A DNA stretch of 64,000 bases, from contig JAGWBS010000002.1 in assembly GCA_021295775.1 (NCBI GenBank), positions 31,986 through 95,985 of the forward strand. Reading direction: 5' to 3'. Positions 1 through 64,000 of the stretch are shown here, in pieces; within the stretch, counting starts at the first letter, position 1; each line of letters begins with the position of its first letter. Made by a program: the position numbers and the translations under genes. The notes beneath the pieces were generated by a model. That model did no database searches, was not told the origin of the DNA, and saw nothing but the letters and a program-made list of their open reading frames with translations. Source of the stretch: Pseudomonadota bacterium. Lineage in GTDB: Bacteria; Myxococcota_A; UBA9160; SZUA-336.

Positions 1-460
1 CCGACAGGGATTCGCCCTTGGTGCCCAGCGGGTTGATCTGAAAGAAGTAGGCGTTGCGCTGGTCGTGGAACGGGTCGAGCAGGATGTTGATCCGGTCGTC
101 GGCCAGCATCTCGGCGTCCTGGGTCAGCTGCTTGGCGGTGATGCGCCCCGGATCGTCGAAACTGCGCACGCCGATGTAGAGAGCCCGGTCGTCCGCGCGC
201 AGCCAGACCTGGGTCGGGTAGGAGGGTTCCCGCCCCTCGCTGGGGTGAGCCATGCGCAGTTGGTCGATCTGGGGCTCGCCGCGCCAGGCGGGGTCGTCCA
301 GCCGGCCGTCGATGATCGGGGGCGTATCGATGCGCACCACGTCGACGACCGCCGAGTCGCGCACGGAGATCTGCGCCGGGGCGGCCGCCGCGAAACCGAG
401 CAACGCCCACAGAGCCGCCAAGCCGGCGAGCGGAAGGATGGTCCGTTCTGTCCCGTGCAC
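1..460 (-). CDS. Secreted CBM9/DOMON-like domain protein, N-terminal part only (rest of gene lies beyond the window start)
   Basis: My own minus-strand translation from GTG at 460: VHGTERTILPLAGLAALWALLGFAAAAPAQ (signal-peptide-like), then ISVRDSAVVDVVRIDTPPIIDGRLDDPAWRGEPQIDQL...DPFHDQRNAYFFQINPLGTKGESL. Absent from the ORF track because it is open at the window edge. High third-position GC. The IDGxLDDxxW N-terminus is typical of CBM9-like secreted proteins. The family call is from memory. Confidence 0.45.
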   Translation of the reverse strand, partial: MHGTERTILPLAGLAALWALLGFAAAAPAQISVRDSAVVDVVRIDTPPIIDGRLDDPAWRGEPQIDQLRMAHPSEGREPSYPTQVWLRADDRALYIGVRSFDDPGRITAKQLTQDAEMLADDRINILLDPFHDQRNAYFFQINPLGTKGESLS

Positions 461-539
461 TGGGTCACCTCGCGCGGCGCGAAGCCGGCGCGGGCGGGCC
501 GGAGTCTAATGCACGCCCGATTGATGCGCCGCCGGGGCC

Positions 540-1733
540 GTGCGCGCGAGCCTCCCCGCAGACGAATTAAGTGAGAGACTGCCGCCGGTGAATCCGGCCC
601 GCCTGTTTCCGATCCTGACCGTGCTGATGGCGGGCTACGGCTCGGTCTACACGCTGCTCGCCGAGATCCGCGACCAATTCGGCTTCGACGAGACCGCGGT
701 CGGGGCGATCGGCGCGGCGGGTTTCGCGGCCGGGTTCGCCGCGCAGGTCAGTCTGTCCCGGTTCGCCGACCGCGGCCACACCCGCGCGATGCTGCGCGCC
801 GGGGCGGCCAGCGCGCTTCTGGGCGTGGTCGGGATGGGCCTGGCGGACGCACTGTGGGAGTTCATCGCGTCACGCATCCTGCTGGGCCTCGGCACGGGCT
901 GTTTCGCACCGGCGGTGCGCCGCCTGGTGGTCGCCAGCGAGCCGGGGCGCGCGGGAGAGCGGCTGGGCTGGCTGGCCTCGTTCGAGATCGGGGGATTCCT
1001 GTGCGGGCCCGTTCTGGCCGCGGCGCTCAGCCAGCTCTGGGGCATGCGCTCGGTCTTCGCCCTGCTGGCGCTGGCGTTGCTCCTGTTGAGCCCGGCCCTG
1101 ATCCGGCTGGAGGCGATCCCCGCCACGGGAGGAGTCGCGCGCCAGCCGCTGCGCGCTCTGCTCCGGCGCCGGGGAGTCCGCGCCACGCTGCTGGCCGGCC
1201 TGGCCTTCTACACCACCGTCGGAGTCTTCGAAGCCCTTTGGGCCATCCTGTTGACCGACCGCGGCGCGGGGCCTCTCTTCATCGGGGCCACGTTGAGCCT
1301 CTTCAGTGTGCCGATGCTATTCCTGCCGCCGATCGCCGGACGCCTGGCCCAGCGCCGGGGGCCGATGCGCGTGGCGGCTGTCGGAATCGGCTGCGCGATT
1401 CCCTGCATGCTGGCCTACGGCTTCGTCACGCCGCTGTGGGCGCTGGCGGTGCTGGTGGCGCTGCACTCCGTCGCCGACTCGTACACCATGCCGGCCAATC
1501 AGCTCGCGATCGCGCGCGCCAGCGGACCCGAGCTGCTGGCCGCGGGCCAGGGCCTGCTGGGGGCTCTCGGCCAGGCCACCGCCGCGGCGACCGCGCTGGC
1601 CGGAGCCTGGGTCTACCAGGTCGCCGGACCCGGCCAGTTGTTCGGCGGCTCGGCTATTCTGATGCTCCTGCTGCTCGGCGGGGCCGTCCGGCTCGGCTCC
1701 GAGCTGCTTCATCCGGAGAGAGAAGGCGCGTGA
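540..1733 (+). CDS. MFS transporter
   Basis: 397-aa ORF with many Gly/Ala/Leu-rich hydrophobic helices. Has an MFS-like loop, SRFADRGHTRAML, after TM2. GTG start at 540 (alternative GTG at 588). Its stop overlaps the next gene's GTG (GTGA at 1730-1733). Confidence 0.8.
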   Translation: MRASLPADELSERLPPVNPARLFPILTVLMAGYGSVYTLLAEIRDQFGFDETAVGAIGAAGFAAGFAAQVSLSRFADRGHTRAMLRAGAASALLGVVGMGLADALWEFIASRILLGLGTGCFAPAVRRLVVASEPGRAGERLGWLASFEIGGFLCGPVLAAALSQLWGMRSVFALLALALLLLSPALIRLEAIPATGGVARQPLRALLRRRGVRATLLAGLAFYTTVGVFEALWAILLTDRGAGPLFIGATLSLFSVPMLFLPPIAGRLAQRRGPMRVAAVGIGCAIPCMLAYGFVTPLWALAVLVALHSVADSYTMPANQLAIARASGPELLAAGQGLLGALGQATAAATALAGAWVYQVAGPGQLFGGSAILMLLLLGGAVRLGSELLHPEREGA

Positions 1734-3346
1734 GCGAGCTTGCCTGGAACACGTTCCCGGAGGTGATCGAAGTCGGCCGGAAGCGCTTCGGCCCGCGTCC
1801 GGCCATCGTCGATCCCGAGGCGGGGCCCCTGACCTACGCCGAGCTGGCCGACGCGGTGGAACGCGCGGGCCGCGCCTTCATGGCGGCCGGGGTGCGGGCC
1901 GGAGACTCCGTGGGCGTGTGGGCGCCCAACATCCGCGAATGGGTGGTCGCGGCGCTGGGCCTGCAGAGCGCGGGCGGCGTGCTGGTGCCGATGAACACGC
2001 GCTACAAGGGACACGAGGCGGGCTACATCCTGCGCAAGAGCCGCGCCCGAATCCTGTGCACGGTCGTCAGGTTCCTGGACCAGGACTACGTCGATCTGCT
2101 GCGCGGGGCGGAGGGCGGCCCGGAGGACGGGCGTCCGGTGGGCGGGCTCCCCGAGCTGGAGCGGATCGTCGTGCTGCGCGGGGACGCGCCGCCGGCGACC
2201 CGGAGCTGGGGCGACTTCCTGAAGACCGCGGGCGATGTGCCGCTCGAGGATCTGCGATCGCGGCGCGCCGCGATCGACCCCGACGTGGACCTCTGCGACA
2301 TCCTTTTCACCTCGGGCACGACCGGACTTCCCAAGGGCGTGATGACGGGCCACTTCCAGGGGCTACGCTCGGTCGCCGCCTGGATCGACTGCGTGCGCCT
2401 GCGGGAGGGCGACCGCTATCAGATCGTCAACCCGTTCTTTCACGTCTTCGGCTACCGCTGCGGCTGGCTGGCCTCGCTGATGGTCGGCGCCACGGTCTAC
2501 CCCGAGGCCGTGCTCGACGTTCCCCGCGTGCTGCGGCGGGTGTCGGAAGAGCGGATCACCGTGCTGCCCGGCCCTCCCACGCTCTACCAGTCGATCCTGG
2601 CGCACCCCGATCTGGGGAGCTTCGATCTGTCCTCGCTGCGCATGGGCGTGACCGGAGCGGCCTCGATTCCCGTCGACCTGGTCAAGCGGGCCAAGAGCGA
2701 GCTGGGCTTCGAAGACTTCGTCACCGGCTACGGCCTGACCGAGAACTGCGGCACCGCCAGCATGACCACGCCCGACGACGATCCCGAGATCATCGCCACC
2801 ACCTCGGGCCGCGCGATCCCCGACGTGGAACTGCGCATCGTCGGCCCCGGCGGGGAGGCGCTCGGACCCGGCGAGGCCGGCGAGGTGGTGCTGCGCGGCC
2901 CCAACGTGATGAAGGGCTACCTCGACGATCCCGAGGCGACCGCCGAAGCGATCGACGCCGAGGGCTGGCTGCACACCGGCGACGTCGGGGTGCTGGACGA
3001 GGTCGGAAATCTGCGCATCACCGACCGCCTCAAGGACATGCTGATCGTGGGCGGCTTCAACGTCTACCCGGCCGAGGTCGAGAACACCCTGTCGGCGCAC
3101 CCCAAGGTGATGCACGCCGCCGTGATCGGCGTGCCCGACGAGCGCCTGGGCGAAGTCGCGCACGCCTGTCTGGTGCTGGCGCCCGGGGAAACGGCCGAGC
3201 CGGCCGAGATCCTCGCCTGGGCGCGCGAGCGTCTGGCCGGTTTCAAGCTGCCGCGCACGCTCGAGTTCCTGGACGAACTGCCCATGAACGCCACCGGCAA
3301 GGTCCAGAAGTTCTTGCTGCGCGAGCGCGCGGAGGCCGCGCGATAG
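1730..3346 (+). CDS. AMP-dependent acyl-CoA synthetase/ligase (FadD-like)
   Basis: In-frame GTG at 1730 inside track ORF 854..3346; the upstream part is Arg/Gly/Pro-rich junk overlapping the MFS gene. Adenylate-forming motifs present: FTSGTTGLPKGV, GYGLTE, HTGDVG...DRLKDMLIVGGFNVYP, and C-terminal GKVQK. Confidence 0.9.
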   Translation: MSELAWNTFPEVIEVGRKRFGPRPAIVDPEAGPLTYAELADAVERAGRAFMAAGVRAGDSVGVWAPNIREWVVAALGLQSAGGVLVPMNTRYKGHEAGYILRKSRARILCTVVRFLDQDYVDLLRGAEGGPEDGRPVGGLPELERIVVLRGDAPPATRSWGDFLKTAGDVPLEDLRSRRAAIDPDVDLCDILFTSGTTGLPKGVMTGHFQGLRSVAAWIDCVRLREGDRYQIVNPFFHVFGYRCGWLASLMVGATVYPEAVLDVPRVLRRVSEERITVLPGPPTLYQSILAHPDLGSFDLSSLRMGVTGAASIPVDLVKRAKSELGFEDFVTGYGLTENCGTASMTTPDDDPEIIATTSGRAIPDVELRIVGPGGEALGPGEAGEVVLRGPNVMKGYLDDPEATAEAIDAEGWLHTGDVGVLDEVGNLRITDRLKDMLIVGGFNVYPAEVENTLSAHPKVMHAAVIGVPDERLGEVAHACLVLAPGETAEPAEILAWARERLAGFKLPRTLEFLDELPMNATGKVQKFLLRERAEAAR

Positions 3347-3367
3347 CCGCGGCAGGTTCCGTGCGGC

Positions 3368-4270
3368 TCAGTCCAGCAGCACGTCGGGAACCAGCCGGTC
3401 GAGTTCGTCGAGCGACCACGGATCGATCTCGCGGTGGTCGCCGCGGTAGAGGACGCGCTGTTCGCGGTACTCGTTCCAGATCGAGACGTAGCCGCCCTTG
3501 GCGGTGAAGACCTGTCCGGTCACCCCGGAGGCCGCGTCGCTGACCAGCCAGGCCACGATCGGCGCGACGTACTCGGGAGGGGGCGTGGTCACGTAGGCGT
3601 TCCAGCCGTCCTCGCCGATGACTCCCTGCTCGTACAGCCGCTTGAACGTGCTCTCGCTCTTGCGGTGCAGGCGCGTGGCCGCGCCCGGGCCGATGCAGTT
3701 GACGGTCACTCCCGAGCCCTGGGTCTCGACGGCCATCGCCTTGGTCATGGAGATCACGCCGCCCATGGCCGCGGCGAAGGCGGGCTTGCCCAGAAAGCCC
3801 ATCGCTCCGTTCGAGGTGGTGTTGACCACCCGTCCCCAGCCCTGTTCGACCATGCGCGGGACGGCGTGGCGGCCGATGTAGAACTTCTGCGACATCTGCA
3901 GCGCGATGGTCCGCTCGTACTCCTCGACCGGCATGTCGAAGATGGTGCCGTCGATCGCGGCCCCGGCGCAGTTCACGCAGATGTCGATGCGGCCGAAGCG
4001 GCTCAGCGCGGTCTCGACGGCGCCGCCCGCGCCGTCGAACTCGGCCACCGAATCGTAGTTGGCGACCGCCGTGCCGCCGTCGCGTTCGATCTCCTCGACG
4101 GTCCGGTCGGCGTCGGCGCTGTTCTTGCCGCGGCCCTCCATGTCGGTGCCCCGGTCGTTCACCACCACCCGGGCGCCGTGGGCGGCGATCAGCCTGGCGC
4201 ACTCCTTGCCGACGCCGTTTCCCGCGCCGGTGACCAGCGCAACGCGTCCCTCGAGTCTCGCTCCGCCCAT
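3368..4270 (-). CDS. SDR-fold protein (MFE-2/FabG-like) with substituted catalytic dyad (FxxxM instead of YxxxK)
   Basis: 300 aa. Rossmann motif VALVTGAGNGVGK, NCAG motif and Ser in NTTSNG are present. At the YxxxK position the sequence reads PAFAAAMGG (F165, M169; codons checked at 3776-3778 and 3764-3766). Confidence 0.8.
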   Translation of the reverse strand: MGGARLEGRVALVTGAGNGVGKECARLIAAHGARVVVNDRGTDMEGRGKNSADADRTVEEIERDGGTAVANYDSVAEFDGAGGAVETALSRFGRIDICVNCAGAAIDGTIFDMPVEEYERTIALQMSQKFYIGRHAVPRMVEQGWGRVVNTTSNGAMGFLGKPAFAAAMGGVISMTKAMAVETQGSGVTVNCIGPGAATRLHRKSESTFKRLYEQGVIGEDGWNAYVTTPPPEYVAPIVAWLVSDAASGVTGQVFTAKGGYVSIWNEYREQRVLYRGDHREIDPWSLDELDRLVPDVLLD

Positions 4271-4341
4271 CCAGCCGCCCCCTCCGGTCTAGAATACGCG
4301 CGGCCGTTCGGACGCGGCAAACCACACCGGACGGGAGCCCT

Positions 4342-5052
4342 GTGAGCCGATCTTCGCACATCAACCAGCCGGGCGGCGTATTCCGCGAGAGCGTGCTGAA
4401 AAACGCGCGCGGCCGGGAGCGCGAGCTGCGCTCGCTGGCCGACGCCGTGCGCCGCCTGATCCACGTCACTGTGACCAACACCGCGTCGCGCGAGGAGACG
4501 GCGGAGGCCGCCCGCCAACTGCACGAGCTGGCCGACCGGCTCGAGCCCGGCCTGCCCGCCGAGCGCACGCCGCGCTACGCCGACATCGGCGAGCCGAGCG
4601 AGCCGCACGACTACTTCCTGTACGACTGCGTGCTCGGCCTCTACAACCCGCTGGCCCTGCCCGTCGAGATGGAGTGGGATCCGCCGCGGGCGCTGGGCCG
4701 GGCGCGCTTCACGACCGCCTACGAGGGGCCGCCGGGCTGCGTCCACGGGGCGGTCCTGGCCGCGGTCTTCGATCAGATCTTCAACATCGCCAACCTGATG
4801 TCGCGGACCGCCGGCCCCACCCGCGAACTCAGCCTGACCTACCGCCGCCCTACCCCTTTGGAGGCCGATCTGCTCTTCGAGGCGCAGGTCGAGGAGTACG
4901 ACGGCCGCCGCATCGTCACGACCGGGCGCGCGACCCACCGGGGAGTCGTCACCGTGGAGGCGCGCGGGCTCTTCATCGAACTGCCGCGCGATCACGTGCT
5001 GTCGATGGCCGACTGGGTGAACGACGCCGGCGGCAGCGAAGACGAGGGTTGA
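4342..5052 (+). CDS. Hotdog-fold (PaaI-like) thioesterase family protein
   Basis: 236 aa with a GTG start. The C-terminal half, GPPGCVHGAVLAAVFDQIFNIAN...ELSLTYRRPTPLEADLLFEAQV, matches the hotdog thioesterase pattern. Divergently arranged with the SDR at 3368-4270. Confidence 0.65.
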   Translation: MSRSSHINQPGGVFRESVLKNARGRERELRSLADAVRRLIHVTVTNTASREETAEAARQLHELADRLEPGLPAERTPRYADIGEPSEPHDYFLYDCVLGLYNPLALPVEMEWDPPRALGRARFTTAYEGPPGCVHGAVLAAVFDQIFNIANLMSRTAGPTRELSLTYRRPTPLEADLLFEAQVEEYDGRRIVTTGRATHRGVVTVEARGLFIELPRDHVLSMADWVNDAGGSEDEG

Positions 5053-5056
5053 TCCG

Positions 5057-5818
5057 CTAGGTCTCCATCGGCGTGTCGGTCTGGCGCGGCATGACGGCGA
5101 CGTCGTCGACGTAGCCGCGCACGGCCAGCACCGAGAGCACCGCCTCGGCCAGCACGTCGATGGACATGGTGGTGTTGGCCGGGAAGACGTTGCGCTCGAT
5201 CCAGATGCGCGTGATCCGCTGCGCCCTCTCCTCGCCCCACGCCAGCCCGAACTCGGAGCCTTCGGTGTTTCCGACCACCACGCGCGTGAAGCTCAACTCG
5301 GGGTGCTCGTTGCGGAACGACTCGATCAGGCCGTCGAGCGCCAGCTTGGAGACGCGGTACAGCGCCAGGCCCGGCATGCAGTTCCGCACCGCGTACGACG
5401 ACAGGTACACCGCCCGGCCCTGGCTGGCGCTCAGCAGCGGCAGGGCCGCGCGCGTGACCAGCGCGGCGCCGATCAGATTGGTCTCCATCACCGTCCGCCA
5501 CTCGTCGGCCGTGGCCTCGTCGAGCATCGCCAGCGGCGACATCCCGGTGGAGTAGACGAAGCCGTCGAGCCCGCCGAAGGCTTCGGCGGCCTGCGCCACG
5601 GCGCGCTCGCAGGCGTCCTCGTCGCGCACGTCGCAGGTCACGGCGACCGCGTCGCCGGAGGCCTCGCCGACGGCCTCTTCCAGCCGCTCGCGGCGCCGCG
5701 CCGCGAACGCCACCCGGGCGCCTGCCCGGCTGGCCTGCAGACCGATCTCCCTGCCGAGGCCCGAGGAGCCGCCGACGACCAGCAGCCGCTGCCCTTGCAG
5801 GTCATAGCTCACCGCCAC
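5057..5818 (-). CDS. SDR family oxidoreductase
   Basis: 253 aa. Has LLVVGGSSGLGREIG cofactor motif and an intact YRVSK (YxxxK) dyad. Confidence 0.85.
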   Translation of the reverse strand: MAVSYDLQGQRLLVVGGSSGLGREIGLQASRAGARVAFAARRRERLEEAVGEASGDAVAVTCDVRDEDACERAVAQAAEAFGGLDGFVYSTGMSPLAMLDEATADEWRTVMETNLIGAALVTRAALPLLSASQGRAVYLSSYAVRNCMPGLALYRVSKLALDGLIESFRNEHPELSFTRVVVGNTEGSEFGLAWGEERAQRITRIWIERNVFPANTTMSIDVLAEAVLSVLAVRGYVDDVAVMPRQTDTPMET

Positions 5819-5894
5819 GGCGGGCTACGGTACACGAGCGCCCGCCCGACTGCCGCGCTGCTACACTGCCCGCCCGCCGGGAGGTGTCGGGCCG

Positions 5895-7040
5895 TTGAGC
5901 GAGACCGTCGAGAAGTTCGAGATCCGGGTCGAGGATGCCGTGCTGGAGGATCTGCGGCGAAGGCTGTCCCAGACCCGCTTCCCCGACCAGATCGAAGGCA
6001 CCGACTGGGACTACGGCATGCCTCTGGCGTACATCCGGGAGCTGGTCGAGTACTGGCGCGACGCGTACGACTGGCGCGCCGAGGAGTCGCGGCTCAACCG
6101 GCTCGACCACTACCGCACGAGCATCGACGGGCAGTCGATCCACTTCGTCCACGCGCGCTCCGCCCGCGACGACGCCTTTCCGCTGCTGCTCTCGCACGGC
6201 TGGCCGGGCAGCGTGGTCGAGTTCCTGAAGGTGATCCCGCTGCTCACCGATCCCGAGGCGCACGGCGCGGACGGGGCCGACGCCTTCCACGTGATCGCCC
6301 CGTCGTTGCCCGGCTACGGCTTCTCCGAGCCCACCCGCACGCGCGGCTGGGGGACGCGGCGCATCGCCGAGGCGTTCAGCGCGCTGATGGGCCGGCTGGG
6401 CTACGCCCGCTACGGCGCTCAGGGCGGCGACTGGGGCGCGATGATCACCACCGACATCGGCAAGGTCGACCCGGAGCACTGCGCCGGCATCCACCTGAAC
6501 ATGCCGATCGCGTCGGTTCCCGACGACCCGGGCGAGCTGACGGAGACGGAGAAGGCCGACCTGGCCTACGGCGCGCACTTCCGCGCGGAGGAGAGCGGCT
6601 ACTCGCAGATCCAGGGCACCAAGCCGCAGACGCTGGGCCTGGGCCTGAACGATTCGCCGGCCGGCCTGGCGGGCTGGATCGTGGAGAAGTTCCGCACCTG
6701 GAGCGACTGCGACGGCCACCCCGAGAACGTCTACACGCGCGACGAGCTGCTGACCAACGTGATGGTCTACTGGGTCACGCAGACCATCACCTCGTCCACG
6801 CGCCTGTACTACGAGACCTTCCACGGAGCCAGTCCGGGGATCGGTCAGGACCGGGTCGAGGTCCCGACGGGGGTGGCGCGCTACCCCAAGGAAGTCATGC
6901 GCTTCCCCCGGCACTGGGTGGAGAGACACTACAACCTGACGCACTGGACGGACATGCCGCGCGGCGGCCACTTCGCGGCGATGGAGCAGCCCGAGCTCTT
7001 CGCCGAGGACGTACGCGCGTTCTTCCGTACGCTGCGCTGA
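5895..7040 (+). CDS. Epoxide hydrolase (microsomal EH-like, alpha/beta fold)
   Basis: 381 aa with a TTG start. Has the EH N-terminal domain (FEIRVEDAVLEDLRRRLSQTRFPD), the HGWPGS oxyanion motif and the GGDWG nucleophile elbow. Confidence 0.85.
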   Translation: MSETVEKFEIRVEDAVLEDLRRRLSQTRFPDQIEGTDWDYGMPLAYIRELVEYWRDAYDWRAEESRLNRLDHYRTSIDGQSIHFVHARSARDDAFPLLLSHGWPGSVVEFLKVIPLLTDPEAHGADGADAFHVIAPSLPGYGFSEPTRTRGWGTRRIAEAFSALMGRLGYARYGAQGGDWGAMITTDIGKVDPEHCAGIHLNMPIASVPDDPGELTETEKADLAYGAHFRAEESGYSQIQGTKPQTLGLGLNDSPAGLAGWIVEKFRTWSDCDGHPENVYTRDELLTNVMVYWVTQTITSSTRLYYETFHGASPGIGQDRVEVPTGVARYPKEVMRFPRHWVERHYNLTHWTDMPRGGHFAAMEQPELFAEDVRAFFRTLR

Positions 7041-7059
7041 ACCCGAAGGAGCGGAACCG

Positions 7060-7950
7060 GTGGCGAGCGAGATTCTCCAGACCATCATCGCGGGCATGCG
7101 GGCGCAGAACCCGCTGGCGAGCCTGGACGTGTTCGAGATGCGCGCGGGAATGCAGGCCATGGAGGGGCAGTTCCAGCCGCCCGACGACGTCCGCTACGAA
7201 TCGGTGAGCGCGGGCGGAGTGCCCGCGGAATGGACCGTGGCGGAGGACAGCGACGCGACCCGGGCCGTCGTCTACCTGCACGGCGGCGGCTACACCATCG
7301 GCGGCCTGGGCAGCCATCGGCCGCTCTGCACCCAGCTCGCGCTCGCCGGCCGGATTCCGGTGCTGAACGTGGACTACCGGCTGGCCCCGGAGAACCCGTT
7401 TCCCGCCGCGGTCGAGGACGCGGTCGCGGCCTACCGCTATGTGCTGGGGCGCGGCGTGTCGCCCGCCAGCGTCGCCATCGGCGGCGACTCGGCCGGGGGC
7501 GGCCTGACGCTGGCCACGCTGGCGGCGCTGTCCCAGGCCGGCGATCCGCTGCCCGGGGCGGGCGTGTGCATCTCGCCCTGGACCGACCTGACGCTGACCG
7601 CGGAGACGATTTCGAGCAAGGCCGAAGAGGACCCGATGGTCAGCGGCCCGCTGCTGGAAGTCATGCGCGACCACTACCTGGGCGGCGCCGACCCCGCCTC
7701 GCCCACCGCCTCGCCGCTTTTCGCCGATCCGTCGGGCTGGCCGCCGCTGCTCATCCAGGTGGGCACCGCGGAGATCCTGCTCGACGACGCCCGGCGCATG
7801 GCCGAGCGCGCCAGCGCCGCGGGCGTGGAAGTCGCCTACGAGCCCTGGGAGGAGATGATCCACGTCTGGCACACGCTGGCGCCGATGCTCCCCGAGGCGA
7901 CCCAGGCGATCGAACGCGTCGCCGGGTTCCTGTCCGAAAAACTGGACTGA
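7060..7950 (+). CDS. Alpha/beta hydrolase, HSL-family esterase/lipase
   Basis: 296 aa with a GTG start. Has the HGGGY oxyanion motif and the GDSAGG nucleophile motif. Confidence 0.85.
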   Translation: MASEILQTIIAGMRAQNPLASLDVFEMRAGMQAMEGQFQPPDDVRYESVSAGGVPAEWTVAEDSDATRAVVYLHGGGYTIGGLGSHRPLCTQLALAGRIPVLNVDYRLAPENPFPAAVEDAVAAYRYVLGRGVSPASVAIGGDSAGGGLTLATLAALSQAGDPLPGAGVCISPWTDLTLTAETISSKAEEDPMVSGPLLEVMRDHYLGGADPASPTASPLFADPSGWPPLLIQVGTAEILLDDARRMAERASAAGVEVAYEPWEEMIHVWHTLAPMLPEATQAIERVAGFLSEKLD

Positions 7951-7959
7951 GGCCGAAGC

Positions 7960-9399
7960 GTGCAGACCTACGAACAGCTCTACATCGGCGGACAGTGGGT
8001 CGCGCCCGCGGGCTCCGGCCGGATGGAGGTGATCTCTCCCACGAGCGAGGAGACGATCGCCCAGGTCCCCGACGTGGTGGAGGCCGACATCGACCGCGCC
8101 GTGGCCGCGGCCCGGGAGGCCTTCGACCACGGCCCCTGGCCGCGAATGAGCCCGTCCGAGCGCGCGGACGTGATGGAGCGCATCTCCAAGGGACTCGAAG
8201 CCCGCATCCCCGAGATGGCGCAGACCATCACGCGCGAGATGGGATCGCCGATCGGCTTCTCGATGGCCGGCCAGGCCTTCGCCCCCAAGATGGTGCTCGA
8301 CTACTACACCCAGCTCGCGCGCTCGTTCGAGTTCGAAGAGCCGCGCGGCGGGACCCTGGGGGGCCGCGTGCTGGTCCGGCGCGAGCCGGTCGGCGTGTGC
8401 GGCCTGATCATTCCCTGGAACGTCCCGCTGTACGTGACCATGCTCAAGCTCTCGCCCGCGCTGGCCTCGGGCAGCACCGCGGTCGTCAAGGCCGCGCCCG
8501 AGACGCCCCTCAACGGCTATCTGCTGGCCGAGATCGCCAGCGAAGCGGGCTTGCCCGAGGGCGTGCTGAGCATCCTGCACGCCCGGCGCGAGGCCTCCGA
8601 GCGCCTGGTCGTCCACCCCGAGGTGGACAAGATCGGCTTCACCGGCAGCACGGCGGTGGGCAAGCGCATCGCCCAGCTCTGCGGCGCGCAGCTCAAGCGC
8701 TTCACGCTGGAACTGGGCGGGAAATCGGCCGCCATCGTCTGCGACGACGCCGACCTGGACGCCTCCATCCCGCAGCTGCTCCCGGGCGCGCTGATGAACA
8801 ACGGCCAGGCCTGCATCGCCCAGACGCGCATCCTGGCGTCGCGGCGGCGCTACGCCGAGGTGGTCGACGCCCTGGTCCAGCAGGTGGGCGCGATGCGGGT
8901 CGGCGACCCGCTGGACGAGCAGACCGGCTGCGGTCCGCTCTTCGCCGAGCGCCAGCGCGAGCGCGTCGAGGGCTACATCGGGATCGGCCGCGACGAGGGC
9001 GCAAAGCTGGCCCTGGGCGGCGGCCGCCCCGAGGGTCTGGAGCGCGGCTGGTTCGTCGAGCCGACGATCTTCTCGGACGTCGACAACCGCATGCGCATCG
9101 CCCGGGAGGAGATCTTCGGCCCGGTGCTCGCGGTGATTCCCTACGAGGACGAGGACGACGCCGTGCGCATCGCCAACGACTCCGACTACGGTCTGTCGGG
9201 CTCCGTCTGGACCCCCGACGTCGAGCGCGGGACCGAGATCGGCCGCCGCGTCCGAACCGGCACCTACGGGGTCAACCAGGTCGGGATGGACTTCGGCGCC
9301 CCCTTCGGCGGCTTCAAGCAGTCGGGATTCGGCCGCGAACTCGGACCGGAGGGCCTGTCCGCCTACCTCGAGGCCAAAACCATCCTTTTGCCGGCCTAG
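7960..9399 (+). CDS. NAD(P)-dependent aldehyde dehydrogenase
   Basis: 479 aa. Has ELGGKSA, the catalytic-Cys motif NNGQACIAQTR, and PFGGFKQSGFGRE. Confidence 0.9.
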   Translation: MQTYEQLYIGGQWVAPAGSGRMEVISPTSEETIAQVPDVVEADIDRAVAAAREAFDHGPWPRMSPSERADVMERISKGLEARIPEMAQTITREMGSPIGFSMAGQAFAPKMVLDYYTQLARSFEFEEPRGGTLGGRVLVRREPVGVCGLIIPWNVPLYVTMLKLSPALASGSTAVVKAAPETPLNGYLLAEIASEAGLPEGVLSILHARREASERLVVHPEVDKIGFTGSTAVGKRIAQLCGAQLKRFTLELGGKSAAIVCDDADLDASIPQLLPGALMNNGQACIAQTRILASRRRYAEVVDALVQQVGAMRVGDPLDEQTGCGPLFAERQRERVEGYIGIGRDEGAKLALGGGRPEGLERGWFVEPTIFSDVDNRMRIAREEIFGPVLAVIPYEDEDDAVRIANDSDYGLSGSVWTPDVERGTEIGRRVRTGTYGVNQVGMDFGAPFGGFKQSGFGRELGPEGLSAYLEAKTILLPA

Positions 9400-9404
9400 C
9401 CAGC

Positions 9405-10448
9405 ATGAGGAGCGTCGTGTTTTCGGGAGTCCGCGCGGCGGAGACGGTCGATGTGGCCGACCCCGTCCTGCGCTCGCCGACCGACGTGATCCTGTCGGTC
9501 GAGCGGACGGCGATCTGCGGCAGCGATCTGCACCCCTACCGCGGCGAGTGGGGCGACCCCGGCGGGCAACGCCCCGGACACGAATTCATCGGCACCATCG
9601 TCGAGGCCGGTCGCGACGTCCGAAGCCGCCGCCGCGGCGAGCGCGTGCTGTGCTCGGGCGCGGTGGGCTGCGGCGAGTGCCCCGCCTGCGCCCAGGGCCT
9701 GTCGGCCGCCTGCGTCTCGGGCATGAAGGTCTTCGGCATCCCGATGATGACCGACTACCCTGGCGGCCAGGCGGAGTACGTCGCCGTCCCCTCGGCCGAT
9801 TTCAGTCTGCTCCCGATCCCCGAAGAGGTCGCCCCCGAAGCGGCGCTGCTGCTGACCGACAACCTGGCCACGGGCTGGCAGGCGGCCCAGCGGGCGGGCG
9901 TCCGCGAAGGCAACAGCGCGGTGGTGGTCGGATTCGGACCCGTCGGGATGTGCGCGGCGATGTCGGCCCGGGAGCTGGGCGCGTGGGACTTGTTCGTGAT
10001 CGACCCGCTGGGGAGCCGGCGGGAGTTCGCCGCCTCGCTCGGCTACCGGGCGTTCGACGCCACGCCGGAAGCCGAGGCCGAGATCGTGGAACTGACCGGC
10101 GGAGGCGCCGACTGCGTGCTCGAAACCGCCGGCCGCGACGCCTCGATGCGCAGCGCCGTCGCGGTCGCGCACCCCTCGGCCACGATTTCGTCGGTCTCGG
10201 TGCCCAGCGAGCCCTACTCCGCCGAGCCCTCGGAGCGGCGCCTGCCCACGCAGCGCTTCCGCAGCAGCGTGGCGTCCCCGCAGCGCGCCTGGCCGCAGCT
10301 GATCCCGCGCCTGGGATCGCCCGCCCTGGCGCGCCTGGCGGAGATCTTCAGCCACCGCCTGCCGCTGGCAAGGTCCGCCGAGGCCTACGCCCTGTTCTCC
10401 GAGCGCCCCGACGAGTGCCGCAAGATCCTGTTCGACCTGACTCTCTAG
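9405..10448 (+). CDS. Zinc-dependent alcohol dehydrogenase family protein
   Basis: ATG at 9405, in frame within the long track ORF 7230..10448 (whose upstream part is junk). Has CGSDLH, GHEFIGTIVEAG, the structural-zinc motif CGECPAC and VVGFGPVG Rossmann motif. Its end overlaps the convergent gene by 4 nt. Confidence 0.85.
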   Translation: MRSVVFSGVRAAETVDVADPVLRSPTDVILSVERTAICGSDLHPYRGEWGDPGGQRPGHEFIGTIVEAGRDVRSRRRGERVLCSGAVGCGECPACAQGLSAACVSGMKVFGIPMMTDYPGGQAEYVAVPSADFSLLPIPEEVAPEAALLLTDNLATGWQAAQRAGVREGNSAVVVGFGPVGMCAAMSARELGAWDLFVIDPLGSRREFAASLGYRAFDATPEAEAEIVELTGGGADCVLETAGRDASMRSAVAVAHPSATISSVSVPSEPYSAEPSERRLPTQRFRSSVASPQRAWPQLIPRLGSPALARLAEIFSHRLPLARSAEAYALFSERPDECRKILFDLTL

Positions 10449-11335
10449 GCGGCCGCCCGCAGGCCCAATAGCTCGGCGGCTTCGGAACGCGTCGCGACCG
10501 GACGGCCGACCTCTTCGCAAAGCGCGACGGCTTCCCGGACCAGCTCCAGGTTGGTCGGGCTGCGGCGGCCGGCGTGGTCCTCCAGGCCGACGCGCAGGTG
10601 GCCGCCGGCCTCCAGCGCCCGTCTGGCGATGCCGGACTCGACCACGTCGCCGCCGATCACCGCCACCGCCCAGGGCAGCCGGCTGTCCTCCATCAGCGCC
10701 AGGTAGGCGTCGAGGCTGGTCGGCGTCGGGGGCAGCCCGAAGCTGCTGCGATCGCCGAAGTAGAACTTGATGAACGCCCCGGAAGGAAGGCGGCCGGCCT
10801 TTTCGTAGGCCAGCGCCAGGCGCGCGAAGCCCGGCTCGAAGATCGCCATGCTCGGCCCCAGCCCGAGACGTTCGCACTGCTCGAACTTCCAGCGCACGTC
10901 GGCAAAGCTGTTTTCGTACACGAAGCCCGCCGGCAGGCCGTCTTTTCCCCGTCCGCCCAGATTGACCGAGCCGGGATCGACGTAGGCCATGCGCAGCAGG
11001 CCCTTCTCGGCCAGGACGAAGTGGTGGCGCCACTTGTATTCGATGTCGCCGTCCCAGTTGGCGGTCGGGTAGAGCACGGCGTCGGGGTACTGCTCCAGCA
11101 CGGGCCCGTAGACCGCGGCGCTCTTGGCCGCCATCCCTTCCGGGGAGGCTCCGCCGAGCATGCCCCCCCGGCCCAGGTCGTCGTGCTGGTGGACGATCTG
11201 CGCGCCGGCCTCGATGCAGGCCAGCGCGTCGCTCACCAGCTCGTCGACCGAGATCGGAACGTGCGGGTTGCGGCTCTTCTGGGTGCCCCCGTTGATCGCC
11301 GCCTCCAGCACGACGGGCGTATCGGCGCGGGCCAT
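10445..11335 (-). CDS. BKACE family enzyme (3-keto-5-aminohexanoate cleavage enzyme-like, DUF849)
   Basis: Start trimmed to ATG at 11335 (MARADTPVVLEAAINGG...). The VLEAAINGG...NPHVPISVDELVSDALACIEAGAQIVHQH N-terminus is typical of BKACE TIM-barrel enzymes. Confidence 0.75.
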   Translation of the reverse strand: MARADTPVVLEAAINGGTQKSRNPHVPISVDELVSDALACIEAGAQIVHQHDDLGRGGMLGGASPEGMAAKSAAVYGPVLEQYPDAVLYPTANWDGDIEYKWRHHFVLAEKGLLRMAYVDPGSVNLGGRGKDGLPAGFVYENSFADVRWKFEQCERLGLGPSMAIFEPGFARLALAYEKAGRLPSGAFIKFYFGDRSSFGLPPTPTSLDAYLALMEDSRLPWAVAVIGGDVVESGIARRALEAGGHLRVGLEDHAGRRSPTNLELVREAVALCEEVGRPVATRSEAAELLGLRAAA

Positions 11336-11336
11336 C

Positions 11337-12995
11337 TCAGGCGATCTCGGGCACGACGCCCGGCCGCGCCTCCTGCCCCTCGTGCACGGGCTCGCCGTCC
11401 CTGCGGATCGGCACGCCATTGACCAGCACGTGCGTCACGCCCGCGGGGCGGTCGGCGGTCAGCCGGTCGGCGTCGCCCGGGAAGTCCCGCACCCGGCGCA
11501 CCGGCCCGGGGTGGACCGTCTCCGGGTCGATCACCGCGACGTCCGCGAAGCCGCCCTCGCGCAGGTAGCCGCGGCCGACGAAGCCGAACAGGTCGGCGGG
11601 TTCGCCGGTGAGCTTGCGGATCGCGGTCTCCAGCGGCAGCGTGCCGCGCTCGCGCACCCAGTTGCCCAGCAGGTCGGTCGGCATCGGGGCGTCGCAGAGC
11701 TGACCGACGTGCGCGCCCGCGTCCGACAGGCCCAGCACCACGTGCTCGCGGGTCAGCAGATAGTCGACGCCCTCGGTGTCGTCGTTGGCGATGTACACGC
11801 GGAAGCGCGTCTTCAGGTCTTCTTCCAGCGCCAGCTCGCACATCACGTCCAGCGGCTCGCAGCCGCGCTCCTGCGCGATCTCGGAGACTTTGCGTCCTTC
11901 GAGCTCGGGGAAGCGCTCCGACTCGTCGACCCGGTAGGTCTCCCAGCGCGGCTTCATCACCTGCCGTTCCAGGTCCTCGGCCGCCCGCGCGCGCCACTGC
12001 GGGTCGCGGTAGGCCGCCTCGCGCGCCGGGCGCGACTCTTTCATCAGGTCGCCGAAGTAGCGCCCGAGGTTGAGCACGAAGGGGTCGGCCATGGTGATCT
12101 GCATCGTCACCGGGCGCGGCGTCACCTGCGGCCAGACCTGCGAGCCCCGCGCCCAGCCCTGGTCGTTGATCTCGACCTGCTTGCGGTAGCGGTCGCCCGG
12201 GAAGGTCAGCAGGGCGCCGTAGGTGAACGGCACGCCCACCCGGGGCTGGAGTTCGTACAGGTCCTTGATTCCGTAGGCCTCGCCCGGCGCGAAGTGGCAG
12301 ACGCCCCGGCCCGTGCCGCCGACCGCCAGGCACAGCGCCTCGATCTCGTCGCGCTCGGCGAAGCGGCTGGGGATGGGCTTGCCGTCCACGCCGCGGTGGG
12401 TGGGCGCCAGGCTGGTGGCGAAGCCGGGCGCGCCCGCCTCGATGCCCTCGTGCACCACCCGGCACATGCGCTCGACCTCCTCGGGCTTGGCGGCACGCTC
12501 GTAGGCCTCGTCGCCCATCACGAACAGCCGCAGCGCGGTGTGGCCCACGTAGGCGGTGAAGTTCAGCACCGTCCCGCGCCGCCGGATCGAGTCGAGGTAC
12601 TCCGGGAAGGTCTCGAAGTCCCAGGGAATGCCCGCCGCCAGGCTGGCGACGTTCATGTCCTCCACGTTCTCCAGCGTGCGCGCGATGGTCTCGTGGTGCT
12701 CGGGCCGCGTGGGGGCGATCGAGAAGCCGCAGTTGCCCGCCACCACGCTGGTCACGCCGTGAAACGACGAGGGCGTGAGCGAGGGGTCCCAGAAGACCTG
12801 CGCGTCGTAGTGGGTGTGGATGTCGATGAAGCCGGGCGCGACCACCTGCCCGCCTGCGTCGAGCTCCTGCTCCCCCTTCAGCCCCGGGCCGATCCCGCTG
12901 ATGCGGTCCCCGGTGATGGCGACGTCGGCGCGCCGTCCGGGCGCCCCGCTGCCGTCGACGACGGTCCCCCCTCGAATCACGATATCGGCGGACAT
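11337..12995 (-). CDS. D-aminoacylase / N-acyl-D-amino-acid deacylase family amidohydrolase
   Basis: Start trimmed to ATG at 12995 (MSADIVIRGGTVVDGSG...). Has the GFIDIHTHYD metal-binding HxH motif. About 552 aa. Its stop lies 1 nt upstream of the BKACE start, so the two are probably co-transcribed. Confidence 0.85.
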   Translation of the reverse strand: MSADIVIRGGTVVDGSGAPGRRADVAITGDRISGIGPGLKGEQELDAGGQVVAPGFIDIHTHYDAQVFWDPSLTPSSFHGVTSVVAGNCGFSIAPTRPEHHETIARTLENVEDMNVASLAAGIPWDFETFPEYLDSIRRRGTVLNFTAYVGHTALRLFVMGDEAYERAAKPEEVERMCRVVHEGIEAGAPGFATSLAPTHRGVDGKPIPSRFAERDEIEALCLAVGGTGRGVCHFAPGEAYGIKDLYELQPRVGVPFTYGALLTFPGDRYRKQVEINDQGWARGSQVWPQVTPRPVTMQITMADPFVLNLGRYFGDLMKESRPAREAAYRDPQWRARAAEDLERQVMKPRWETYRVDESERFPELEGRKVSEIAQERGCEPLDVMCELALEEDLKTRFRVYIANDDTEGVDYLLTREHVVLGLSDAGAHVGQLCDAPMPTDLLGNWVRERGTLPLETAIRKLTGEPADLFGFVGRGYLREGGFADVAVIDPETVHPGPVRRVRDFPGDADRLTADRPAGVTHVLVNGVPIRRDGEPVHEGQEARPGVVPEIA

Positions 12996-13092
12996 GCAGG
13001 CTCCTCCCACAGGCGGTGTGGATTGCGGACCCCATTCTCCCGTTCCGCGCGCCCGCGGGCAAGCTCCGCGGGCGCGTGAGAAAATCCCCCGC

Positions 13093-13866
13093 ATGACACA
13101 GCACGGAGTCGAGGGGAGGATCGTGATCGTCACCGGTGCCGGGCGCGGAATCGGTCGCGGGATCGCGCACCACATCGGGAAGAACGGCGCCCGTCTCTGC
13201 ATCTCGGACAAGCGCCCCGACCGGCTGGAGCGGGTGATGGCCGAGCTGGACGCGCGCGGCGTCGAGTTCATCGGCATGCCCTGCGACACCGCCAGCCGCG
13301 AATCGATCGACGCCATGGTGAGGGCGACCGCCGAGCGCTTCGGGCGGGTCGACGGGATCGTCAACAACGCCCAGGGCGTGCGCCCGACTTCGAACCTGGA
13401 GGAAGTGACCGAGGAGGTGATGGAGGTGCTGATGAACACCGGGCCCAAGGCCACGCTGCGCTGCATGCAGGCGGTCTTCCCGTACATGCGCGAGCAGGGC
13501 TGGGGCCGGATCGTCAACGTCGCCTCCTCGCTGGGCCTGGTGGGCGGCGCGGGCTACGGCCCCTACAACGCCGCCAAGGAGGCGATCCGGGCGCTGACCC
13601 GCACCGCGGCCAACGAGTGGGGGCGCCACGGAATCGTCGTCAACTGCTACTGCCCCGCCTCCACCGCCCACCGCAAGCCGCCGGGCGACGAGCCCTCCCA
13701 CCAGAAGGCGATCTACGACAGGATGTCCGAGGGGAAACCGATTGCCCGGGACGGCGACGCCGAGCACGACATCGCCCCGGTGGTGCAGTTCCTGCTCTCC
13801 GACGCCTGCCGCTACGTCACCGGCGAGACCATCAAGATCGACGGCGGCAGCTACATGAGCCCGTAG
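13093..13866 (+). CDS. SDR family oxidoreductase
   Basis: ATG at 13093 within track ORF 12814..13866. Has IVIVTGAGRGIGRGIA and an intact YNAAK dyad. Confidence 0.85.
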   Translation: MTQHGVEGRIVIVTGAGRGIGRGIAHHIGKNGARLCISDKRPDRLERVMAELDARGVEFIGMPCDTASRESIDAMVRATAERFGRVDGIVNNAQGVRPTSNLEEVTEEVMEVLMNTGPKATLRCMQAVFPYMREQGWGRIVNVASSLGLVGGAGYGPYNAAKEAIRALTRTAANEWGRHGIVVNCYCPASTAHRKPPGDEPSHQKAIYDRMSEGKPIARDGDAEHDIAPVVQFLLSDACRYVTGETIKIDGGSYMSP

Positions 13867-13870
13867 GCGG

Positions 13871-15574
13871 TCAGCGGATTTCGACCCAGTGGGTCGGCAG
13901 GTAGGCGAGTTCGCCTTCCAGCGGGAACCACAGCCAGTCCGGCAGCTGCGGCGGGGCGAGCGGCAGAAGCAGCTGGCGCAGGGTCGAGCCGGCGTCCGCG
14001 CTCATCAGTTCGGACAACTGCTCGAAGAAGCCGCGCGGCCCCGGATAGACGACCCGTTCCGGATCCACGTCCGCGGCGATGTCGGCCTTCTGCTTGGCCA
14101 GTTCGACGGCTTCGTGCAGCCCGCCGATCCGGTCGACCAGTCCGAGGTCGTGCGCAGCGCCGCCCAGCCAGACGCGGCCCTGGCCCACGCGGTCGACTTC
14201 CTCGGGATCGGCCCCCCGGCCCTCGTGGATCCGGTCGAGGAAGCCGCGGTAGGCCGCCTGCACGTAGTCGGCGGTGCGTTCGCGCTGCTCGGGGGTGAGC
14301 GGCTGGTCGCCGCCCATGACCGAGGCGTAGCGCCCGCGGGAGATGACCTCGCTGCCGATGTCGAGCTTCTCGTACACGCCCGCCAGCGACGCGCGCAGCA
14401 CGAAGACGCCGATCGAGCCGGTGAGCGTGGCCGAGCCGGAGACGATGGCGTCCGCCCCGCTGGCCACGTAGTAGCCGCCCGAGGCCGCGGCGTCGCCCAT
14501 CGACACCACCACGGGCTTGTCCTCGCGCGCGCGCATCAGCGTGCGCCAGAGCTGGTCCGAGGCCAGCGCGGAGCCGCCGCCCGAGTTGACCCGCAGCACG
14601 ATGGCCCTCACCTCGGGATCCTCGACGGCTTCCTCGATCGCCTCCGACACCCGGTCGGTCGCGAATCCCGGCGGCGAGAAGGGGCCCGAGCCGGACTGGA
14701 CGATCGCCCCGTCGCCGAAGACCATGGCGATCTTGGGACCGAAGCGCAGCCCCAGCGAGGTGGGCGAGACACGCCGGTAGTCGGCGGCGTCGACGCGCTT
14801 CTCGGCGTCGAGCCCGGCGCGCTCGAAGATCTCCGACGCCCCCGCGATGCCGTCGGCCAGGCCGGCGTCGACCAGTTCGCGGGCGGTCCCCGGCGCGCGG
14901 TCGATCCGCTCCGCGACCTCGGCCCGGCTCAGGCCGCGGCCCTCGGCGATGTCGTCCACCAGACGGGCGTAGAGGCCGTCGAAGATGGCCTCGGTCATTT
15001 CGCGCGCGGGGGCGCTCATCTCGCGCGAGGCGTAGCCTTCGACGGCCGACTTGTACTGCCCGACGCGCTCGTACTCGAAGGCCACGCCGAGGCGCTCGAA
15101 CAGGCCTCCCAGGTGCAGGTACTGGCCGGCGATGCCCGCGACCGGCCCCAGGTGCCCGGGGTCGACGTAGATCCGGTCCGCGGCGCTGGCCAGGTAGTAC
15201 TCGCGGGTGGCGTTGAGCGTCGCGAGGTCGAGCACCGCGATCACGCGCTTGCCCGCATCGCGCACCCGCCGCAGGGCCGCGCGCAGCTCCTGCAGGCGCG
15301 CGTAGCCGCAGTCGAGGGGACGCACGCGCACGACCAACTGCTCGATCCGCTCGTCCGCCGCCGCCATGTCCAGCAGCAGCAGAAGCGAGGGCAGCGCGGG
15401 GCCGCGCGCAACGAACTGCGCCAGCGGGTCGAGCGCGGGCGTCTCCTCGATCCGGCCCTCGAGTTCGAGCACCAGGATCCCTCCGTCGGGGACCTCCGGG
15501 GCCGGCGAATACAGCGGTAAAAGGAACATCGCCGCGACCAGCGCGATCAGGACTGCTCCGACAAGGCGCTTCAT
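13871..15574 (-). CDS. sppA: Signal peptide peptidase SppA (67K type, tandem S49 domains)
   Basis: Start trimmed to ATG at 15574 (MKRLVGAVLIALVAAMFLLPL, an N-terminal anchor). Two ClpP/S49-like halves are present, with GDAAASGGYYVASGAD containing the Ser nucleophile. Confidence 0.85.
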   Translation of the reverse strand: MKRLVGAVLIALVAAMFLLPLYSPAPEVPDGGILVLELEGRIEETPALDPLAQFVARGPALPSLLLLLDMAAADERIEQLVVRVRPLDCGYARLQELRAALRRVRDAGKRVIAVLDLATLNATREYYLASAADRIYVDPGHLGPVAGIAGQYLHLGGLFERLGVAFEYERVGQYKSAVEGYASREMSAPAREMTEAIFDGLYARLVDDIAEGRGLSRAEVAERIDRAPGTARELVDAGLADGIAGASEIFERAGLDAEKRVDAADYRRVSPTSLGLRFGPKIAMVFGDGAIVQSGSGPFSPPGFATDRVSEAIEEAVEDPEVRAIVLRVNSGGGSALASDQLWRTLMRAREDKPVVVSMGDAAASGGYYVASGADAIVSGSATLTGSIGVFVLRASLAGVYEKLDIGSEVISRGRYASVMGGDQPLTPEQRERTADYVQAAYRGFLDRIHEGRGADPEEVDRVGQGRVWLGGAAHDLGLVDRIGGLHEAVELAKQKADIAADVDPERVVYPGPRGFFEQLSELMSADAGSTLRQLLLPLAPPQLPDWLWFPLEGELAYLPTHWVEIR

Positions 15575-15713
15575 CCGCCCTCCATGGCGAGGGGTCAGTC
15601 TCCACGCGGGTGGAGTCGGGCGCAAGCGGTTGGACGGTGGCGGTCCCTCCGGCCCGCTTCGGGCTCTTCCTGGAGCCGGGGCCGTCCGTATACTCGTCTC
15701 GGCTGGAGGAGAG

Positions 15714-17087
15714 GTGGCGCGCAGCAAGCCGGACGCCCGGGACCGCCTGACCGCAGCGCTCGCGCGGTTGACGGTGGGGGTCTTCTACCGCAGCGTCGAC
15801 GTGGTCGACGCGCGGCGGGTTCCGGAGCGGGGGCCGCTTCTGCTGGTCGCCAACCACCCCAACAGCCTGGTCGACCCGCTGGTGCTGATGGCGAGCCTGG
15901 GCCGGGTGCCGCGCTTTCTGGGCAAGAGCACTCTCTGGGACATCCCCCCGCTGCGGCCCCTGCTGCGGCTGGCCAGGGTCATCCCGGTGTACCGGCGCCA
16001 GGACGCCGGAGCGGATGTCTCGCTCAACGAGCGGACTTTCGCGCGCTGCCGCGAAGAGCTGGCGGGCGGTTCCGCGGTCGCGCTCTTTCCGGAGGGAATC
16101 AGCTATCACGAACCGCGGATGCAGCCGCTGCGCAGCGGCGCGGCGCGCATCGCCGTGGGCGCCGAGGCGGCCTTTGGCCCGCTGGGCCTGTCGATCGTCC
16201 CGATCGGCCTGACCTTCGAGGACAAGGGCCGCTTCCGCTCGCGCGCGCTGGTCCAGGTGGGCGAAGCGATCGCCGCCGCCGACTACGCCGGCCCGCGGGG
16301 GGTCGAAGACCGCGCGGCCGTCGATCGTCTCACCCTGGCGCTGGAGAGCGGCCTGCGCGCCGTGACGCTCAACGCGGACTCCTGGCGGCAGGCGGAGCTG
16401 GTGCAGCACGCCTCGGACGTATTCGCTCAAGCGGGAGGCGAACTCCCGCTGCGCGCCTCGCTGGCCGAGCGCGTCCCTCTGCGCCGACGCTTCATCGACG
16501 CCTACCGCGAGCTGTCGCAGCGTTCTCCCGAGCGGCTCGACGCGCTGCTGGCACGTCTGCGCGAGTACGCGGCGCTACTGGAGGCGAGCGGCCTGGAGGA
16601 CCGGCACGTCCGGGCCCGCTACCGGGGCGTGCCGGGCTGGACCGGGACGCGCCTCGCCGAGCTGCTGTGCATGGCTCCCGCCGCCCTGCTGGGCGCGCTG
16701 ATCAACGCGCTGCCCTACCTGGTCACCCGCTGGATCGGATCCCGCTACCGGCGTCACCCGGAGCTGCCCGCCAGCTTCAAGCTGCTTTCGGGCGCAGTGC
16801 TCTTCCCGCTCGCGTGGCTGGCTGCGGCCCTGGTCTGCGGCCGGCTCTGGGGTCCCGTCGCCGGCTGGGCCGCGGCCGCGGCCGGCCCGCTCTGCGGCTA
16901 CGTCGGCGTGCTGTTCCGGGAGCGCCAGCGTTCGCTGCGGCGCGAAGCCCGGGCCCTGCTGGTGCTGCGGCGGGATCCGGCCCGCGGCGAGCGCCTGAGA
17001 CGCCTGCGCGGATCGCTGCGGCGCGAGTTCGCGCGCCTGGCCCGCGAACACTGGCCCGACGAGAGGCCCGAGGCCGGCCTGAACTGA
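15714..17087 (+). CDS. Lysophospholipid/glycerol-phosphate acyltransferase family protein (PlsC-like) with C-terminal membrane extension
   Basis: GTG at 15714 preceded by GGAGGA. Acyltransferase motifs VANHPNSLVDP and FPEGISY are present. The C-terminal region is hydrophobic. Confidence 0.75.
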   Translation: MARSKPDARDRLTAALARLTVGVFYRSVDVVDARRVPERGPLLLVANHPNSLVDPLVLMASLGRVPRFLGKSTLWDIPPLRPLLRLARVIPVYRRQDAGADVSLNERTFARCREELAGGSAVALFPEGISYHEPRMQPLRSGAARIAVGAEAAFGPLGLSIVPIGLTFEDKGRFRSRALVQVGEAIAAADYAGPRGVEDRAAVDRLTLALESGLRAVTLNADSWRQAELVQHASDVFAQAGGELPLRASLAERVPLRRRFIDAYRELSQRSPERLDALLARLREYAALLEASGLEDRHVRARYRGVPGWTGTRLAELLCMAPAALLGALINALPYLVTRWIGSRYRRHPELPASFKLLSGAVLFPLAWLAAALVCGRLWGPVAGWAAAAAGPLCGYVGVLFRERQRSLRREARALLVLRRDPARGERLRRLRGSLRREFARLAREHWPDERPEAGLN

Positions 17088-17148
17088 ACGGGTCGGCGGA
17101 GGGGTCCCCGGCCGTGGCGGGCCGGGGGCGGCCGGAGCCCCGCCGGGA

Positions 17149-17898
17149 TCAGGCCAGTCGTTCGATCAGCGCGGAGGCCAGCAGCCGCAGCGCGATCAGG
17201 GTCAGGACGGTCCGGTACAGGCGCGTGAACAGGACCTCGTCGACGCGCTCGAGCAGCCGGCTGCCGAGCGCGGTGCCGGCGATGACCATCGCCGACATCA
17301 GCGCCAGCAGCCCGGCGTGTTCCAGGTAGGCGAAGCCGACCCAGCCGAAGGCGGCGATCTTGGCCATGTGTCCCAGCGTCTGGCAGGCGGCCTTGGTGCC
17401 CACGACGCTCTGGCGCGACAGTCCCAGGTCCAGGAAGAACGGCGCGATCAACGGCCCCGTGGCCCCGATCAGGCTGCTCAGAAAGCCCGTGGCGCTGCCC
17501 AGCAGGGCGAAACGGCGGGCGACCCCGCCCGCGCCGGGCGGCCGGATCCGCAGCCAGCCCGGCCGCAGCGTGGCGACCAGCACGAACGCGCCGATCAGCG
17601 CCTTGCCCAGCACGGCCGGGATCGACAGCGCCACGTACACCCCCGCCAGGGCCAGGGGCAGCAGCGGCAGCGCGTACCAGCGGACGATCCCCCAGGCCAG
17701 GTGGCGCCGCTGGACGATCGAGCGCGTGCTGTTGGACACCAGCTGGACCACGCCGTGCAGGGGAATGGCGACGATCGGGTCGAAGAACAGCAGCATCACC
17801 GCCAGCAGAACGATCCCGCCGGCCATGCCGATCACGGCCGAAAGCACCGACGTCGCGAACGCCGCGCCGCACAGGAGTCCGATCGTCAGCGGATCCAC
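17149..17898 (-). CDS. TauE/SafE family sulfite/anion exporter
   Basis: Start trimmed to GTG at 17898 (VDPLTIGLLCGAAFATSVLSAVIGMAGGIVLL...). Polytopic membrane protein with the typical GxGGG-like N-terminal motif. The upstream part of the ORF is low-complexity and overlaps the TPR gene. Confidence 0.75.
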   Translation of the reverse strand: MDPLTIGLLCGAAFATSVLSAVIGMAGGIVLLAVMLLFFDPIVAIPLHGVVQLVSNSTRSIVQRRHLAWGIVRWYALPLLPLALAGVYVALSIPAVLGKALIGAFVLVATLRPGWLRIRPPGAGGVARRFALLGSATGFLSSLIGATGPLIAPFFLDLGLSRQSVVGTKAACQTLGHMAKIAAFGWVGFAYLEHAGLLALMSAMVIAGTALGSRLLERVDEVLFTRLYRTVLTLIALRLLASALIERLA

Positions 17899-17906
17899 GG
17901 GCGCCA

Positions 17907-18239
17907 ATGATAGACTCGGCCGGCGTGCCGGACCTGAAAGCGATTTACCAGGAAGCCTTCGCCGCCTTCGCCCGCGGCGAGTTGGAGACCGCGGTGGAGG
18001 GCTACCGCGCGGCGATCGAGGCGGATCCACGCTTCGCGCTGGCCTACCAGGGCCTGGCCGAGGCCTACAGCCGTCTGGACCGCCTTGACGAGGCGGTCGA
18101 AACCATCCACAAGGCGATCGAGATCGAGCCGGGCGAGTCGCTTTTCCACACCAGCCTGTCGCGCTTCCTGCAGCGCCAGGGCAGGATCCCCGAGGCGGAG
18201 GCCGCGGCGGCGCAGGCGAACCAGCTCCAGCAGAGCTGA
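17907..18239 (+). CDS. Small TPR-repeat protein
   Basis: 110 aa. Has TPR-like helices: AVEGYRAAIEADPRFALAYQGLAEAYSRLDRLDEAVETIHKAIEIEP. The start is uncertain (ATG at 17907 or GTG at 17925). Confidence 0.6.
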   Translation: MIDSAGVPDLKAIYQEAFAAFARGELETAVEGYRAAIEADPRFALAYQGLAEAYSRLDRLDEAVETIHKAIEIEPGESLFHTSLSRFLQRQGRIPEAEAAAAQANQLQQS

Positions 18240-18293
18240 TTCGACTTCGGATCGGGGGATCGGGCCTCCCCTGCGGCCGCTATACTCCGGCGC

Positions 18294-19304
18294 GTGCGCC
18301 CGATCGATCTGCGCAGCGACACGGTCACCCGACCCGGCGCGGCCATGCGCGAGGCGATGGCCAAGGCGGAGGTGGGCGACGACGTCTACGGAGAGGACCC
18401 GACCGTCAACCGCCTGCAGGAGATGGCGGCGGAGCGGCTGGGCAAGCAGGCCGCCCTGCTGGTCCCGTCGGGAACCATGGCCAACCAGGCCGCGCTGCGC
18501 GCCCAGACCCAACCCGGCGACGCGGCGATCGCCGGAGAGGGCGCACACGTCCAGCTCTACGAGTCGGCAGCCGCGGCCGCGATCTCGGGAGTCCAGTTCA
18601 CCACCGCGGGCCGGGGCGGCCTGTTCACGGCCTCGGACGTGGAGTCCTGCGTCTACCCGTCCGATTCGCACTACCCGCGCACCCGGATCGTCTGCCTGGA
18701 GAACACCCACAACCGCAGCGGCGGCCGGGTCTTTCCGTTCGATGAAGTGCGGGCGATCGTCGAAACCGCGAGCGCCCGCGGTCTGGCGCTGCACCTCGAC
18801 GGCGCGCGCCTGTTCAACGCGGAAGCGGCGACCGGCATCCCGGCCGCCCGCTGGGCCGAGGGTTTCGACAGCGTCTCGTTCTGCCTGTCCAAGGGGCTCG
18901 GGGCGCCGGTGGGCTCGCTGGTGGCGGGTTCGAGCGAGCTGATCGGGCGCGTCCACCGCGCGCGCAAGATGCTCGGCGGGGGCATGCGTCAGGCGGGCAT
19001 CCTGGCGGCGGCCGGGATCTACGCCCTCGATCACGGCGTCGCGCGCCTGGAGCAGGACCACCGCAACGCCCGCCGGCTCGCGGACGCGCTGCGCGGCGCC
19101 GACGGCATCGAACTCTTGGCGGAGCCCGAGACCAACATGGTCCTGTTGCGCGTGGCGGATGCGGAGGCCTTCGTCTCCCGGGCCGCCCGGGGCGGCGTGC
19201 GGGTCGGGGCGATGGGGCCGAAGGACGTCCGCGCCGTCACGCACCTGGACGTGACCTCGGACGACATCGACGCGGCCGCCGAGATCCTGCGGACGGCGGC
19301 ATGA
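18294..19304 (+). CDS. ltaE: Low-specificity L-threonine aldolase
   Basis: 336 aa with a GTG start. Has [23 protein letters not shown] and the PLP-lysine motif [12 protein letters not shown]. Confidence 0.85.
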
Positions 19305-19717
19305 GCGGGCTGCGCTTCGAGTGCACGCTCTGCGGCGCCTGCTGCACCGCGCGCGGCGAGTACGCGCACGTCTACCTCGACGAGCGGGAGGCCGAAGACC
19401 TGGCCGACTTCCTGGGTCTGGACAGCGACACGTTCGCGCGCCGCTACACCTTCCGGGACGAATACGGCTGGACCCAGCTCGCGATCCGCGAGGGGGTCTG
19501 CACATTCCTCGACCGCGAGACGAATACGTGCCGCGTCTACCCCGCCCGGCCCGGCCAGTGCCGCAGCTTCCCCTTCTGGCCTGAATACATCGAGCGCGGA
19601 CGCTGGACGCCCGAGGCGAAGCGGCTGTGCGAGGGCGTGGGGCGCGGGCGTCTCTACTCCGACGACGAGGTCGCCGTGCTGCTGAGCGAGCGCGAGGAGT
19701 CGGAGCGGGACGCGTAG
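19301..19717 (+). CDS. YkgJ-family (UPF0153) cysteine-cluster protein
   Basis: 138 aa. Has CTLCGACC (CxxCxxCC), a later C...C...C pattern and RSFPFWP. Its start overlaps the ltaE stop by 4 nt. Confidence 0.75.
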
Positions 19718-19755
19718 CCCGCCCCGCTGCGCGTCCGGGTCGGAGCGAACACCGC

Positions 19756-21267
19756 TCAGACGGGCGGAGACTCCCGGTAGGAGAGCGCCTCGGACAACTC
19801 CTCCGGCCCCACTTCGGGCCGGCCGGACAGGTCGGCGACGCTGCGGGCCACCCGCAGCACGCGGACGACCGCGCGCATCGACAGCGCCAGCCGGTCCACC
19901 GCCCGGCCCAGCAGTTCCCGGCCGGCCGGATTCAGGCGAACCAGCGGCGACTCGGGCGCGGCGGGCAGATCGGCGTTCGCGCTGCCCTCGCCGCCGGGGC
20001 GGCGGCGCGCCTGGAGGGCGCGCGCCTCCGCGACCCGCGCGCGCACCGAGGCGCTGGAGGTCGCCTCCCCCGGAGGCGACCCGATCTCGCGCCAGGACAG
20101 CGGAGAGACGAAGACATGCAGGTCGATCCGGTCCAGCAGGGGGCCGGAGACCCGCGCCCGGTAGCGCGCCACGCTGTGGTCGTCGCAGCTGCACTCGCGC
20201 CGCGGATCGCCGCGCAGGCCGCAGGGACAGGCGTTCATGGCGGCCACCAGCTGGAAGCGCGCCGGCAGGCTCAGCACGCCGCTCGCCCGCGCCAGACGCA
20301 CCTCGCCCTCCTCCAGCGGCTGACGCAGGACTTCGAGCGCGCGGCGCTGGAACTCGGGCAACTCGTCCAGGAACAGCACCCCGCGGTGCGCCAGCGAGAT
20401 CTCGCCCGGCCGCAGCGGCGAGCCGCCCCCCGCCAGCCCCACCGGCGAAACCGTGTGGTGCGGAGCGCGGTAGGGCGGGCGCCTGAGCGGAGCGGGCGAG
20501 CGCAACTCGCCGGCCACGCTGTGGACGCGCATGGCTTCGAGCGCGGCGCCCGGTTCCAGGTCGGGCAGCAGCCCGGCCAGACAGCGCGCGAGCAGCGTCT
20601 TGCCGCTGCCCGGCGGCCCGATCAGCAGCAGGTTGTGGCCGCCCGCCGCCGCGATCTCCAGGGCGCGTCGCGCCGACTCCAGTCCCCGGACCTCGGCCAG
20701 GTCCGGCCCGGGCTCCGGGTCGCGGGGGGGCGGTCCGGTTTGCGCGCGTTCGAGTTCGACTTCGCCGAGCGCGAAGCGCAGCGCGCTGCCGAGGTCGGGC
20801 GCGACGCTCGCCTCCAGCCCGGGGCAAAGACTCGCCTCGGTCGAGCTTTCCGAGGGCACCACCGCGCGCGACAGTCCCGCGGCGCGGGCGGCGCCGAGCA
20901 GCGCCAGGGTGCCCCGCACCTGCCTCAGCGCCCCGTCCAGTCCCAGCTCGCCCACCCACAGGGATTCGGCCAACCGAGAAGGCTCCAGCTCGACCCGACT
21001 CGCCGCGATCCCGACCGCGATCGGCAGGTCGAGGGCGGAACCCGACTTGGGCAGCTCCGTCGGCGCCAGATTGACGGTGACGCGGCCAGGCGGGAACTCG
21101 AGTCCGGTGCGCCGGAAGGCCGCCCGGATGCGGTCCCGGCTCTCCGAGATCACCCGGTCCGCCCGCCCCACGATGTGAAACGCCGGCAGCCCTCGTCCGG
21201 CGTCCACTTCCACGCGGACCGGGACTCCGTCGACGCCGTGCAGGGTCGCCCCGAACGCGCGGATCAT
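19756..21267 (-). CDS. YifB/ComM-family Mg-chelatase-like AAA+ ATPase
   Basis: Start trimmed to ATG at 21267 (MIRAFGATLHGVDGVPVRVEVD...). Has a Lon-like N-domain, Walker A GPPGSGKT and a Cys-rich insert (MNACPCG...CSC). Confidence 0.9.
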   Translation of the reverse strand: MIRAFGATLHGVDGVPVRVEVDAGRGLPAFHIVGRADRVISESRDRIRAAFRRTGLEFPPGRVTVNLAPTELPKSGSALDLPIAVGIAASRVELEPSRLAESLWVGELGLDGALRQVRGTLALLGAARAAGLSRAVVPSESSTEASLCPGLEASVAPDLGSALRFALGEVELERAQTGPPPRDPEPGPDLAEVRGLESARRALEIAAAGGHNLLLIGPPGSGKTLLARCLAGLLPDLEPGAALEAMRVHSVAGELRSPAPLRRPPYRAPHHTVSPVGLAGGGSPLRPGEISLAHRGVLFLDELPEFQRRALEVLRQPLEEGEVRLARASGVLSLPARFQLVAAMNACPCGLRGDPRRECSCDDHSVARYRARVSGPLLDRIDLHVFVSPLSWREIGSPPGEATSSASVRARVAEARALQARRRPGGEGSANADLPAAPESPLVRLNPAGRELLGRAVDRLALSMRAVVRVLRVARSVADLSGRPEVGPEELSEALSYRESPPV

Positions 21268-21350
21268 GCGGCAGCTCCGGCGGGACCGGGTCGGGGGCGA
21301 GGCCGGGGGCGCAAAGCCTATCCTTTGCGGGGGAAGGGGGAAAGGCCAAG

Positions 21351-22313
21351 GTGACGCCAGCGGCACGCGCTGTTTCGGGGATCGCTCTCGCCGCCGCCCT
21401 CAGCGCCTGCGAGGGGTCCGCCGGGCCGGAGACCGCCCCGTCCGCCTTCGACGGGCAACGCGCGTGGGCGGACTTGGTCTCTCAGGTGCGCATCGGTCCC
21501 CGGCCGGCGGGCTCGGAAGGCTCGCTCCGCGTCCGGCGGCTGATCTCCGACCGCCTGCGCCAGGCCGGCTGGCGCGTCGAGCCGCAGCGTTTCGAGGCGC
21601 GGCTTCCGGACGGGGCGGAGATCCCCATGACGAACCTGATCGCCCGCCTCGAAGGTGAATCCCCCGGCCGGATTCTGCTCGGGACGCATTTCGACACCAA
21701 GCGCATTGCGGACGCTCCCGACTTCGCCGGCGCCAACGACGGCGCCTCCGGGGTGGCGGTGCTGCTCGAACTGGCCCGCCAGCTGCGGCAGAGGCCGCGC
21801 GCCTGGAGTTACACGCTGCTGTTCTTCGACGGCGAGGAGGCGCTCGGCGAACGCATCACGCAGCGGGACGGGCTCTACGGCAGCCGGGCCCTGGCGGCGC
21901 GCATGCGGGACTCGGGCGAGTTCGAGCGGGTCCGCGCGTTCGTCCTGATCGACATGGTCGGGGACTCCGACCTGAACCTGCAGATCTCGGCGGACTCGGC
22001 CGGCTGGCTGGCGAGCCTGTGGCGCGAGGCGGCGGCCAAGCTGGGCCGGGGCGAACTGACCGACCCCGATCCCGTTCGTCTGGTGGACGACCACACGCCC
22101 TTCGTGCGGCTCGGGCTCGAGCCGGTCCTGGCGCTGATCGACTTCCAGTTCGGCGCGCGCTGGACGCCCGGGCCGTTCTGGCACACCGCGGCCGACGATT
22201 TGCGGTCCGTTTCGGCCGAAAGCCTGAATAGCGTGGGCGAAATCCTGGTCCAATTCCTGGTCGAACTGGAGGCGCATCTGGAAGCCGGCCGGGATGCAAA
22301 CAGTCGCCGATGA
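21351..22313 (+). CDS. M28-family peptidase / glutaminyl-cyclase-like lipoprotein
   Basis: 320 aa with a GTG start. Lipobox LSAC is present. Metal-ligand motifs: GTHFDT, NDGASGVAVLLE, FFDGEE, IDMVGD. Confidence 0.8.
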   Translation: MTPAARAVSGIALAAALSACEGSAGPETAPSAFDGQRAWADLVSQVRIGPRPAGSEGSLRVRRLISDRLRQAGWRVEPQRFEARLPDGAEIPMTNLIARLEGESPGRILLGTHFDTKRIADAPDFAGANDGASGVAVLLELARQLRQRPRAWSYTLLFFDGEEALGERITQRDGLYGSRALAARMRDSGEFERVRAFVLIDMVGDSDLNLQISADSAGWLASLWREAAAKLGRGELTDPDPVRLVDDHTPFVRLGLEPVLALIDFQFGARWTPGPFWHTAADDLRSVSAESLNSVGEILVQFLVELEAHLEAGRDANSRR

Positions 22314-22444
22314 TCTAAGCTTGCGCTCCACCCCGAGTCGGACGCATCGCTCGCTCGCGTCCGGCCGGAGGTCGAGCGACGCCGGCGGGCCGGGACCGCG
22401 GGCGAATTCGAGTTGGAGTCCGCCGCCCGCGAGGAGACAGAGCA

Positions 22445-23269
22445 GTGAGAGCGTCGCCGGCCTGGATCCTGATCGCCCTTCCGCTGCTCTGGGCCGCGCC
22501 TTCGGCCCCGGCCCAGCAGCCGGAAGCGGTCCAGGGACAGCCGGCAGCCGAGAGTTCCCCCGCCGCGGAGCGGGAGACCGCGGAACCGGCCGCTCCGCCC
22601 GCCGAAGGACGCACCCTCGCCGAGTGGTACGCCATGGGCGGCTGGGTCATGCACGTGCTGGTGGGCATGTCGGTGCTGAGCCTGATCGTCATCCTGGAGC
22701 GGTTCTGGTCGCTGCGACGCGGCGCAACGCTTCCGCGCGACTTTCTCGGCCAGTACCGCGACCACGCCCACCGCGGCGAACTGAAGCAGGTCGTGGAGCT
22801 CTGCTCCCAGTCGGACCACGCCGCGGCGCGCGTGCTGCGCTCGGGGCTGGTGCACTTCGACCAGGGGCTGGCCGACATGGTGGACGCCGCGTCGGTGGCC
22901 GGCGAGCAGGAGTCCGGCGGGCTGCGCCGCAACCTGCCCCTGCTGGCCGCGCTGGGAAACATGGCCACCATGCTGGGGCTGCTGGGCACGGTGCTGGGGA
23001 TGATCGAATCGTTCGACCTGATCGCCAAGACCGGCACCGGGGACGCGCGGGTGGTCGCCGGGGGGATCTTCCAGGCCCTGGTGACGACGGCCGCCGGGCT
23101 GATGGTCGGGCTGGTCGCCATCGGCGCGCACTCGCTGCTGCGCCGCAAGGCCGAAGGTCTCGAGGTCGAGCTGGTGGAGAAGTCCTCGCGCATGCTCGAG
23201 GACCTCTGGCTGAGGCGCGAGGCCTCCAAGCTGCCGCAGGGCGAGGCCAGCGAAGCGGCGGCGGGCTAG
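22445..23269 (+). CDS. exbB: MotA/TolQ/ExbB-family proton channel (ExbB-like) with N-terminal signal peptide and acidic/Pro-rich extension
   Basis: 274 aa. GTG start preceded by GAGGAG. N-terminus MRASPAWILIALPLLWAAPSAPAQ, then a linker. Family core: LPLLAALGNMATMLGLLGTVLGMIESF...GGIFQALVTTAAGLMVGLVAI. Confidence 0.85.
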   Translation: MRASPAWILIALPLLWAAPSAPAQQPEAVQGQPAAESSPAAERETAEPAAPPAEGRTLAEWYAMGGWVMHVLVGMSVLSLIVILERFWSLRRGATLPRDFLGQYRDHAHRGELKQVVELCSQSDHAAARVLRSGLVHFDQGLADMVDAASVAGEQESGGLRRNLPLLAALGNMATMLGLLGTVLGMIESFDLIAKTGTGDARVVAGGIFQALVTTAAGLMVGLVAIGAHSLLRRKAEGLEVELVEKSSRMLEDLWLRREASKLPQGEASEAAAG

Positions 23270-23272
23270 GCC

Positions 23273-23680
23273 GTGGCGCGCAACCGCGACGAGGACTCCG
23301 GCCTGGGGCTGACGCCGCTGGTCGACGTGGTCCTGCTGCTGCTGATCTTCTACATCGTCACGACCTCCTTCGTGGACCGGGAGATCGAACTCCGCCTGCC
23401 CGACTCCCAGGCGTCGGCGATCCCGGAGGAGAGGAAGAAGCTCACGATCGAGATCGGCCGCGAACCCGGCCAGCTCGCGCTCAACGGGGAGTCGCTCAGC
23501 GTCGAAGCCCTCGACCTGCGCATCGGCTCGGCCGCGCAAGCCGACGTCATCACCGCGGTCGAGATCCGGGCCGACCGCCTGGCGGTTCACGGCCGAGTCG
23601 TCGAAGTCCTGGGCATCGTCAAGAAGCACGGCGTCGACAACGTCGGAATCGCCGTGCGCCCGGTCGAAGCCCGCACCTGA
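23273..23680 (+). CDS. exbD: ExbD/TolR-family biopolymer transport protein
   Basis: 135 aa, starting 4 nt after the exbB stop. Its N-terminus LTPLVDVVLLLLIFYIV carries the conserved membrane Asp. Has an ExbD-like periplasmic domain. Confidence 0.85.
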   Translation: MARNRDEDSGLGLTPLVDVVLLLLIFYIVTTSFVDREIELRLPDSQASAIPEERKKLTIEIGREPGQLALNGESLSVEALDLRIGSAAQADVITAVEIRADRLAVHGRVVEVLGIVKKHGVDNVGIAVRPVEART

Positions 23681-23756
23681 AGGCAGCTTCGGAACACGCG
23701 TGCGAGAGCAGTTCGAGCCGGACCGGGGGAGAAACCGTCAGGTGGTCAGCGGATCC

Positions 23757-24623
23757 ATGAAGTCCCCCTCGCTTTCCCTGCTCGCGAGCCTCTTGTGCGC
23801 CTTGCTCGTCGCGGCCGGCTGCTCCGCCAAGCGGCCCGAACTCCCCAGTACGTCGACGCCGCAAGTCCCCTCCGAGATGCCCTCCTCGGAGCGCAGCGCC
23901 GAGGGCCCCTCCGGCGGCTCCGGCCAGCAGTCCGGCGGCGGCGCGAGCGCGGGAGCGGGGAGCGCATCCGGCGGCTCCGCCGGCCTCGGCGACGAACGCT
24001 CTTCCCTTGGCGTATCCCCACCACCCGGCTCCGGCGCGGGCGGGAGCGCCGGCCCGGGTTCCGAAGCTCCCACCGCCTCGCGGGACGGCTCCGGCGCAGG
24101 CCCGACCCGGACCGAGCGCATAGAGGTCCTGGACCGGCGTTACTACGGCGTGCTCAGCGGCGGTGGATCCGGTGGCGATCCCGGCGGCGGCAGCGGCGCG
24201 GGCGGATCGCACAGCGGCACCGCCGGCGACGGCGGCGACGGGACCGCCGGCGAAGACGGACTCTCCGCCTCGCGTCCCGCCCTGGGAGTGCGAGGCGGCG
24301 AGAAGTCCGGCCGCGACGGCGAGCCGTCATCCGCGGCCGCCTCCGGAGTCTCTGGCGGCGAAGACTCCGAAGCCGGTCCATCGACCGGCGACCAGAGCCG
24401 GCCCTTCGAAACTTCGGGCAGCGGCGCGAACCCGGAGGACATCCCGCCGGTCGACAACGACGACGAGTTCGCGCGCCAGCTCCGCCGCGCGGCGGAAACC
24501 GAGACCGACCCCGAGCGCCGGCGCAAGCTCTGGAACGAGTACCGTCGCTACAAGGGCTTGCCCGAGCGAGCGGAAACCCAGCAGAGTGAGGAGGACGAGA
24601 CTCCTCGAGGAGACGACTCATGA
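23757..24623 (+). CDS. Gly/Ser-rich low-complexity lipoprotein with conserved-looking charged C-terminal helix
   Basis: ATG at 23757 within track ORF 23700..24623. Lipoprotein signal MKSPSLSLLASLLCALLVAAGC. About 200 aa of G/S/A/P/D-rich sequence follow. C-terminus: DDEFARQLRRAAETETDPERRRKLWNEYRRYKG. High GC3 in this frame. Confidence 0.65.
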   Translation: MKSPSLSLLASLLCALLVAAGCSAKRPELPSTSTPQVPSEMPSSERSAEGPSGGSGQQSGGGASAGAGSASGGSAGLGDERSSLGVSPPPGSGAGGSAGPGSEAPTASRDGSGAGPTRTERIEVLDRRYYGVLSGGGSGGDPGGGSGAGGSHSGTAGDGGDGTAGEDGLSASRPALGVRGGEKSGRDGEPSSAAASGVSGGEDSEAGPSTGDQSRPFETSGSGANPEDIPPVDNDDEFARQLRRAAETETDPERRRKLWNEYRRYKGLPERAETQQSEEDETPRGDDS

Positions 24624-25843
24624 GAGAACAGCCCGGCCCGGCCGCGAGATCCCTGGCTCTGGTCCTCGCCGCCGCCGTCTTCTCCGCGGCTTGCGGCGCC
24701 ACGGCCACCGGCCCGGCCCCGTCGGTCGTCGGCCCGAAGAGTTCGACCCAGGCCGAAGCGGAGGCGTCCGCCCCCCTCGCCGGAGGCGGCACGCTCGAAG
24801 TCGTCGTGCCGGTCTTCGATCCCGGACTGCCCGAGGACGAATCTTCCGAGGTCGACAAGGGCGTTTTTCCCGAGCTGCGAAAAGCCGAGGCGGTGCGCTT
24901 CGCCCAGAAGCTCAGGCTGGAACTCGAGTCGACCCGCGCTTTCGAAACCGTGCGCGTGGTTCCCGACGCCGAGAGCGCCGCCGATCTCTACCTGCGAGGC
25001 GAGATCCTCCATTCGGACGGCGCGACCCTGAAGATCCGCTTGACCGCGGAGGACGCCTCCAACCGTCGCTGGCTCTCCGAAACCTTCTCCCGCAAGGTCG
25101 GCCCGAGGTTCTTCGAGAGCCCGCGCAACGCGGGGCAGGACCCCTACGACCCGCTTTTCGCCGAGGCCGCTGAGGCGGTGGCCGACAAGCTGCGAAAGCT
25201 CGACCCCGAGCGCCTGGCCGAAATCGAGCGGATCGGGGAGATCCGCTTCGCCCGCAGCCTCAGCGAAGAGGCCTTCGCGGACTACGGAGGCTGGAGAAAC
25301 CGGCAGTTCGTGCTGACCGGGTTCCCCGACGAGAACGATCCGATGCTCAAGCGCGCGCGCGCGGCGCGCGTCCGGGACCGCATGTTCGTCGACGACTGGC
25401 AGACCTGGTACGAGGGCTTCTCGGGGGAGATGGACGAGAGCTACCGGCAGTGGCAGGAGCAGAGCCTGACCGAGGTACTGGCGCACCGTCAGGCCCGCAA
25501 CGAAGCCATCGCCAAGGCCGTGGTCGGAGCCGTCCTGGTCGCCGGCGCCGCGGCCGCCGCATCGCAGGGGACGGACCTCGGCACGGCGGGCGCCGTCGTC
25601 GGCGGCGTGGGGGCGATCGCCGCCGCCGCCCAGGCGCTCGAAGCCCGCAGGCAGGCCAAATTCCACCGCGAAGCTCTGCACGAGATCGCACAGTCCATCG
25701 ACGCCGAAATGGCCCCGAACGTCATGCGGCTGGAGGAGCGCGAAGTGGAGCTGACCGGCAGCGCCGCCGAGCAGTTCCGTCAGTGGAGGGCTCTGCTGCG
25801 CGAAATCTACGCCGAGGAAGCCGTCCCCGACGTCGATCTCTGA
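24620..25843 (+). CDS. Lipoprotein with C-terminal Gly/Ala-zipper hydrophobic segment (unknown function)
   Basis: 407 aa. ATGA overlap with the upstream stop. Signal/lipobox LALVLAAAVFSAAC. Glycine-zipper-like AVVGAVLVAGAAAAASQGTDLGTAGAVVGGVGAIAAAA near the C-terminus. Confidence 0.7.
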   Translation: MREQPGPAARSLALVLAAAVFSAACGATATGPAPSVVGPKSSTQAEAEASAPLAGGGTLEVVVPVFDPGLPEDESSEVDKGVFPELRKAEAVRFAQKLRLELESTRAFETVRVVPDAESAADLYLRGEILHSDGATLKIRLTAEDASNRRWLSETFSRKVGPRFFESPRNAGQDPYDPLFAEAAEAVADKLRKLDPERLAEIERIGEIRFARSLSEEAFADYGGWRNRQFVLTGFPDENDPMLKRARAARVRDRMFVDDWQTWYEGFSGEMDESYRQWQEQSLTEVLAHRQARNEAIAKAVVGAVLVAGAAAAASQGTDLGTAGAVVGGVGAIAAAAQALEARRQAKFHREALHEIAQSIDAEMAPNVMRLEEREVELTGSAAEQFRQWRALLREIYAEEAVPDVDL

Positions 25844-25849
25844 GACCGC

Positions 25850-27328
25850 GTGCCTGACCCGACCAACGACCCGGACCCGCGCGGGAAATCCGAAGCTCTC
25901 GACGACGCCAACGAACGCGCCTGGGCACGGCGCGGGAGATATCTCGGCGGGGCCGCCGGGGTGCTGCTGGCGACCGTCGTCGCCGTCGTCGGGATGAGCG
26001 TGTTCTTCCCCGGCGCGGACGCTACCCACTCCGATCCCCCCGAAACCGAAGTTCCGCCGGAGTTGCCGGTTCCGGCCCCCTTTCCCGACCGCGAGGCCCG
26101 CGAACTCTTCCTGCAGGCGCTCGAGGACTACCGCGTCGGACCCAAGCCGGAAGTCGAGTCCGAGGCTTTCGCCGCCTGGAGTTCCGAGGCCCGGGCGCGT
26201 CTCGAAGCCGGCGAGAAGGCCGCGGTGGAGGCCTTCGCGAACAGCGCCTTCGGCGAGGCTCTGCGACTCCTGACCGAGACCGCCGAACGCGCCGAGCGCG
26301 AGCTGGAGTCCCGCGACACGGCCTTTCGCGAAGCCCTCGACGACGCCGAGACGGCCCGCGCGGCCGCGGATCACGCGCGCGCATCGAGCCGCATCGCTCA
26401 GGCCCTGAAATGGAAGCCCGCCGACCCCGAGGCGCAGGTCCTGGCCCGGCGAATCGACGAGCTGCCGGCGGTCGCCGAGGCACTGGAAGAGGCCCGCGTG
26501 GCGCGCGCAGAAAACCGCCCCCGGCGCGAACTCGAAGCCCTGCGCAAGGCCCTCGCCGCGGATCCCGACCGCCCCGACGCGAGAGCCCGGGCGGAAGCGA
26601 TCTTTCGGGATCTCGCCGCGAAACGCTACGCGCGCGCACTGAACCGGGGTCTCGCCGCCGCCTCGGCCGGGGACCTGGACCGCGCCCGGGCCCGGCTGGC
26701 CGATGCCCGGTCCCTCGCCCCCGACCGCGAAGAGACGCTCGCGCTCGAGCGCGAAGTGGAAGCTCTGGCCAGACGCGGCGAAGTCCGGCGCGCTTTCGAG
26801 CGCGCCGAAGCGGACGCGCTCGAAGACCGCTGGCGCGAAGCCGCCGCCGGCTACGCCGCCGTCCTGATGCAGGATCCCGTCCACGCCCCGGCTTCCGGAC
26901 GCCTGGACCGCGCCCGGGAAATTCTCGCCACCCGGGCAGCGGTCGAGGGGCTGCTCGCCCGGCCCGAGCGTCTCGCCGAGGCGGGGGCCGAGCGCGCGGT
27001 CGCCGCCCTGATCGAACGAGGTCTCGCGCTCTCGGCACACAGTCCGAGCCTGGCCGGCTCCCTGCGGGAACTCGGCCGCCAGAGCGAGCGCTACCGCAGA
27101 GAGATCAGCGTGCTCGTGATCTCTGACGGACGCACCAGCGTCGCCGTCCGCGGCCTCGGGCGCATCGGCGAGGTTGAAAACAAGTCTCTTCGGCTGCGCC
27201 CCGGCCGCTACACTTTCGAGGGTAGGCGCAAGGGCTATCGCGACAAGCTGGTCGCCGTCGCGCTGACTCCCGAGGACGACGGCCGGGAGATCGAGGTGAG
27301 CTGTGACATCCCTCTCGAAACCAGGTGA
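25850..27328 (+). CDS. Single-pass membrane protein with long Ala/Arg/Glu-rich helical (coiled-coil/TPR-like) region and C-terminal PEGA-like beta domain
   Basis: 492 aa with a GTG start. TM segment YLGGAAGVLLATVVAVVGMSVFF. About 330 aa of helical repeats follow. C-terminus ISVLVISDGRTSVAVRGLGRIGEVENKSLRLRPGRYTFEGRRKGYRDKLVAV resembles a PEGA domain. Confidence 0.65.
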   Translation: MPDPTNDPDPRGKSEALDDANERAWARRGRYLGGAAGVLLATVVAVVGMSVFFPGADATHSDPPETEVPPELPVPAPFPDREARELFLQALEDYRVGPKPEVESEAFAAWSSEARARLEAGEKAAVEAFANSAFGEALRLLTETAERAERELESRDTAFREALDDAETARAAADHARASSRIAQALKWKPADPEAQVLARRIDELPAVAEALEEARVARAENRPRRELEALRKALAADPDRPDARARAEAIFRDLAAKRYARALNRGLAAASAGDLDRARARLADARSLAPDREETLALEREVEALARRGEVRRAFERAEADALEDRWREAAAGYAAVLMQDPVHAPASGRLDRAREILATRAAVEGLLARPERLAEAGAERAVAALIERGLALSAHSPSLAGSLRELGRQSERYRREISVLVISDGRTSVAVRGLGRIGEVENKSLRLRPGRYTFEGRRKGYRDKLVAVALTPEDDGREIEVSCDIPLETR

Positions 27329-27410
27329 ACTCGTGAATTCCCGGCGGACCGGGCGAGGTCCGCGGCGCGCCCGGTCCGAGTCCTCGCCGGCGGGCGACTG
27401 AAGCGAATCC

Positions 27411-28487
27411 ATGCCCTTCCGACGCCGCGAGCCGCCCGGCACCAACCTCGCCCTGCTGGACGTGATGTCCTGCGGGCTCGGCGCCGTGATCCTGGTGCTG
27501 ATGCTCGCCAAGCCTCATCTGGCGACCACCGAGATCCCCGCCCAGGCCGAAGTCCTCGAGGCCGAACTGGTCGGCTTGAACGCCCGGCGCGAAGCGCTGA
27601 ACGCCGAGCTGGCCCGCGCCGAGAGCGAAGCCGAGCGCGAGCGCGTGCGCGTGCTGGCCCTGCGCCGGCGCAGCGGCGTGCTCGAGGCCCGCCGTCGCGA
27701 CCAGTCCCTCGAGACGGCGCAGCGGCGGAGTTCCCTGTCGGCGGTCGAGAGCCTGCTGGAAAACCGTCCGGACCCGCCGACCGCCCCGACGCCCGACACG
27801 GTCGAGTTGGAGGCCAACAACGAGGCCGAGTACCTGATCGGCCTGAAGGTCGAGGGCCGGCGCATCGCCATCCTGATCGACGCCAGCGCCTCGATGACCG
27901 AGGAGAGGCTGATCGAAGTAATCCGGCGCAAAACCGGCACGCCGGACGAGCGTCGCGCCGGCCCCAAGTGGCAGCGCGCCCGCCGCGTCCTGCGCTGGCT
28001 CCTGGCCCGCCTCCCCCCCGACTCCCAGGTCGCGGTCCTCACCTACGCGGAGAAGGCCGAGTTCCTGGGCGAGCAGCGCTGGACGGACGCCTCCGATTCC
28101 GCGGCCCTCGGCGCTCTGGCCGTGGCGCTCGACGAGGTCGATCCCCGGGGTCCGACGAACTTCCGCGCCGGTCTCGACGCCGTCTGGGCGGAGCGTCCCG
28201 ACAGCCTCTACGTGGTCACCGACGGCCTGCCCACCCAGGGACGCGAGAGGAGCTTGCCCCGCCGATTCCTGAGCGGGATCAAGGGCGGCTGCGGGAACTC
28301 GAACACCATCTCGGGGGAATGCCGCCGGGCGCTGATGAACGAGGCCATCGACCGGAACTGGAACGGGCGGGTCGCGAACGCCATCCTGCTGCCGCTCGAA
28401 GGCGATCCCGAAGCTCCGGCGGTCTACGCGAACTGGACGAGAGGCACGGGCGGGCGCCTGCTCGCGCCGAGCCCGGACTGGCCATGA
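27411..28487 (+). CDS. ExbD/TolR/MotB-like Asp-TM anchor + coiled coil + VWA (MIDAS) domain protein, paralog 1
   Basis: 358 aa. N-terminus MPFRRREPPGTNLALLDVMSCGLGAVILVLMLA is a short basic tail followed by LLD at the start of a single TM helix. Coiled coil: EAELVGLNARREALNAELARAESEAERERVRVLALRRR. VWA domain with MIDAS DASAS (IAILIDASASM), a later T (GPTNF) and D (VVTDG). Confidence 0.75.
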   Translation: MPFRRREPPGTNLALLDVMSCGLGAVILVLMLAKPHLATTEIPAQAEVLEAELVGLNARREALNAELARAESEAERERVRVLALRRRSGVLEARRRDQSLETAQRRSSLSAVESLLENRPDPPTAPTPDTVELEANNEAEYLIGLKVEGRRIAILIDASASMTEERLIEVIRRKTGTPDERRAGPKWQRARRVLRWLLARLPPDSQVAVLTYAEKAEFLGEQRWTDASDSAALGALAVALDEVDPRGPTNFRAGLDAVWAERPDSLYVVTDGLPTQGRERSLPRRFLSGIKGGCGNSNTISGECRRALMNEAIDRNWNGRVANAILLPLEGDPEAPAVYANWTRGTGGRLLAPSPDWP

Positions 28488-29455
28488 GACGGCGGCGGCG
28501 CGCGTTCGACGTCTTCAGCATCTCGTTTCTGGACGCGATCGCCTGCGGTTTCGGCGCGGTGATCCTGCTGCTGATCGTCAGCCTGAACGCCGACCGCGCT
28601 CCGGCGGGAGCCCCGCCCGATGTCTCCGCCCTGCTCGACTCGGCCGTCGAAACCCGCCTCGAGACCACCGCCCTGAAAGAGCGTCTGGAACTCAGCCGGT
28701 CGGTGGACGCCGATGCCCGCGCCGAGGCGGCGGAACTCGAAGCGCGCATCCTCGCGGCGAGGGCCGCCTACGAAGCCGACCGCCGGGAAGCCCAACGGCT
28801 CGAGCGCCGACTGGCGAAGCTCATCCCGCCCGAAGAGCGCCCGGCCAGCGCCGCCACGCGCACCCCGGGCCCGGCGGAGGAACGCGACGACGAAGTGGGC
28901 GGGATCCCCGTCGGCAGCGAGTACGTGATCTTCGTGATCGACACCTCGGGATCGATGCGGAGCATCTGGGAAAAGGTCGTCGGGCGCCTCGAAGCCGTGA
29001 TCGACGCCCACCCGACGGTCAGCGGCTTTCAGGTCGTCAACGACAACGGCACCTACCTGCTCCCCGCGTACAAAGGGCGCTGGATCTCGGACACCCCCTC
29101 GCGCCGCCGCAGCGTCAAGAAAATGCTCCGGAATTGGAACAGCCTGTCCAACAGCAGTCCCGTCGAAGGCCTCGAAGAGGCCCTGGAACGCTACGCCCGT
29201 CCCGGCCGCAGGCGCTCGGTGTATGTATTCGGCGACGAGTACACCGGCGGCTCGTACGACGTGGTGCTCGATTCGCTGGAGCGCCACAATCGGGACCCGG
29301 TCAGCGGGCAACCGCTGGCGGAGGTTCACGCCCTGGGCTTCTTCTCGACCGCGGGGGCGACGAGCGCGAGCTACCTGCTGTCGTCGGCGCGTTTTTCGAT
29401 CCTCATGCGCGAGGTCGTGCGGCGCAACCGGGGAACCTACCTGACCGTGCCCTGA
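28484..29455 (+). CDS. ExbD/TolR/MotB-like Asp-TM anchor + coiled coil + VWA (MIDAS) domain protein, paralog 2
   Basis: ATG at 28484 (ATGA overlap with the paralog 1 stop), in frame within track ORF 27968..29455. N-terminus MRRRRRAFDVFSISFLDAIACGFGAVILLLIVS. Coiled-coil segment present. MIDAS DTSGS (VIFVIDTSGSM). 323 aa. Confidence 0.75.
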   Translation: MRRRRRAFDVFSISFLDAIACGFGAVILLLIVSLNADRAPAGAPPDVSALLDSAVETRLETTALKERLELSRSVDADARAEAAELEARILAARAAYEADRREAQRLERRLAKLIPPEERPASAATRTPGPAEERDDEVGGIPVGSEYVIFVIDTSGSMRSIWEKVVGRLEAVIDAHPTVSGFQVVNDNGTYLLPAYKGRWISDTPSRRRSVKKMLRNWNSLSNSSPVEGLEEALERYARPGRRRSVYVFGDEYTGGSYDVVLDSLERHNRDPVSGQPLAEVHALGFFSTAGATSASYLLSSARFSILMREVVRRNRGTYLTVP

Positions 29456-29518
29456 TGCCCGGAGCGGGCTTGGCGACCCGACCTCGCGCCGGCGGGGGCG
29501 CGTGGCAGGGACGCCGTC

Positions 29519-30301
29519 TCAGCCAGTCCCGTCGGGATCGGGGGCTGGAAGCGCGCTGATGCGCCCGACCAGCACCTCGTCGCAGTAGCGGCGGGTGTCG
29601 ATCACCAGGCCGTCCTGCAGGCGCTGAAGCTGGTGCAGGAAGAACATCAGCACGATGCTGATCAGCAGCGCCACCAGGGTCGAGTTGAAGGCCAGGCCCA
29701 GACTCTCGGTCATCGCGAAGATGTCGCCCGCCAGCGCCTGGTCCGCCTGGGACAGCGCCCGCCCGATGCCGCGCACGGTGCCGATGAAGCCGATCGAAGG
29801 GATCGCCCAGATCAGGTAGCGGATCAGCGAGTTCTCGGCCTCCTGCTGGGCCGCCAGAGCGTCCACGCCGGCCTCGATCGCCTCGGAGGCGTTCTGCACG
29901 TCGCGCTGGACCGCGAAGCGCCGCAGACCGGCGGCCAGCGTCTGGACCAGGGGCGTGCGCCAGACGTCGGGGCGCTGGCGTCCCAGCTCCTCGAAGCTCC
30001 GGACGGCCCGGGCGGGATCGCCCGAGACGTCGGTGTCCTCGAGCAGGTCGGTGTCGAACAGGTACTGCTGGCGCAGGATCGTCCGGTACTTGTCGAAGAT
30101 CAGGAACAGCCCCCAGACCATCAGCACCAGACAGATTTCCTGCTCGTAGTCCTTCAGTACGATCCAGAGATTGCGCGGAGTCGCCATGCCCGCCTCCATG
30201 GCGGCCTCGATCGACCGCTCTGCCTGGGGGCGGACCCAGCCCAGGTAGGCGGCGTGGATCCCGACGATGGAGGCGGCCAGGGCGGCCAGGCTTCGAAACA
30301 T
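29519..30301 (-). CDS. MotA/TolQ/ExbB-family proton-channel protein, 4-TM MotA-like topology (orphan stator A-subunit)
   Basis: 260 aa. Four hydrophobic helices with a cytoplasmic insert between TM2 and TM3. Family core: LIWAIPSIGFIGTVRGIGRAL...ESLGLAFNSTLVALLISIVLMFFLHQL. Confidence 0.75.
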   Translation of the reverse strand: MFRSLAALAASIVGIHAAYLGWVRPQAERSIEAAMEAGMATPRNLWIVLKDYEQEICLVLMVWGLFLIFDKYRTILRQQYLFDTDLLEDTDVSGDPARAVRSFEELGRQRPDVWRTPLVQTLAAGLRRFAVQRDVQNASEAIEAGVDALAAQQEAENSLIRYLIWAIPSIGFIGTVRGIGRALSQADQALAGDIFAMTESLGLAFNSTLVALLISIVLMFFLHQLQRLQDGLVIDTRRYCDEVLVGRISALPAPDPDGTG

Positions 30302-30302
30302 T

Positions 30303-30431
30303 TCAGATGTCCACCGGGAAGGTCGTGGGCGAGTTCAGACTGAGGCGCCCCTGCGCGATCGCCACCCCGGCCGCCGCGGCGGCCGTCACGGCCAGGGCGA
30401 CCAAGAGCCAGAGAATGCGCCGACGCTGCAT
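30303..30431 (-). CDS. 42-aa single-pass membrane micro-protein (not in ORF track)
   Basis: Hand translation gives MQRRRILWLLVALAVTAAAAAGVAIAQGRLSLNSPTTFPGDI*. GGAGGA lies 6 nt upstream of the ATG (30431). It starts 9 nt after the upstream stop (30441), and its own stop is 1 nt before the MotA-like ATG (30301). High GC3. Confidence 0.5.
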   Translation of the reverse strand: MQRRRILWLLVALAVTAAAAAGVAIAQGRLSLNSPTTFPVDI

Positions 30432-30440
30432 GGTCTCCTC

Positions 30441-32420
30441 CTATAGATAGCGGCCGATGCGAAAGCCTAGGTCATCCCGGCGGCCGCCGAACCCTTCGCG
30501 GCGGGCGGCGCGAAGTCCGCTGCGCGTCCCCGTGCGCCAGCTCGCTCCCTTGACCACGTGAACGCTTCCGTAGCCGGGACCCAGGGGGTCGATTTCGACC
30601 GATCCCGGGGCCGGAGGCTCGAGCAGATAGAAGTCGTGGACCCACTCGCTGGCGTTGCCGGTCAGGTCGAACAGTCCCGAGCGCTCGGGCGCGAAGCTGC
30701 CGACCGGGGCGAGCCGGGCGAATCCGTCCGAGTAGCGGGGGACGTAGGTTTCGACCGACCCCTTGGCAGTCTCGTCGGCGACGTTGCCCACTCCGGACGG
30801 CAGCGTATCCGAGTCGCCCCAGGGAAAGACCGTCCGGCGCCCGCGCCCGGCCTGCCGCGCCAACCACTCCCACTCCGCCTCGGTCAGCAGGCGGTAGCCG
30901 TCCGGCGGATCCTGGCCTCCTCCCGCGTGGGCGTAGAACGGAGTCAGGCCCTCCCGGACGCTCAGCCAGTCGCAGAACGCCACCGCCTCCGCCCAGGAGA
31001 CCGAGGTCGCGGGGTGGTCGCCCCGCTCCCCGGGGTGCCCGGGGCGGAAGCTGCGGAACTGCTCCAGGCTGACTTCGTGCAGTCCGGCGTAGAACGGCCG
31101 GCTCAGCCGGACGTCGCGCTCGAACTCGTTGGCGCGCTGTCCCTTCTCGCCGCGCGGATCGCCCATCCGGAACGCCCCCGCCGCGCCGGGATTGAGCAGC
31201 ACCAGGCTCGCGCCGACGGAGTTGGTGTAGCGGACGGGCGCGCGCGCCAGCCGCGCCTCCCGCTCGGTCAGCAGGGTCTCCCGCAGCAGCGTGGCCCGCT
31301 CGGGGTCCGGAGCGAGCGTGCGGCGGACCGTCTCGTAGCCGCGGCGCTGCAGCTCGATCCGCGTTTCCTGCGCCGGCAGAACCAGATCGAGGGGGGTCCG
31401 GCCGGCGGGCTCGCCGTCGATCCGCACCTCGGAAACGGGATCGGATTCGATCCGCGCGCGCCCGGTCTTGCGGGTCAGGTGCAGCTCCAGGGTCCGCGTC
31501 TCCCCCCGGTCGAGGGTCGCGTGCAGGGTGCGGGGAAAGTAGCCCTCCAGCGAGTAGCGCACGCTGTGCTCGGCGTGCGCCGCTACGCGCTCGGGATTCG
31601 AGGCGCGGAATCCGTCGACCAGCAGCAACCCTCCCGCTGGGGACAGGTCGAAGCGCAGCTCGGCGGAGGGAGGGACCAGGCGGTAGTTGCGGCGGGCCAG
31701 GGGCCGGTCGCGGGTCAGCTCCAGCGTGTCGCGGACGGGCGCGTAGCCCGGCAGTCGGAGCGCGACCGGATAGCGCCCCGCGGGCAACTCCCGCTCCAAA
31801 GGCGTCGGCAGGGGGTCGAGGCCTTCGATCTCGACCGACGCCCCGCTCGGCTCGGAGCGCAGTTCGAGCCGTCCCCGGGCGCGACTCAGCGGCAACGAGA
31901 CCTCCAATCGGGCGCCCCGCTCGACCTGGATGTCGAGGTCGGCGATCTCGTACCAGTCGTGGCGGGCGGAGAGACGGTAGGCTCCGGCGTGCAGTTCGTG
32001 CTCCAGGAGCGCGCCGATGCCCGCCAGCGCGTCGTCCACGTACCAGCGTGTTTCCACCTCGGGAGGATGCGTGGAAGCGTGGACCCGTCCGGGCAGCGGC
32101 TCGAGCGCGACGCTCAGGGTCCGGCCGGGGGTGTGGATCGGCAGCGTCCTGGCGGCGAACCCGGGTGCCGAAACGCGAACCTCCAGTTCGCCCCCGAGAT
32201 CGTAGACCCGGCCCAGGATCACCAGCGCCCAGCCGGACGCGAGTTCGATCCGGGCGTTCTCCGACGCCTCCGGGGGTTGCACCTCGACGGGCGTGCCGCG
32301 CGTCAGCGCCAGCGTCACGCCCAGCACCAGCGCGCCGACCGCCAAGCCCAGCGCGGCGTAGAGGGAGCGGAGCCACCAGCGCCTCTGCACCCTTCGAAGC
32401 TGGCGTTCAGTGGGAGACAT
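30441..32420 (-). CDS. Membrane-anchored PEGA-repeat protein with C-terminal FGE-sulfatase-like (SUMF1/GldK-like) domain lacking the FGE cysteine pair
   Basis: 659 aa. TM segment WWLRSLYAALGLAVGALVLGVTLAL. At least 3 PEGA-like units (e.g. LRSEPSGASVEIEG...LPAGRYPVALRLPGYAPVRDTLEL; IESDPVSEVRIDGEPAGRTPLDLVLPA...LQRRGYETV). FGE-like C-terminus: HPATSVSWAEAVAFCDWL...YRLLTEAEWEWLAR...GNASEWVHD...VVKGASWRTGTRSGLRAARRE...DLGFRIGR. No Cys occurs where FGE has its CxxxxC. Confidence 0.8.
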   Translation of the reverse strand: MSPTERQLRRVQRRWWLRSLYAALGLAVGALVLGVTLALTRGTPVEVQPPEASENARIELASGWALVILGRVYDLGGELEVRVSAPGFAARTLPIHTPGRTLSVALEPLPGRVHASTHPPEVETRWYVDDALAGIGALLEHELHAGAYRLSARHDWYEIADLDIQVERGARLEVSLPLSRARGRLELRSEPSGASVEIEGLDPLPTPLERELPAGRYPVALRLPGYAPVRDTLELTRDRPLARRNYRLVPPSAELRFDLSPAGGLLLVDGFRASNPERVAAHAEHSVRYSLEGYFPRTLHATLDRGETRTLELHLTRKTGRARIESDPVSEVRIDGEPAGRTPLDLVLPAQETRIELQRRGYETVRRTLAPDPERATLLRETLLTEREARLARAPVRYTNSVGASLVLLNPGAAGAFRMGDPRGEKGQRANEFERDVRLSRPFYAGLHEVSLEQFRSFRPGHPGERGDHPATSVSWAEAVAFCDWLSVREGLTPFYAHAGGGQDPPDGYRLLTEAEWEWLARQAGRGRRTVFPWGDSDTLPSGVGNVADETAKGSVETYVPRYSDGFARLAPVGSFAPERSGLFDLTGNASEWVHDFYLLEPPAPGSVEIDPLGPGYGSVHVVKGASWRTGTRSGLRAARREGFGGRRDDLGFRIGRYL

Positions 32421-32440
32421 CGCAGACGATCGGGTTCGGC

Positions 32441-33553
32441 TCAGTAGACGAGATCCGTATCGGTAATCTCCTGGCGGACCAGCCGGCCCTCGCGGTAGTA
32501 GGACGTGACCTCGACATCCCCATCGCCGTTCAGGTCCTCTTCCTTGCGGGCCAGGACCGGCCGGGCTGGGTCGTCGCCTTCATAGTATTCCCAGACGTCG
32601 GAACGTCCGTCTTCATTCGCGTCGATCTCGGCGCGCTCCGGGAAACCGGAAAGATCGTAGAAGGTACGGATCTCCATCCCGCCGGAAAAATCCCGGTCTT
32701 CCAGCTCGATGGCGCGACGCCGGCCCTCGTACTCCACCCGCCGGTCGATGCTTCCGTCGTTGTTGGTGTCGTGCTCCTCGTCGGTCAGCCAGCCGTTCGC
32801 GTAGCGGAACAAGCCGTCGCGGACCCCGTCGAAGTCCCGGTCGACCACGACCCGCGTCGCGCGGCCGTCCGCGCCGTACTCGGTCCAGCGGTCCGGCATC
32901 CCGTCGTGGTTGGTGTCCTGTTCGCGAGAGGCGATCCCGCCGGAGCCGTGGTAGGCGTTGACCGTGTCGAAGCGGCCGTCGTAGTCGGTGTCCTCCAAAC
33001 GCGCGAGCAGGGCGCCGCTGCGCGCGTCGTGCTCGATGCGGATTTCCGGATTCCCGTCGCGGTCCGCGTCCAGCAGCTTGACCAGCAGCTCCTGTTCGCC
33101 GACGCGGTGAAGTTCGCGTTCGAAGATGGATTCCGGCAGATCCCGCTCGACCGGTGCGCGCGGAGCTGCCAGCGGATCGACGGACGCCCGGGGCTCGGCG
33201 CCGCCCGCGGCGGCCGCCCCGCTGCGAGCCAGCTTCTCTTCGCGTCGGATCTGCTCCAGCAGCTCTTCCTGCCGCCGGAGTTCGGCCTCGATCTCGTCCT
33301 CCAGCGCCCGCTGGCGCCAGAGTTCGCCCTCGATCTCGGCTTCCAGGATTTCTTCGGAGCGAGCGCTGCCCTGCTGGCTGCGGACGGGCAGGCTTCCGTC
33401 GTCCCCCCGGCGCTCGGTCGCGGCGAAAGGCACCGAGGGGCCGAACGCAGCCGCGCTGGCGGCTCCGGCGCTCCCGGCCGGGGCGCCTCCGAGCAGCGCA
33501 GCCAGCAGCCAGACGGGGGTGGAGAAGGGCGCTGCAGGGCTACGAATGCGCAT
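32441..33553 (-). CDS. Secreted coiled-coil protein with 8 Dx[DN]xDG-type repeats (short paralog of the giant repeat protein)
   Basis: Start trimmed to ATG at 33553, preceded by GGAGGCGGAGGAA. Signal-like N-terminus MRIRSPAAPFSTPVWLLAALLGGAPAGSAGA. Acidic coiled coil: EILEAEIEGELWRQRALEDEIEAELRRQEELLEQIRREEK. Repeats such as DTDYDGRFDTV, DTNHDGMPDRW, DTNNDGSIDRR, DANEDGRSDVW. Confidence 0.7.
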   Translation of the reverse strand: MRIRSPAAPFSTPVWLLAALLGGAPAGSAGAASAAAFGPSVPFAATERRGDDGSLPVRSQQGSARSEEILEAEIEGELWRQRALEDEIEAELRRQEELLEQIRREEKLARSGAAAAGGAEPRASVDPLAAPRAPVERDLPESIFERELHRVGEQELLVKLLDADRDGNPEIRIEHDARSGALLARLEDTDYDGRFDTVNAYHGSGGIASREQDTNHDGMPDRWTEYGADGRATRVVVDRDFDGVRDGLFRYANGWLTDEEHDTNNDGSIDRRVEYEGRRRAIELEDRDFSGGMEIRTFYDLSGFPERAEIDANEDGRSDVWEYYEGDDPARPVLARKEEDLNGDGDVEVTSYYREGRLVRQEITDTDLVY

Positions 33554-33613
33554 TTCCTCCGCCTCCCGGCACCGGGCTCGAAAAGCTAGCACGCGCCCGG
33601 GCCGCGGCCCGGG

Positions 33614-36600
33614 CTATCGCTTCCAGAAATCGCTGAACCCGCCGCAGCTCAGCGCCCCGAATTCCTTCGTTCCCGTGGGCGCCGCTTCGCCGTCGACCTC
33701 TACCGCCCGCTCGCTGGCCAGGTCGAAACGCACGTCCACGCGGCCGTCGAAGTCGCGGTCCTCGGCCTGCACGCTGGGGGCGCCAGCGGCGTAATCGACC
33801 CAGACGTCCGGGCGGCGGTCGGCATTGGTGTCCGCCTCCATGCGCAGCGGCACCCCGTCCTCGTACAGGTTGCGGCGGTCGCCGTAGCCGTCCCGGCTCG
33901 AGTCCTCGACGCTGACCCGGATCACGCCCGCTTCGTACTCGATCCGGGTGCGCGGCGTGCAGCGCCACTGTGCGTTGCCCTCGGCGTCGAAGCGCGTGAG
34001 CCGGTCCGGGAGGCCGTTGCAGTTGCGGTCCTCCTCCTGGGCGGCGATCCGCTCGCCGTCGAAGAGGAAGACGATGTTGGGGCGGGTGCAGCTCCCGCGG
34101 GCCTCGGCCTGGATCCGCTTGACGCCGCCTTCCAGGTGCTCCCAGACATCGATCCAGCCGTTCTGGTTGGTGTCCCGCTCCACGCGCCGGACCTCGCCGC
34201 CGGCCAGGAAGGTGAAGGTGTCGTAGGCGCAGTCTCCGTCGCTGTCCACGGCGTCCTCGACCACCTGCCCATCCGGTGAGAAACGCTGCCGGTGATCCAG
34301 GCAGCCCGCCCCCCGGTCCTCCTCGAGTTCCGCGGCCACGCCGTCCGCGAAGCGCGTCACGCGCTCGGGCTCGCCGTCCTCGTCCAGGTCTTCGATCCGC
34401 TCGCGGGGCTCGCCGGCGGCGTCGAAGACGAGGCTCAGGTCGGGCTCGCCGTTGGCGTCGGTGTCGCGCCGCTCCAGGGCGATCTTCCCGTCCGGGGCGA
34501 GGTCGAGCCAGCGGTCGACCCGGCCGTCGGCGTCGGTGTCGTGCTCCTGGCGCAGCTCGACCCCCGCCTCGAGGTAGACGCGGACGTCGAAGCGGCCGTC
34601 GCCGTCGGTGTCCCTGCGGACTTCGCGCGGTTCCGACTCGCCCGCGGCGTAGAGATCGATCTTGTCCACCCGGCCGTCGGCGTCCGCGTCGGACTCGACC
34701 CGCGAAAGCGCGCCATCGAGGTAGTGGGAGACGGTCTCGAAGCGGCCGTCGCCGTCGAGGTCCGATTCCTGCCGCGCGAGCCGCCCGTCCTCGTAGTGGG
34801 ACAGACTGTCGAACTCGCCGTCGAAGTCGGTGTCCGAGCGCAGGCGAACTTGAACGCCGTGCCGGAATTCGCCGATGTGGTCGTCCCGGCCGTCGAAGTC
34901 GCGGTCCTCGGCCTGGCCGGTCTGAATCCCCTGCGCGTAGGTCTTCGCGGCATCGGTGCGGCCGTCGCCGTTGGTGTCCACGCGCTCGAGCCGCGGGCGG
35001 CCCGCGGCGTCGAACTCGGTCCACTGGTCGAAGGCGCCGTCGCCGCTCGCATCCCGCATCTGGCGGGCGATACGGCCCGCCTCGAACTCGCTGACCGCCT
35101 CGGCGAAGCCGTCGCCGTCGGCGTCGCGCTCCTCGCGCACCCGCCTCTCTCCGCTGTCGTCGTAGAGCGTGGACACCTCCGGGACGCCGTTTCCGTCGGC
35201 GTCGAGTTCGACCCGCGCGCGGCGCTCCCGGCGATAGTGGACGATCGCCTCGAAGACGCCGTCGAAGTCCTCGTCGCTGAAATCGCGGGCGATGGAACCC
35301 TGGGCGTCGTATTCGGCGCGGTAGTCCACTCGGCCGTCGAAGTTGCGGTCCTCCGTCAGCCCCGCGGCGAGTTCGCCCGACAGCCGCGCGGTCCGGTCCG
35401 GCTCCCCGTCGCCGTTGGTGTCGGTCTCCACCCGAGTGCGCGCGCCGCCGGCGTAGTCCGTCCAGGTGTCCACCCGGCCGTCGCCGCTGGTGTCCTCCAG
35501 CACGCGCTGGGGCTCGCCGGAAACCGGGTCGAGCATCACCCACTGGTCGGGCTGGCCGTCGCCCCGCGTGTCGCGCTCCTGCTTGTGCATGCGGCCGTCC
35601 TCGAAGAAGCTCCACAGGTCCGTGCGGCCGTCGAAATCCTCGTCCAGGAACTGCTGCAGCGGCCGGCCGTCCCGCAGCTTCTCCGTGAAGTCGACGCGAC
35701 CGTCGGCGTTGCGGTCCTGTTCGCGCTCGCTGGGCTGGCCGTCCGCGAAGCGCGTGCGCAGTTCGAGCGCGCCGTCGCCGTCGCTGTCCTCGCGCTGCTC
35801 GGCGAGCTGCCCCGCGAGGAAGTCGTACTCCACGTCCACGCGACCGTCGTAGTCGCGGTCCTCGCGCTGGACCGAGCGCTGGCCGCCCGCGAACTCCACC
35901 CAGGTGTCGACCGCACCGTCCGCGTTGGTGTCGCGCTCGCTGGCGACCTTGGCGCCGTCGCGGTAGCGATCGTCCACGTCGGCCGTTCCGTCGCCGTCCG
36001 CGTCGCGCGTCTCGCGCTCCAGCGCGTCGTCCCGGTATTCGCGCCAGACGTCGAAGACGCCGTCGGCGTCGCTGTCGATCTCCTCGCGGACCCGCACTTC
36101 CCGCTCGTCGTAGTGGACCGCGATCTCTATCCGACCGTCGCTGTCCGCGTCGCGTTCCTGGCGCACCCGCCGGCCGTCCCGGAAAAACAGCAGCGTCTCG
36201 TGGCGGCCGTCGTGGTCCACGTCGACCTCCTCGCGCGCGAGCGCCTCGCCCCGGTAGTGGCCGATCCGGTCGGGCGAGCCGTCGCCGCTGGTGTCTTCCT
36301 CGGTGCGGATCTTGAGCCCCTCGGCGTAGTGGATGCGCAGGTTAAGCTCACCGTCGCCGGTCGTGTCCTGCTCCTCGAGCTGCTTGTTCCCCTGGGCGTC
36401 GAAGGTCGAAAGCGCCTCAGGCCGGCCGTCTTCGTCCGGGTCGAGCCACTTCTGGTAGACCCGGTCGCCGCGGTACAGGGTGACGTCGTTCGGCTTGCCG
36501 TTGCCGTCGGGATCCCGTTCCAGCCGCGTCCGGACGCCCGCCTCGAAATACAGGTGGGTGTCCGGTCGTCCGTCGAAGTCGCTGTCGTCCCGCTGCAGCG

Positions 36601-36931
36601 AAGGCCTTCCCTCGGCGTCCAGGTCCACCCAGCGGTCGGGCCGGCCGTCGCCCGAGCGGTCCTCTTCGACGCGGATCTCCCGGCCGTCCTCGAAGAAGCG
36701 CCACTGGTCGACCCGGCCGTCGCGGTCGCCGTCCAGCTCGATGCGCTCGATCTCCCCGTCCAGGAAGTGGTCCCAGCGGTCGGGGGAGCCGTCCCCGTCG
36801 AGGTCCGCGACCTGCCGCAGAAGTTGTCCGGTCGCGGGGTCGAACTCGCGAACCACCCCCGCCCGGGCCAGGTCGGGCCCGAACGCCGACAGCAGCAGGC
36901 CAGCGGCGCAGGCCCGAGCGATCACGGGCAC
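33614..36931 (-). CDS. Giant secreted tandem-repeat protein (about 1105 aa, about 40 Dx[DN]xDG Ca-loop-like repeats, Cys-containing C-terminal region)
   Basis: Lies in the frame of track ORF 33614..38071, whose part upstream of 36931 overlaps tonB in another frame and is junk. Candidate starts are GTG at 36931 (VPVIARACAAGLLLSAFGPDLARAG, signal-like) or GTG at 36925 (GTGA overlap with the tonB stop). Repeat period is about 24-25 aa, e.g. EEDRSGDGRPDRWVDLDAEGRPSLQR / ERDTNADGAVDTWVEFAGGQRSVQR. Confidence 0.75.
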   Translation of the reverse strand: MPVIARACAAGLLLSAFGPDLARAGVVREFDPATGQLLRQVADLDGDGSPDRWDHFLDGEIERIELDGDRDGRVDQWRFFEDGREIRVEEDRSGDGRPDRWVDLDAEGRPSLQRDDSDFDGRPDTHLYFEAGVRTRLERDPDGNGKPNDVTLYRGDRVYQKWLDPDEDGRPEALSTFDAQGNKQLEEQDTTGDGELNLRIHYAEGLKIRTEEDTSGDGSPDRIGHYRGEALAREEVDVDHDGRHETLLFFRDGRRVRQERDADSDGRIEIAVHYDEREVRVREEIDSDADGVFDVWREYRDDALERETRDADGDGTADVDDRYRDGAKVASERDTNADGAVDTWVEFAGGQRSVQREDRDYDGRVDVEYDFLAGQLAEQREDSDGDGALELRTRFADGQPSEREQDRNADGRVDFTEKLRDGRPLQQFLDEDFDGRTDLWSFFEDGRMHKQERDTRGDGQPDQWVMLDPVSGEPQRVLEDTSGDGRVDTWTDYAGGARTRVETDTNGDGEPDRTARLSGELAAGLTEDRNFDGRVDYRAEYDAQGSIARDFSDEDFDGVFEAIVHYRRERRARVELDADGNGVPEVSTLYDDSGERRVREERDADGDGFAEAVSEFEAGRIARQMRDASGDGAFDQWTEFDAAGRPRLERVDTNGDGRTDAAKTYAQGIQTGQAEDRDFDGRDDHIGEFRHGVQVRLRSDTDFDGEFDSLSHYEDGRLARQESDLDGDGRFETVSHYLDGALSRVESDADADGRVDKIDLYAAGESEPREVRRDTDGDGRFDVRVYLEAGVELRQEHDTDADGRVDRWLDLAPDGKIALERRDTDANGEPDLSLVFDAAGEPRERIEDLDEDGEPERVTRFADGVAAELEEDRGAGCLDHRQRFSPDGQVVEDAVDSDGDCAYDTFTFLAGGEVRRVERDTNQNGWIDVWEHLEGGVKRIQAEARGSCTRPNIVFLFDGERIAAQEEDRNCNGLPDRLTRFDAEGNAQWRCTPRTRIEYEAGVIRVSVEDSSRDGYGDRRNLYEDGVPLRMEADTNADRRPDVWVDYAAGAPSVQAEDRDFDGRVDVRFDLASERAVEVDGEAAPTGTKEFGALSCGGFSDFWKR
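33725..36805 (-). repeat. Protein-level tandem repeat array (about 40 units of roughly 72-75 nt) inside the giant CDS; boundaries approximate
   Basis: By-eye enumeration of 40 clear and 3 degenerate units, each with E-x-D-x-[DN]-x-DG-x-x-D-x-[WF/aliphatic]...G. The units are divergent at the DNA level, so this is not a simple nucleotide repeat. Confidence 0.7.
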
Positions 36932-37977
36932 CGATCCGGATCCGGGCAACTTCCGTCTTGAGTGAAGATCAGGCGCATCGGCTTGTTCACGATGTAGTGG
37001 ATGCTCGTGGGCGGAGGCGGAAAGGGGCTGGCGTGCCGGAACGCCCGGCTGGCCGTCTCGCCCAGCAGCGTGTCGGTGATTCGCGCAACCTCCACGTCGT
37101 GCGCGGATCCGCCGCGGTCCAGCCGGAAGCTCAGCGTCACCTGGCCGTCGCCCAGTTCGGGGGGCACGGACCAGCGCTCGTACACGCGCCGGCGGATCCG
37201 CTCCAGGTACTCCACGCAGACGGGGTCGGCCATGCAGTCTCTCTGCTCTCCGACCAGCGCGCCGCGACGGCCCGCGCCGTCGAGCAGCGCCCGGGAATCC
37301 CCGACCTCGACGTCGGCCACGCGCGCGCCGATCACGTCGCCTTCGACGGCGTTGTCGGCGATCACTCCGCGCGCGACGTTCGGAGCCGAGACCAGCGCGG
37401 GGCGCGGGCTGACCTCGGGGGAAGCGGCCTCCATCAGCCTCGGGCCGCGGGTCGTCGGCGCGGCCCGCACGCGGGTGACCTCGGCGCTCGCGGCCCGGGG
37501 AATCCGCTTGGGCTGCGCCACGGGTCGCTCGGAGAATACGCTCAGCGCGCGGGCCTCGACCTGCATCCGGCGGGGAGAGGCGGTCACGGCGGTGCGCGTG
37601 ACTTCGGCGAGCTGGGTGCTTTCCAGCCGCTCGACCCGGCTCTTCTCCACGATCTCCGGCTGATGGGTCGGCCGGTGGCGGATCACGCTGGCGTCCGGCA
37701 CGCGCTGCGCGAGCCGCTTGCGCCGCAGCTCGGGCGGCTGGGGCACGGGCTCGGGCTCGAACACCCGCACCAGCACGACCTCCTCCCGGGGGAGAACCGC
37801 GCCCAGGATCACGTTCCAGAACGCCGCCAGCAGCGCCAGGTGCAGGCCGATCGACACCACTGCGATCGCCCAGCGGGGCACCCGCCCGCCGCGATCGTCG
37901 AGCGGGTCGTAGCGGGGGACGCTCGCGGCGATCTCCGGCCCGAGGGGGCCGCTGGCCAGGGGACTCGCGCTCGCCAT
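36922..37977 (-). CDS. tonB: TonB-family energy transducer
   Basis: 351 aa. N-terminal anchor RWAIAVVSIGLHLALLAAFW contains the SxxxH motif (SIGLH). Pro-rich stretch EPEPVPQPPE. C-terminal TonB_C-like domain: YLERIRRRVYERWSVPPELGDGQVTLSFRLDRGGSAHDVEVA...ASRAFRHASPFPPPP. Confidence 0.8.
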   Translation of the reverse strand: MASASPLASGPLGPEIAASVPRYDPLDDRGGRVPRWAIAVVSIGLHLALLAAFWNVILGAVLPREEVVLVRVFEPEPVPQPPELRRKRLAQRVPDASVIRHRPTHQPEIVEKSRVERLESTQLAEVTRTAVTASPRRMQVEARALSVFSERPVAQPKRIPRAASAEVTRVRAAPTTRGPRLMEAASPEVSPRPALVSAPNVARGVIADNAVEGDVIGARVADVEVGDSRALLDGAGRRGALVGEQRDCMADPVCVEYLERIRRRVYERWSVPPELGDGQVTLSFRLDRGGSAHDVEVARITDTLLGETASRAFRHASPFPPPPTSIHYIVNKPMRLIFTQDGSCPDPDRCP

Positions 37978-38291
37978 CGGAAAGTTTGGATTGCCTCTGC
38001 GTGCGTTCTGTTCGACCGTCGGTCCGGAATGCCGAACTCTCCGAAAGACCGCGCGGCCAGAAGCGGCTCAACCTAGAATCGCCCCGCCTTGCGTGTCAAC
38101 CCGAGCCGGGTCGTAACTGCTCGACAATTCAGCCAATTCGAGATTTCCAACGGAGCCGCGGAGGGGGCCGGGAGCCCGGGCCGGGTCGGGGCTCCGAGCG
38201 CCGCGCGAATTGTCCGCGGCTTGAACCGGAGCTCAGTTTCGGTTATCGTTCGCGGCCTGCGGCGTGTTCCTGGCGGCTAGTCGCACGTTTC

Positions 38292-39041
38292 ATGTGCACC
38301 CTGATCCTGCTGGACCGAGTCGTGCCCGGAATCCCCATTCTGGTCGCGGCAAACCGGGACGAATTCCTGTCGAGGCCCGCGGCTCCGCCCGCGGTCTTCC
38401 GTCCTGGGGGCCTGCCGGCCATCGCGGCACCCCAGGATCTCGAAGCCGGAGGGACATGGATGGGCGTCAACGCCGCGGGCCTGTTCGCGGGGCTCACCAA
38501 CCGCCCCGCGGAAAGCCGGGACGAAAGGCGACGCTCGAGGGGGCTGCTGGTGATGGACGCACTGGGGAGCCGGGACGTGGCGGAAGTCGAAGCGGGGCTC
38601 GGTGGAGACCCACACCGGCGCTACAACCCGTTCTTCCTGTTGAGCGCCGACGGCCGCCGCTGTTCGCTGGCGAGCGTGAGCGAGACCTTCACGCGCGTGC
38701 GGGCGCTGGAGCCCGGAGTGCACGTGGTCGGCAACGAGGACCCGAGCGATCCCGGCTCCGACAAGATCTCCCGGATCCGCTCGGACGCGGAGCGGAAGAT
38801 CGACCCGCAGGAGTCCTTCGAGGCGCTTTTCGCCGGACTGGTCGAGATCCTGGGCGGCCACGAACTCGATTCCGACCCGTTCCGGAACACCTGCGTGCAC
38901 ACCCCGGACTACGGTACGCGCTCCGCCGCGGTCCTGGCGCTGGGTCCGCGGGCCCGGGGCTACTGGGCGAGCGAAGGCCCTCCCTGCAAGACGAAGTTCA
39001 ACGACTACACCAGCCTGCTGGACGCTCTGCCGCAGGCCTGA
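38292..39041 (+). CDS. NRDE-family (TANGO2/DUF833-like) protein
   Basis: ATG at 38292 within track ORF 37986..39041. N-terminus MCTLILL...PILVAANRDEF has Cys2 and the NRDE motif that names the family. 249 aa. Confidence 0.8.
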   Translation: MCTLILLDRVVPGIPILVAANRDEFLSRPAAPPAVFRPGGLPAIAAPQDLEAGGTWMGVNAAGLFAGLTNRPAESRDERRRSRGLLVMDALGSRDVAEVEAGLGGDPHRRYNPFFLLSADGRRCSLASVSETFTRVRALEPGVHVVGNEDPSDPGSDKISRIRSDAERKIDPQESFEALFAGLVEILGGHELDSDPFRNTCVHTPDYGTRSAAVLALGPRARGYWASEGPPCKTKFNDYTSLLDALPQA

Positions 39042-39054
39042 CCCGAGGGAAGAC

Positions 39055-39375
39055 TTGAAGCGAATCGGAAGCAATCTGAGGCCTGCGGACCAGAAGCCGC
39101 AGCGCAATCTGACCAACATCATCGTCTACAGCGAGGACGAGAAGCCGCGCAACGACTACCCGGAGAAGATCATCTCCCCCGCGCTGCCGAAGTCCTGCTG
39201 CACGGACGAGAACCGCGAACTCGTCGGCAACACCAAGGAAGTCGACGGCTTCAAGTTCTGCTACAAGATCTGCCAGGTCTGCGGACACGCCGTGCGCTAC
39301 TTCTACCCGGCCGTCGAGACCAACGACGAAGCGGTTCGCGAGTACCGCGCCTGGAAGCGCTACATGGCGCAGTAG
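39055..39375 (+). CDS. Small Lys/Cys-containing hypothetical protein (possible zinc-ribbon)
   Basis: 106 aa. TTG start with GAGGGA 7 nt upstream, 13 nt after the NRDE stop. High GC3. Cysteines at KSCC...FCYKICQVCGH. Confidence 0.5.
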   Translation: MKRIGSNLRPADQKPQRNLTNIIVYSEDEKPRNDYPEKIISPALPKSCCTDENRELVGNTKEVDGFKFCYKICQVCGHAVRYFYPAVETNDEAVREYRAWKRYMAQ

Positions 39376-39433
39376 GCGGGGCCCGCCCGCGCTGGCGCCG
39401 GGCGAGACGGACCCGCGGCGCGGAGCGGGGCGC

Positions 39434-40762
39434 ATGCTCGAAACTCTGCGGGAAGCCGAACGCTACCTCGACGGGCTGATCGACCTGGAGCGCCGGGCCG
39501 ACTTCGATTACGAGTCGCTGGGCCTGGCGCGCATCGAGGCGCTGCTGGCCGCGATCGGCGAGCCGCAGAAGGGTCTGGCGTGCGTGCACGTGGCGGGCTC
39601 GAAGGGCAAGGGCGCGACGACCCTCGCCGGCGCCGCTCTGCTGCGCGCCGCCGGCCGGCGCAGCGGCAGCTTCACCTCGCCGCATCTGGAGAGCTGGCGG
39701 GAGCGCTTTCAGATCGACGGCGAGCCGGTCGGCGAAGCGACCCTGCTGGCCGGCCTGAGGCGCATCCGGCCGGCCGTCGACCGCCTGCGGGCCGACCCCC
39801 GGCTGCGGCCGAGCTTCTTCGACGTCAGCACCGCGCTGGCCCTGGAGCTGTTCCGGGACGCGGGGATCGAGTGGGCGGCCGTCGAGGTGGGTCTCGGGGG
39901 GCGGCTCGATTCGACCAACCGGGTCGAGTCGCGCGTCTCGGTGATCACCGGCATTCAGCTGGAGCACACCGACAAGCTCGGCTCCACGCTGTCCCGGATC
40001 GCGCGCGAGAAGGCGGGCATCCTGCGCCGGGGCGTGCCGGCCGTGGTCGGGCCGCTGGAGCCCGAGGCCCGACGGACGATCGAGGGGCGAGCCCGCGAGC
40101 TGGGAATCCGCCTGCGGCACGTGCCCGCCCCCGAAGTGCGCGCCACGCCCGAAGGCCTGAGCTTTCGCCTGGCCGATGGACGGCCGCTGTCGGTCCCGCT
40201 GCTGGGAGCTCACCAGGCGCTGAATCTGGCCCTGGCCGTGGAGTCGGTGGAAACCGCGCTGGAGCGCCGCCTCGATGCGCGGGAGCTGGACGCGCTGCGC
40301 GGCCTCTCGCTGCCCGCGCGCATCGAACGGATGGGCGGCGCGATCCTGGACTGCTCGCACACGCCGGACTCGGTGCGGGCGCTGCGGCGCGCGCTCGATG
40401 ACGCCTGGCCCGGCCGGCGCTGGACGCTGGGCCTGTGCGTCTCCCGCGACAAGGACGTCGACCGCATGCTCGCCGAACTCGCTCCGCGGGTGCGCGCCTG
40501 CGTGGTCAGCGCCGCCGAGCCCACCCGCTCCCTGGACCCCCACGAGCTGGCGGAGCGGGCGCGGGCGGCGGGGATCGAAACCGTGCACGTCGAGCCGGAC
40601 CCGCTCGAGGCGCTGCGGCGGACCCGCGATTCGGCCCGTCCGGACGAGCTGGTCGTGCTGACGGGTTCGGTCTATTTCGCGGGGGCGGTCCGCGCCGAAC
40701 TGCGCCGGCTCTCCAGTGCCGGGGAGGCCGAAAGCGGCTCTCCCGCGGGGGGCGATCGGTAA
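39434..40762 (+). CDS. folC: Bifunctional folylpolyglutamate synthase / dihydrofolate synthase
   Basis: 442 aa. Has HVAGSKGKGAT P-loop, TSPHLESWRERF, and Mur-ligase middle and C-terminal domains. Confidence 0.85.
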   Translation: MLETLREAERYLDGLIDLERRADFDYESLGLARIEALLAAIGEPQKGLACVHVAGSKGKGATTLAGAALLRAAGRRSGSFTSPHLESWRERFQIDGEPVGEATLLAGLRRIRPAVDRLRADPRLRPSFFDVSTALALELFRDAGIEWAAVEVGLGGRLDSTNRVESRVSVITGIQLEHTDKLGSTLSRIAREKAGILRRGVPAVVGPLEPEARRTIEGRARELGIRLRHVPAPEVRATPEGLSFRLADGRPLSVPLLGAHQALNLALAVESVETALERRLDARELDALRGLSLPARIERMGGAILDCSHTPDSVRALRRALDDAWPGRRWTLGLCVSRDKDVDRMLAELAPRVRACVVSAAEPTRSLDPHELAERARAAGIETVHVEPDPLEALRRTRDSARPDELVVLTGSVYFAGAVRAELRRLSSAGEAESGSPAGGDR

Positions 40763-40845
40763 CGCGCCGGTCTCTCGAGGGGCGCGCCGGGCGGCTTGAT
40801 TCGCCCGCCGGCACCCGCTCTAATGGCGACCTCCGAGGGCGATCC

Positions 40846-41961
40846 ATGAACTTCGACTTCTCCGACGAACAGAAGCTGCTGCAGAAGACCGCGCGCGACT
40901 TCCTGCAGGAGCATTCCCCGCTGGCGGTGTGCCGCCGGGTGCTGGAGTCGGACGACGAGCTCTACGCCGAGGATCTCTGGAGCGGGGCGGCGGAGATGGG
41001 TTGGCAGGGCGCGGCCATTCCCGAGGAGTTCGGCGGGGCGGGGTTCGGCTACCTGGAGCTAGTACTGATCGCCGAAGAGATGGGCCGCGCGCTGGCGCCG
41101 ATCCCTTTCGGCTCGTCCGTGTATCTGGCGACCGAGGCGATCCTGGCCGCAGGCGGCGACGAGCAGAAGAAGCGCTGCCTGCCGGAGTTGGCCTCCGGGC
41201 GATGGATCGGGGCCCTGGCCCTGGCCGAGCGCCCGGGACGTCCCGACCCCGCCCGGATCGAGACGCGCCTGGAAGGCGGTCGGTTGACCGGCACGAAGCG
41301 GGCCGTCCCGGACGCCGCCGCCGCGAACCGCGCCGTGGTGCTGGCCGCCGCGCCGGAGGGCCCGGCGCTGGCGCTGGTCGACCTGGACGGAGAGGGCGTC
41401 TCGCGCGAAGTCCTCGCGAGCCTGGACCCGTCGCGCCCGGGGGCGACGCTGCGCTTCGACGCGGCGCCCGCCGAGCCGCTGGGCCCGGCCGGTGGCGGTT
41501 GGGAGATCCTGGAGCGGGTGCTGCGGCGGGCGGCCGTGCTGCAGGCCTTCGAACAGCTCGGCGGCGCCGCGCGCGCGCTGGAGATCACGCGCGACTTCAC
41601 GCTGGGCCGTTACGCCTTCGGGCGGCCGATCGCCTCGTTCCAGGCGCTCAAGCACCGCCTGGCGGACGTCTACGTGGCCGTCGAGCTGGCGCGCTCCAAC
41701 TGCTTCTACGGCGCCTGGGCGCTGGAACAGGAGGCCCCGGAGTTGGGCGAGGCCGCCTGCAGCGCCCGCGTGAGCGCGACCGACGCCTTCGAGCTGGCCA
41801 CCACCGAAATGATCCAGATGCACGGCGGCGTGGGCTACACCTGGGAATACGACTGCCACCTCTTCTACCGCCGCGCCAAGTGGCTCGCCGCCAGCCTGGG
41901 AGGCGCCGCCGACTGGCGCGACCGCCTGGTCGGCGAGCTGACCGCCGGCGGCGGCGCCTGA
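40846..41961 (+). CDS. Acyl-CoA dehydrogenase family protein (small subunit-like; canonical catalytic Glu positions not evident)
   Basis: ATG at 40846 within track ORF 40435..41961. N-terminus MNFDFSDEQKLLQKTARDF. Has ACAD middle and C-terminal domains (IQMHGGVGYTWEYDCHLFYRRAK). 371 aa. Confidence 0.8.
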   Translation: MNFDFSDEQKLLQKTARDFLQEHSPLAVCRRVLESDDELYAEDLWSGAAEMGWQGAAIPEEFGGAGFGYLELVLIAEEMGRALAPIPFGSSVYLATEAILAAGGDEQKKRCLPELASGRWIGALALAERPGRPDPARIETRLEGGRLTGTKRAVPDAAAANRAVVLAAAPEGPALALVDLDGEGVSREVLASLDPSRPGATLRFDAAPAEPLGPAGGGWEILERVLRRAAVLQAFEQLGGAARALEITRDFTLGRYAFGRPIASFQALKHRLADVYVAVELARSNCFYGAWALEQEAPELGEAACSARVSATDAFELATTEMIQMHGGVGYTWEYDCHLFYRRAKWLAASLGGAADWRDRLVGELTAGGGA

Positions 41962-41976
41962 CCGGACGGGACATCC

Positions 41977-43194
41977 ATGGACTTCAACGATACGTCGGAA
42001 GAAGCCGCGTTCCGGGCCGAGGCCCGCGCGTTCCTGGAAGCGCACGTTGCGCCGCTCGAGCCGGGCCAGCGCGCCTCGTTCGAGACCGAAGACCCACAGA
42101 CGGTCGAGGCCGCCCAGCACTGGCAGGCGCTCAAGAAGGACAACGGCTGGGCGTGCCTGACCTGGCCCGTCGAGTACGGCGGGCGCGGCGCGCGGCCGAT
42201 CGAGTCGGTGATCTGGAACCAGGAAGAGGCGCGCTTCCGGGTTCCGCCCAATATCTTCGGCATCGGGATCGGCATGCTCGGCCCCACGCTGATGGCGCAC
42301 GGAACGCCGGAGCAGCGCGAGCGCTACCTGCAGAAGATGGCGCGCGGCGACGAGATCTGGTGCCAGCTTTTCAGCGAGCCCGGCGCGGGTTCGGACCTGG
42401 CCGGCCTGCAGACCTCGGCCGTCCGCGACGGCGGGGACTGGCGGATCAACGGCCAGAAGATCTGGACCAGCGGCGCCCACTTCTGCCGCTGGGGGATGAT
42501 CGTCACCCGCACCGACCCGACCGCCGAGAAGCACGACGGGCTGACCTACTTCATCGTCGACATGAAGGCGCCGGGCGTCGAGATCCGGCCGATCCGGCAG
42601 ATCAACGGCGGGGCGAACTTCAACCAGGTGTTCTTCAGCGATGTGCGCGTTCCCGACGCGAACCGGGTGGACGCGGTGGGCAACGGCTGGCGCGTGTCCA
42701 TGACCACGCTGCTGAACGAGCGCGCCTCGGTGGGCGGCGCCGGGGGCGGCGGCCTCGGCGTGCGCGACCTGATCCGGCTGGCCGGCCAACTCGAGATCGA
42801 CGGCCGTCCGGCGCTCGAGGACTCGCACGTGCGCCAGCGCATCGCCGACTTCTACGTGCGGCTGCGCGGCGTGCAGCACACCGGCAACCGCACGCTGACG
42901 GCGCTCTCCCGCGGCCAGACCCCGGGGCCGGAGGCGTCGATCAGCAAACTGGTCACCGCGCCCCTGGCCCAGCAACTGGCCAGCTTCGCGATTGAACTGC
43001 AGAGCCTCGCGGGCGGAGAGATGGCCGCTTCGGGTTTCCAGGACGGCTACCTCGGCAGCCCCGGAATGCGCATCGCCGCGGGTACCGACGAGATCCTGCG
43101 CAACATCCTGGCGGAGCGCGTGCTGGGACTGCCCCGCGAACCGCGCATGGACAAGGGCATCCCCTTCAAGGACATCCCCACGGGCACCGCCTGA
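41977..43194 (+). CDS. Acyl-CoA dehydrogenase family protein
   Basis: 405 aa. Has WCQLFSEPGAGSDLAGL, KIWTSGAH and C-terminal RIAAGTDEILRNILAERVLGLP. Starts 15 nt after the preceding ACAD. Confidence 0.85.
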   Translation: MDFNDTSEEAAFRAEARAFLEAHVAPLEPGQRASFETEDPQTVEAAQHWQALKKDNGWACLTWPVEYGGRGARPIESVIWNQEEARFRVPPNIFGIGIGMLGPTLMAHGTPEQRERYLQKMARGDEIWCQLFSEPGAGSDLAGLQTSAVRDGGDWRINGQKIWTSGAHFCRWGMIVTRTDPTAEKHDGLTYFIVDMKAPGVEIRPIRQINGGANFNQVFFSDVRVPDANRVDAVGNGWRVSMTTLLNERASVGGAGGGGLGVRDLIRLAGQLEIDGRPALEDSHVRQRIADFYVRLRGVQHTGNRTLTALSRGQTPGPEASISKLVTAPLAQQLASFAIELQSLAGGEMAASGFQDGYLGSPGMRIAAGTDEILRNILAERVLGLPREPRMDKGIPFKDIPTGTA

Positions 43195-43222
43195 ACCGGG
43201 TTCCGGGTTAGGCTGGTCCGGC

Positions 43223-44089
43223 ATGGTCCGCGAACTGGTCGCCGCCGACACCGCCGAAGCCTGCAAGTTGCTGCGCGAGCGACCGCTCCACAACGTCTTC
43301 CTGGACCACGTGATCTCCAGCGGCATCCTCGGCCGCGCGCCCGGTTTCTACGGCTTCGCCCCGCGGGGACGGCTGGAAGCCATCCTGATGATCGGCCCGC
43401 TCGGCGGCACGATCCTGGAGGCGCGCGCCGAGGACGCCTACGAGCCGCTGGCCGAGTGCGCGGCCGCGGCCCGACCGCGGCCGCGCCACATCGTCGGCTG
43501 CGAGGAAGTCACCCGGCCCTTCTTCCGCGCCTACTCCCGGCGCGCCCCGGAGGTGATCTGGGAGCGGCGCGAACACTACTACGTGATCTCCGCGCGCGAC
43601 CGGGACGGGCAGGACCCGCGCTCCGAGGCCGAGATCGAGCAGGCCACCCAGCGGGACTTCGAAGCGACCCTCGCCAACAGCGCGCGGCAGCACCGCGAGG
43701 ACCTGAACGACGACCGCTACGGCGCCGACCCCGAAGGCTTCCGGCGACGTCACCTGCGCGATCTGCAGAACGGACGCTGGTGGGTGCTGCGCGAGCGCGG
43801 CGAGGTGGTCTTCCAGGTTCACGTCGGCGCGGAGAACCGGCAACTGGTTCAGCTCGGCGGGGTGATCACGGTGCCCGAAGCGCGCAGCCGCGGTCTGGCG
43901 ACGCGCGGCATGCAGGCGATCGTCGAGCACCTGCTGGCACGGCGGCCGGCGGTCGGCCTGTTCTGCAACGTGGCCAACCGCACCGCCTGCGGCGTCTACG
44001 AGCGCGTGGGCTTCCAGCGCGCCTTCGACTACCGCAGCTGGCTGCTCGACGAGCCCCTCGAGCCCGAGCGCGAAGCGACCTACGCCTGA
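43223..44089 (+). CDS. GNAT-family N-acetyltransferase (two-domain, DUF4081-like N-terminus)
   Basis: ATG at 43223 within track ORF 42992..44089. The C-terminal acetyl-CoA motif region is VPEARSRGLATRGMQAIVEHLL...GVYERVGF. Confidence 0.65.
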   Translation: MVRELVAADTAEACKLLRERPLHNVFLDHVISSGILGRAPGFYGFAPRGRLEAILMIGPLGGTILEARAEDAYEPLAECAAAARPRPRHIVGCEEVTRPFFRAYSRRAPEVIWERREHYYVISARDRDGQDPRSEAEIEQATQRDFEATLANSARQHREDLNDDRYGADPEGFRRRHLRDLQNGRWWVLRERGEVVFQVHVGAENRQLVQLGGVITVPEARSRGLATRGMQAIVEHLLARRPAVGLFCNVANRTACGVYERVGFQRAFDYRSWLLDEPLEPEREATYA

Positions 44090-44131
44090 AGCCCCAGGGG
44101 CGGCGTCCCCCGATCCCGAGTTCGAAAAGTC

Positions 44132-46066
<1,935 letters not shown>

Positions 46067-46112
46067 GCGCGGCTCCCGGAGCGCGGGCAGGCGGCTCGCC
46101 CGTTCCGCATGC

Positions 46113-47138
46113 TCAGCGCAGGCCGCGTCCGATCAGCTCTTCGGCGATCTGGACGGCGTTGGTGGCGGCGCCCTTGCGCAGATTGTCGCCGCACTCCCAA
46201 AACCACAGCCGGGAACTCGACAGATCCCGGCGCACGCGTCCGACCAGGACCTCGTCGCGGCCGGCGACCATGTCCTGAGTGGGGAAGCGGCCGCGCTCCG
46301 GCTCGTCGATCAACTCGATTCCGGGGAAGGCCGCGAAGGCCTCGCGCGCCTCCTCGGCCGAAAGCGGGCGCCCGGTCTCGACCAGCACGCTGGCGGCGTG
46401 TCCGACCGGCACCGGCACGCGCGTGCAGGTCATGGTCACGCGCAGCTCGGGATCGTCCAGGATCTTGCGCGTCTCGTGCAGCAGCTTGATCTCTTCGGTC
46501 GAATAGCCGTTGTCCAGGAAGGTTTCGCACAGCGGCACCACGTTGTCGGCGATCGGTGCGGCGAAGGCCCGCGGCTCCGGCCGCGGCTCTCCCGCCTGCC
46601 TCGCGCGCTGCTGGTTCTCCAGCTCCTCGAGCCCGGGCAGTCCGGCCCCGCTGACCGCTTGGAAGGTCGTCACGATGGCTTCGCGAACCTCCGCCACGCG
46701 GCGCAATGCCTCGAGGGTCATCGCGAGCGGAGTCGTGGTGCAGTTCGGACAGGAGACGATCCCCCGATGCTTTTCGACCGCGGCGCCGTTGACCTCCGGC
46801 ACGACCAGCGGCACGTCGGCCTCCATCCGCCAGGTGCTGGACTTGTCGATCGCCACCGCCCCGCGCCGCGCCGCCTCGGGCGCCAGCTCCTTGGAGAGCG
46901 AACCGGTGGCCGCGAAGAACACGAAGTCGACGCCGTCGAAAGCGTCCGGCTCCGCCAGGCGGACCGGCACGTCCTGCCCGCGAAAGCGCACCGTCGACCC
47001 TTCCGAGCGCGCGCTGGCGAGGGCGCGCAGCTCCGACACCGGAAAGGATCGCTCCTCGAGCACCCGCAGCAGCACCTCGCCGACAGCGCCGGTGGCGCCG
47101 ACCACGGCCACCGTTCTTCCGCGCTCGTCAACCGACAT
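46113..47138 (-). CDS. asd: Aspartate-semialdehyde dehydrogenase
   Basis: Start trimmed to ATG at 47138 ([24 protein letters not shown]...). Active-site motif SCPNCTT. 341 aa. Confidence 0.9.
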
Positions 47139-47277
47139 CCCGCTCTCCCAGGCGATCAGGGCGCACCATGCTAGTCCTTGCCGGGACTCGCCGCCAAACC
47201 CTCTGGAGCGGACCTCGAGACCGTCCTCGGGGTCCGGGGAGAGCTTCGCCCACCGGGGATCCGCTGCCGCGTCGTCC

Positions 47278-48522
47278 TCACAGCAGCAGGCCGGCGATGG
47301 CGCCGGTGAGGAAGGTGGCCAGGGAGCCGGCGGCGACCGCGCGCAGTCCGTCGCGGGCGATGTCCGCGCGGCGCTCGGGGGCCAGGCCGCCAAGTCCGCC
47401 GATCAGGATGGCGATCGAGCCCAGGTTGGCGAAGCCGCACAGGGCGTAGCTGGCGATGATCAGCGAGCGCGGGGACAGTTCGGCGCGCGCGGAGGACAGC
47501 ATTTCGTAGGCGACGAACTCGTTGAGGACGGTCTTGACGCCGAGCAGCTCGCCGACGCGCAGGGCGTCTTCGGCGGGCACGCCGAGCGCGAAGGCGACGG
47601 GCGCGAGCAGATAGCCCAGCAGGGCCTCGAAGGTCAGGTCCCCGGCGCCGAACCACGACCCGGCCGCCCCCAGCAGCGCGTTGAGCAGGTGGATCAGAGC
47701 GACGAAGGCGACCAGCATCGCGCCGATGTTCAGCGACAGGCGCAGACCCACGGCGGCGCCCTGCGCCGCGGCGTCGATCGCGTTGACCGATTCGGTGCCG
47801 ACGTCGATGCGCGCGCCGCCCAGCGTCTTCGGCTCGTCCTGCTCGGGGACCCACAGCTTGGCCAGCGCCACCGCCGCCGGGGCGGACATGAAGCTGGCGG
47901 CGATCAGGTGCGCGGAGTGCTCGGGCCCGACCAGGCCCATGTACGCGACCAGCACCGTGCCCGCCACCGTCGACAGTCCCGCCGTCATCACCAGGAACAG
48001 CTCGCTGCGCGTCAGCGCCGCGACGTAGGGCCGGATCATGACCGGCGCCTCGGTCATCCCGAAGAAGACATTGGCCGCGGTCGCCAGCGACTCGGCGCCG
48101 CTGATTCTCAGACTGCGATGGAGCAGCAGGGCCAGACCGCGTACCAGGCGCTGCAGGATCCCGTAGTGCTGCAGCACGCCGAACAGGCTGCTCATGAAGA
48201 TCAGGATCGGGAGCACGCGGAACGCGAACACCTGCGGCAGGGAGACGGGATCCCCCTCCACTCCCATCACCTGGGCGGGCCAGGCACCGAAGACGAATTC
48301 GATCCCGGCGTCCGCGGAGCGCGTCAGGGCGAGCACCGCGTCGTTCAGCCAGACGAAGAGCGCCCGGCCGGGGGCGGTGCGGAGCACCGCGAAGGCGATC
48401 AGGAACTGCACCCCGAGGGCGACGCCGACGGTGCGCCAGTCGACGGCCCGGCGGCGGGCCGACGCCAGCCAGGAGACGGCGACGATCCCGGCGATCCCGA
48501 GCAGGCCGATCCAGCGCTCCAA
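47278..48522 (-). CDS. NupC/NupG-family concentrative nucleoside transporter
   Basis: 414 aa polytopic membrane protein. N-terminus GLLGIAGIVAVSWLASARRRAVDWRTVGVALGVQFLIAF and C-terminal CGFANLGSIAILIGGLG are typical of CNT transporters. Confidence 0.85.
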   Translation of the reverse strand: MERWIGLLGIAGIVAVSWLASARRRAVDWRTVGVALGVQFLIAFAVLRTAPGRALFVWLNDAVLALTRSADAGIEFVFGAWPAQVMGVEGDPVSLPQVFAFRVLPILIFMSSLFGVLQHYGILQRLVRGLALLLHRSLRISGAESLATAANVFFGMTEAPVMIRPYVAALTRSELFLVMTAGLSTVAGTVLVAYMGLVGPEHSAHLIAASFMSAPAAVALAKLWVPEQDEPKTLGGARIDVGTESVNAIDAAAQGAAVGLRLSLNIGAMLVAFVALIHLLNALLGAAGSWFGAGDLTFEALLGYLLAPVAFALGVPAEDALRVGELLGVKTVLNEFVAYEMLSSARAELSPRSLIIASYALCGFANLGSIAILIGGLGGLAPERRADIARDGLRAVAAGSLATFLTGAIAGLLL

Positions 48523-48525
48523 GCT

Positions 48526-49161
48526 CTAGGCCCTCCCCGCGGCTTCGAAACGCCGCTGCAGCTCGCGCGTGGCGGCGGCGGGGACGGCGGCGTCCGCGAC
48601 CGCGCCGATCAGGGCCGCCGCGGCCGCCCCCGCGCGCGCGACCCCGTCGATGTTCTCCGCATCGATTCCGCCGATCGCCACCACCGGGTGCCGGGCGGCG
48701 GCGACCGCCTCCGCCAGCCGCTCCAGGCCGCGCGCGGAGTACTCCGAGGTCTTGGAGCGGGTTCCGAAGACGGGACCGAAGCCGATGTAGTCGATCGGCC
48801 GATCCCGGCTCTGGCGCACCTGCTCCAGCGTGTGGGTCGAGAGCCCGATCGCCAGGCGTTCCCGCAGCGGCGCGGGGATCTCTTCGGGGGCTACGTCGTC
48901 CTGGCCGAGATGCACGCCTTCGGCCCCGGCCAGATCCGCCAGGTCGAAACGGTCGTTGACGATCAGCGCCGCTCCGGCAAAGCGGCAGCGCCCGACGGCC
49001 CAGCGCGCCAGCTCGAGCGCCTGGGCATCGGGCGTGCGCTTCAGGCGGAGCTGGACCGCGATCGCGCCGCCGGCGATCGCGCCTTCCACCACCCGGCGCG
49101 CGGGCCAACGGCGCTCCGGCGCGTCGTCGGCCAGCGCACACACCCCCCGCAGCGGAATCAA
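48526..49161 (-). CDS. thiE: Thiamine-phosphate synthase
   Basis: 211 aa. Has VQLRLK, NDRFDLA, GVHLGQDD and IGGI motifs. Overlaps the upstream regulator stop by 4 nt. Confidence 0.85.
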   Translation of the reverse strand: MIPLRGVCALADDAPERRWPARRVVEGAIAGGAIAVQLRLKRTPDAQALELARWAVGRCRFAGAALIVNDRFDLADLAGAEGVHLGQDDVAPEEIPAPLRERLAIGLSTHTLEQVRQSRDRPIDYIGFGPVFGTRSKTSEYSARGLERLAEAVAAARHPVVAIGGIDAENIDGVARAGAAAAALIGAVADAAVPAAATRELQRRFEAAGRA

Positions 49162-50582
49162 GCGTCTTCCCGATCGCGCAGGCCCAGTTCCGACATCTTC
49201 TTGCGCAGCGTGTTGCGGTTGATGCCCAACAGACCGGCCGCGCGGATCTGGTTCCGGCCGGAGCGCTCCAGGGCCTCTTCGATGATGGACCGTTCGAGAC
49301 GTTCGACGAAGCCCCAGTAGGGTCCCCGCTCGCCGTCGGGGCGCGGCTGGTCGAGAACCTTGCCGAACTCCTCGCGCGCCGCGCGGGTCCAGTCGTCGTC
49401 GCGCGAGGCGGGCGGCTGCGCGGCATCGCGCACGTCCTCGAGCGAGATCACGTCCCCCGAGGACAGCACCAGGGCCCGTTTCACGACGTTCTCCAGCTCG
49501 CGCACGTTGCCGGGCCAGGGCAGCTCGCCCAGCCAGTCCAGCGCCGCCTGGGTGGGCCAGCGCCGCGGGACGTCCAGCTCGCGCGCAAAGCGCTCCACGA
49601 AGTGCTGCATCAGCGGGCCGATGTCGCTGCGCCGCTCGCGCAGCGGCGCGATCTGCAGCGGCACGACGTTGAGCCGGAAATACAGGTCTTCCCGGAAGCT
49701 GCGCTCCCGGACGCGCGCCTCCAGGTCCTGGTGGGTCGCCGCCAGGATCCGCACGTCGATCGGCAGCGCCTGCTTGCCGCCCAGCGGCGTGACTTCTCTT
49801 TCCTGCAGCACGCGCAGCAGCTTGGCCTGCAGGCCGGGCGGGAGGTCGCCGACCTCGTCGAGCAGCAGGCTGCCGCCCGCGGCCTCGCGGAAGCGTCCCG
49901 CCCGCGCCTCGGTGGCACCGGTGTAGGCGCCGCGCTCGTGGCCGAAGAGCTCCGCCTCGATCAGCTCCGAGGGCAGGGCCGACATGTTCACCGCCACGAA
50001 CGGCCCTTCGCTGCGCCGGCTGTGATAGTGGATCGCCCGGGCGACCAGCTCCTTGCCCGTGCCGCTCTCGCCCCGGATCAGGACCGACGCCTCGCTGGCC
50101 GCGACGCGCCCGATCAGCTTGAGCGTCTCGAGCATCGCCGAGCTCTGGCCGACCAGGGTCTCGCCCTCCCGGAAGGCCTGGCCCAGCTCGCGGCGCAGCC
50201 GGGTGACCTCGCCGCGCAGGCGGCGCTGCTGCTCGACCTTGGCGACCAGGGCCTCGATCTGCTTCAGGTCGAAGGGCTTGGTCAGGTAGTCGAAGGCGCC
50301 GCGCTTCATCGCCTCGATGGCGTTTTCGAAGGTGTTCTGCGCGGTCATGATGATCACGTCGGGCCCGCCGCCCCGCTGGCGCAACTCTTCGAGCAGTTCC
50401 AGGCCCGAGGTGCCCGGCATCAGGATGTCGAAGAAGGCCAGGTCGAAGCGCTCGCCGGCCAACTGCTCGCGCGCGGCGTCGCCGTCGGCGGCCTCGACCA
50501 CCTGGTTGCCCGAGTCCTCCAGCGCTTCGCGCAGCACGAAGCGGATCGATTCCTCGTCGTCGGCAATCAGAATGCGACTCAT
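49158..50582 (-). CDS. Sigma-54-dependent response regulator (NtrC family)
   Basis: 474 aa. Receiver domain (ILIADDE...FDILMPG), AAA+ domain with GESGTGKE and the GAYTGA-type motif, and a C-terminal Fis-type HTH (AAGLLGINRNTLRKKM). Confidence 0.9.
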   Translation of the reverse strand: MSRILIADDEESIRFVLREALEDSGNQVVEAADGDAAREQLAGERFDLAFFDILMPGTSGLELLEELRQRGGGPDVIIMTAQNTFENAIEAMKRGAFDYLTKPFDLKQIEALVAKVEQQRRLRGEVTRLRRELGQAFREGETLVGQSSAMLETLKLIGRVAASEASVLIRGESGTGKELVARAIHYHSRRSEGPFVAVNMSALPSELIEAELFGHERGAYTGATEARAGRFREAAGGSLLLDEVGDLPPGLQAKLLRVLQEREVTPLGGKQALPIDVRILAATHQDLEARVRERSFREDLYFRLNVVPLQIAPLRERRSDIGPLMQHFVERFARELDVPRRWPTQAALDWLGELPWPGNVRELENVVKRALVLSSGDVISLEDVRDAAQPPASRDDDWTRAAREEFGKVLDQPRPDGERGPYWGFVERLERSIIEEALERSGRNQIRAAGLLGINRNTLRKKMSELGLRDREDA

Positions 50583-51670
50583 TCGTCCCTCCGCAGCGGC
50601 AGCCGCACGCTCACGCGCGTGCCCTCTCCGACCCGGCTCGAGATCTGAATCCGCCCGCCGTGCCGCACCACCCAGTGCTGGGCGATCGCCAGTCCAAGGC
50701 CCGTCCCCCCCGAGCGGCGGCGCGAGAAGAAGGGCGTGAAGACATGCGGCAGGTCCTCTTCGGGGATGCCCCGGCCGGAGTCGATCACGTCCACGCGCAC
50801 CATGTGCAGCGGACGCTCGCCCTCGGAGAGGTGGTAGTCGGCCTCGACGCGCGTCCTCAGCACCAGCGTGCCGGAGTGGTCGATCGCCTGGGCGGCGTTG
50901 CGGATCAGGTTGAGAAAGACCTGGGTGATGCGGTCCGAGTCCAGCCGCAGCTCGGGGATGCTCGGGTCGTATTCCCGCCGGTAGCGCACGCGCTTCCAGT
51001 TCTCCGACTGCCCCTGCAGGTCCAGCAGGTTGTCCAGCAGCGCGTGCAGATTGTCGGGCCGCAGACGCAGATCTCCCCCCTGGGTCAGTTCCGAGAGGTC
51101 GTCGAGCAGGCGGCGCATGCGATCCGCCTCGCCGCGGATCAGGCGCGGAAAGCGGCTCAGCCCGTCGTCGCCAAGCTTGCCGAGCAGCAGCTCGGCGGCG
51201 CCGCGGATGCCGCCCAGCGGGTTGCGCAGCTCGTGCGCCATGCCGGCGGCCAGGCGCGCGAAGACTTCCGAGCGCGTCTCCTGGTCGGCGCGCTGTTCGA
51301 GCTCCTGGCGGATGGTCCGGTCGTACAGCAGCGCCACCACGCCGCCCGGGGGATTGGCGTGGGGCACGGCCGACACGGCCGCGTCCACGATCCGCTCCTC
51401 GCCGGCCAGCCGCGGCGGGATGCGGAGCGCGTTGAAGGCCAGGTCGCGGTCGCCGTCCAGCGTCTCGCGGATCAGCTCCGACAGCGGGTGGTCCGCGCCG
51501 TAGCCCTGCTCGAACGGACGGCCGATCGCGGTCTCGGCCGAGATTCCCAGGATGCGGCTGGCCTCCACGTTCTGAAGCTCCACCACGCCCTGGCCGTCCA
51601 CCGCGACGATTCCCGCGCGCACCGCTCCCAGGATCTCGTCGAGGCGCTTGAGGTCGGGTGTCGCGGGCAT
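50579..51670 (-). CDS. PAS-domain sensor histidine kinase (NtrB-like)
   Basis: 363 aa. H-box AAGMAHELRNPLGGI. N, G1 and G2 boxes present (NLIRNA, DSGRGIP, GGTGLGLAI). 4-nt overlap with the regulator gene. Confidence 0.9.
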   Translation of the reverse strand: MPATPDLKRLDEILGAVRAGIVAVDGQGVVELQNVEASRILGISAETAIGRPFEQGYGADHPLSELIRETLDGDRDLAFNALRIPPRLAGEERIVDAAVSAVPHANPPGGVVALLYDRTIRQELEQRADQETRSEVFARLAAGMAHELRNPLGGIRGAAELLLGKLGDDGLSRFPRLIRGEADRMRRLLDDLSELTQGGDLRLRPDNLHALLDNLLDLQGQSENWKRVRYRREYDPSIPELRLDSDRITQVFLNLIRNAAQAIDHSGTLVLRTRVEADYHLSEGERPLHMVRVDVIDSGRGIPEEDLPHVFTPFFSRRRSGGTGLGLAIAQHWVVRHGGRIQISSRVGEGTRVSVRLPLRRDE

Positions 51671-51754
51671 GGCCGGTCCGGTTGCATTTCCCGCACGCGC
51701 CGGGGGATCTTCCCCGTTGCCCGCGCGCGGCTGGCGTTTGGGGCGCGGCGTCGA

Positions 51755-51773
51755 TTGCCTAACCTATAGGCAA
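51755..51773. promoter_or_regulatory. 7-5-7 inverted repeat TTGCCTA-ACCTA-TAGGCAA in the divergent ntrB-like/moeA intergenic region (candidate operator)
   Basis: The perfect 7-bp arms were read directly. It lies in a locally less GC-rich patch 53 nt upstream of the moeA ATG. No regulator can be assigned. Confidence 0.25.
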
Positions 51774-51825
51774 GCAACCGCGTCTGCGCCGGTCGGGCCG
51801 CGGGCGGCCGTTCACGGAGAGTCGA

Positions 51826-53082
51826 ATGACACAGGCCCGGATCCGGCCGCAGAGGCAGTCGATCACGGTGAGCGAGGCGCGCGAACTGGTGCTGGCTTCG
51901 GCCCACCCGCTGCCGTCCGAGACCGTGGGACTGACCGAGTGCCCGGGCCGGGTCCTGGCCGAAGACGTCGCCGCGGACATCTCCATTCCCCCGGCCGACA
52001 ACTCGGCGATGGACGGCTTCGCCGTGCGCGCGGCGGACGTCTCGGAAGTTCCCGCCGAGCTGCGCGTGGTGGACGACCTGCCGGCCGGCCGGGAATCCCG
52101 CAAACCCGTCGGCGCCGGGGAGGCGGCCCGCATCATGACGGGCGCGGCGATCCCGGAGGGCGCGGATGCGGTGGTGATGATCGAGGACACCGAGCCGCTG
52201 GCCGGGGGGGTGAGGATCCTGGCCACGGCCGAACCCGGCCAGCACGTCCGCCGCGCGGGCTCGGACGTGAGTCCGGGCACTCCGATCGCGAGCGCCGGCG
52301 ACGCCTTGCGTCCGGCGCTGGTCGGCATGCTGGCGGCCATCGGGCGCACCGCGGTGCGGGTCCGCCAGCGCCCGACGGTGGCGGTGCTGGCCACCGGGGA
52401 CGAGCTGGTCGAGCCGGACCGCCTGCGCGACGACGGCCGGATCGTCTCCTCCAACTCCTACAACCTGCAGGCCGCCCTGAAGGAGATCGGAGCCCGGCCG
52501 GTCTACCTGGGGATCTCTCCCGACGAACCCGACCGGATCGAGGACCGGTTTCGCCAGGCGCTGCGCTGCGACGTGGTGATCTCGACCGGGGGCGTCTCGG
52601 TGGGCGACCGCGACTGGATCAAGCAGGTCCTGGCGGGACTGGGCGGCGAGATGCGGCTGTGGCGGGTGCGGATGCGGCCCGGCGCGCCGCTGGCCTTCGT
52701 GGTCGCCGAGGAGCGGCCGGTCTTCGGCCTGCCGGGCAATCCCGTCTCCACGCTGGTCGCCTTCGAGCAGTTCGTGCGGCCCGTCCTGCTGCGGATGATG
52801 GGCCACCGGCGCGTGTTCCGGCCCGTCGCGTCCGCGATCCTGGAGCGCGACTACCGCAAGCCGGCGGGGCGAATGCACTTCGTGCGCGTGAGCCTGAGCG
52901 AGCGGGACGGACGCCTGCACGCCACCCCCACCGGGGACCAGGCGTCGAACATCCTGCTGTCGATGGTTCGGGCGGACGCGCTGGCAATCGTCGACGCCGA
53001 GGCGACGCGGGTGGCGGCCGGCACTCCGGTCCCGGTGCAGCTGATCCTGCGCGACGACCTGCGCGAGGATCCCGGCTTTTGA
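51826..53082 (+). CDS. moeA: Molybdopterin molybdotransferase
   Basis: 418 aa. Has PPADNSAMDGFAVRAAD, ATGDEL and STGGVSVGDRD motifs. Confidence 0.9.
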   Translation: MTQARIRPQRQSITVSEARELVLASAHPLPSETVGLTECPGRVLAEDVAADISIPPADNSAMDGFAVRAADVSEVPAELRVVDDLPAGRESRKPVGAGEAARIMTGAAIPEGADAVVMIEDTEPLAGGVRILATAEPGQHVRRAGSDVSPGTPIASAGDALRPALVGMLAAIGRTAVRVRQRPTVAVLATGDELVEPDRLRDDGRIVSSNSYNLQAALKEIGARPVYLGISPDEPDRIEDRFRQALRCDVVISTGGVSVGDRDWIKQVLAGLGGEMRLWRVRMRPGAPLAFVVAEERPVFGLPGNPVSTLVAFEQFVRPVLLRMMGHRRVFRPVASAILERDYRKPAGRMHFVRVSLSERDGRLHATPTGDQASNILLSMVRADALAIVDAEATRVAAGTPVPVQLILRDDLREDPGF

Positions 53083-53501
53083 TCCTGCACGTCGAGGCCG
53101 CGGTGTGCCCGGGCCCGGCCCAGGAGCGCACGGCGGCGGTCCTGAGCGAGTGCGTCGCCCGCGTGTGGCGCCCCGCCGGCCGGGAGACCGAATCGAGCTT
53201 CGACGTCCTGCGCGCGGCGCTGGGCGAATGCGGCTCCGCCGGAGTGCTGCTGGCGACCGCGGACCTGCGGCGGATCGAAGCTCGCGCCGCGCTGGCGATC
53301 CTGGCGCTGGTCGCGGCGGTCGACGCCCCCGACATCGTGGCGCCGAGCTGCGACGCCGGCGAGGTGCCCCCGCTGGCCTTCTACCACCGGCGGCTGCTGG
53401 GCCGAATGGACGCCGGGACCGGCGACCTGCCGGCGCTGCTGGCGGGGGCGGAGGTGCTCTGGATCCCGCTCGAAGAGCTGCGCCCTCTGGGGTGGAGCTG
53501 A
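53079..53501 (+). CDS. Hypothetical protein translationally coupled to moeA (possibly a divergent/truncated MobA-like protein)
   Basis: Tail of track ORF 51648..53501. TTG at 53079 overlaps the moeA stop. Strong GC3 bias in this frame. No diagnostic motif. The start is uncertain. Confidence 0.4.
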   Translation: MILHVEAAVCPGPAQERTAAVLSECVARVWRPAGRETESSFDVLRAALGECGSAGVLLATADLRRIEARAALAILALVAAVDAPDIVAPSCDAGEVPPLAFYHRRLLGRMDAGTGDLPALLAGAEVLWIPLEELRPLGWS

Positions 53502-53565
53502 ACGCCGGGGACTCGATCCGGTCCGACCGCGGACGTCCTCGGTTCCCGGTCCGTTTCGGAGCCCC

Positions 53566-54069
53566 CTAGTCCGCCCCGGACGCGGCGCGGTCCAGCAGCA
53601 GGGTCGTGCGCGCGCCCGGAATCTGGCGCAGGTGGACGAAGCGGCCGCCCAGGTCCTCGATCGCCGCCTGCTCCGGAATCCGCTCCCCGCGGTACTCGCC
53701 GCCCTTGCAGGCGATGTCGGGGCGGAGGGCCCGGATCAGCGGCCCGGCGTCGTTCTCGCCGAACAGGACCACGCGCTCCACGCAGGCGAGCGCCGCGACC
53801 ATCTCCGCGCGCCGCCGCTCGCCGACGAGCGGACGCCCCGCGCCCTTGAGCTCGCGCACCCGACGGTCGCGGTTGACCCCCACGACCAGAATGTCGCCCA
53901 ACTCCCGCGCGGCCTCGAAGCTGCGCACGTGTCCGATGTGCAGCAGGTCGAAGCAGCCGCTCGTGAACACCACGCGCTGGCCGCCGCGACGCCAGCGGGC
54001 GATCTCGCGCGCCAGCTCACGGCGCGTCCGGACGCGTCGCCTCGCCGGTTCCGGAGTCTTCGTCGCCAT
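53566..54069 (-). CDS. Cytidylyltransferase-fold D-beta-D-heptose 1-phosphate adenylyltransferase-like protein (RfaE domain II-like)
   Basis: 167 aa. Has FTSGCFDLLHIGH (HxGH) and VVGVNRD. The annotated start overlaps the upstream AsmA-like gene by 53 nt, so the start is uncertain. Confidence 0.75.
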   Translation of the reverse strand: MATKTPEPARRRVRTRRELAREIARWRRGGQRVVFTSGCFDLLHIGHVRSFEAARELGDILVVGVNRDRRVRELKGAGRPLVGERRRAEMVAALACVERVVLFGENDAGPLIRALRPDIACKGGEYRGERIPEQAAIEDLGGRFVHLRQIPGARTTLLLDRAASGAD

Positions 54070-56575
54070 CGTCCTTTCCGCCGCCCGCCGCCTTCCGGAT
54101 CAACCCGAACAGGCTCCGCGCGCTCTGTCCGATCACGCCCGTGACGGCCTGCACCGCTCCCGGGGGAACATAGGTCACACTGAGATTCTCGCGCGGGCCG
54201 CGGATCCGGAAGCTGGTGGCCAGCAGGTTGCCGTCTTTGCCCAGCAGGACGTTGACCACCGGCACGCTTCCGAGCACTCGATCGACGGTGTTCAGGAACA
54301 TCAACGTCACCAGCGCGTCCGTCGGGGCGCCGGGCTGCGTCAACTCGATGCGAGCGTCGGCCACGCCGCGCAGCTCCGGACCCTTCAGATTCAGCTCGGT
54401 CAGATCCATCCGACCCTGCGCCAGCCGCAGGTGAGTGTCGAGGGTGTCGAAGAGCAGCGGCCGGCCCAGCAGGGCGCGCGCGCCCTGGATCGACGGCAGC
54501 CGGGCAATGGCCATGACCCAGGGCAGGCCTCCCAGGGTCCCCTCGGTCGCGTTCAGCCGCAGATCGACTTCGGCGTGGCGGGCATAGGGCGCCCCGCTGC
54601 CCAGCCGGCCGCCCAGCTTCCCGCTGGCCGACAGCCTCCCGGTCAGATTGGCGGGGTCGAGTCCGAAGGCCGGTGCGGCGGCGGAGGCGTCGGCCCCCTC
54701 GACCCGAAGCTGGAATTCGTAGGGAACGCCGCCCTCTTCGGCCAGCGAGAGCCAGCCGCTTCCGGCCGCCTCCCCGCCGGCCAGCAGGCCTTCGATCCGG
54801 CGCAGTTCGGCTCGGGCGCCGCGGGCGTGGACCCAGCCGGAAGGATCCTCCAGCAGCAGTTTCCCCAGCGGCAGCCGCGGCATTTCGAGGCGGCCCCGGA
54901 GCCACTCCTCGGCGGGCTCCGGTCTGGGACTCGCCTCGCCCGGGAGATAGGCCACGTCCAGCCTCAATTCGCCGCTCTGCCGGTTCCAGTCCACGGCGAG
55001 ACTCGCCGGCGCGCCTCCCAGCACCGCCTCGGGCGCCCGCAACGACAGCGCTCCGTCGGCGTAGACGAGCTCGCCGGTCGCTCCGCGCACGGGCAGGACC
55101 GCGTAGGGATGCTGCATCTCCAGCTTGTCGAAGGCCAGCCGGACGCCCGCGGCGGAGCCTTCCTCCGCGCGCGGGGCGAAGCCCGCAAAAAGCCGGGCCA
55201 GTCCCGGCAGCGGGACGCCGGGTTGGACTTCGATCCGGCGCTCTTCCCGGGGGAGGTGGCAGAGCCGCCGCATTCCGGCCAGGCGCAGTGCGATTCGCGG
55301 GCTGGCGGAGCCCCCGGAGACGAATCCCGCCCCCGAGATTTTCAGCACGTCTCCCGAGATCCTCACCTGCCCGGAGACCTGTTCGAGCGGGGGCGCGTCG
55401 TCGAAAGGCCGAAAGGTCGCCCCCGACAGCGCCAGTTCGATCTCCAGCTCGTCGGGGGTCGACTCGCGCCGGAAGGCGAACGTTTCCGCGGCCTGGGCGC
55501 GCGGCACGTCCCAGCGCAGGCCAACTTCGCCGACCCGGCCGCCGGAGATCCGGCGGTTGATCCTGTCCCAGATGGCGAAGCGCGTCCCGAGCGCGGACAG
55601 CGGGTGAAGGCGAGCGCTCGGGCCCGGCACGAACGGGGCGATCGTCAGGTCTCCGAGAATGCGTCCGTCCTCGGCGAAATCGACGGAAACCCGGCCGCGC
55701 AGATCCAGGTCGTCCAGCGTCAGCCGGTCCAGACCGATCTCCAGCAGCGGCCGGCTCCAGTCCACGCCCAGACGCAGCAGCGAGCGCTCGGCCCGGAGCG
55801 GGGATTCGAAGCCGGGCGGCCGGAACTCGGGACCCTCGACCTCGAGCACGGTCGTCACCCGCAGCCGCTCCGGGGAGTGCTCGATCTCGAAGTCCCCGCT
55901 GGCCGAGCCGCGCAGCTCTACCGCCCCCGGCGACAGGCGCGAGAGATCCAGGCGCCGGAGGTCGCCCCGCAGGACCGCTCGGTCGAGCCAGCCCTCGAAG
56001 TTCAGCCGCAGCGCAGTCACCAGGACGCCGCCCTGAAAAAGATTTCCGGCCAGATGGCCGCTGGCGCTGCCCCAAAGCTTCCCGCGCTGGGCCTCGACGC
56101 GCAGGCCGCGCAACTCCAGAGGCTCCGAGGCGCCTCCCCTGCGCCACTCGACCCGCCCGTCCACCACACTCAGGTCGAGCTCGGGAACCGGAGGCGGGGC
56201 CGAGCCCGGGGTCGTGCCCGACAGCCGGACGACGGGCCCCTCCAGCTCCCAGCGCCGCGGAAAGAGCTGTCCGGTCAGAAGCCGCGGCCACGACTGCCGG
56301 CCGACGGCGCGCCGGACCTCGAACGCGGCCGGTTCGTCCCCCGCGGCGTCCTGCGCGCGGGCCCTCAGCTCCCGGAGTTCCAGCTCGACCCCGGCCTCCA
56401 GGCGCAACTCGAGGGCGCCGATCTCGACGCGCAACCCGAACATCCGGGACAGCAGCGCCTCCGCCAGTTCTTCGCGCGGAGGCAGCGCGAGCAGGCTCGA
56501 GCCGGCGATTCCCGCGGCCAGCAGCAGCGCGGCGAGCGCCAGCAGGCGTCTCCTGCGTCGCCCCGTTTCGGCCAT
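54017..56575 (-). CDS. AsmA-family / large periplasm-spanning envelope-biogenesis protein
   Basis: Start trimmed to ATG at 56575 (MAETGRRRRRLLALAALLLAAGIAGSSLLAL, an N-terminal anchor). About 852 aa of beta-rich sequence. The C-terminal region resembles an AsmA_2-like domain (RGPELRGVADARIEL...DGNLLATSFRIRGPRENLSV). Confidence 0.65.
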   Translation of the reverse strand: MAETGRRRRRLLALAALLLAAGIAGSSLLALPPREELAEALLSRMFGLRVEIGALELRLEAGVELELRELRARAQDAAGDEPAAFEVRRAVGRQSWPRLLTGQLFPRRWELEGPVVRLSGTTPGSAPPPVPELDLSVVDGRVEWRRGGASEPLELRGLRVEAQRGKLWGSASGHLAGNLFQGGVLVTALRLNFEGWLDRAVLRGDLRRLDLSRLSPGAVELRGSASGDFEIEHSPERLRVTTVLEVEGPEFRPPGFESPLRAERSLLRLGVDWSRPLLEIGLDRLTLDDLDLRGRVSVDFAEDGRILGDLTIAPFVPGPSARLHPLSALGTRFAIWDRINRRISGGRVGEVGLRWDVPRAQAAETFAFRRESTPDELEIELALSGATFRPFDDAPPLEQVSGQVRISGDVLKISGAGFVSGGSASPRIALRLAGMRRLCHLPREERRIEVQPGVPLPGLARLFAGFAPRAEEGSAAGVRLAFDKLEMQHPYAVLPVRGATGELVYADGALSLRAPEAVLGGAPASLAVDWNRQSGELRLDVAYLPGEASPRPEPAEEWLRGRLEMPRLPLGKLLLEDPSGWVHARGARAELRRIEGLLAGGEAAGSGWLSLAEEGGVPYEFQLRVEGADASAAAPAFGLDPANLTGRLSASGKLGGRLGSGAPYARHAEVDLRLNATEGTLGGLPWVMAIARLPSIQGARALLGRPLLFDTLDTHLRLAQGRMDLTELNLKGPELRGVADARIELTQPGAPTDALVTLMFLNTVDRVLGSVPVVNVLLGKDGNLLATSFRIRGPRENLSVTYVPPGAVQAVTGVIGQSARSLFGLIRKAAGGGKDDGDEDSGTGEATRPDAP

Positions 56576-56711
56576 CTGCCCGTTCGACTCCCCTGCGGGC
56601 GGAGCGCTTCGACCCTGCCCGCGGCGCGGCGCTCGAACGGCCCCGCGCCGGCTGCGCCCCCGGAACTTCGCACATCGGGCGCTCCGGTGCCGTCCCGCTA
56701 GAGTAGGACGG

Positions 56712-59036
56712 ATGCCCCAGTCCACGGAGCTCCTGCGCGACGTCGGCCGCATCCTCACCCGCAGCCACGACCTGGACGAGACGCTGGCCAACATCGTGCG
56801 GCTGGTGGCGCGCTGGATGCAGGGAGACGCGTGCTCCGTCTACCTGCTCGAGGACGACGACCGCGGGCTGGTTCTGAGGGCCACCCGGGGCCTGCGGCGC
56901 AGCGCGGTCGGCCAGGTGCGGCTGGGGATCGGGGAGGGCCTCACGGGCGCCTGCGTCGCCGCGCGCGAGCCGGTGGCGGTCCCCGACGTAACCCTCGACG
57001 AGCGCAACATCGCGTTTCCGGAGTCGGGAGAGCACCGCTTCCGCTCGATGCTGGCGGTGCCGCTGATCGTCGGCGAGCGGGTGGTCGGCGCGCTGACCTT
57101 CCAGAACGCCCGGGCGCGCGTTTTCGAGAACGAGGAGATCGAGCTGCTGCAGATGATCGCGGCCCAGGTGGCCTCGATCGCGCTCAACGCGCGGCTGCTC
57201 GCCTACGCCTCGAGCCCGCCGGTCGCCGCGCCCGAGGCCGGGGCGCCCGAGCGGCCCGCTCCGTTCGCCCCCTCCACCCTCGTGCGCGCGATCGGCGTCT
57301 CGCCGGGGCTGGCGCTGGGGCCGGTTCACCTGCACATCCCCCCGCTCGACCTCGACCACATGGACTACCGCCCCGCCCCCACGCCGGCGGGGGAGTGGCG
57401 CGCGGTCCTGCGCGCGCTGCGCGAAACCATCCGACAGGTCGGAGACCAGCGCGAGGCCGTCGGCGTGCGCTTCGGCGAGGAGTTCGCCGACGTCTTCACC
57501 ACGCACATCATGATCCTGGAAGACCAGAGCTTCCGCTCCAGGCTGCGGCAGGGAGTGGAGGAGTCGGGCGACGGGTCGCGGGCGCTGACCGAGACCATGC
57601 GGGAGTACTCGCGGGCGCTCGGGAGCCTGCCGGACGCGACCCTGCGCGAGCGCGCGCTCGACATCGAAGACGTGGTGCGTCGCGTGATCGCCGAACTGGT
57701 CGGTCTGCGCAGCCGCACCGCGACGCTGCGCGACGGGGTGATCGTGGTCGCGGACCGGATCGCGCCCAGCGACTTCGTCCTGCTCGAGACCGAGAAGATC
57801 GCCGGTCTGGTCACCTCGCACGGCGGGGCGACCAGCCACGCGGCGATCTTCGCGCGCTCGCTCTCGATCCCCGCGGTCAGCGGCGTGCCCGAACTGCTGG
57901 AGCGCGTGCGTCCGAAAGACGACATGATCGTCGACGGTCTGAACGGTTCGCTGATCGTCGCGCCCAGCGAGAAGCAGCGGAATCGGTTCCAGGGCTATTC
58001 CGAGCGCTACGCCGCCTCGCTGGAGCGCCTGGAGCAGCTCCGCGAGCTGCCCTCAATAACACAGGACGGTGTCGATGTGGGACTGGGCGCGAACATCGGC
58101 GGGCTGTACGACCTCGATCACGTCGAGGAGCACGGCGCGCGCGGAGTGGGCCTGTTCCGCACCGAGGTGCTGGTGCTTTCCGCGCGGGCGATTCCCGACG
58201 AGGAGGAGCAGTTCCAGATCTACCGCCGCATGGCCGAGCGGTTGCGGCCGGATCCGGTGACGATCCGCTGCTTCGACCTGGGAGGAGACAAGCTCGCCCC
58301 GGGGCCGGAGGCCCGCGAGTCCAACCCCCAGCTCGGCTGGCGCTCGGTGCGCCTGCTGCTCGACCGGCCGGACATCCTGCGGGCCCAGTTGCGCGCGATC
58401 GTCCGCGCCAACGCGAGCGGCAATCTGCGCATCCTGGTGCCGATGCTCACCACGCTCGAAGAGTTTCGGGCCGTGCGCGAGCGGGTGGCCGAGGTCGCCG
58501 GGGAACTCGACGCCGCCGAGCCGCCGCCTCTGGGCGCGATGATCGAAACCCCGGCGGCCGTGGGCATCGCCCGATTCCTGGCGCGCGAGGCCGACTTCTT
58601 CTCTATCGGCAGCAACGACCTGGTGCAGTACACCCTCGGCGCGGACCGCGAAAACGAACGCGTGGCCGACCTCTACGACCCCTTCCATCCGGCGGTCTGG
58701 GGTCAGATCCTGCAGATCACCGAGGCGGCGGAGCGGGCGGAGATCCCGTGTTCGATCTGCGGCGAGCTGGCTTCCCATCCGCTGGCGGTGCCGCTGCTGG
58801 GCGGTTGCGGACTGCGCGAGCTTTCGATGGCCCCGCTGTCCATCAACGCGATCCGACCGATTGTGCGCGCCCTCCACAGCGAGAAGGCCGGAGCCCTCGC
58901 GCGCGAGATCTGCGACCTGGCGCTCGCCGAAGAGGTCCGGCAACGGGTGCTGGAAACCTGCCGGGAATGGGGGCTGATGAAAGATCCCGAACTGCGACTT
59001 ATCCTGGAGAGCACCGAGGCTTCCCGAAAGCGTTGA
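56712..59036 (+). CDS. ptsP: GAF-domain phosphoenolpyruvate-protein phosphotransferase (EI-Ntr)
   Basis: ATG at 56712 within track ORF 56214..59036. N-terminal GAF domain (ACSVYLLEDD...GEGLTG). Phospho-His motif GGATSHAAIFARSLSIPAV. PEP-utiliser motif IGSNDLVQY. Confidence 0.9.
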   Translation: MPQSTELLRDVGRILTRSHDLDETLANIVRLVARWMQGDACSVYLLEDDDRGLVLRATRGLRRSAVGQVRLGIGEGLTGACVAAREPVAVPDVTLDERNIAFPESGEHRFRSMLAVPLIVGERVVGALTFQNARARVFENEEIELLQMIAAQVASIALNARLLAYASSPPVAAPEAGAPERPAPFAPSTLVRAIGVSPGLALGPVHLHIPPLDLDHMDYRPAPTPAGEWRAVLRALRETIRQVGDQREAVGVRFGEEFADVFTTHIMILEDQSFRSRLRQGVEESGDGSRALTETMREYSRALGSLPDATLRERALDIEDVVRRVIAELVGLRSRTATLRDGVIVVADRIAPSDFVLLETEKIAGLVTSHGGATSHAAIFARSLSIPAVSGVPELLERVRPKDDMIVDGLNGSLIVAPSEKQRNRFQGYSERYAASLERLEQLRELPSITQDGVDVGLGANIGGLYDLDHVEEHGARGVGLFRTEVLVLSARAIPDEEEQFQIYRRMAERLRPDPVTIRCFDLGGDKLAPGPEARESNPQLGWRSVRLLLDRPDILRAQLRAIVRANASGNLRILVPMLTTLEEFRAVRERVAEVAGELDAAEPPPLGAMIETPAAVGIARFLAREADFFSIGSNDLVQYTLGADRENERVADLYDPFHPAVWGQILQITEAAERAEIPCSICGELASHPLAVPLLGGCGLRELSMAPLSINAIRPIVRALHSEKAGALAREICDLALAEEVRQRVLETCREWGLMKDPELRLILESTEASRKR

Positions 59037-59083
59037 CACCCCCGGAGCCGGCCGATAGGTTCGGCAACTCCGCGAAGGATCGC

Positions 59084-59548
59084 ATGCCCGCCCCCTCCGA
59101 AGTCGCCCAGCGCGCGCACCGGCGCCTCTCGGATTACCTGAGCCGGCACGGTCTGAAGCAGACCCGCCAGCGCGACGCCATTCTGGAGTCGTTCCTCGAC
59201 ACGGACGGGCACATCACCAGCGAGGAGCTCTACGAGCGCGTGCGCCGAGAGCATCCGGAGATGGGCTCCGCGACCGTCTACCGCACGCTGAAGCTGTTCT
59301 GCGAGGCGGGAATCGCGAACGCCCATCATTTCCGCGACGGCGTAACCCTGTACGAGCGCGAGGGTCATCACCACGAGCACCTGATCTGCACCGACTGCGG
59401 CGCCATCGTCGAGTTCGAGTCCGAGCTGGTCGAACAGGAGCAGGATCGGGTCGCCAAGAGTCGGGGCTTCGACCTGGTGGGACACCGGCACATCCTGTAC
59501 GGCGTCTGCGTCCGCTCCGACTGCCCGCGCCGTCCGGAAGCTCCCTGA
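59084..59548 (+). CDS. fur: Fur-family transcriptional regulator
   Basis: ATG at 59084 within track ORF 56831..59548. Has TRQRDAILESFL...ITSEELY, SATVYRTLKLF, HHHEHLICTDCG and a C-terminal CxxxxC. Confidence 0.9.
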   Translation: MPAPSEVAQRAHRRLSDYLSRHGLKQTRQRDAILESFLDTDGHITSEELYERVRREHPEMGSATVYRTLKLFCEAGIANAHHFRDGVTLYEREGHHHEHLICTDCGAIVEFESELVEQEQDRVAKSRGFDLVGHRHILYGVCVRSDCPRRPEAP

Positions 59549-59634
59549 GATTCGGGGGCTCGGGGGGTTCGGCCCATCGGGTTCCGGCCCGCCGGCCGGG
59601 TCTGCCCGTGGGGAAAAATTAATTCGATAGAGGT

Positions 59635-59653
59635 ATTGATTTTCATTCTCATT
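59635..59653. promoter_or_regulatory. Candidate Fur box (ATTGATTTTCATTCTCATT) in an AT-rich island between fur and bfd
   Basis: The core TGATTTT-C-ATTCTCA matches the 7-1-7 Fur motif TGATAAT-n-ATTATCA at 11 of 14 arm positions (hand-aligned). It is about 50 nt upstream of the bfd ATG. The surrounding GGGGAAAAATTAATTCGATAGAGGTATT is strikingly AT-rich for this window. Confidence 0.6.
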
Positions 59654-59699
59654 ACGGATAGGCTCCCCCGATCTTCAGCCTGGGCCGGAGTTCCTCCTC

Positions 59700-59915
59700 A
59701 TGATCGTTTGCCACTGCCACGTGGTGTCCGACCGGGAAATCCGACGCGCGGGGCGCGCCGGAGCCACCAGCGTCGGCGACGTCGCCCGCCAGTGCCGCGC
59801 CGCCTCGGGCTGCGGGGGCTGCGCCGAAACGGTCGAGGAAATTCTGAGCGAGTCCGAGGGCGAAGCCTACTCGCGCGATGCCCTGCCGCTGCTCCAGGTC
59901 CACCCGGAGATCTAG
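59700..59915 (+). CDS. bfd: Bacterioferritin-associated ferredoxin-like (2Fe-2S)-binding protein
   Basis: 71 aa. Has the Bfd pattern MIVCHCHVVSDREIRRA...CRAASGCGGC (C-x-C...C-x-x-C). Confidence 0.8.
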   Translation: MIVCHCHVVSDREIRRAGRAGATSVGDVARQCRAASGCGGCAETVEEILSESEGEAYSRDALPLLQVHPEI

Positions 59916-59993
59916 CGAACGGGTCTTGCCCCGCGGGCACCGGCCCTCCCGCATGATACGCCCCTGCCCCGCCGACCCCGGGCCACCGAGGCC

Positions 59994-60848
59994 CTATTCG
60001 ATCAACGAGAGCTGGGCCGGCTCCTCCAGCGGATCGCCAGGGGAACGCGAGGCGGCTTCGCCGTCGCCTTCCGTCGCTGTCGGCTCCTCGCGGAAGGCGG
60101 GGCAGAGTTCGCGGTAGTCGCACCAGCGGCAGAGCGGTCCGGTGCGCGCGGGGTATTCGCTGGCCGCCTCGATCGTGTCGATCAGCTCCATCGTGTCCCG
60201 CCGCAACTGCTCAAGCTGTTCGCTCGAGCGGCGGGAGCGCAACGTCCGGTTCTGGGCCAGGTAGTGCCAGACCAGCTCGACCTCGGCGACGTCTCCGTAG
60301 CTCTGCTCCAGCCCGATCTGGTACAGGGCGAGCTGGCGCTCGCGGTCGATCTGGCGCTGGCTGGGCAGGCGGCTGCCGGTCTTGTAGTCGTGGATTTCGT
60401 AGCGCCCCTCGCCAAAGCGCACGATCCGGTCGGCGATGCCCACCATGCGGTAGCGCCCCTCGGGGTCCAGACTCAGCCGCAGCCGTTCCTCGATGCCCAC
60501 GCTCTCGCCTTCGCTGAACGGATAGTGGGCGCGGTAGTAGTTCTCCAGGCAGTCCGCTCCGCGCTGGCGGTAGTCCTCGGGCGAAATCTCCTGCCGCACG
60601 ATGGTCACCCGGTCGTGCCACTCGCCCTCCCAGGCCTTGGCGTAGCGCTCCAGCACCTGGCGCAGGCTGGGCGGACGTCCGAAACGTCCGACGTGGTGGT
60701 AGAGGCGCTCGAGGATCTCGTGGACGCGCTTGCCCACGAACGCCTCGATCCCTTCGCTGTCCGTCTCGACCTTCTCGACGTACCGGAACGCGAACTTGCG
60801 CGGGCAGTCCTCGTACGTCGACAGGCGGGAGTGGCTGTATTCCGGCAA
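59994..60848 (-). CDS. PD-(D/E)XK nuclease family protein with Cas4/AddB-type Cys cluster
   Basis: 284 aa. N-terminal SHSRLSTYEDCPRKFAFRY. Nuclease core GIADRIV...YEIHDYKTG...QLALY. C-terminal CRWCDYRELC (C...CxxC-x5-C with the N-terminal Cys). Confidence 0.75.
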   Translation of the reverse strand: MPEYSHSRLSTYEDCPRKFAFRYVEKVETDSEGIEAFVGKRVHEILERLYHHVGRFGRPPSLRQVLERYAKAWEGEWHDRVTIVRQEISPEDYRQRGADCLENYYRAHYPFSEGESVGIEERLRLSLDPEGRYRMVGIADRIVRFGEGRYEIHDYKTGSRLPSQRQIDRERQLALYQIGLEQSYGDVAEVELVWHYLAQNRTLRSRRSSEQLEQLRRDTMELIDTIEAASEYPARTGPLCRWCDYRELCPAFREEPTATEGDGEAASRSPGDPLEEPAQLSLIE

Positions 60849-61071
60849 CGGCGGGTCTGCTTTGGGTGGAGCGGAGCGAGGGGAGAGCCAGTATGCGAGT
60901 CCCCCGCCCGGCTCGTCAACGCGAGCCCCGCGCTGGTCCCGCGCCCGATCGCCGACGCCCGCAGGCGGCGCCGGCGCTTCGCGGCGCGCGGGCCGAAACG
61001 CCGTCCGGAGCTTTGAAATTCCCGGGTCTCCGGCCTAGCTTGCTGGGTTCCTGGCTGCGAGGAGAGCGAGC

Positions 61072-61902
61072 TTGACGAGCCCCACCGAGGTGATCGCCCA
61101 GCGGCTGGCGGCGCTGCGCGACCGCGGAGACCCCGTGAGCAAGGGCCGAACGCAGGCCAACCCGGACAGTGCCTGGATCGTCGAGGTGCTGGAGAAGCTG
61201 CGGGCGATCGTGCTGGAGCAGACGCCCGCCGAGCGCCTGGTCTCTGACATCGAAGTCGTGCACGGACTGATCGCGGGCCTGGTGGGCGCCGACAAGTCGA
61301 CCCGCGTGATCGATCAGCTCCCCGACATCCGCCACTGCCTGGCGATGGACGTGGAGGCCGCCTTCAACGGGGATCCCGCCTCCCAGACCTACGCCGAGAT
61401 CATCGCCGCCTACCCCTCGATCTACGCCGTGTCGGCCTACCGGATCGCGCATCCGTTCTACCGGCTCGGCGAGGGGGTGATCGCGCGGGTGATGGCCGAG
61501 CACGCGCACAGCCGGACCGGGATCGACATTCACCCCGGCGCCGAGATCGGCTGCCATTTCTTCATCGACCACGGCACCGGCGTGGTCGTGGGCGAGACGA
61601 CCGTCATCGGCAACCGCGTCAAGATGTACCACGGCGTGACCCTCGGGGCGTTCTCCAACAAGCAGGGGCGCGGCGACGAGGGCAAGAAGCGCCACCCGAC
61701 GATCGAGGACGACGTCACCATCTACCCCAACGCGACCATCCTGGGCGGGCAGACCGTGGTCGGCACCGGCTCGGTGATCGGGGGCAACACCTGGCTGACG
61801 CGCTCGGTGCCGCCCCACAGCCGGGTCCAGACCGAGCCTCCGGCCCTGACGGTCCGGCAGAAGTCCGGCCCTTCCGACGACGCGCTCCGCTACGACATCT
61901 GA
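61072..61902 (+). CDS. cysE: Serine O-acetyltransferase
   Basis: 276 aa with a TTG start. Has DPASQTYAEII, IDIHPGAEIG, FFIDHGTGVVVGETTVIG and hexapeptide repeats. Confidence 0.8.
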   Translation: MTSPTEVIAQRLAALRDRGDPVSKGRTQANPDSAWIVEVLEKLRAIVLEQTPAERLVSDIEVVHGLIAGLVGADKSTRVIDQLPDIRHCLAMDVEAAFNGDPASQTYAEIIAAYPSIYAVSAYRIAHPFYRLGEGVIARVMAEHAHSRTGIDIHPGAEIGCHFFIDHGTGVVVGETTVIGNRVKMYHGVTLGAFSNKQGRGDEGKKRHPTIEDDVTIYPNATILGGQTVVGTGSVIGGNTWLTRSVPPHSRVQTEPPALTVRQKSGPSDDALRYDI

Positions 61903-61904
61903 TC

Positions 61905-62621
61905 TCAGACCGCGTCGTGGAAAATGATCCCGAGCGCCGTGCGGCGGCCGCTGCGGACGCGGCTGAGGCCGTGCTGCACGGAGACCCGCGCCTCTCCGCG
62001 CGCTCCGCGGACGGGCCGCTCGCCACCGGGAAAGATCAGCAGGGCTCCCCGCTCCGGGTTCAGCGCCTCGGCCCGACTCTGCTGGCGGGGGACGTTCTCG
62101 AGCAGCAGGAACTCGCCGCCGGTGAACTCGCGGCCCGGCCGGCTCAGGCAGCAGGCCACCTGCAGCGGAAACCAGAGCGCTCCGTAGCGGTCCTGGTGCA
62201 GCCGGTTGTGGCCGCCCGCGGCGTAGTCCAGCAGCAGCGGCGTGGGCAGACGCTGTCCGCCGGCGTGGCAAAGGTCCAGGAACTCGCGCAGCGAGCCGGG
62301 GTAGCGCTCGGCGCGCCGCAGCCGCTCCGCCCAGCGGTTCGCGATCCTGGCCAGCGGCGGATACAGCCGCCGTCTCAGCTCGTACACCGGCCGCGGCAGC
62401 GGATAGCGGAAGTAGCGGTACTCCCCTTCTCCGTAGTTCCGCCTCGCCATCTCGACCCGCTTGCGGAAGCGCCGGGGCTGCTCCAGCAGCGCCGCGATCT
62501 CCCGGCACTGCCCGGCGGACAGCACGGGCGGCGTCAGCGCGTAGCCGCGCCGGTCGAGCGAGGACTGCAGCGCATCCCAGTCGAGTCGGTCGAGGCGGGC
62601 GCGCAGCGCGGGGGCCGCCAT
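61905..62621 (-). CDS. 2OG-Fe(II) oxygenase superfamily protein (DNA-repair-associated type suspected)
   Basis: 238 aa. HxD in NRLHQDRYG. Distal His and Arg in RVSVQHGLSRVRSGRR. Its start is 2 nt after the xthA stop. Confidence 0.65.
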   Translation of the reverse strand: MAAPALRARLDRLDWDALQSSLDRRGYALTPPVLSAGQCREIAALLEQPRRFRKRVEMARRNYGEGEYRYFRYPLPRPVYELRRRLYPPLARIANRWAERLRRAERYPGSLREFLDLCHAGGQRLPTPLLLDYAAGGHNRLHQDRYGALWFPLQVACCLSRPGREFTGGEFLLLENVPRQQSRAEALNPERGALLIFPGGERPVRGARGEARVSVQHGLSRVRSGRRTALGIIFHDAV

Positions 62622-62622
62622 C

Positions 62623-63387
62623 TCAAACGTCGAGTTCGAGGCCGATCGGACAGTGGTCCGAGCCGTGGATCTCGGGCTGGTGGAAGGCGCGGCGCAGGGC
62701 CGGGGCGAACTCGACGTTGACGCAGAAGTAGTCGATCCGCCAACCGATGTTGCGCTCGCGGATGGTCGGCCGGTAGCTCCACCAGGTGTAGTGCCCCGGC
62801 TCGTCGCAGAAACGTCGGAAGGCGTCGACGTAGCCGTTCTTCAGGAAGCGCTCCATCCAGGCGCGCTCCTCGGGCAGGAACCCGGCGTTGTTCTGGTTCT
62901 GCTTGGGGTTGCGCAGGTCGATCGGTCGGTGCGCGATGTTGTAGTCGCCGCAGAGCACCAGATTGCGCCCCTCGCGGCGCATGCGGTTCAGCCGCCGGGT
63001 GATCGCCCGGCAGAAGCTCAGCTTGTAGTCCAGCCGGGCGTGTTCGCGCTGACTGTTGGGGAAGTAGGCGTTGATGAGGGTGAAGTCGGGAAACTCCGTC
63101 ATCAGCACCCGCCCCTCGCGGTCGAAGTCCTCCCGCCCCAGGCCGTAGGTCACCGACAGCGGCTCCTGTCGGGCGAAGGTCGTCACCCCGCTGTAGCCGC
63201 GGCGTTCGGCGGGATGCCAGTAGGAGCGGTAGCCCAGCGGGTGGAGCAACTCGTCGTCGAGCTGTTCCGGGTGCGCCTTGACCTCCTGGATGCAGACCAC
63301 GTCGGGCCGTTGGCTCCGCAGCCAGTCGGCGAAGCCGTTGCGCCAGACCGCTCGCACCCCGTTCACGTTCCAGGAAAACAGCAGCAT
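62623..63387 (-). CDS. xthA: Exodeoxyribonuclease III
   Basis: 254 aa. Has SWNVNG, CIQE, GDYNIA, WWSYR and SDHCP motifs of the EEP/ExoIII family. Confidence 0.9.
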   Translation of the reverse strand: MLLFSWNVNGVRAVWRNGFADWLRSQRPDVVCIQEVKAHPEQLDDELLHPLGYRSYWHPAERRGYSGVTTFARQEPLSVTYGLGREDFDREGRVLMTEFPDFTLINAYFPNSQREHARLDYKLSFCRAITRRLNRMRREGRNLVLCGDYNIAHRPIDLRNPKQNQNNAGFLPEERAWMERFLKNGYVDAFRRFCDEPGHYTWWSYRPTIRERNIGWRIDYFCVNVEFAPALRRAFHQPEIHGSDHCPIGLELDV

Positions 63388-63507
63388 CCGCGCCGAGCTT
63401 GCGGCAAGCTCCGCGGCCGCGCAAGACGACGGGCGGGCGGTTCTCGGCTAGACTCGCCGCCCGGTCGGCCCTCCCCGGGGCCGGCGCGGAACAGTCGGGA
63501 GAGCAGC

Positions 63508-63885
63508 GTGGCCAACGAACCCGAAGCCAGACAGATCGCGGACATCAAGTTCGACCGCAAGAACCTCTACCGCGAAGAGACCATCACCGACCTCAAGGTC
63601 GGGACGATCCAGCGGCTCACGCCGATCAAGGTCGACGGCACCAAGGACCAGAGCCGCCCCCACCTGTTCGTAGGCCAGACGCAGCTCCTCTCGCAGAGCG
63701 GTCCCGTTCCGGTCTCGTCGCGGATCGAAGCCGAGACGCTGGAGGAGGCGATCCGGCTGTTTCCCGAAACCATGCAGAAGGCGGTCGAGCGGCTGGTGGA
63801 CGAGGTGAAGCAGCTTCAGCGCGAACAGATGGGCCGGATCGTCGTGCCGGGCCAGACACCGGGCGGGCCCAAGATCATCACTTGA
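63508..63885 (+). CDS. Conserved-looking hypothetical cytoplasmic protein
   Basis: GTG at 63508 with GGGAGAG upstream, in frame within track ORF 62653..63885 (whose upstream part is junk antisense to xthA). 125 aa: VANEPEARQIADIKFDRKNLYREETITDLKVGTIQRLTPIK... No motif recognised. Confidence 0.5.
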   Translation: MANEPEARQIADIKFDRKNLYREETITDLKVGTIQRLTPIKVDGTKDQSRPHLFVGQTQLLSQSGPVPVSSRIEAETLEEAIRLFPETMQKAVERLVDEVKQLQREQMGRIVVPGQTPGGPKIIT

Positions 63886-63915
63886 GCGTCGCCGCCCCCA
63901 GGGGGCGGAGGCGGA

Positions 63916-64000
63916 TCAGCCGTCCTCGGCGATCTGAAGCGCCTGCCGCGGGCAGAGCCGGACCGCAGCCTCGACCTTGGCGCGAAGTTCCTCGCCGGGA
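63916..64000 (-). CDS. C-terminal end of a ferredoxin-like protein (gene starts beyond the window end)
   Basis: Hand translation gives ...PGEELRAKVEAAVRLCPRQALQIAEDG*. The CPxxAL ending is typical of small single-cluster ferredoxins. Only 28 codons are visible. Confidence 0.3.
   Translation of the reverse strand, partial: PGEELRAKVEAAVRLCPRQALQIAEDG

Follow-up and report, generated by a model that had tools for sequence, protein, structure and literature searches.

Comparison of gene neighborhoods suggests that a self-contained envelope operon of eight genes, A-B-C-D-E-F-G-H, is present in rearranged form in the region 23700-32420 of the 64,000-nt stretch of DNA analysed here (the window). 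By analogy with the Tol-Pal and GldKLMN systems, we favor, with some reservation, the view that the encoded cassette is a PMF-driven trans-envelope force transducer. An ORF check of the window recovered all 13 genes of the original prediction, coordinates and gaps included (Table 1). The plus-strand genes at 22445-29455 are separated by 3, 19, -4, 6, 82 and -4 nt, both -4 nt gaps being ATGA overlaps (at 24620 and 28484); 63 nt (29456-29518) separate the ends of the two gene sets, and the GTG start of m2 (36931) overlaps the stop codon of tonB. For two genes, the start probably lies downstream of the ORF maximum: ATG ~23757 for A (MKSPSL..., 76 nt past exbD), and MRIRSP for m3, which yields the originally predicted 370 aa. 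The exbD-to-A gap is 19-76 nt, depending on the start, and the m3-to-D gap is 20 nt.

Table 1. Core genes (A to H) and adjoining genes in window coordinates
Gene	Coordinates	Strand	Features and basis
A (p3)	23700-24623	+	C-terminal family motif; lipobox LVAAGC
B (p4)	24620-25843	+	407-aa lipoprotein; AF2 model, Foldseek
C (p5)	25850-27328	+	TM-TPR-β-sandwich; AF2 model, Foldseek
G (p6)	27411-28487	+	Asp helix-linker-VWA; Pfam VWA_2, family alignment
H (p7)	28484-29455	+	Second Asp-helix/linker/VWA; Pfam VWA_3 and VWA_2
F (m6)	29519-30301	-	TolQ/ExbB/MotA-superfamily channel subunit, presumed pentameric A subunit; Pfam MotA_ExbB
E (m5)	30303-30431	-	42-aa single-pass membrane micro-protein
D (m4)	30441-32420	-	TM anchor, PEGA and FGE fold; Pfam
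exbB/tolQ-like (p1)	22445-23269	+	Signal-peptide form; putative lineage-specific add-on; Pfam
exbD/tolR-like (p2)	23273-23680	+	Putative lineage-specific add-on; Pfam
TonB/TolA-family protein (m1)	36922-37977	-	Putative lineage-specific add-on
Ca-loop repeat protein (m2)	33614-36931	-	1105 aa; putative lineage-specific add-on
Repeat protein (m3)	32441-33592	-	370/383 aa; putative lineage-specific add-on

In every adequately flanked locus among those from 80 other species (±10 kb examined; only loci with enough flank enter the count of order and spacing), genes A to H are co-directional, with near-constant spacing (A ~4000, B ~4400, C ~5700, D ~7050, E ~9100, F ~9240, G 10001 and H ~11050) and uniform lengths of the core proteins; the gene calls of L001-L003 agree with this order. 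Several hundred species carry the cassette; they belong to the Alpha-, Beta-, Gamma- and Zetaproteobacteria, Desulfobacterota and Binatia, and the position of the cassette varies within genera. The neighbors of the core are unrelated between loci: 147 flanking ORFs from 38 canonical loci match 184 Pfam families, and no family is found in more than four ORFs, which indicates that the core is self-contained. In the window lineage, D-E-F are inverted and placed after H, and the convergent layout, previously interpreted as two operons, is a derived rearrangement of the single co-directional operon seen in other species. The synteny of the eight genes bears out the proposal of a conserved motor-plus-VWA envelope system, as opposed to plain iron uptake, and a domain scan of 20 large ORFs of the window detected, as predicted, no TonB-dependent receptor, OmpA, MoxR or secretin domains.

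This synteny does not extend to the remaining five of the 13 genes, and the 13-gene unit originally envisaged does not hold. ExbB, ExbD, TonB, m2 and m3 have no match within ±10 kb in any of the 80 other-species loci and are absent beside the core in L001-L005, including a 72%-identical sister lineage (L004/L005) that has the same split core. Among the loci long enough to show, exbB-exbD adjoin the core only in the window and in L006, an 80%-identical relative with the same 13-gene layout, whereas tonB and the repeat genes do so only in the window and L006/L007. In the sub-lineage of the window, one half of the core is located directly downstream of exbB-exbD and the other directly downstream of tonB and the genes for two repeat proteins, with which the core halves are probably co-transcribed. 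Sequence searches agree with the family assignments of p1 (Pfam MotA_ExbB, 1.5e-24; signal-peptide-like N-terminus) and p2 (ExbD, 3.8e-24), although the NCBIfam TolQ/ExbB and TolR/ExbD scores of both are far under the equivalog cut-offs; the m1 protein matches TonB_2/TonB_C marginally (7e-5 and 2e-4) and contains an S-x-x-x-H motif in its TM helix. The m2 protein consists of ~42 tandem 24-residue repeats (DxDxDGxxDxxxxYxxGxxxRxEx), and m3 of ~8; in the account that we consider the best for this lineage, both would be secreted Ca-repeat proteins.

These distributions suggest that the ExbB, ExbD, TonB and repeat genes are lineage-specific neighbors or add-ons rather than parts of the conserved machine. 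That all 13 genes encode one machine operating at the cell surface, with two stator-type channels, TonB, VWA proteins and giant repeats, seems unlikely given the five unmatched genes and the sister lineage with the bare split core, the more so as no family is enriched in the flanks of the 38 canonical loci and the repeats are of a generic type (3264 representative clusters at E<=1e-3) that also occurs in fusions with HEAT, cadherin and lipase domains; the tight packing of the genes, the identical layout in L006 and a second, independent TonB_C association, namely, a TPR-TonB_C protein beside the kinase-type cassettes L088 and L090, point the other way. A functional Ton link confined to this lineage is conceivable because the Ton genes are tightly packed against both halves of the core and because the TPR-TonB_C protein adjoins two of the three kinase-type cassettes. 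Compared with the Ton system proper, the Pfam domains of p1, p2 and m1 and the motif of m1 are alike; however, these genes lie outside the conserved cassette, there is no TonB-dependent receptor in the large window ORFs scanned, and tonB is followed by the two Ca-loop repeat genes.

The 5' portion of the core encodes apparent scaffold proteins. Protein A is exported and contains a long Gly/Ser-rich disordered region followed by a conserved C-terminal motif (PEDIPxxDNDxxxAxQxRxAAExExDPxxxxxLWNEYRxYKGLP), which tblastn places directly upstream of B in 57 loci. The claim that A is a lipoprotein applies to the window lineage and some Binatia, to which the lipobox is confined; other members of the family usually have a signal peptide instead. 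B (~410 aa across the family) has no Pfam match. Its Cys25 is invariant, 59 of the 63 sequences have a lipobox and Asp never occupies the +2 position, so that, by the E. coli +2 sorting rule, B probably resides in the outer membrane. The model of B (AF2 pLDDT 78) comprises an α/β domain and a long hairpin of helices whose hydrophobic tip is rich in Gly; the best Foldseek matches, PelC (5t11; E 2e-3, TMt 0.55), LptE, TolB and CsgG, suggest, albeit with a marginal E-value for the top match, a PelC/LptE/TolB-N-like α/β domain.

D combines an N-in TM anchor, two PEGA β-sandwich domains (Pfam 1.5e-25) and an FGE-sulfatase domain (3.4e-32). Its best sequence matches among solved structures are PorK/GldK (9ots_A, 9mzu_A and 9myj_B; E 1e-13), with human FGE just behind. 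There is no Cys in the last 160 residues of D and hence no catalytic Cys pair, and the FGE fold is predicted to be non-catalytic. Between D and F, 65 of the 68 loci contain a small hydrophobic ORF ending in SLNSP(T/A)SFPVDI, the window member of which is E; the motif SLNSPxxFPVDI is invariant in the family, at the extreme C-terminus. The accession numbering leaves no slot for E, which is apparently unannotated at NCBI.

The model of C (AF2 pLDDT 90) consists of an N-in TM helix, a periplasmic TPR superhelix, which matches the TPRs of P58IPK, OGT and Hop in Foldseek, and a C-terminal transthyretin/PEGA-like β-sandwich, which matches the C-terminal domain of carboxypeptidase D/N. The cytoplasmic end of C varies: it may lack a domain, carry a J domain or be a Ser/Thr kinase, the last accompanied by an FHA partner. 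An alternative reading is that the cassette serves mainly in envelope sensing or signaling; in such a device, the motor-driven VWA heads would probe the state of the wall or the outer membrane and C would relay across the membrane, from a J domain to DnaK or from a kinase to an FHA protein. The TPR and β-sandwich module of C is homologous to the ectodomains of ~760-aa Ser/Thr kinases, three loci encode a C-kinase together with an extra FHA gene inside the cassette, the nearest relatives of the window have a J-domain C, and PEGA-FGE ectodomains are typical sensor-type modules. We consider this interpretation improbable: the 63 distinct C proteins extracted at the species level all lack the J-domain HPD motif and (bar one truncated ORF call, for the length) are 414-566 aa long, much shorter than the ~760-aa kinase-fused forms, so that, by the lengths and the HPD motif of these 63 proteins, the canonical cassette has no recognised cytoplasmic output domain; the C of the window itself lacks the J domain and has only ~30 cytoplasmic residues.

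The remaining three genes encode the putative motor. F (Pfam MotA_ExbB, 1e-13) is the most conserved protein of the cassette (55-63% identity); its T175 and T208 are invariant and, in an alignment with the ExbB of the window, correspond to the GT and TT positions, and its family profile barely reaches the solved A subunits (MotA 6ysl, E 0.38). F is a divergent subunit of the TolQ/ExbB/MotA superfamily, presumably a pentameric A subunit. G (Pfam VWA_2, 6.9e-6; 1468 related 90%-identity clusters) contains an ExbD/TolR-like Asp-bearing N-terminal helix with an invariant CGLGA, a linker of ~100 residues, likely a helix or coiled coil, and a VWA domain in which the MIDAS motif is complete (D157xS159xS161, T249 and D271, all invariant). 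H (Pfam VWA_3, 9e-5; also VWA_2) is encoded directly 3' of G in all loci, the two being always paired, and in 75 sequences the conservation of its Asp17 and D152xS154xS156 is 95% or higher. The N-terminal helices of p2, p6 and p7 all bear an Asp, and exbD is absent from the cassette in the loci examined. G and H, described as paralogs, are distant ones, with BLAST similarity limited to the 30-residue TM helix. Because linkers of ~100 residues tie the VWA heads to the inner membrane, the heads are expected to be periplasmic, and no observation supports the surface or adhesin role ascribed to them.

The motor module is not undescribed, as had been claimed. The combination of a TolQ-like pentamer with a heterologous 'TPH-vWA' axle pair has been reported in silico as a putative force transducer (Mol Biol Evol 2025;42:msaf138, PMC12204202; section 8 and Fig. 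4c,d), with an AF3 model that puts G/H-type helices inside the pentamer, Asp facing the Thr ring; the account covers the channel and the two VWA proteins only and does not mention A-E. Judging by the description in that paper, as opposed to a sequence match to its seed (Idiomarina loihiensis), the likeness includes a TolQ-family gene tightly beside a heterologous membrane-tethered VWA pair, TolR/ExbD-like N-terminal helices with a conserved Asp, conserved Thr residues in the channel, the lack of tolR/exbD in the cassette and the spread mainly in Proteobacteria. By contrast, the paper describes three genes, compared with the eight-gene operon here, and the channel gene of the window has the opposite orientation to G/H, with an ordinary exbB-exbD pair and tonB alongside. 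New here are the finding that F-G-H form the 3' terminus of a rigid operon of eight genes, the predicted non-catalytic, PorK/GldK-like character of D, the folds of B and C, the variable end of C and the tail of E.

Other envelope motors share some of these features. The GldK-GldL-GldM-GldN (PorKLMN) core of T9SS/gliding likewise places an inner-membrane 5:2-type proton motor with periplasm-spanning axle proteins beside a non-catalytic FGE-fold protein, and PorK/GldK are the best sequence matches of D among solved structures, but F belongs to the MotA_ExbB family rather than GldL, G/H are VWA proteins rather than GldM, D is anchored by a TM helix instead of a lipid, GldN and SprA homologs are missing from the cassette, and its hosts are not Bacteroidota. 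Tol-Pal (TolQ-TolR-TolA-TolB-Pal-CpoB) is also a self-contained operon with a TolQ-family channel and Asp-helix partners, a TPR protein (CpoB; here C), a TolB-N-like α/β domain (here, putatively, in B) and envelope lipoproteins; however, the NCBIfam TolQ/TolR scores, obtained for the add-on p1/p2 only, are far under the cut-offs, the cassette lacks an OmpA-type Pal, a β-propeller and TolA, and the axle proteins G/H carry periplasmic heads themselves. With Zorya ZorAB, the cassette shares the use of a MotA/ExbB-superfamily channel outside motility, and F has a marginal PADLOC ZorA match (E 0.001, in the TM region). A Zorya-type anti-phage function, in which the MotA-like motor would sense envelope perturbation, might also be read into the type I-C CRISPR-Cas locus adjoining L003, the flanks of L004 (SLFN/AlbA_2, AAA_21, NOV_C and a large helicase) and the variable position within genera. 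Such a function is highly unlikely: the cassette has no ZorA tail, peptidoglycan-binding ZorB or ZorC/D/E effectors (no PADLOC matches to ZorB, ZorC or ZorD) and does not encode a nuclease or any other effector, all eight proteins lie in the membrane or the periplasm save for short N-terminal segments and the F loop, the flanks are mostly housekeeping genes without a recurring defense family, and rigid conservation of eight genes across classes is unusual for defense islands.

Alongside the gene content, synteny, conserved residues and monomer folds observed here, we propose a mechanism for the force transducer. F would form a TolQ/ExbB-like proton-conducting ring, and the ExbD-like Asp helices of one G and one H would sit in its pore, making up a heterodimeric axle; analogy and one published prediction suggest this F5:G1:H1 stoichiometry. 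Proton flow would turn or pull G/H, and the linkers would keep the two VWA heads, each with its MIDAS, far inside the periplasm, where these would grip a partner in a scaffold of D, C, E, A and B; the rotation, the partner of the heads and the biological role are what we infer. Within the scaffold, D would be a membrane-anchored part with PEGA domains and a non-catalytic PorK/GldK-like FGE fold, B a lipoprotein, probably of the outer membrane, and the conserved tail of E may dock in the TPR groove of C. With F/G/H gripping an envelope scaffold in this manner, an inner-membrane 5:2 motor would perform mechanical work on an outer-envelope complex, similarly to Tol-Pal and the T9SS GldKLMN core, and the J domain or the kinase with FHA associated with some C proteins hints at a signaling rather than a purely mechanical role.

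The homologs of G, one of the two VWA genes of the plus-strand operon, form a tight family (1468 clusters, about 353 aa, about 40% identity). Gene calls around three distant members, from Denitrobaculum, a 6.4-Mb Desulforhopalus MAG and Pseudodesulfovibrio, revealed one co-directional operon that encodes, in this order, proteins of about 220-270 aa, about 410 aa and about 470-520 aa, a PEGA-FGE protein (about 650-700 aa), a 47-66-aa protein, a MotA_ExbB protein (about 250-280 aa), the VWA protein (about 353 aa) and a protein of about 315 aa. A scan of one genome per species returned at least 576 matching stretches; the hosts among the matches listed include Gamma-, Alpha-, Beta- and Zetaproteobacteria, Desulfobacterota and Binatia. 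When all 13 window proteins were used as tblastn queries against 80 fetched loci, the homologs of p3, p4, p5, m4, m5, m6, p6 and p7 (hereinafter A to H, respectively) were found in that order, on a single strand and at near-constant offsets, in every adequately flanked locus, whereas ExbB, ExbD, TonB and the two repeat proteins, m2 and m3, had no match in any of the 80. The synteny anticipated for all 13 genes thus holds in these loci for A-H only. The lengths of the core proteins are uniform between species, and the operon is conserved as a block in several hundred species from six or more major lineages, the cultured carriers including Methylophaga muralis, M. sulfidovorans, Magnetovibrio blakemorei MV-1, Denitrobaculum tricleocarpae and Aestuariispira insulae. 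Among 147 flanking open reading frames (ORFs) from 38 loci, 184 Pfam families were matched, each in at most four ORFs, and therefore the cassette is self-contained; in a within-genus comparison, flanks were common only to close species. The canonical cassette of one distant member (L003) adjoins a type I-C CRISPR-Cas locus, and the split cassette of a sister lineage of the window (L004) is flanked by SLFN/AlbA_2, AAA_21 and NOV_C genes and a 1256-aa DEAD/ResIII helicase; such defence-type flanks do not form a general pattern in 38 other loci.

With a G+C content of about 72%, long spurious ORFs are common in the window. The 13 ORFs nevertheless have the coordinates, overlaps and gaps originally assigned to them, and their coding-type GC3 supports them. 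Pfam searches bear out the domain content proposed for ExbB (MotA_ExbB, 1.5e-24), ExbD (ExbD, 3.8e-24), F (MotA_ExbB, 1e-13), G and H (VWA, 6.9e-6 and 9e-5, respectively), D (two PEGA domains and an FGE-sulfatase domain, 3.4e-32) and TonB, in which the TonB_2/TonB_C matches are marginal (22-23 bits) and the SxxxH anchor is present. NCBIfam assigns ExbB and ExbD to the TolQ/ExbB and TolR/ExbD families, in both cases far under the equivalog cut-offs (79 bits vs 221 for tolQ and 66 bits vs 127 for tolR), and F scores only 18 bits against exbB2. A, B, C and E have no match in Pfam, NCBIfam or PADLOC, and a permissive-E Pfam search of A, B, C, m2 and m3 yielded only noise. The 20 other large window ORFs scanned are housekeeping genes; among them, as predicted, there are no TonB-dependent receptor, OmpA, MoxR or secretin domains. 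Promoter and terminator signals in 22000-38300 are at the background level, and the predicted folding of the 63-nt spacer between the convergent operons is no more stable than that of shuffled sequence (z -0.84). Elsewhere in the window, a YhdP-like protein and a GAF-PtsP protein (enzyme I-Ntr type) are encoded on opposite strands by maximal ORFs that have about 580 nt in common and, therefore, at least one start codon must be located further in.

Coordinates of features in the window and in the compared loci (L-handles)
Feature	Location	Strand	Remark
Repeat proteins m2, m3	window 33614-36931, 32441-33592	-	24-residue DxDxDG repeat
E (m5)	window 30303-30431	-	42 aa, C-terminal motif present
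C (p5)	window 25850-27328	+	no J domain
M28 peptidase gene	window 21351-22313	+	upstream of exbB; bounds the block, as in L006 (80%-identical relative)
TANGO2-family gene	window 37986-39041	+	after tonB; bounds the block, as in L006
AAA+ gene, ChlI/YifB-type Mg-chelatase family	window 19756-21366	-	not MoxR
YhdP-like protein, maximal ORF	window 54017-56794	-	
GAF-PtsP protein, maximal ORF	window 56214-59036	+	
Kinase/FHA-type cassettes	L088:8248-20126, L090:8259-20075, L091:3043-15744		recurrent subtype
TPR-TonB_C protein	L088:20131-21561, L090:20060-21553	-	Pfam TonB_C
J-domain form of C	L004:8187-9866, L007:1499-3208		closest relatives of the window
Type I-C CRISPR-Cas locus	L003:11220-18601		adjoins canonical cassette
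Flanks of split cassette	L004:1-3167, 17192-21065		

The motor part of the cassette appears to correspond to a family predicted in 2025, in a study (PMC12204202; Mol Biol Evol 2025;42:msaf138) that, starting from seed proteins of Idiomarina loihiensis, described membrane VWA proteins occurring in heterologous pairs, in tight adjacency to a tolQ-like gene and without tolR/exbD; these proteins contain a TolR-like pore helix with a conserved Asp that, in AF3 models, is placed within a TolQ-like pentamer, facing a Thr ring. Matched to the description in the paper, F, G and H from the window show every sequence-level feature of this TPH-vWA family, namely, the Asp pore helix, the heterologous VWA pair, the linked tolQ-like gene and the pore-lining Thr. 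The Asp-bearing pore helices are LALLDVMSCGLGA in G and ISFLDAIACGFGA in H, and no full-length G sequence lacks the helix Asp, which is also conserved in at least 95% of 75 H sequences. G retains an intact MIDAS (DxSxS...T...D), and the DxSxS motif of H is conserved alongside the helix Asp. The two genes are adjacent at every locus, the similarity between their products being limited to the TM helix; linkers of about 100 residues separate the Asp helix from the VWA head. In the canonical loci, F is directly upstream of G, without any ExbD match in tblastn; in the window, F is located 63 nt past H on the opposite strand, and the exbD gene, which is seen in this lineage only, is 3.7 kb upstream of G. 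All 33 F sequences compared share T175 and T208; in an alignment with the window ExbB, these residues correspond to its GT and TT positions. A phmmer search of the PDB with F alone found no match, and the F family profile matched only MotA (E 0.38). The TPH-vWA family was described from three genes, the PEGA, FGE and other cassette genes being unmentioned in PMC12204202, whereas here F-G-H belong to a larger, widely conserved eight-gene operon; literature searches yielded nothing else on this domain combination. Judged by these features, the window region is a rearranged, Ton-flanked variant of the motor family predicted in 2025. The original prediction of a single undescribed 13-gene machine captured a real system but has to be corrected with regard to its boundaries and novelty.

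Several known systems were compared with the cassette and rejected. The vWA systems of eLife 2020 (PMC7159879) are of a different kind, centred on MoxR/NTPases. A Bat/MoxR-VWA system (MoxR AAA+ ATPase, DUF58, VWA) does not apply because there is no MoxR, the nearby AAA+ protein being of the ChlI/YifB type. Tol-Pal membership, which calls for TolQ/TolR equivalogs, TolA, a TolB β-propeller and an OmpA-type Pal, is rejected given the scores of ExbB and ExbD under the TolQ and TolR cut-offs, the low score of F against exbB2 and the lack of an OmpA domain: neither TolQ/TolR equivalogs nor an OmpA-type Pal were detected. A true T9SS is rejected as well, since no GldM, GldN or SprA family was seen in the cassette or the window, and F, G and H belong to Pfam families other than those expected of GldL, GldM, GldN and SprA. 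The components of a Ton system, ExbB, ExbD and TonB with the SxxxH anchor and a marginal TonB C-terminal domain, are present in the window; TonB-dependent receptors need not be linked to Ton genes. PADLOC returned a single marginal ZorA match (E 0.001), to the TM region of F, and nothing else, so that Zorya membership, which calls for a long-tail ZorA, ZorB, and ZorC/D or ZorE, is rejected. A Zorya-like role of the cassette in defence appears highly improbable: the hints are circumstantial, and no effector is present.

The remaining core genes encode putative envelope partners. The best solved-structure match of the FGE domain of D is PorK/GldK of the T9SS (E 1e-13), narrowly ahead of human FGE, but D differs from PorK/GldK by its TM anchor and extra PEGA domains. 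True FGEs carry a catalytic Cys pair, which is missing in D because its last 160 residues contain no cysteine; this rules out a catalytic sulfatase-maturing enzyme, and D appears, judging by sequence, to be a TM-anchored structural FGE fold with PEGA domains. Between D and F, 65 of 68 loci contain a small hydrophobic ORF, E, with an invariant SLNSPxSFPVDI motif at its extreme C-terminus. This gene is apparently unannotated at NCBI, judging by the accession numbers of the proteins of this MAG (F, MCE2389988.1; TonB, MCE2389992.1), among which there is no room for it. B has an invariant lipobox Cys, and its AF2 model (pLDDT 78) consists of an α/β domain similar in structure to PelC, LptE, the TolB N-domain and CsgG (at marginal E-values and a probability of about 1) and a helical hairpin, about 70 residues long, whose hydrophobic tip is rich in Gly. 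C is confidently modelled (pLDDT 90) as a TM helix followed by a TPR superhelix and a transthyretin-like β-sandwich. A is an exported protein with a disordered stretch rich in Gly and Ser and a motif conserved at the C-terminus; the Cys-pair N-domain of its family is absent in the window copy.

The periplasmic module of C is homologous to the ectodomains of Ser/Thr kinases of about 760 aa. In three loci (L088, L090 and L091), the cassette itself includes a kinase-type C (about 750-785 aa, with the kinase N-terminal) and an added gene between F and G that encodes a protein of about 450 aa with a C-terminal FHA domain; these cassettes also have a longer D (about 790-824 aa) and an E of about 96-117 aa, and they are preceded by a radical-SAM gene, H being followed by an ORF of 215-293 aa. 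Two of the three adjoin a TPR protein whose TonB_C domain passes the Pfam cut-off (28.4 bits). This is the second case, independent of the first, in which a TonB-C-type protein accompanies the system; no such protein was found beside 38 canonical loci. In the closest relatives of the window, C contains an N-terminal cytoplasmic J (DnaJ) domain with the HPD motif, which has been lost in the window copy: this protein and a 98%-identical copy are about 70 residues shorter. The kinase and J-domain forms, neither of which was found in the species-level loci sampled, indicate that C can carry a cytoplasmic module. Such variants would fit a cassette that functions as a sensor or signalling device, an unlikely interpretation given that no output domain is recognised in the canonical form.

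In the window, D-E-F are inverted and located downstream of H. The 72%-identical sister (L004/L005) has the same split without Ton or repeat genes, and the full 13-gene layout is common only to the 80%-identical relative (L006/L007); hence the split either preceded the arrival of the Ton and repeat genes or arose independently. ExbB-ExbD and TonB with the two repeat proteins are additions to, or neighbours of, the cassette in one sub-lineage. These genes abut the half-operons, the spacing being 19-76 nt at the exbD-A junction (23680-23757) and 20 nt at the m3-D junction (32420-32441), and co-transcription is plausible. This tight packing, together with the second TonB_C association, argues for a single machine of all 13 genes in the window lineage; the phyletic data contradict it, and we consider it unlikely. 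The repeat proteins themselves are widespread in kind. m2 consists of about 42 tandem 24-residue units (DxDxDGxxDxxxxYxxGxxxRxEx), and in NCBIfam m2 and m3 match nothing but the 'Lsa25.6 adhesin' repeat; a phmmer search of the PDB with m3 found no match. The repeat is a generic extracytoplasmic one, detected in 3264 representative clusters at E<=1e-3 and 41 at E<=1e-30, and in other proteins it occurs in fusions with HEAT repeats, cadherin/FG-GAP domains or a GDSL lipase. The best library matches are fragments or much shorter proteins, with one protein of about 1000 aa (P0278, 38% identity) scoring well, and when metagenomes were scanned with m2 for a separate TonB-repeat module, the single contig obtained, 1 kb long, was uninformative.

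The cassette thus combines a rigid eight-gene operon, a TolQ-family channel with pore Thr, two Asp-helix MIDAS-VWA proteins, and periplasmic and lipoprotein partners. We infer that F, G and H would assemble into a proton-driven 5:2 motor (F5:G1:H1), in which the VWA heads, carried by the G/H axle, would reach at least about 10 nm into the periplasm. Through their MIDAS, they could engage an acidic residue in one of the partners A, B, C and D and so pass force to an outer-envelope scaffold. C-terminal peptides dock in the TPRs of Hop, PEX5 and Tom70 and, by analogy, the free C-terminal tail of E may dock in the TPR groove of C. Tol-Pal and the GldKLMN core of the T9SS follow a similar logic, yet the cassette belongs to neither. 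Tentatively, the cassette might represent a distinct type of trans-envelope machine that has no name so far, a third system of the Tol/Ton kind in which ExbD-type axles with their own MIDAS heads act on a PorK-like and lipoprotein outer scaffold and which, in the window lineage, is wired to a second, Ton-type motor and secreted Ca-repeat proteins to form a dual-motor apparatus; we consider this possible rather than probable.

Proton-driven 5:2 motors power flagella, Ton uptake, Tol-Pal, gliding and T9SS, and Zorya, and each new coupling of such a motor has revealed a new route of energy delivery to the outer envelope. For annotation, exbBD-tonB genes beside the cassette in this lineage are not to be read by default as part of it. 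The full list of eight genes, compared with the three described in 2025, makes the system directly testable and also brings in the apparently unannotated micro-protein E and the J-domain and kinase/FHA variants.

Follow-up and report, generated by a model that had tools for sequence, protein, structure and literature searches.

VWA proteins as probable B-type subunits of an ion-driven motor encoded in a conserved eight-gene envelope cluster

Introduction

The question raised by this locus is whether two membrane-anchored VWA proteins, encoded in tandem, can take the place of the B subunit in an ion-driven motor. The locus lies in a stretch of 64,000 nucleotides from a Pseudomonadota bacterium (assembly GCA_021295775.1, contig JAGWBS010000002.1), hereafter called the window. 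The proteins VWA-1 and VWA-2 have the same layout: (i) a basic N-terminal tail; (ii) a single Asp-bearing transmembrane (TM) helix; (iii) a heptad helix of about 70 residues; and (iv) a VWA domain. They are probably two non-identical B-type subunits (the "axle") of a 5:2-type motor whose A subunit would be the product of a third gene, g6. The initial annotation had proposed that both are alternative B subunits, and this reading is well supported at the level of comparative genomics, namely by an invariant Asp, the conservation of the TM helices and synteny. In particular, the pair adjoins an orphan MotA/ExbB gene in 69 of 71 genomes, and the window is the only locus with an ExbD/TolR gene nearby.

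The VWA Gene Pair and the Motor-Family Gene

The gene pair, its main features and g6 are located in the window as follows:

27411..28487, + strand: VWA-1 (g7), 358 aa, putative first B-type subunit of the motor
27444..27509, + strand: TM (proposed trans-pore) helix of VWA-1, residues 12-33, motif LLDVMSCGLGA
27459-27461, + strand: GAC codon of the invariant Asp17 of VWA-1
27543..27761, + strand: long helix of VWA-1, residues 45-117 (73 residues), heptad-periodic, about 11 nm if straight (AF2 model)
27858..28484, + strand: VWA domain of VWA-1, MIDAS motif DASAS at 27879-27893, conserved GPTN and TDGLPT loops
28484..29455, + strand: VWA-2 (g8), 323 aa, putative second B-type subunit of the motor, with a start that overlaps the VWA-1 stop
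28514..28582, + strand: TM (proposed trans-pore) helix of VWA-2, approximately residues 11-33, motif FLDAIACGFGA
28532-28534, + strand: GAC codon of the invariant Asp17 of VWA-2
28622..28822, + strand: long helix of VWA-2, residues 47-113 (67 residues), heptad-periodic, about 10 nm (AF2 model)
28901..29452, + strand: VWA domain of VWA-2, MIDAS motif DTSGS at 28940-28954, invariant SNSSPVEG and FGDE loops
29519..30301, - strand: g6, MotA/ExbB/TolQ family, 260 aa, four predicted TM helices, proposed pentameric A subunit

The ATGA coupling of the two VWA genes was verified as a 4-nt overlap at 28484-28487, where the ATG of VWA-2 (28484-28486) meets the TGA of VWA-1 (28485-28487). VWA-1 begins with MPFRRREPPGTNLALLDVMSCGLGAVILVLML and VWA-2 with MRRRRRAFDVFSISFLDAIACGFGAVILLLIV; the ExbD encoded in the window at 23273-23680 (Pfam ExbD match, 3.8e-24) contains GLGLTPLVDVVLLLLIFYIV. 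The short basic tail and the [LF][LV]D[VA] motif that the initial annotation had ascribed to all three proteins are indeed there; taken alone, a four-residue motif common to three proteins is weak evidence. In the cluster survey, g7 and g8 are invariably found as one copy of each. By BLASTP, recognisable similarity between VWA-1 and VWA-2 is confined to the TM helix, and the two families are homologous overall (hhalign, 1.6e-22).

The heptad-like stretch said to follow the TM helix was found in both proteins: the long helices have a 3.5-residue hydrophobic periodicity whose observed power was reached by 0 of 2000 shuffles. The VWA fold of the C-terminal domains was established by Foldseek on AF2 models (pLDDT mostly >85 in the heads), which returned ANTXR2/CMG2, CLCA1, integrin I domains, ITIH1 and BatA/BatB with a probability of 1.0. 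Pfam gave a marginal VWA_2 match for VWA-1 (6.9e-6, 27.1 bits, cut-off 27) and a VWA_3 match below the cut-off for VWA-2 (9.3e-5); no OmpA or MotB_plug Pfam domain was matched in either protein. As judged from their residues, both sites are MIDAS sites (DxSxS plus a Thr/Ser loop plus an Asp loop), and they are intact, as had been claimed. The residues concerned are invariant in homologs: D157, S159, S161, T249 and D271 in VWA-1; and D153-T-S-G-S157, the S222-S225 loop and D251 in VWA-2. The VWA-1 head also has a conserved Cys pair (C290 and C304).

By its family match, g6 is a divergent member of the MotA/ExbB family (MotA_ExbB, PF01618: 51.5 bits, cut-off 22.9, E = 1e-13). Its invariant motifs are RY..WAIPS.GF.GTVRGI and LG.AFNST, of which GTVRG and AFNST are invariant among 16-73 orthologs; a Thr/Ser facing the pore has been reported in an Idiomarina AF3 model (PMC12204202). 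The cytoplasmic loop of g6 comprises 85-90 residues and is poorly conserved relative to TM3-4. Searched against PDB sequences, the g6 profile returned a single, non-significant match, B. subtilis MotA (E = 0.13).

In 69 of the 71 loci with enough flanking sequence, g6 directly adjoins the VWA pair, so the proposed co-occurrence of this architecture with a MotA/ExbB-family gene holds; the two exceptions (L043 and L081) carry the VWA gene(s) with no adjacent MotA-like gene. Within approximately 10 kb of the VWA pair, no ExbD/TolR-like ORF was found in 86 other loci, the window being the sole exception. On these counts, the pair is encoded beside an A subunit for which no other B partner is found. 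The ExbB encoded next to the cluster in the window, which had been put forward as another possible partner, is unrelated to it: it has its own ExbD and its pairing with the cluster is not conserved. A functional link of the cluster to the adjacent ExbB-ExbD was rejected, given that these genes are absent at other loci, including that of a 74%-identical relative.

Conservation of the Transmembrane Helices

In the AF2 models, the N-terminal helices of the two VWA proteins span residues 10-35 and 15-32. The Asp in these helices, whose conservation the initial annotation had made decisive for its reading, shows no variation among the homologs, being present in 120/120 for VWA-2 and in 110/110 full-length ones for VWA-1 (230/230 in all), nor across 69 non-redundant genomic loci from Alpha-, Beta-, Gamma- and Zetaproteobacteria, Desulfobacterota and Acidobacteriota. 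Both proteins, then, have what is expected of a B subunit: one TM helix at the N-terminus, in which an acidic residue close to the cytoplasmic end is strictly conserved. Further residues share this invariance: Cys and G-L-G-A in all 110 VWA-1 homologs, and the whole of L-D-x3-C-G-F-G-A in all 120 VWA-2 homologs. From position -2 to position +8 relative to the Asp, the pattern F-L-D-x-x-x-C-G-[FL]-G-A is nearly invariant on every face of the helix, which fits a helix enclosed by protein.

Mean column identity is 0.74 for the VWA-1 TM helix and 0.77 for that of VWA-2, versus 0.35-0.36 for the TM anchors of g3 and g4 in the same genomes and 0.33-0.39 for the coiled coils of VWA-1 and VWA-2. The VWA helices hence show roughly double the conservation of ordinary TM anchors from these operons, which argues against a generic signal anchor. 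Only TM3 (0.89) and TM4 (0.83) of g6 exceed them, and in known motors TM3 and TM4 of MotA-like proteins are the pore-lining helices. When columns of g6 were compared with those of the VWA TM helices over the 69 loci, their mutual information was dominated by the split into two major clades and gave no usable covariation signal.

Homology of the VWA helix to the ExbD helix, which the initial annotation had implied, could not be demonstrated. Pfam ExbD (PF02472) did not match full-length VWA-1 or VWA-2; 42 N-terminal segments searched against Pfam at E up to 10 gave no ExbD/TolR/MotB match; and a HMMER search of PDB sequences and Pfam with a 42-residue N-terminal profile gave no ExbD, TolR or MotB match. 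When the N-terminal profile was compared with 147 ExbD representatives, hhalign did pair the two Asp residues, but the alignment spanned only 4 columns (FLDA to LIDV, P = 0.037) and was not significant.

The Eight-Gene Envelope Cluster

The VWA pair belongs to a conserved eight-gene envelope cluster, which in the window is split into two convergent units: g1-g2-g3-g7-g8 (+ strand) and g6-g5-g4 (- strand). Its other members are the following:

23757..24623, + strand: g1, secreted or lipoprotein-like, first cluster gene, lipobox-like LVAAGC in the window
24620..25843, + strand: g2, predicted lipoprotein of about 400 aa, conserved second cluster gene, signal ending in VFSAAC
25850..27328, + strand: g3, conserved third cluster gene, with N-terminal TM anchor, helical TPR-like region and C-terminal beta domain
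30303..30431, - strand: g5, 42-aa ORF with signal-peptide-like N-terminus and C-terminal SPTTFPVDI
30441..32420, - strand: g4, with TM anchor, PEGA repeats and C-terminal FGE-sulfatase-fold domain

The start of g1 is uncertain (the ORF opens at 23700); the middle of the protein is a Gly/Ser region of low complexity, and its C-terminus bears the conserved motif PEDIP..DNDD...ETDPE..KLWNEYR.YKG. A Gly/Ala-rich hydrophobic stretch lies near the C-terminus of g2, which has no match in Pfam or the PDB. Orthologs of g3 have TPR Pfam matches, faint in some of them, and in one relative g3 bears an N-terminal DnaJ domain. The g5 family is characterised by a near-invariant C-terminal [FLM]-P-x-[DN]-I. 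Single-sequence PDB searches with g2, g3, g6 and the extra gene of Gamma-type clusters gave no matches.

Pfam recognises PEGA (1.5e-25) and FGE-sulfatase (3.4e-32) in g4, whose best PDB sequence matches are PorK/GldK (approximately 1e-13), with human FGE close behind (5e-13). A catalytic FGE role for g4 was rejected, as the Cys pair is absent at what we take to be the position of the human FGE Cys motif.

The cluster keeps the same gene order across phyla amid varied neighbors and is, in this sense, a stable chromosomal unit. Many Gammaproteobacterial and Acidobacterial clusters have, between g6 and VWA-1, a gene for an Hsp70-NBD-like plus FHA protein; no cytoplasmic component is encoded by the cluster of the window or by any Alpha-type cluster. 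The system is widely distributed among diderm bacteria of marine and sediment habitats: it was counted in no fewer than 218 species-level genomes, and its protein clusters at 90% identity number over 5000. Cultured carriers include Idiomarina, Pseudoalteromonas, Alteromonas, Sneathiella marina and Methylophaga thiooxydans.

Comparison With Known Systems

The architecture was thought by the initial annotation to be uncharacterised, but it had already been described in silico in 2025: "TPH-vWA" (trans-pore-helix vWA) proteins, paired with TolQ-like pentamers, were reported from Proteobacteria and Verrucomicrobia (Mol Biol Evol 2025;42:msaf138, Fig. 4c,d; PMC12204202). With Idiomarina loihiensis as seed, AF3 models predicted a pair of Asp residues within the Thr ring of the pentamer (PMC12204202), an independent result that agrees with the reading given here. 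Common to those proteins and to ours are (i) heterologous pairs of TM-tethered vWA proteins with a conserved TM Asp; and (ii) tight synteny with a tolQ-like gene, with no tolR/exbD nearby. The window family is almost certainly the TPH-vWA family, because Idiomarina xiamenensis carries the window's VWA family in the same cluster; this identity was judged by genus, architecture and synteny, as the supplement of the paper holds no vWA sequences. Unlike the published case, the cluster of the window is split into two convergent units. Five features go unmentioned in the text of PMC12204202: the remaining five genes of the conserved cluster, the domain resembling PorK/GldK, the P-x-D-I peptide, the conservation of the MIDAS and the Hsp70-like/FHA variant. 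New here are the membership of the pair in an eight-gene cluster, the PEGA plus PorK/GldK-like non-catalytic FGE protein and the P-x-D-I mini-protein.

[quoted passage not shown] The differences are several: the VWA pair lacks the ExbD/TolR periplasmic domain and any sequence homology extending past 4 residues; it is a heteropair, whereas ExbD/TolR is a homodimer; after the Asp it has S-C-G-[FL]-G-A instead of a Leu/Phe run; it carries a coiled-coil stalk and VWA heads, with no TonB/TolA-like third protein; and g6 has four TM helices instead of the three of ExbB/TolQ. The layout proposed for the window, a four-TM A subunit and a B subunit with a TM Asp plus a periplasmic anchoring module, is likewise that of MotA-MotB and PomA-PomB, but the VWA pair has neither plug helix nor OmpA-like peptidoglycan-binding domain, and no flagellar genes lie near it.

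GldL-GldM/PorL-PorM with PorK/GldK have in common with the cluster a 5:2 motor and a long periplasmic dimer stalk (both proposed here), and a co-encoded FGE-sulfatase-fold protein without catalytic cysteines (g4). Nevertheless, g6 and the VWA proteins show no detectable relation to GldL and GldM; in the T9SS motor, the protonatable residue is carried by GldL, as opposed to the TM Asp of the VWA proteins; and PorK is a lipoprotein, while g4 is TM-anchored and has PEGA repeats. No PorL/M/N-like or T9SS genes were found in the eight-gene cluster, the likeness of g4 to PorK/GldK being one of domain only.

The AglR-AglQ/AglS machine also combines a TolQ-like motor with TolR-like subunits of two kinds. 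In Myxococcus gliding, the VWA/MIDAS protein CglB is reportedly the force-coupled adhesin of this machine. Its VWA is on a separate outer-membrane lipoprotein, whereas in the window the VWA is fused to the proposed motor subunit, and no Glt homologs are present in the window. Finally, BatA/BatB of Bacteroides are paired TM-anchored VWA proteins encoded with TPR proteins, and their structures 4jdu and 3ibs are Foldseek neighbors of the VWA-1 head. BatA/BatB are not known to have a MotA-like gene, such an Asp-bearing N-terminal helix or a coiled-coil stalk.

Proposed Mechanism and Alternative Explanations

From the gene pair and the published AF3 model (PMC12204202), we infer that two copies are inserted into the A pentamer. 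In this mechanism, with an assumed 5:2 stoichiometry, the cytoplasmic basic tail would lead into a TM helix with the Asp about 3 residues in from the cytoplasmic face, and the helices of VWA-1 and VWA-2 would lie together inside the g6 pentamer. The Asp would take and release protons (or Na+) beside the conserved Thr/Ser of g6 TM3 and TM4, and ion transfer there would make the pentamer and the dimer rotate relative to each other. On leaving the membrane, the two chains would pair into a parallel heterodimeric coiled coil of about 10 nm, and a flexible linker would then lead to the VWA heads, which differ from each other, are of the MIDAS type and would lie in the periplasm. These heads may bind partner proteins via a metal-coordinated acidic residue, thus coupling the motor to the rest of the eight-gene envelope assembly.

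What the MIDAS would bind, and what the machine would do for the cell, can be sketched more tentatively. Possibly, though less likely than not, the eight genes form an unnamed envelope-spanning machine driven by the proton motive force (PMF), apart from the Ton, Tol, flagellar, Agl/Glt, T9SS and Zorya systems, with GldLM-GldK as its architectural parallel. A MotA-like pentamer would turn an axle, a heterodimeric coiled coil whose two MIDAS heads are unlike; the axle would mechanically engage the PorK/GldK-like FGE-fold protein on its PEGA stalk, the TPR protein and the outer-membrane lipoproteins; the P-x-D-I of g5 could be an acidic MIDAS ligand or a TPR-bound C-terminal peptide; and the machine would act on the outer membrane or at the surface of the cell, e.g., in adhesion, surface motility, secretion or envelope maintenance.

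The same complex could also work the other way round, with the VWA pair as a static anchor that its MIDAS heads fasten to partners in the envelope, much as MotB is anchored to peptidoglycan, and with rotation of g6 against a cytoplasmic partner as the output. The MotA-like four-TM layout of g6 with its 85-90-residue cytoplasmic loop, the cytoplasmic Hsp70-NBD-like plus FHA protein of many Gammaproteobacterial and Acidobacterial clusters, and the cytoplasmic J domain on g3 in one lineage are consistent with it. We nevertheless consider it unlikely, as neither the window nor any Alpha-type cluster has a cytoplasmic component, the conserved partners g1-g5 are all predicted to be extracytoplasmic, and the g6 loop is poorly conserved versus TM3-4.

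It seems more unlikely still that the VWA proteins are BatA/BatB-like periplasmic scaffolds, with peripheral contact with g6 or none and the B subunit encoded elsewhere; the TM Asp would then serve, just as improbably, for dimerisation or for metal/ion binding. Such a role would agree with the lack of detectable ExbD homology, the structural likeness of the VWA-1 head to BatA/BatB and the two genomes with VWA genes but no neighboring g6. It would leave unaccounted for the invariance of the Asp and of the whole first three helical turns on all faces, TM helices conserved twice as strongly as the genuine anchors of the operon, the 69/71 synteny with a B-subunit gene never nearby, and the pore insertion predicted by the published AF3 model (PMC12204202).

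A Zorya-like anti-phage system, with a MotAB-like sensor triggering effectors, is highly improbable: the weak g6-ZorA matches behind it (PADLOC, 0.001 at 16 bits; NCBIfam, 0.044 at 12.7 bits, where the NCBIfam ZorA cut-off is 500 bits) fall far short of the cut-offs for the families and are confined to the shared MotA/ExbB core, the VWA proteins have no defence-system or named-family match in PADLOC and NCBIfam, no ZorB/C/D-like protein, nuclease or other effector is present, the remaining genes code for envelope proteins, and the cluster is a stable chromosomal unit of constant gene order.

Implications

If VWA-1 and VWA-2 are indeed B-type subunits, the B subunit of 5:2 ion motors would be a modular position, which can bear an adhesive metal-dependent VWA head instead of a peptidoglycan-binding or ExbD fold, and which can be occupied by a heterodimer. 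The range of targets of PMF-driven motors would thereby be widened. The PEGA/FGE-fold protein, the TPR protein, the lipoproteins and the P-x-D-I mini-protein offer handles for functional work on this family.

Organization of the cluster in the window

The computed G+C content of the window is 70-75% and, in consequence, long spurious ORFs are plentiful in it; real genes were chosen by their domain content and their conservation elsewhere. The reading frames and sequences initially annotated for VWA-1 and VWA-2, two paralogous proteins with an Asp-bearing transmembrane (TM) helix, a coiled coil and a MIDAS-type VWA head, proved exact on re-reading, with the ATG of VWA-2 (28484) overlapping the TGA of VWA-1 (28485-28487). 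Both are the terminal genes of a conserved eight-gene cluster with the canonical order g1-g2-g3-g4-g5-g6-g7-g8, as seen in Sneathiella marina, Methylophaga thiooxydans, a Desulfurellaceae MAG and Idiomarina xiamenensis.

Genes of the conserved cluster and neighboring genes (positions are those of the window)
22445-23269, plus strand: ExbB, genuine (Pfam, 1.5e-24)
23273-23680, plus strand: ExbD, genuine (Pfam, 3.8e-24)
23757-29455, plus strand: g1-g2-g3-g7-g8
g1, about 200 aa: secreted or lipoprotein-like; acidic motif conserved at the C-terminus
g2, about 400 aa: lipoprotein-like
g3, about 485 aa: TM anchor and TPR
27411-28487, plus strand: g7, VWA-1; Asp17 codon GAC at 27459-27461
28484-29455, plus strand: g8, VWA-2; Asp17 codon GAC at 28532-28534
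32420-29519, minus strand: g4-g5-g6, convergent on the VWA pair
29519-30301, minus strand: g6, MotA-like, MotA_ExbB member (Pfam, 1e-13)
30303-30431, minus strand: g5, 42 aa (38 to about 100 aa across the family), between g4 and g6; signal-peptide-like N-terminus
30441-32420, minus strand: g4, about 670 aa; TM anchor, PEGA repeats and FGE-sulfatase fold

The cluster is co-directional almost everywhere else, but forms two convergent units in the window. Since a metagenomic relative at 74% identity (L087, the closest one with a long contig) has the same split, this layout is characteristic of the lineage rather than an artifact of assembly. A different split, with g4-g8 facing g3-g2-g1, occurs in one other locus (L064).

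A canonical ExbB-ExbD pair (22445-23680, plus strand) lies directly upstream of g1, with no TonB-like gene between them in the window. This pair is missing beside the cluster from all other loci, including the 74%-identical relative, and was rejected as part of the cluster: it is a coincidental neighbor. Downstream, two minus-strand ORFs of 383 aa (32441-33592) and 1485 aa (33614-38071) carry Asp/Gly-rich repeats (D-x-D-x-DG-x-x-D). The former has only a weak, sub-threshold match to DUF6802 (E 0.011), the latter has no Pfam match, and neither is kept beside the cluster in L087.

Distribution and gene content of the family

With one genome scanned per species, the family was found in at least 218 species, from which 80 loci were retained for comparison. 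These belong to Alpha-, Beta-, Gamma- and Zetaproteobacteria, Desulfobacteraceae, Acidobacteriota and one Verrucomicrobia MAG. HMMs of the cluster genes, derived from four clusters, recovered the canonical gene order nearly everywhere. As the initial annotation anticipated, the VWA architecture is tied to a neighboring MotA/ExbB-family gene, which adjoins the pair in 69 of the 71 loci whose upstream flank extends 2.5 kb or more from the pair. The two exceptions, in which the rest of the cluster is absent within 10 kb, are (i) the Verrucomicrobia MAG (L043, 10001-11002), with VWA-2 alone among unrelated genes; and (ii) Peristeroidobacter soli (L081, 8754-11014), with the VWA pair only. Wherever the MotA-like gene occurs, there is exactly one copy each of VWA-1 and VWA-2. 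No ExbD/TolR-like ORF was found in the 86 other loci, the sole one being the ExbD of the window itself; hence, g6 is an orphan A subunit.

The FGE-fold domain of g4 finds its best solved structures in PorK/GldK of type IX secretion (about 1e-13), with human FGE close behind (5e-13), and has no Cys at what we take, from the FGE motif, to be the position of the FGE catalytic Cys pair. Its likeness to PorK/GldK lies in this FGE-sulfatase-fold domain. The proposed 5:2-type motor of the cluster would be the second to be encoded alongside such a domain.

In the g5 family, the C-terminus (...I-S-x-[DN]-x-x-V-S-F-P-V-D-I) is the sole conserved region, while the remainder varies freely. The g5 of the window ends in ...FPVDI and the family, across phyla, in [FLM]-P-x-[DN]-I-COOH. 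Of 75 loci, 60 have a g5 that ends exactly in F/Y/L-P-[VI]-D-[IF]; among the other 15, L032 has MPVDI, and all eight further loci inspected have a close variant (FPGDI, LPSDI, FPADI, FPTDI, FPVNI or MPSDI).

Many Gammaproteobacterial and Acidobacterial clusters have an additional gene between g6 and VWA-1 (L033:7652-8911, with equivalents in L035, L046, L049, L051 and L072). Its product, presumably cytoplasmic, combines a region like the Hsp70 nucleotide-binding domain (SSZ1, 1e-5) with an FHA domain that is detected in three of the six members (Pfam, 7.5e-12) and degenerate in some. The g3 of the 74%-identical relative (L087:7132-8811) carries an N-terminal DnaJ (J) domain (8e-17), unlike that of the window.

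Conservation of the Asp-bearing helix

Each VWA protein has well over 1000 homologs, nearly all full length and at about 40-50% identity (5142 were retrieved with a Gammaproteobacterial member as query). The predicted conservation of the N-terminal Asp is borne out: L-D-x-x-x-C-G-F-G-A is invariant in the 120 best homologs of VWA-2 and D-x-x-x-C-G-L-G-A in 110 full-length homologs of VWA-1, while 10 more VWA-1 entries, which begin at a Met directly after the Asp, look like mis-called starts. The Asp is unchanged in all of the 69 non-redundant genomic loci compared, which come from several phyla, and positions -2 to +8 around it are almost fixed on all helix faces.

As an internal control, the mean column identity of different segments was compared within the same genomes. 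The TM helices of VWA-1 and VWA-2 reach 0.74 and 0.77, versus 0.35 for the g4 TM anchor and 0.36 for that of g3, which rules out a generic signal anchor; the VWA coiled coils reach 0.33-0.39 and the VWA domains 0.55-0.64. Only TM3 (0.89) and TM4 (0.83) of g6 are more conserved than the VWA helices (TM1, 0.55; TM2, 0.62). In known motors, TM3 and TM4 of MotA-like proteins are the pore-lining helices.

BLASTP detects similarity between VWA-1 and VWA-2 in the TM helix alone (43% across 30 residues), while their family profiles are homologous over 253 columns (E = 1.6e-22).

Relation to ExbD, TolR and MotB

The N-terminal 42-residue profile found no match among PDB sequences and Pfam. For comparison, 147 diverse ExbD representatives were assembled, with the helix consensus [IL]-[ND]-[LI]-T-P-L-[IV]-D-V-V-F-L-L-L-I-F-F. 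In the suggested alignment, hhalign does superimpose the Asp of the VWA helix on that of ExbD (FLDA against LIDV), but the match covers four columns only (P = 0.037). At the level of sequence, common ancestry with the ExbD/TolR/MotB helix cannot be demonstrated, and the resemblance to the ExbD helix is one of position and role rather than of provable ancestry.

VWA heads and stalks

Pfam recognizes the VWA domains only marginally, and the predicted VWA fold of both heads is settled by AF2 models. VWA-2 is modeled as a helix (10-35), a 67-residue helix (47-113), a disordered linker (118-135) and a confident alpha/beta domain; VWA-1, as a helix (15-32), a 73-residue helix (45-117) and, starting at about residue 150, a confidently modeled domain. 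With Foldseek probability 1.0, the heads match MIDAS-type VWAs: (i) ANTXR2/CMG2, ITIH1, integrin I domains and calcium-channel alpha2delta for VWA-2; and (ii) CLCA1, BatA/BatB and pilus-tip PilB for VWA-1. In both families, all three MIDAS loops (DxSxS, Thr/Ser and Asp) are invariant. The long helices of both proteins have a hydrophobic period of 3.5, the observed signal being reached by 0 of 2000 shuffles. A Cys pair at VWA-1 residues 290 and 304 (C..L.G.S.TISGEC), kept in homologs, is part of an insertion within the VWA domain (27858-28484) and fits a predicted periplasmic disulfide.

Proposed mechanism and significance

The best-supported reading is a 5:2-type motor with a g6 pentamer and a VWA-1/VWA-2 dimer. 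Each VWA protein would supply one Asp-bearing helix to the pore of the pentamer, and a coiled coil of about 10 nm, formed by the heterodimer, would bring two different MIDAS heads into the periplasm. Candidate ligands of the heads within the cluster may be the invariant Asp near the g5 C-terminus, the acidic g1 motif and the g4 FGE-fold domain. Alternatively, the g5 C-terminus could be a ligand of the g3 TPR, in the manner of EEVD-COOH peptides. Either the dimer or the pentamer may be the moving part, and the Hsp70-like/FHA insert of some lineages would allow for a cytoplasmic output.

The proposal that the VWA proteins are alternative B-type subunits of a 5:2-type motor is, then, well supported by comparative evidence and agrees with an independent published prediction. 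VWA proteins are absent from two reviews of 5:2 motors, and the initial annotation knew of no characterization of the architecture; a TolQ-like/vWA system was nevertheless already described in 2025 (Mol Biol Evol 2025;42:msaf138; PMC12204202), so that the motor reading is not new as an idea. That family, with Idiomarina loihiensis as seed, was reported from Proteobacteria and Verrucomicrobia with no known phenotype, and an AF3 model has the conserved Asp surrounded by the ring of Thr residues in the pentamer (PMC12204202). Since the family of the window, with the full cluster, occurs in Idiomarina xiamenensis, it is taken to be the same. The text of PMC12204202 makes no mention of PEGA, sulfatase/FGE, GldK or PorK.

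PADLOC gave no match in the cluster beyond the common MotA core, and by its composition the cluster looks more like an envelope-spanning assembly than a defense system. The window is a new, rearranged member of the TolQ-like/vWA family, to which the present analysis adds (i) internal conservation controls for the VWA TM helices; (ii) the finding that their homology to ExbD is not demonstrable; and (iii) a delimitation of the entire conserved cluster, with the PorK/GldK-like g4 and the P-x-D-I mini-protein g5 among its members.

Follow-up and report, generated by a model that had tools for sequence, protein, structure and literature searches.

The window, i.e. the whole stretch of 64,000 nucleotides that was analysed, carries a gene for a putative membrane channel together with a very short upstream reading frame (micro-ORF) and two genes for von Willebrand factor A-type (VWA) proteins. 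The features that matter for the analysis are listed below with the evidence behind each assignment.

22445–23680 (+): conventional ExbB-ExbD pair, ExbB being 22445–23269 (Pfam)
23700–24623 (+): p307, predicted lipoprotein (…VAAGC…) (sequence; synteny in 59 loci)
24620–25843 (+): p407, predicted lipoprotein (…FSAAC…) without known domains (sequence; synteny in 68 loci)
25850–27328 (+): p492, membrane-anchored protein whose homologues are TPR-like (synteny by tblastn in 69 loci)
27411–28487 (+): VWA1, 358 aa (Pfam VWA_2, Asp and MIDAS conservation, AF2 model, Foldseek)
28484–29455 (+): VWA2, 323 aa, a paralogue of VWA1 (weak Pfam VWA matches, Asp and MIDAS conservation)
29519–30301 (−): TolQ/ExbB-like ring subunit of a putative 5:2 motor, 260 aa (Pfam PF01618, alignment invariants, AF2 model, PDB folds)
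30303–30431 (−): micro-protein gene, 42 aa, MQRRRILWLLVALAVTAAAAAGVAIA / QGRLSLNSPTTFPVDI (sequence, 78/80 loci, selection pattern)
30436–30441 (−): GGAGGA, the micro-ORF's ribosome-binding site, which shares bases with the TAG stop of the preceding gene (direct reading)
30441–32420 (−): PEGA/FGE-like membrane-anchored periplasmic protein (Pfam PF08308 and PF03781, weak NCBIfam GldK match, synteny)

The 260-aa and 42-codon reading frames, the ribosome-binding site and the 63-nt gap described in the original prediction are all present in the sequence. The gap separates the stop of the channel gene (29519) from that of VWA2 (29455) on the opposite strand. The micro-ORF starts with ATG after a 4-nt spacer from the GGAGGA, which is conserved in the 86%-identical relative L081, and its TGA stop lies 1 nt ahead of the ATG of the channel gene. 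One detail had been misread: the tail of the micro-protein, given earlier as …TFPGDI, is …TFPVDI. A promoter and terminator scan of 29300–32700 was uninformative.

The product of the channel gene matched the Pfam family MotA_ExbB (PF01618) with an E value of 1e-13. It had been described as MotA-like, and while its place in the MotA/TolQ/ExbB family is borne out, its fold is nearer to ExbB/TolQ, which were the top PDB folds found by Foldseek (TM 0.6–0.7), than to MotA/PomA (TM about 0.4). It also possesses one additional N-terminal helix, which bears an invariant His16 in the alignment. The AF2 model of the protein has a pLDDT of 76. The helices GFIGTVRGI and FNSTLVAL are conserved. T175 and T208, both invariant, belong to the two C-terminal helices, which align with the inner helices of ExbB/TolQ. 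Comparison of the family profile with PDB sequences gave no meaningful matches. Homologues of about 300 aa were considered as possible fusions with the micro-ORF and rejected, as their extra length consists of a cytoplasmic insert and a C-terminal tail.

The arrangement of the genes was compared across 81 related loci from Alpha-, Beta-, Gamma- and Zetaproteobacteria, Desulfobacterota and Binatia. The usual order is p307-p407-p492-PEGA/FGE-like-micro-ORF-TolQ-like-VWA1-VWA2, with all genes co-directional in one operon. VWA1 and VWA2 follow the TolQ-like gene immediately in 63 of the 81 loci, and 14 more have one extra gene in between. The PEGA/FGE-like gene lies immediately 5′ of the micro-ORF in 78/81. 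In the window and its two nearest relatives (L081 and L082) a block is inverted and relocated, and this layout is common to three independent assemblies (L081, L082 and that of the window, L083). Thus, the channel looks like an orphan because of a lineage-specific rearrangement shared only by these three loci; being orphaned and pairing in trans, as originally proposed, are not properties of the system. The proposal also hinged on whether homologues of the channel gene always adjoin a conventional MotB/ExbD gene. No room for an exbD/tolR gene exists between the genes of the related clusters, and tblastn with the window's own ExbD found nothing in the 81 loci.

The two VWA proteins had been suggested as partners of the channel. 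VWA1 has an N-terminal transpore-type helix (…LALLDVMSCGLGAVIL…, with Asp17), which is followed by a helical stalk of 74 residues and a VWA head; its C-terminal end, …WP-COOH, is conserved. Its AF2 model runs accordingly from a TM helix through a 74-residue helix to the head. Its MIDAS is complete (D157, S159, S161, T249, D271), and by Foldseek its structure matches MIDAS-type VWA domains, BatB structures among them. VWA2 likewise has an N-terminal helix (…FSISFLDAIACGFGAVIL…, again with Asp17) and a long helical stalk, and its VWA head, with DTSGSM…GD, also has an intact MIDAS. The Asp of the N-terminal helix is invariant in 63/63 VWA1 and 78/78 VWA2 sequences, where it forms part of the motif F-L-D-[IV]-[MI]-x-C-G-[LF]-G-A, and the MIDAS residues of both proteins are invariant across the related loci as well. 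Neither protein matched PF02472, even when the N-terminal parts were scanned at E 10. Alignment of the VWA helix profile with the window's ExbD by hhalign covered 3 columns and gave no support for sequence homology, and the same profile found no meaningful matches in the PDB. The label “ExbD-like” for these helices is based only on their position, the Asp and a short L-x-D-V pattern. A pair of a TolQ-like protein and a “transpore-helix VWA” (TPH-vWA) protein, with no function assigned, was predicted computationally in 2025 (PMC12204202), and in the AF3 models of that study the Asp of the VWA helix sits within the Thr ring of the TolQ-like pentamer. Together with the same-strand position of VWA1 and VWA2 behind the TolQ-like gene in 77/81 loci and the invariant helix Asp, this prediction supports VWA1 and VWA2 as the partners of the channel.

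The window also contains a canonical ExbB (PF01618, E 1.5e-24) and ExbD (PF02472, E 3.8e-24), which share the strand of VWA1 and VWA2 and precede p307 by 20–77 nt. Given this position, the VWA proteins could in the window use the conventional ExbB (22445–23269), or the TolQ-like protein the conventional ExbD, in which case TolQ-like/VWA would be the wrong pairing for this locus. We regard this as extremely improbable, since the ExbB-ExbD pair is complete in itself and is missing from all 81 other loci, the 86%-identical relative included, while TolQ-like, VWA1 and VWA2 genes are contiguous almost everywhere. By tblastn, none of the window's ExbB, ExbD, TonB-like, M28 peptidase and Asp-rich repeat proteins was conserved in the 81 loci; the TonB-like gene at 36922–37977 was conserved in none of them. 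As judged from these comparisons, the five kinds of genes are neighbours and not parts of the system.

The remaining genes of the cluster point in part to the cell envelope. The PEGA/FGE-like protein combines PEGA domains with a C-terminal domain of the FGE-sulfatase fold and resembles PorK/GldK, with a match to PorK at 2e-14. In the alignment with human FGE both catalytic cysteines are missing (C336 is replaced by T and C341 by G), which marks the domain, as read from its sequence, as FGE-fold but not an FGE. Homologues of p492 show TPR matches in L064 and L063 and an N-terminal J domain (DnaJ) in L081 and L082, which is absent from the copy in the window. p307 ends with the conserved motif PEDIPxxDND…QIRxAA…DP…LWNEYRKYKGLP.

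At a GC content of 71.6%, a 42-codon reading frame by itself means little. The micro-ORF has a GC3 of 39/42 (0.93), and genuine genes in this region range from 0.83 to 0.96. A reading frame with the same architecture and C-terminal motif is present at the same position in 78 of the 80 evaluable related loci, which span several phyla. In one further locus the micro-ORF is frameshifted, and in one it reads through the stop. Comparison of the last 16 codons between the window and L081 gave 7 synonymous and 0 non-synonymous changes. The spacing between the micro-ORF stop and the TolQ-like start ranges from −4 to +4 nt in 47/78 loci, and the identity of the stop codon varies. Clustering of the micro-protein homologues, all of them 30–115 aa long, yields at least 570 groups at 90% identity and 219 at 50%. 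The 219 representatives always stand alone and were matched at the C-terminus every time, and no fusion to a larger protein was found among them or among the best 120 of the 570 matches. When five micro-proteins were scanned against Pfam and NCBIfam with E values allowed up to 10, the hydrophobic segment gave noise and no family was matched. In public assemblies the micro-ORF is annotated as a gene and named only “hypothetical protein”, and full-text literature searches for the tail motif and the gene combination returned PMC12204202 only. The micro-ORF is a real, near-universal and so far undescribed gene of the system.

Conservation of the micro-protein is confined to its C-terminal tail, which is near-invariant as ISLNSPxSFPVDI-COOH. 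Counted from the end, the positions P(-4), I(-1), D(-2) and F(-5) are conserved in 78/78, 77/78, 72/78 and 72/78 sequences, respectively. The N-terminus resembles a signal peptide: a basic n-region precedes an h-region, and an A-x-A just ahead of the tail is conserved. This Sec-type pattern with small residues at -3/-1 recurs in nearly all 78 micro-proteins. The h-regions of the main clade have 18–21 residues, which is long by signal-peptide standards, and they could serve as uncleaved anchors. Micro-proteins of the L060–L080 clade have classical signal peptides of 15–17 residues, followed by 50–90 acidic, disordered residues. As stated in the original prediction, the hydrophobic segment is not a helix of the MotB/ExbD type. 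Its further proposal of a membrane micro-subunit is probably incorrect. Because the segment has the look of a Sec signal peptide that can be cleaved and conservation lies only in the tail, the micro-protein is more likely a secreted peptide than a membrane-helix subunit.

An uncleaved, membrane-anchored micro-protein, in essence the original proposal, would place its helix beside the TolQ-like ring in the manner of the TonB/TolA helix, with the tail as a plug or assembly factor at the periplasmic face. The long h-regions of the main clade, very short linkers of 6–10 residues that would keep the tail at the membrane surface, and the tight translational coupling with the TolQ-like gene are in line with such an anchor. 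However, the hydrophobic segment contains no conserved residue and nothing like SHLS, small -3/-1 residues are conserved right before the tail, and the L060–L080 clade speaks against a fixed membrane-proximal geometry. We therefore consider an anchored subunit unlikely.

Alternatively, the micro-ORF might be a regulatory uORF of the SecM/MifM/VemP type. It would encode a nascent peptide that monitors export or stalls for another reason, and its conserved last ~13 residues would act within the ribosome tunnel to adjust how the TolQ-like gene is translated; once released, the peptide would be functionless. Its general build fits this idea: behind an N-terminal export signal come a linker that varies and a C-terminus of about tunnel length that is conserved, all directly 5′ of a membrane-protein gene. 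The conservation of amino acids, with synonymous positions free to vary, fits as well. On the other hand, the main-clade peptide has only 35–55 aa, so that the signal would still be inside the ribosome during synthesis of the tail and no export-dependent pulling force could arise. A stalled ribosome would also cover the next start at the stop-start distances seen in 47/78 loci, the stop codon is not fixed, and the downstream gene is no export factor. In addition, the tail motif is to our knowledge unrelated to known arrest motifs (RAGP/RAPP types). Stalling is thus very unlikely to be the function of the micro-ORF.

Several known systems resemble the cluster in part. The putative TolQ-like/TPH-vWA motor likewise has a tolQ-like gene without tolR/exbD that adjoins a heterologous pair of membrane-tethered vWA genes, carries a conserved Asp in the vWA N-terminal helix and occurs in Proteobacteria (PMC12204202), whereas in the window the VWA pair lies on the opposite strand through rearrangement. 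We infer that the family in the window corresponds to the Idiomarina-seeded set of that study, a match made by description only. Its text does not include the micro-protein or the PEGA/FGE-like protein, and no discussion of the lipoproteins and the TPR protein was found in it; in our loci all of these are conserved as much as the motor genes.

With ExbB-ExbD-TonB and TolQ-TolR-TolA the ring protein shares the Pfam family, the best structural match (TM 0.6–0.7), Thr-containing inner helices and a partner helix bearing an Asp. In contrast to ExbD and TolR, however, the VWA partners are two distinct paralogues, each with a coiled-coil stalk and a VWA head and no PF02472 domain; the conserved cluster moreover lacks a third subunit of the TonB/TolA type, and the ring protein has the extra N-terminal helix. 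The MotAB/PomAB stators are similar in their 5:2 logic and in a probable four-helix membrane topology with the N-terminus inside, but the fold match is weaker (TM about 0.4), no MotB-type partner with an OmpA-like peptidoglycan-binding domain was found, and there is no flagellar context. GldKLMN/PorKLMN of type IX secretion have a catalytically dead FGE-fold gene right before the motor genes and the same order of FGE-like, ring and axle. Their ring is GldL/PorL, while that of the window is a true TolQ/ExbB homologue; neither GldM/N nor T9SS genes are present, the hosts are not Bacteroidota, and the likeness may be due to nothing more than the common FGE-fold domain. The aerotolerance-type proteins BatA/BatB are N-terminally anchored periplasmic VWA proteins encoded with TPR proteins in the operon, but Bat operons have no TolQ-like ring and Bat anchors lack the F-L-D…C-G-x-G-A motif. 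Finally, PADLOC reported a weak ZorA match (E 0.001) over the helices shared by MotA/ExbB proteins. Since this was the only hit in the cluster, a reading as a defence system was rejected; unlike Zorya, the cluster has no ZorB, ZorC or ZorD, and the ring protein no long ZorA tail.

We consider it likely that the locus is a rearranged version of an envelope system that occurs widely, comprises eight genes, that of the presumably exported micro-protein among them, and centres on a putative proton-driven motor of the 5:2 type. The motor and its stoichiometry are suggested by homology and by published structure predictions. In this model, the 260-aa TolQ/ExbB-like protein would form the ring and a VWA1/VWA2 heterodimer the axle. 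Each VWA protein would insert its N-terminal helix, with the essential-looking Asp, into the ring, and its long helical stalk would carry the MIDAS-containing head into the periplasm. As the block of FGE-like, micro-ORF and TolQ-like genes appears to have been inverted and moved behind VWA2 in this lineage, the partners would be encoded by two transcripts that converge, with assembly taking place in trans. The micro-ORF is a core gene of the system and would be translationally coupled to the TolQ-like gene. Its product would leave the cytoplasm through Sec and, most probably, be cut after A-I-A, which would leave ~16 residues, and the amphipathic tail could then dock on a periplasmic component of the same machine.

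The receptor for this tail can be named only as a guess. Our preferred candidate would be the MIDAS face of a VWA head, contacted via Asp(-2) and/or the terminal carboxylate, followed by the PEGA/FGE-like protein. Six loci have Asn in place of Asp at -2 with the MIDAS intact in both VWA proteins, and coordination of the metal by Asp is therefore not favoured as the key contact. Covariation between tail variants (VNI, SNI, TNI, ENM…) and the MIDAS residues of VWA1/VWA2 gave no signal because the MIDAS is invariant everywhere. A more far-reaching version, which we regard as unlikely, would make the secreted peptide (~15–20 residues, or a longer acidic protein in one clade) an obligatory motor component whose invariant …SFPVDI-COOH plugs the MIDAS of the VWA head, in analogy to integrin ligands with …AGDV-COOH ends or an LDV motif. 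The peptide might then be the handle on which the motor pulls, or a diffusible switch that controls whether the VWA heads engage their outer-membrane target. If true, the motor would have a type of subunit, a dedicated secreted peptide, that no 5:2 motor is known to possess.

Ion-driven 5:2 motors (MotAB, ExbBD, TolQR, GldLM, ZorAB) form a small set that powers very different envelope processes. The VWA-headed class would be a further widespread type, so far predicted only. What is new here is that the motor genes form part of a fixed cluster of eight genes, in which the PorK/GldK-like FGE-fold protein and the two lipoproteins point to an envelope-spanning assembly, and that the cluster encodes a tiny, predicted exported protein with a near-invariant C-terminus, conserved on a par with the motor. 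The locus also serves as a caution, as a lineage-specific inversion can make a subunit look orphaned when its partners are 63 nt away on the other strand. Cultured carriers of the system include Magnetovibrio blakemorei MV-1, Methylophaga spp., Pseudoalteromonas xiamenensis and Glaciecola sp. KUL10. A synthetic C-terminal peptide (…ISLNSPVSFPVDI-COOH) would offer a cheap handle for pull-downs, competition and structural work on this putative machine.

One genome per species was scanned, and at least 556 loci related to the cluster in the window were confirmed. Of these, 80 were taken with 10-kb flanks, and a relative with 86% identity was added as locus 81. Searching by tblastn with the window proteins revealed that nearly all loci keep the genes on one strand in a fixed order: p307, p407, p492, PEGA/FGE-like, a small ORF, TolQ-like, VWA1 and VWA2. 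In the window, the eight genes are:

23700-24623 (+), p307, lipoprotein
24620-25843 (+), p407, lipoprotein
25850-27328 (+), p492, TM/TPR protein
27411-28487 (+), VWA1
28484-29455 (+), VWA2
29519-30301 (-), TolQ-like ring protein, 260 aa (Pfam MotA_ExbB PF01618, E 1e-13, residues 116-233)
30303-30431 (-), micro-ORF, 42 codons, translation MQRRRILWLLVALAVTAAAAAGVAIAQGRLSLNSPTTFPVDI
30441-32420 (-), PEGA/FGE-like protein

In 63 of the 81 loci VWA1 is the next gene after TolQ-like, and three contigs end before the VWA1 position. In 14 loci of a Porticoccaceae/Woeseiaceae-type clade (within L060-L080), a further gene of some 430 codons stands between the two (L063 10778-12085; L073 10778-12130). 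It encodes a cytoplasmic protein of about 430 aa, with a C-terminal FHA domain in L073; this clade also carries a long acidic version of the micro-protein. The FGE-like/micro-ORF/TolQ-like block is inverted and placed behind VWA2 only in the window and its closest relatives, L081 (86% identity) and L082 (90%). Since these are independent assemblies with the same order (L083 is the window's own contig), the rearrangement is real and lineage-specific. The term "orphan" in the original prediction therefore describes gene order here and not the system, which is a canonical operon in nearly all related loci. Apart from this order, the window locus is an ordinary member of the TolQ-like/VWA family. 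Two cluster proteins show features of their own. The p492 homologues in L081 (13188-14867 (-)) and L082 (5389-7098 (-)) have an N-terminal DnaJ (J) domain, missing in the window copy and in the canonical loci tested (L028, L063, L064). The p307 homologues (L001-L081) are variable except for a strongly conserved C-terminal motif, P[ED]DIPxxDND….QIRxAA..E.DP…..LWNEYRKYKGLP.

The TolQ-like family is large and well conserved, as the database search returned at least 7,917 proteins at E <= 1e-3, many of which come from marine metagenomes and share about 60% identity. The assignment as a MotA-like channel holds for the MotA_ExbB family but not for the fold: the best structural matches of the model (pLDDT 76) are ExbB and TolQ chains with TM 0.6-0.7, while MotA/PomA reach about 0.4. 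In the alignment, T175 (GFIGTVRGI) and T208 (FNSTLVAL) are invariant. Relative to ExbB/TolQ, the model shows one more helix at the N-terminus (residues 2-36), with invariant His16, Tyr19, Gly21, Arg24 and Pro25. This helix and its conserved His recall the SHLS helix of TonB/TolA, which binds outside the ring, and by analogy it could be a built-in equivalent.

Both VWA families begin with basic residues and then carry F-L-D-[IV]-[MI]-x-C-G-[LF]-G-A ahead of a hydrophobic segment, and the helix Asp is invariant (63/63 VWA1 and 78/78 VWA2 sequences). The helices have no demonstrable sequence homology to ExbD; their likeness is positional and lies in the Asp. The AlphaFold model of VWA1 (mean pLDDT 82) consists of a membrane helix (15-32), a single 74-residue helix (44-117) and a confident α/β head (151-350), which in the structure search resembles MIDAS-type VWA domains, among them CLCA1, BatB, integrin I domains and the anthrax toxin receptor. 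MIDAS residues are kept in both families (D-x-S-x-S…T…D in VWA1, DTSGSM…GD in VWA2). Separately, the VWA1 C-terminus …P…WP-COOH is invariant in all homologues, a sequence pattern which suggests that it may also dock somewhere.

The proposed pairing of the channel with the VWA proteins is supported, as VWA1 and VWA2 follow the TolQ-like gene in related loci. It is also already published as a prediction, in the one paper describing the arrangement (Mol Biol Evol 2025, PMC12204202), whose AF3 models put the conserved Asp within the pentamer's Thr ring. Neither PEGA, sulfatase/FGE nor a small protein is named in the text of that paper. Outside the cluster, the neighbourhood contains:

22445-23269 (+), conventional ExbB (PF01618, E 1.5e-24), same strand as VWA1 and VWA2
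23273-23680 (+), conventional ExbD (PF02472, E 3.8e-24), same strand as VWA1 and VWA2
32441-33592 (-), Asp-rich protein with DxDxDG-like repeats, 383 aa
33614-36913 (-), Asp-rich protein with DxDxDG-like repeats, about 1,080 aa
36922-37977 (-), TonB/TolA-C-terminal-domain protein

The conventional ExbB-ExbD pair precedes the first lipoprotein gene of the cluster by 20-77 nt, and the TolQ-like/VWA parts might pair with it. We disfavour this reading because the pair is complete in itself and is not conserved with the cluster; none of the 81 other loci has one beside it. On the minus strand, the TonB-like and Asp-rich genes, the latter without Pfam hits, immediately precede the PEGA/FGE-like gene. 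No related locus has them, and here they may now share a transcript with the relocated block.

At a window GC of 71.6%, a 42-codon ORF alone means little. The coordinates, the GGAGGA, the 1-nt gap and the 63-nt distance from the TolQ-like stop to the VWA gene end on the opposite strand were all found in the sequence; the peptide end quoted as PGDI reads PVDI. The GGAGGA overlaps the TAG of the upstream gene, the TGA lies 1 nt ahead of the TolQ-like ATG, and GC3 (39/42) is inside the range of real genes. The conservation check on the micro-ORF came out positive: an ORF ending [FYLI]-P-x-[DNE]-[IM]-stop occupies the space between the FGE-like and TolQ-like genes in 78 of the 80 loci with that region. 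The other two look like sequence or assembly errors. L010 keeps the motif and reads through the stop past …SFPVDI (upstream of 10001), and in L067 (9141-9781) the motif is frameshifted, in a stretch that is duplicated and prone to errors. Between the window and L081, the last 16 codons differ by seven synonymous and no non-synonymous changes, and the first 26 by three synonymous changes and six conservative hydrophobic replacements. The stop lies -4 to +4 nt from the TolQ-like start in 47 of 78 loci. The very short length and the overlap of stop and start speak against a regulatory nascent peptide of the SecM/MifM/VemP type. The profile search yielded at least 570 clusters at 90% identity, the best 120 all of 44-71 aa, and 219 representative clusters at 50% identity; among the representatives listed, the match reaches the extreme C-terminus of a 30-109-aa protein, bar one spurious low-complexity hit. 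Taken together, conservation, selection, coupling and spread show that the micro-ORF is a genuine gene and part of the core of the system.

The last 13 residues follow the consensus I-S-L-N-S-P-[VAT]-S-F-P-V-D-I, with P(-4) in 78/78, I(-1) in 77/78, F(-5) in 72/78 and D(-2) in 72/78 (Asn in six), and alternate hydrophobic and polar residues like an amphipathic β-strand. The N-terminal part is unconserved in sequence, with a basic start and hydrophobic run always present. Small residues in an A-x-A pattern stand right before the tail (AYA|Q, AVA|Q, AWA|G, VYA|G; window AIA|Q), and the 14-locus clade has classical signal peptides, followed by 50-90 acidic residues and …EEISEDFxVxFPVDI. Thus, the conserved part is the predicted exported tail and not the hydrophobic segment. 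The micro-protein is most likely Sec-exported and cleaved; a rival reading is an uncleaved membrane-anchored subunit.

In the best-supported model, the cluster would form a proton-driven TolQ-like ring whose axle is a heterodimer of VWA1 and VWA2, with long stalks carrying both MIDAS heads into the periplasm. The PEGA/FGE-like protein, the TPR protein and the two lipoproteins, which are periplasmic or anchored by lipid, probably make up the structure on which the heads act, and the exported tail would dock on a periplasmic part of this machinery. We favour a VWA MIDAS site as receptor, since the ligand group that VWA domains typically bind is a carboxylate. The preference is weak, because Asn replaces D(-2) in six loci with both MIDAS unchanged. 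The FGE-sulfatase-fold domain has neither catalytic cysteine (Thr and Gly at the aligned positions) and is about as similar to PorK/GldK of type IX secretion as it is to true FGEs. The order FGE-like, ring, axle likewise resembles porK-porL-porM.

Pfam and NCBIfam scans gave no model for the micro-protein family, which is annotated only as "hypothetical protein" (e.g. WP_170826984.1, Magnetovibrio blakemorei), and no relevant context for its motif was found in the literature. Two findings add to the already predicted TolQ-like/VWA pairing: the 42-codon ORF represents an undescribed, near-universal family of small, predicted exported proteins of this system, and the motor genes are part of a fixed cluster of eight.
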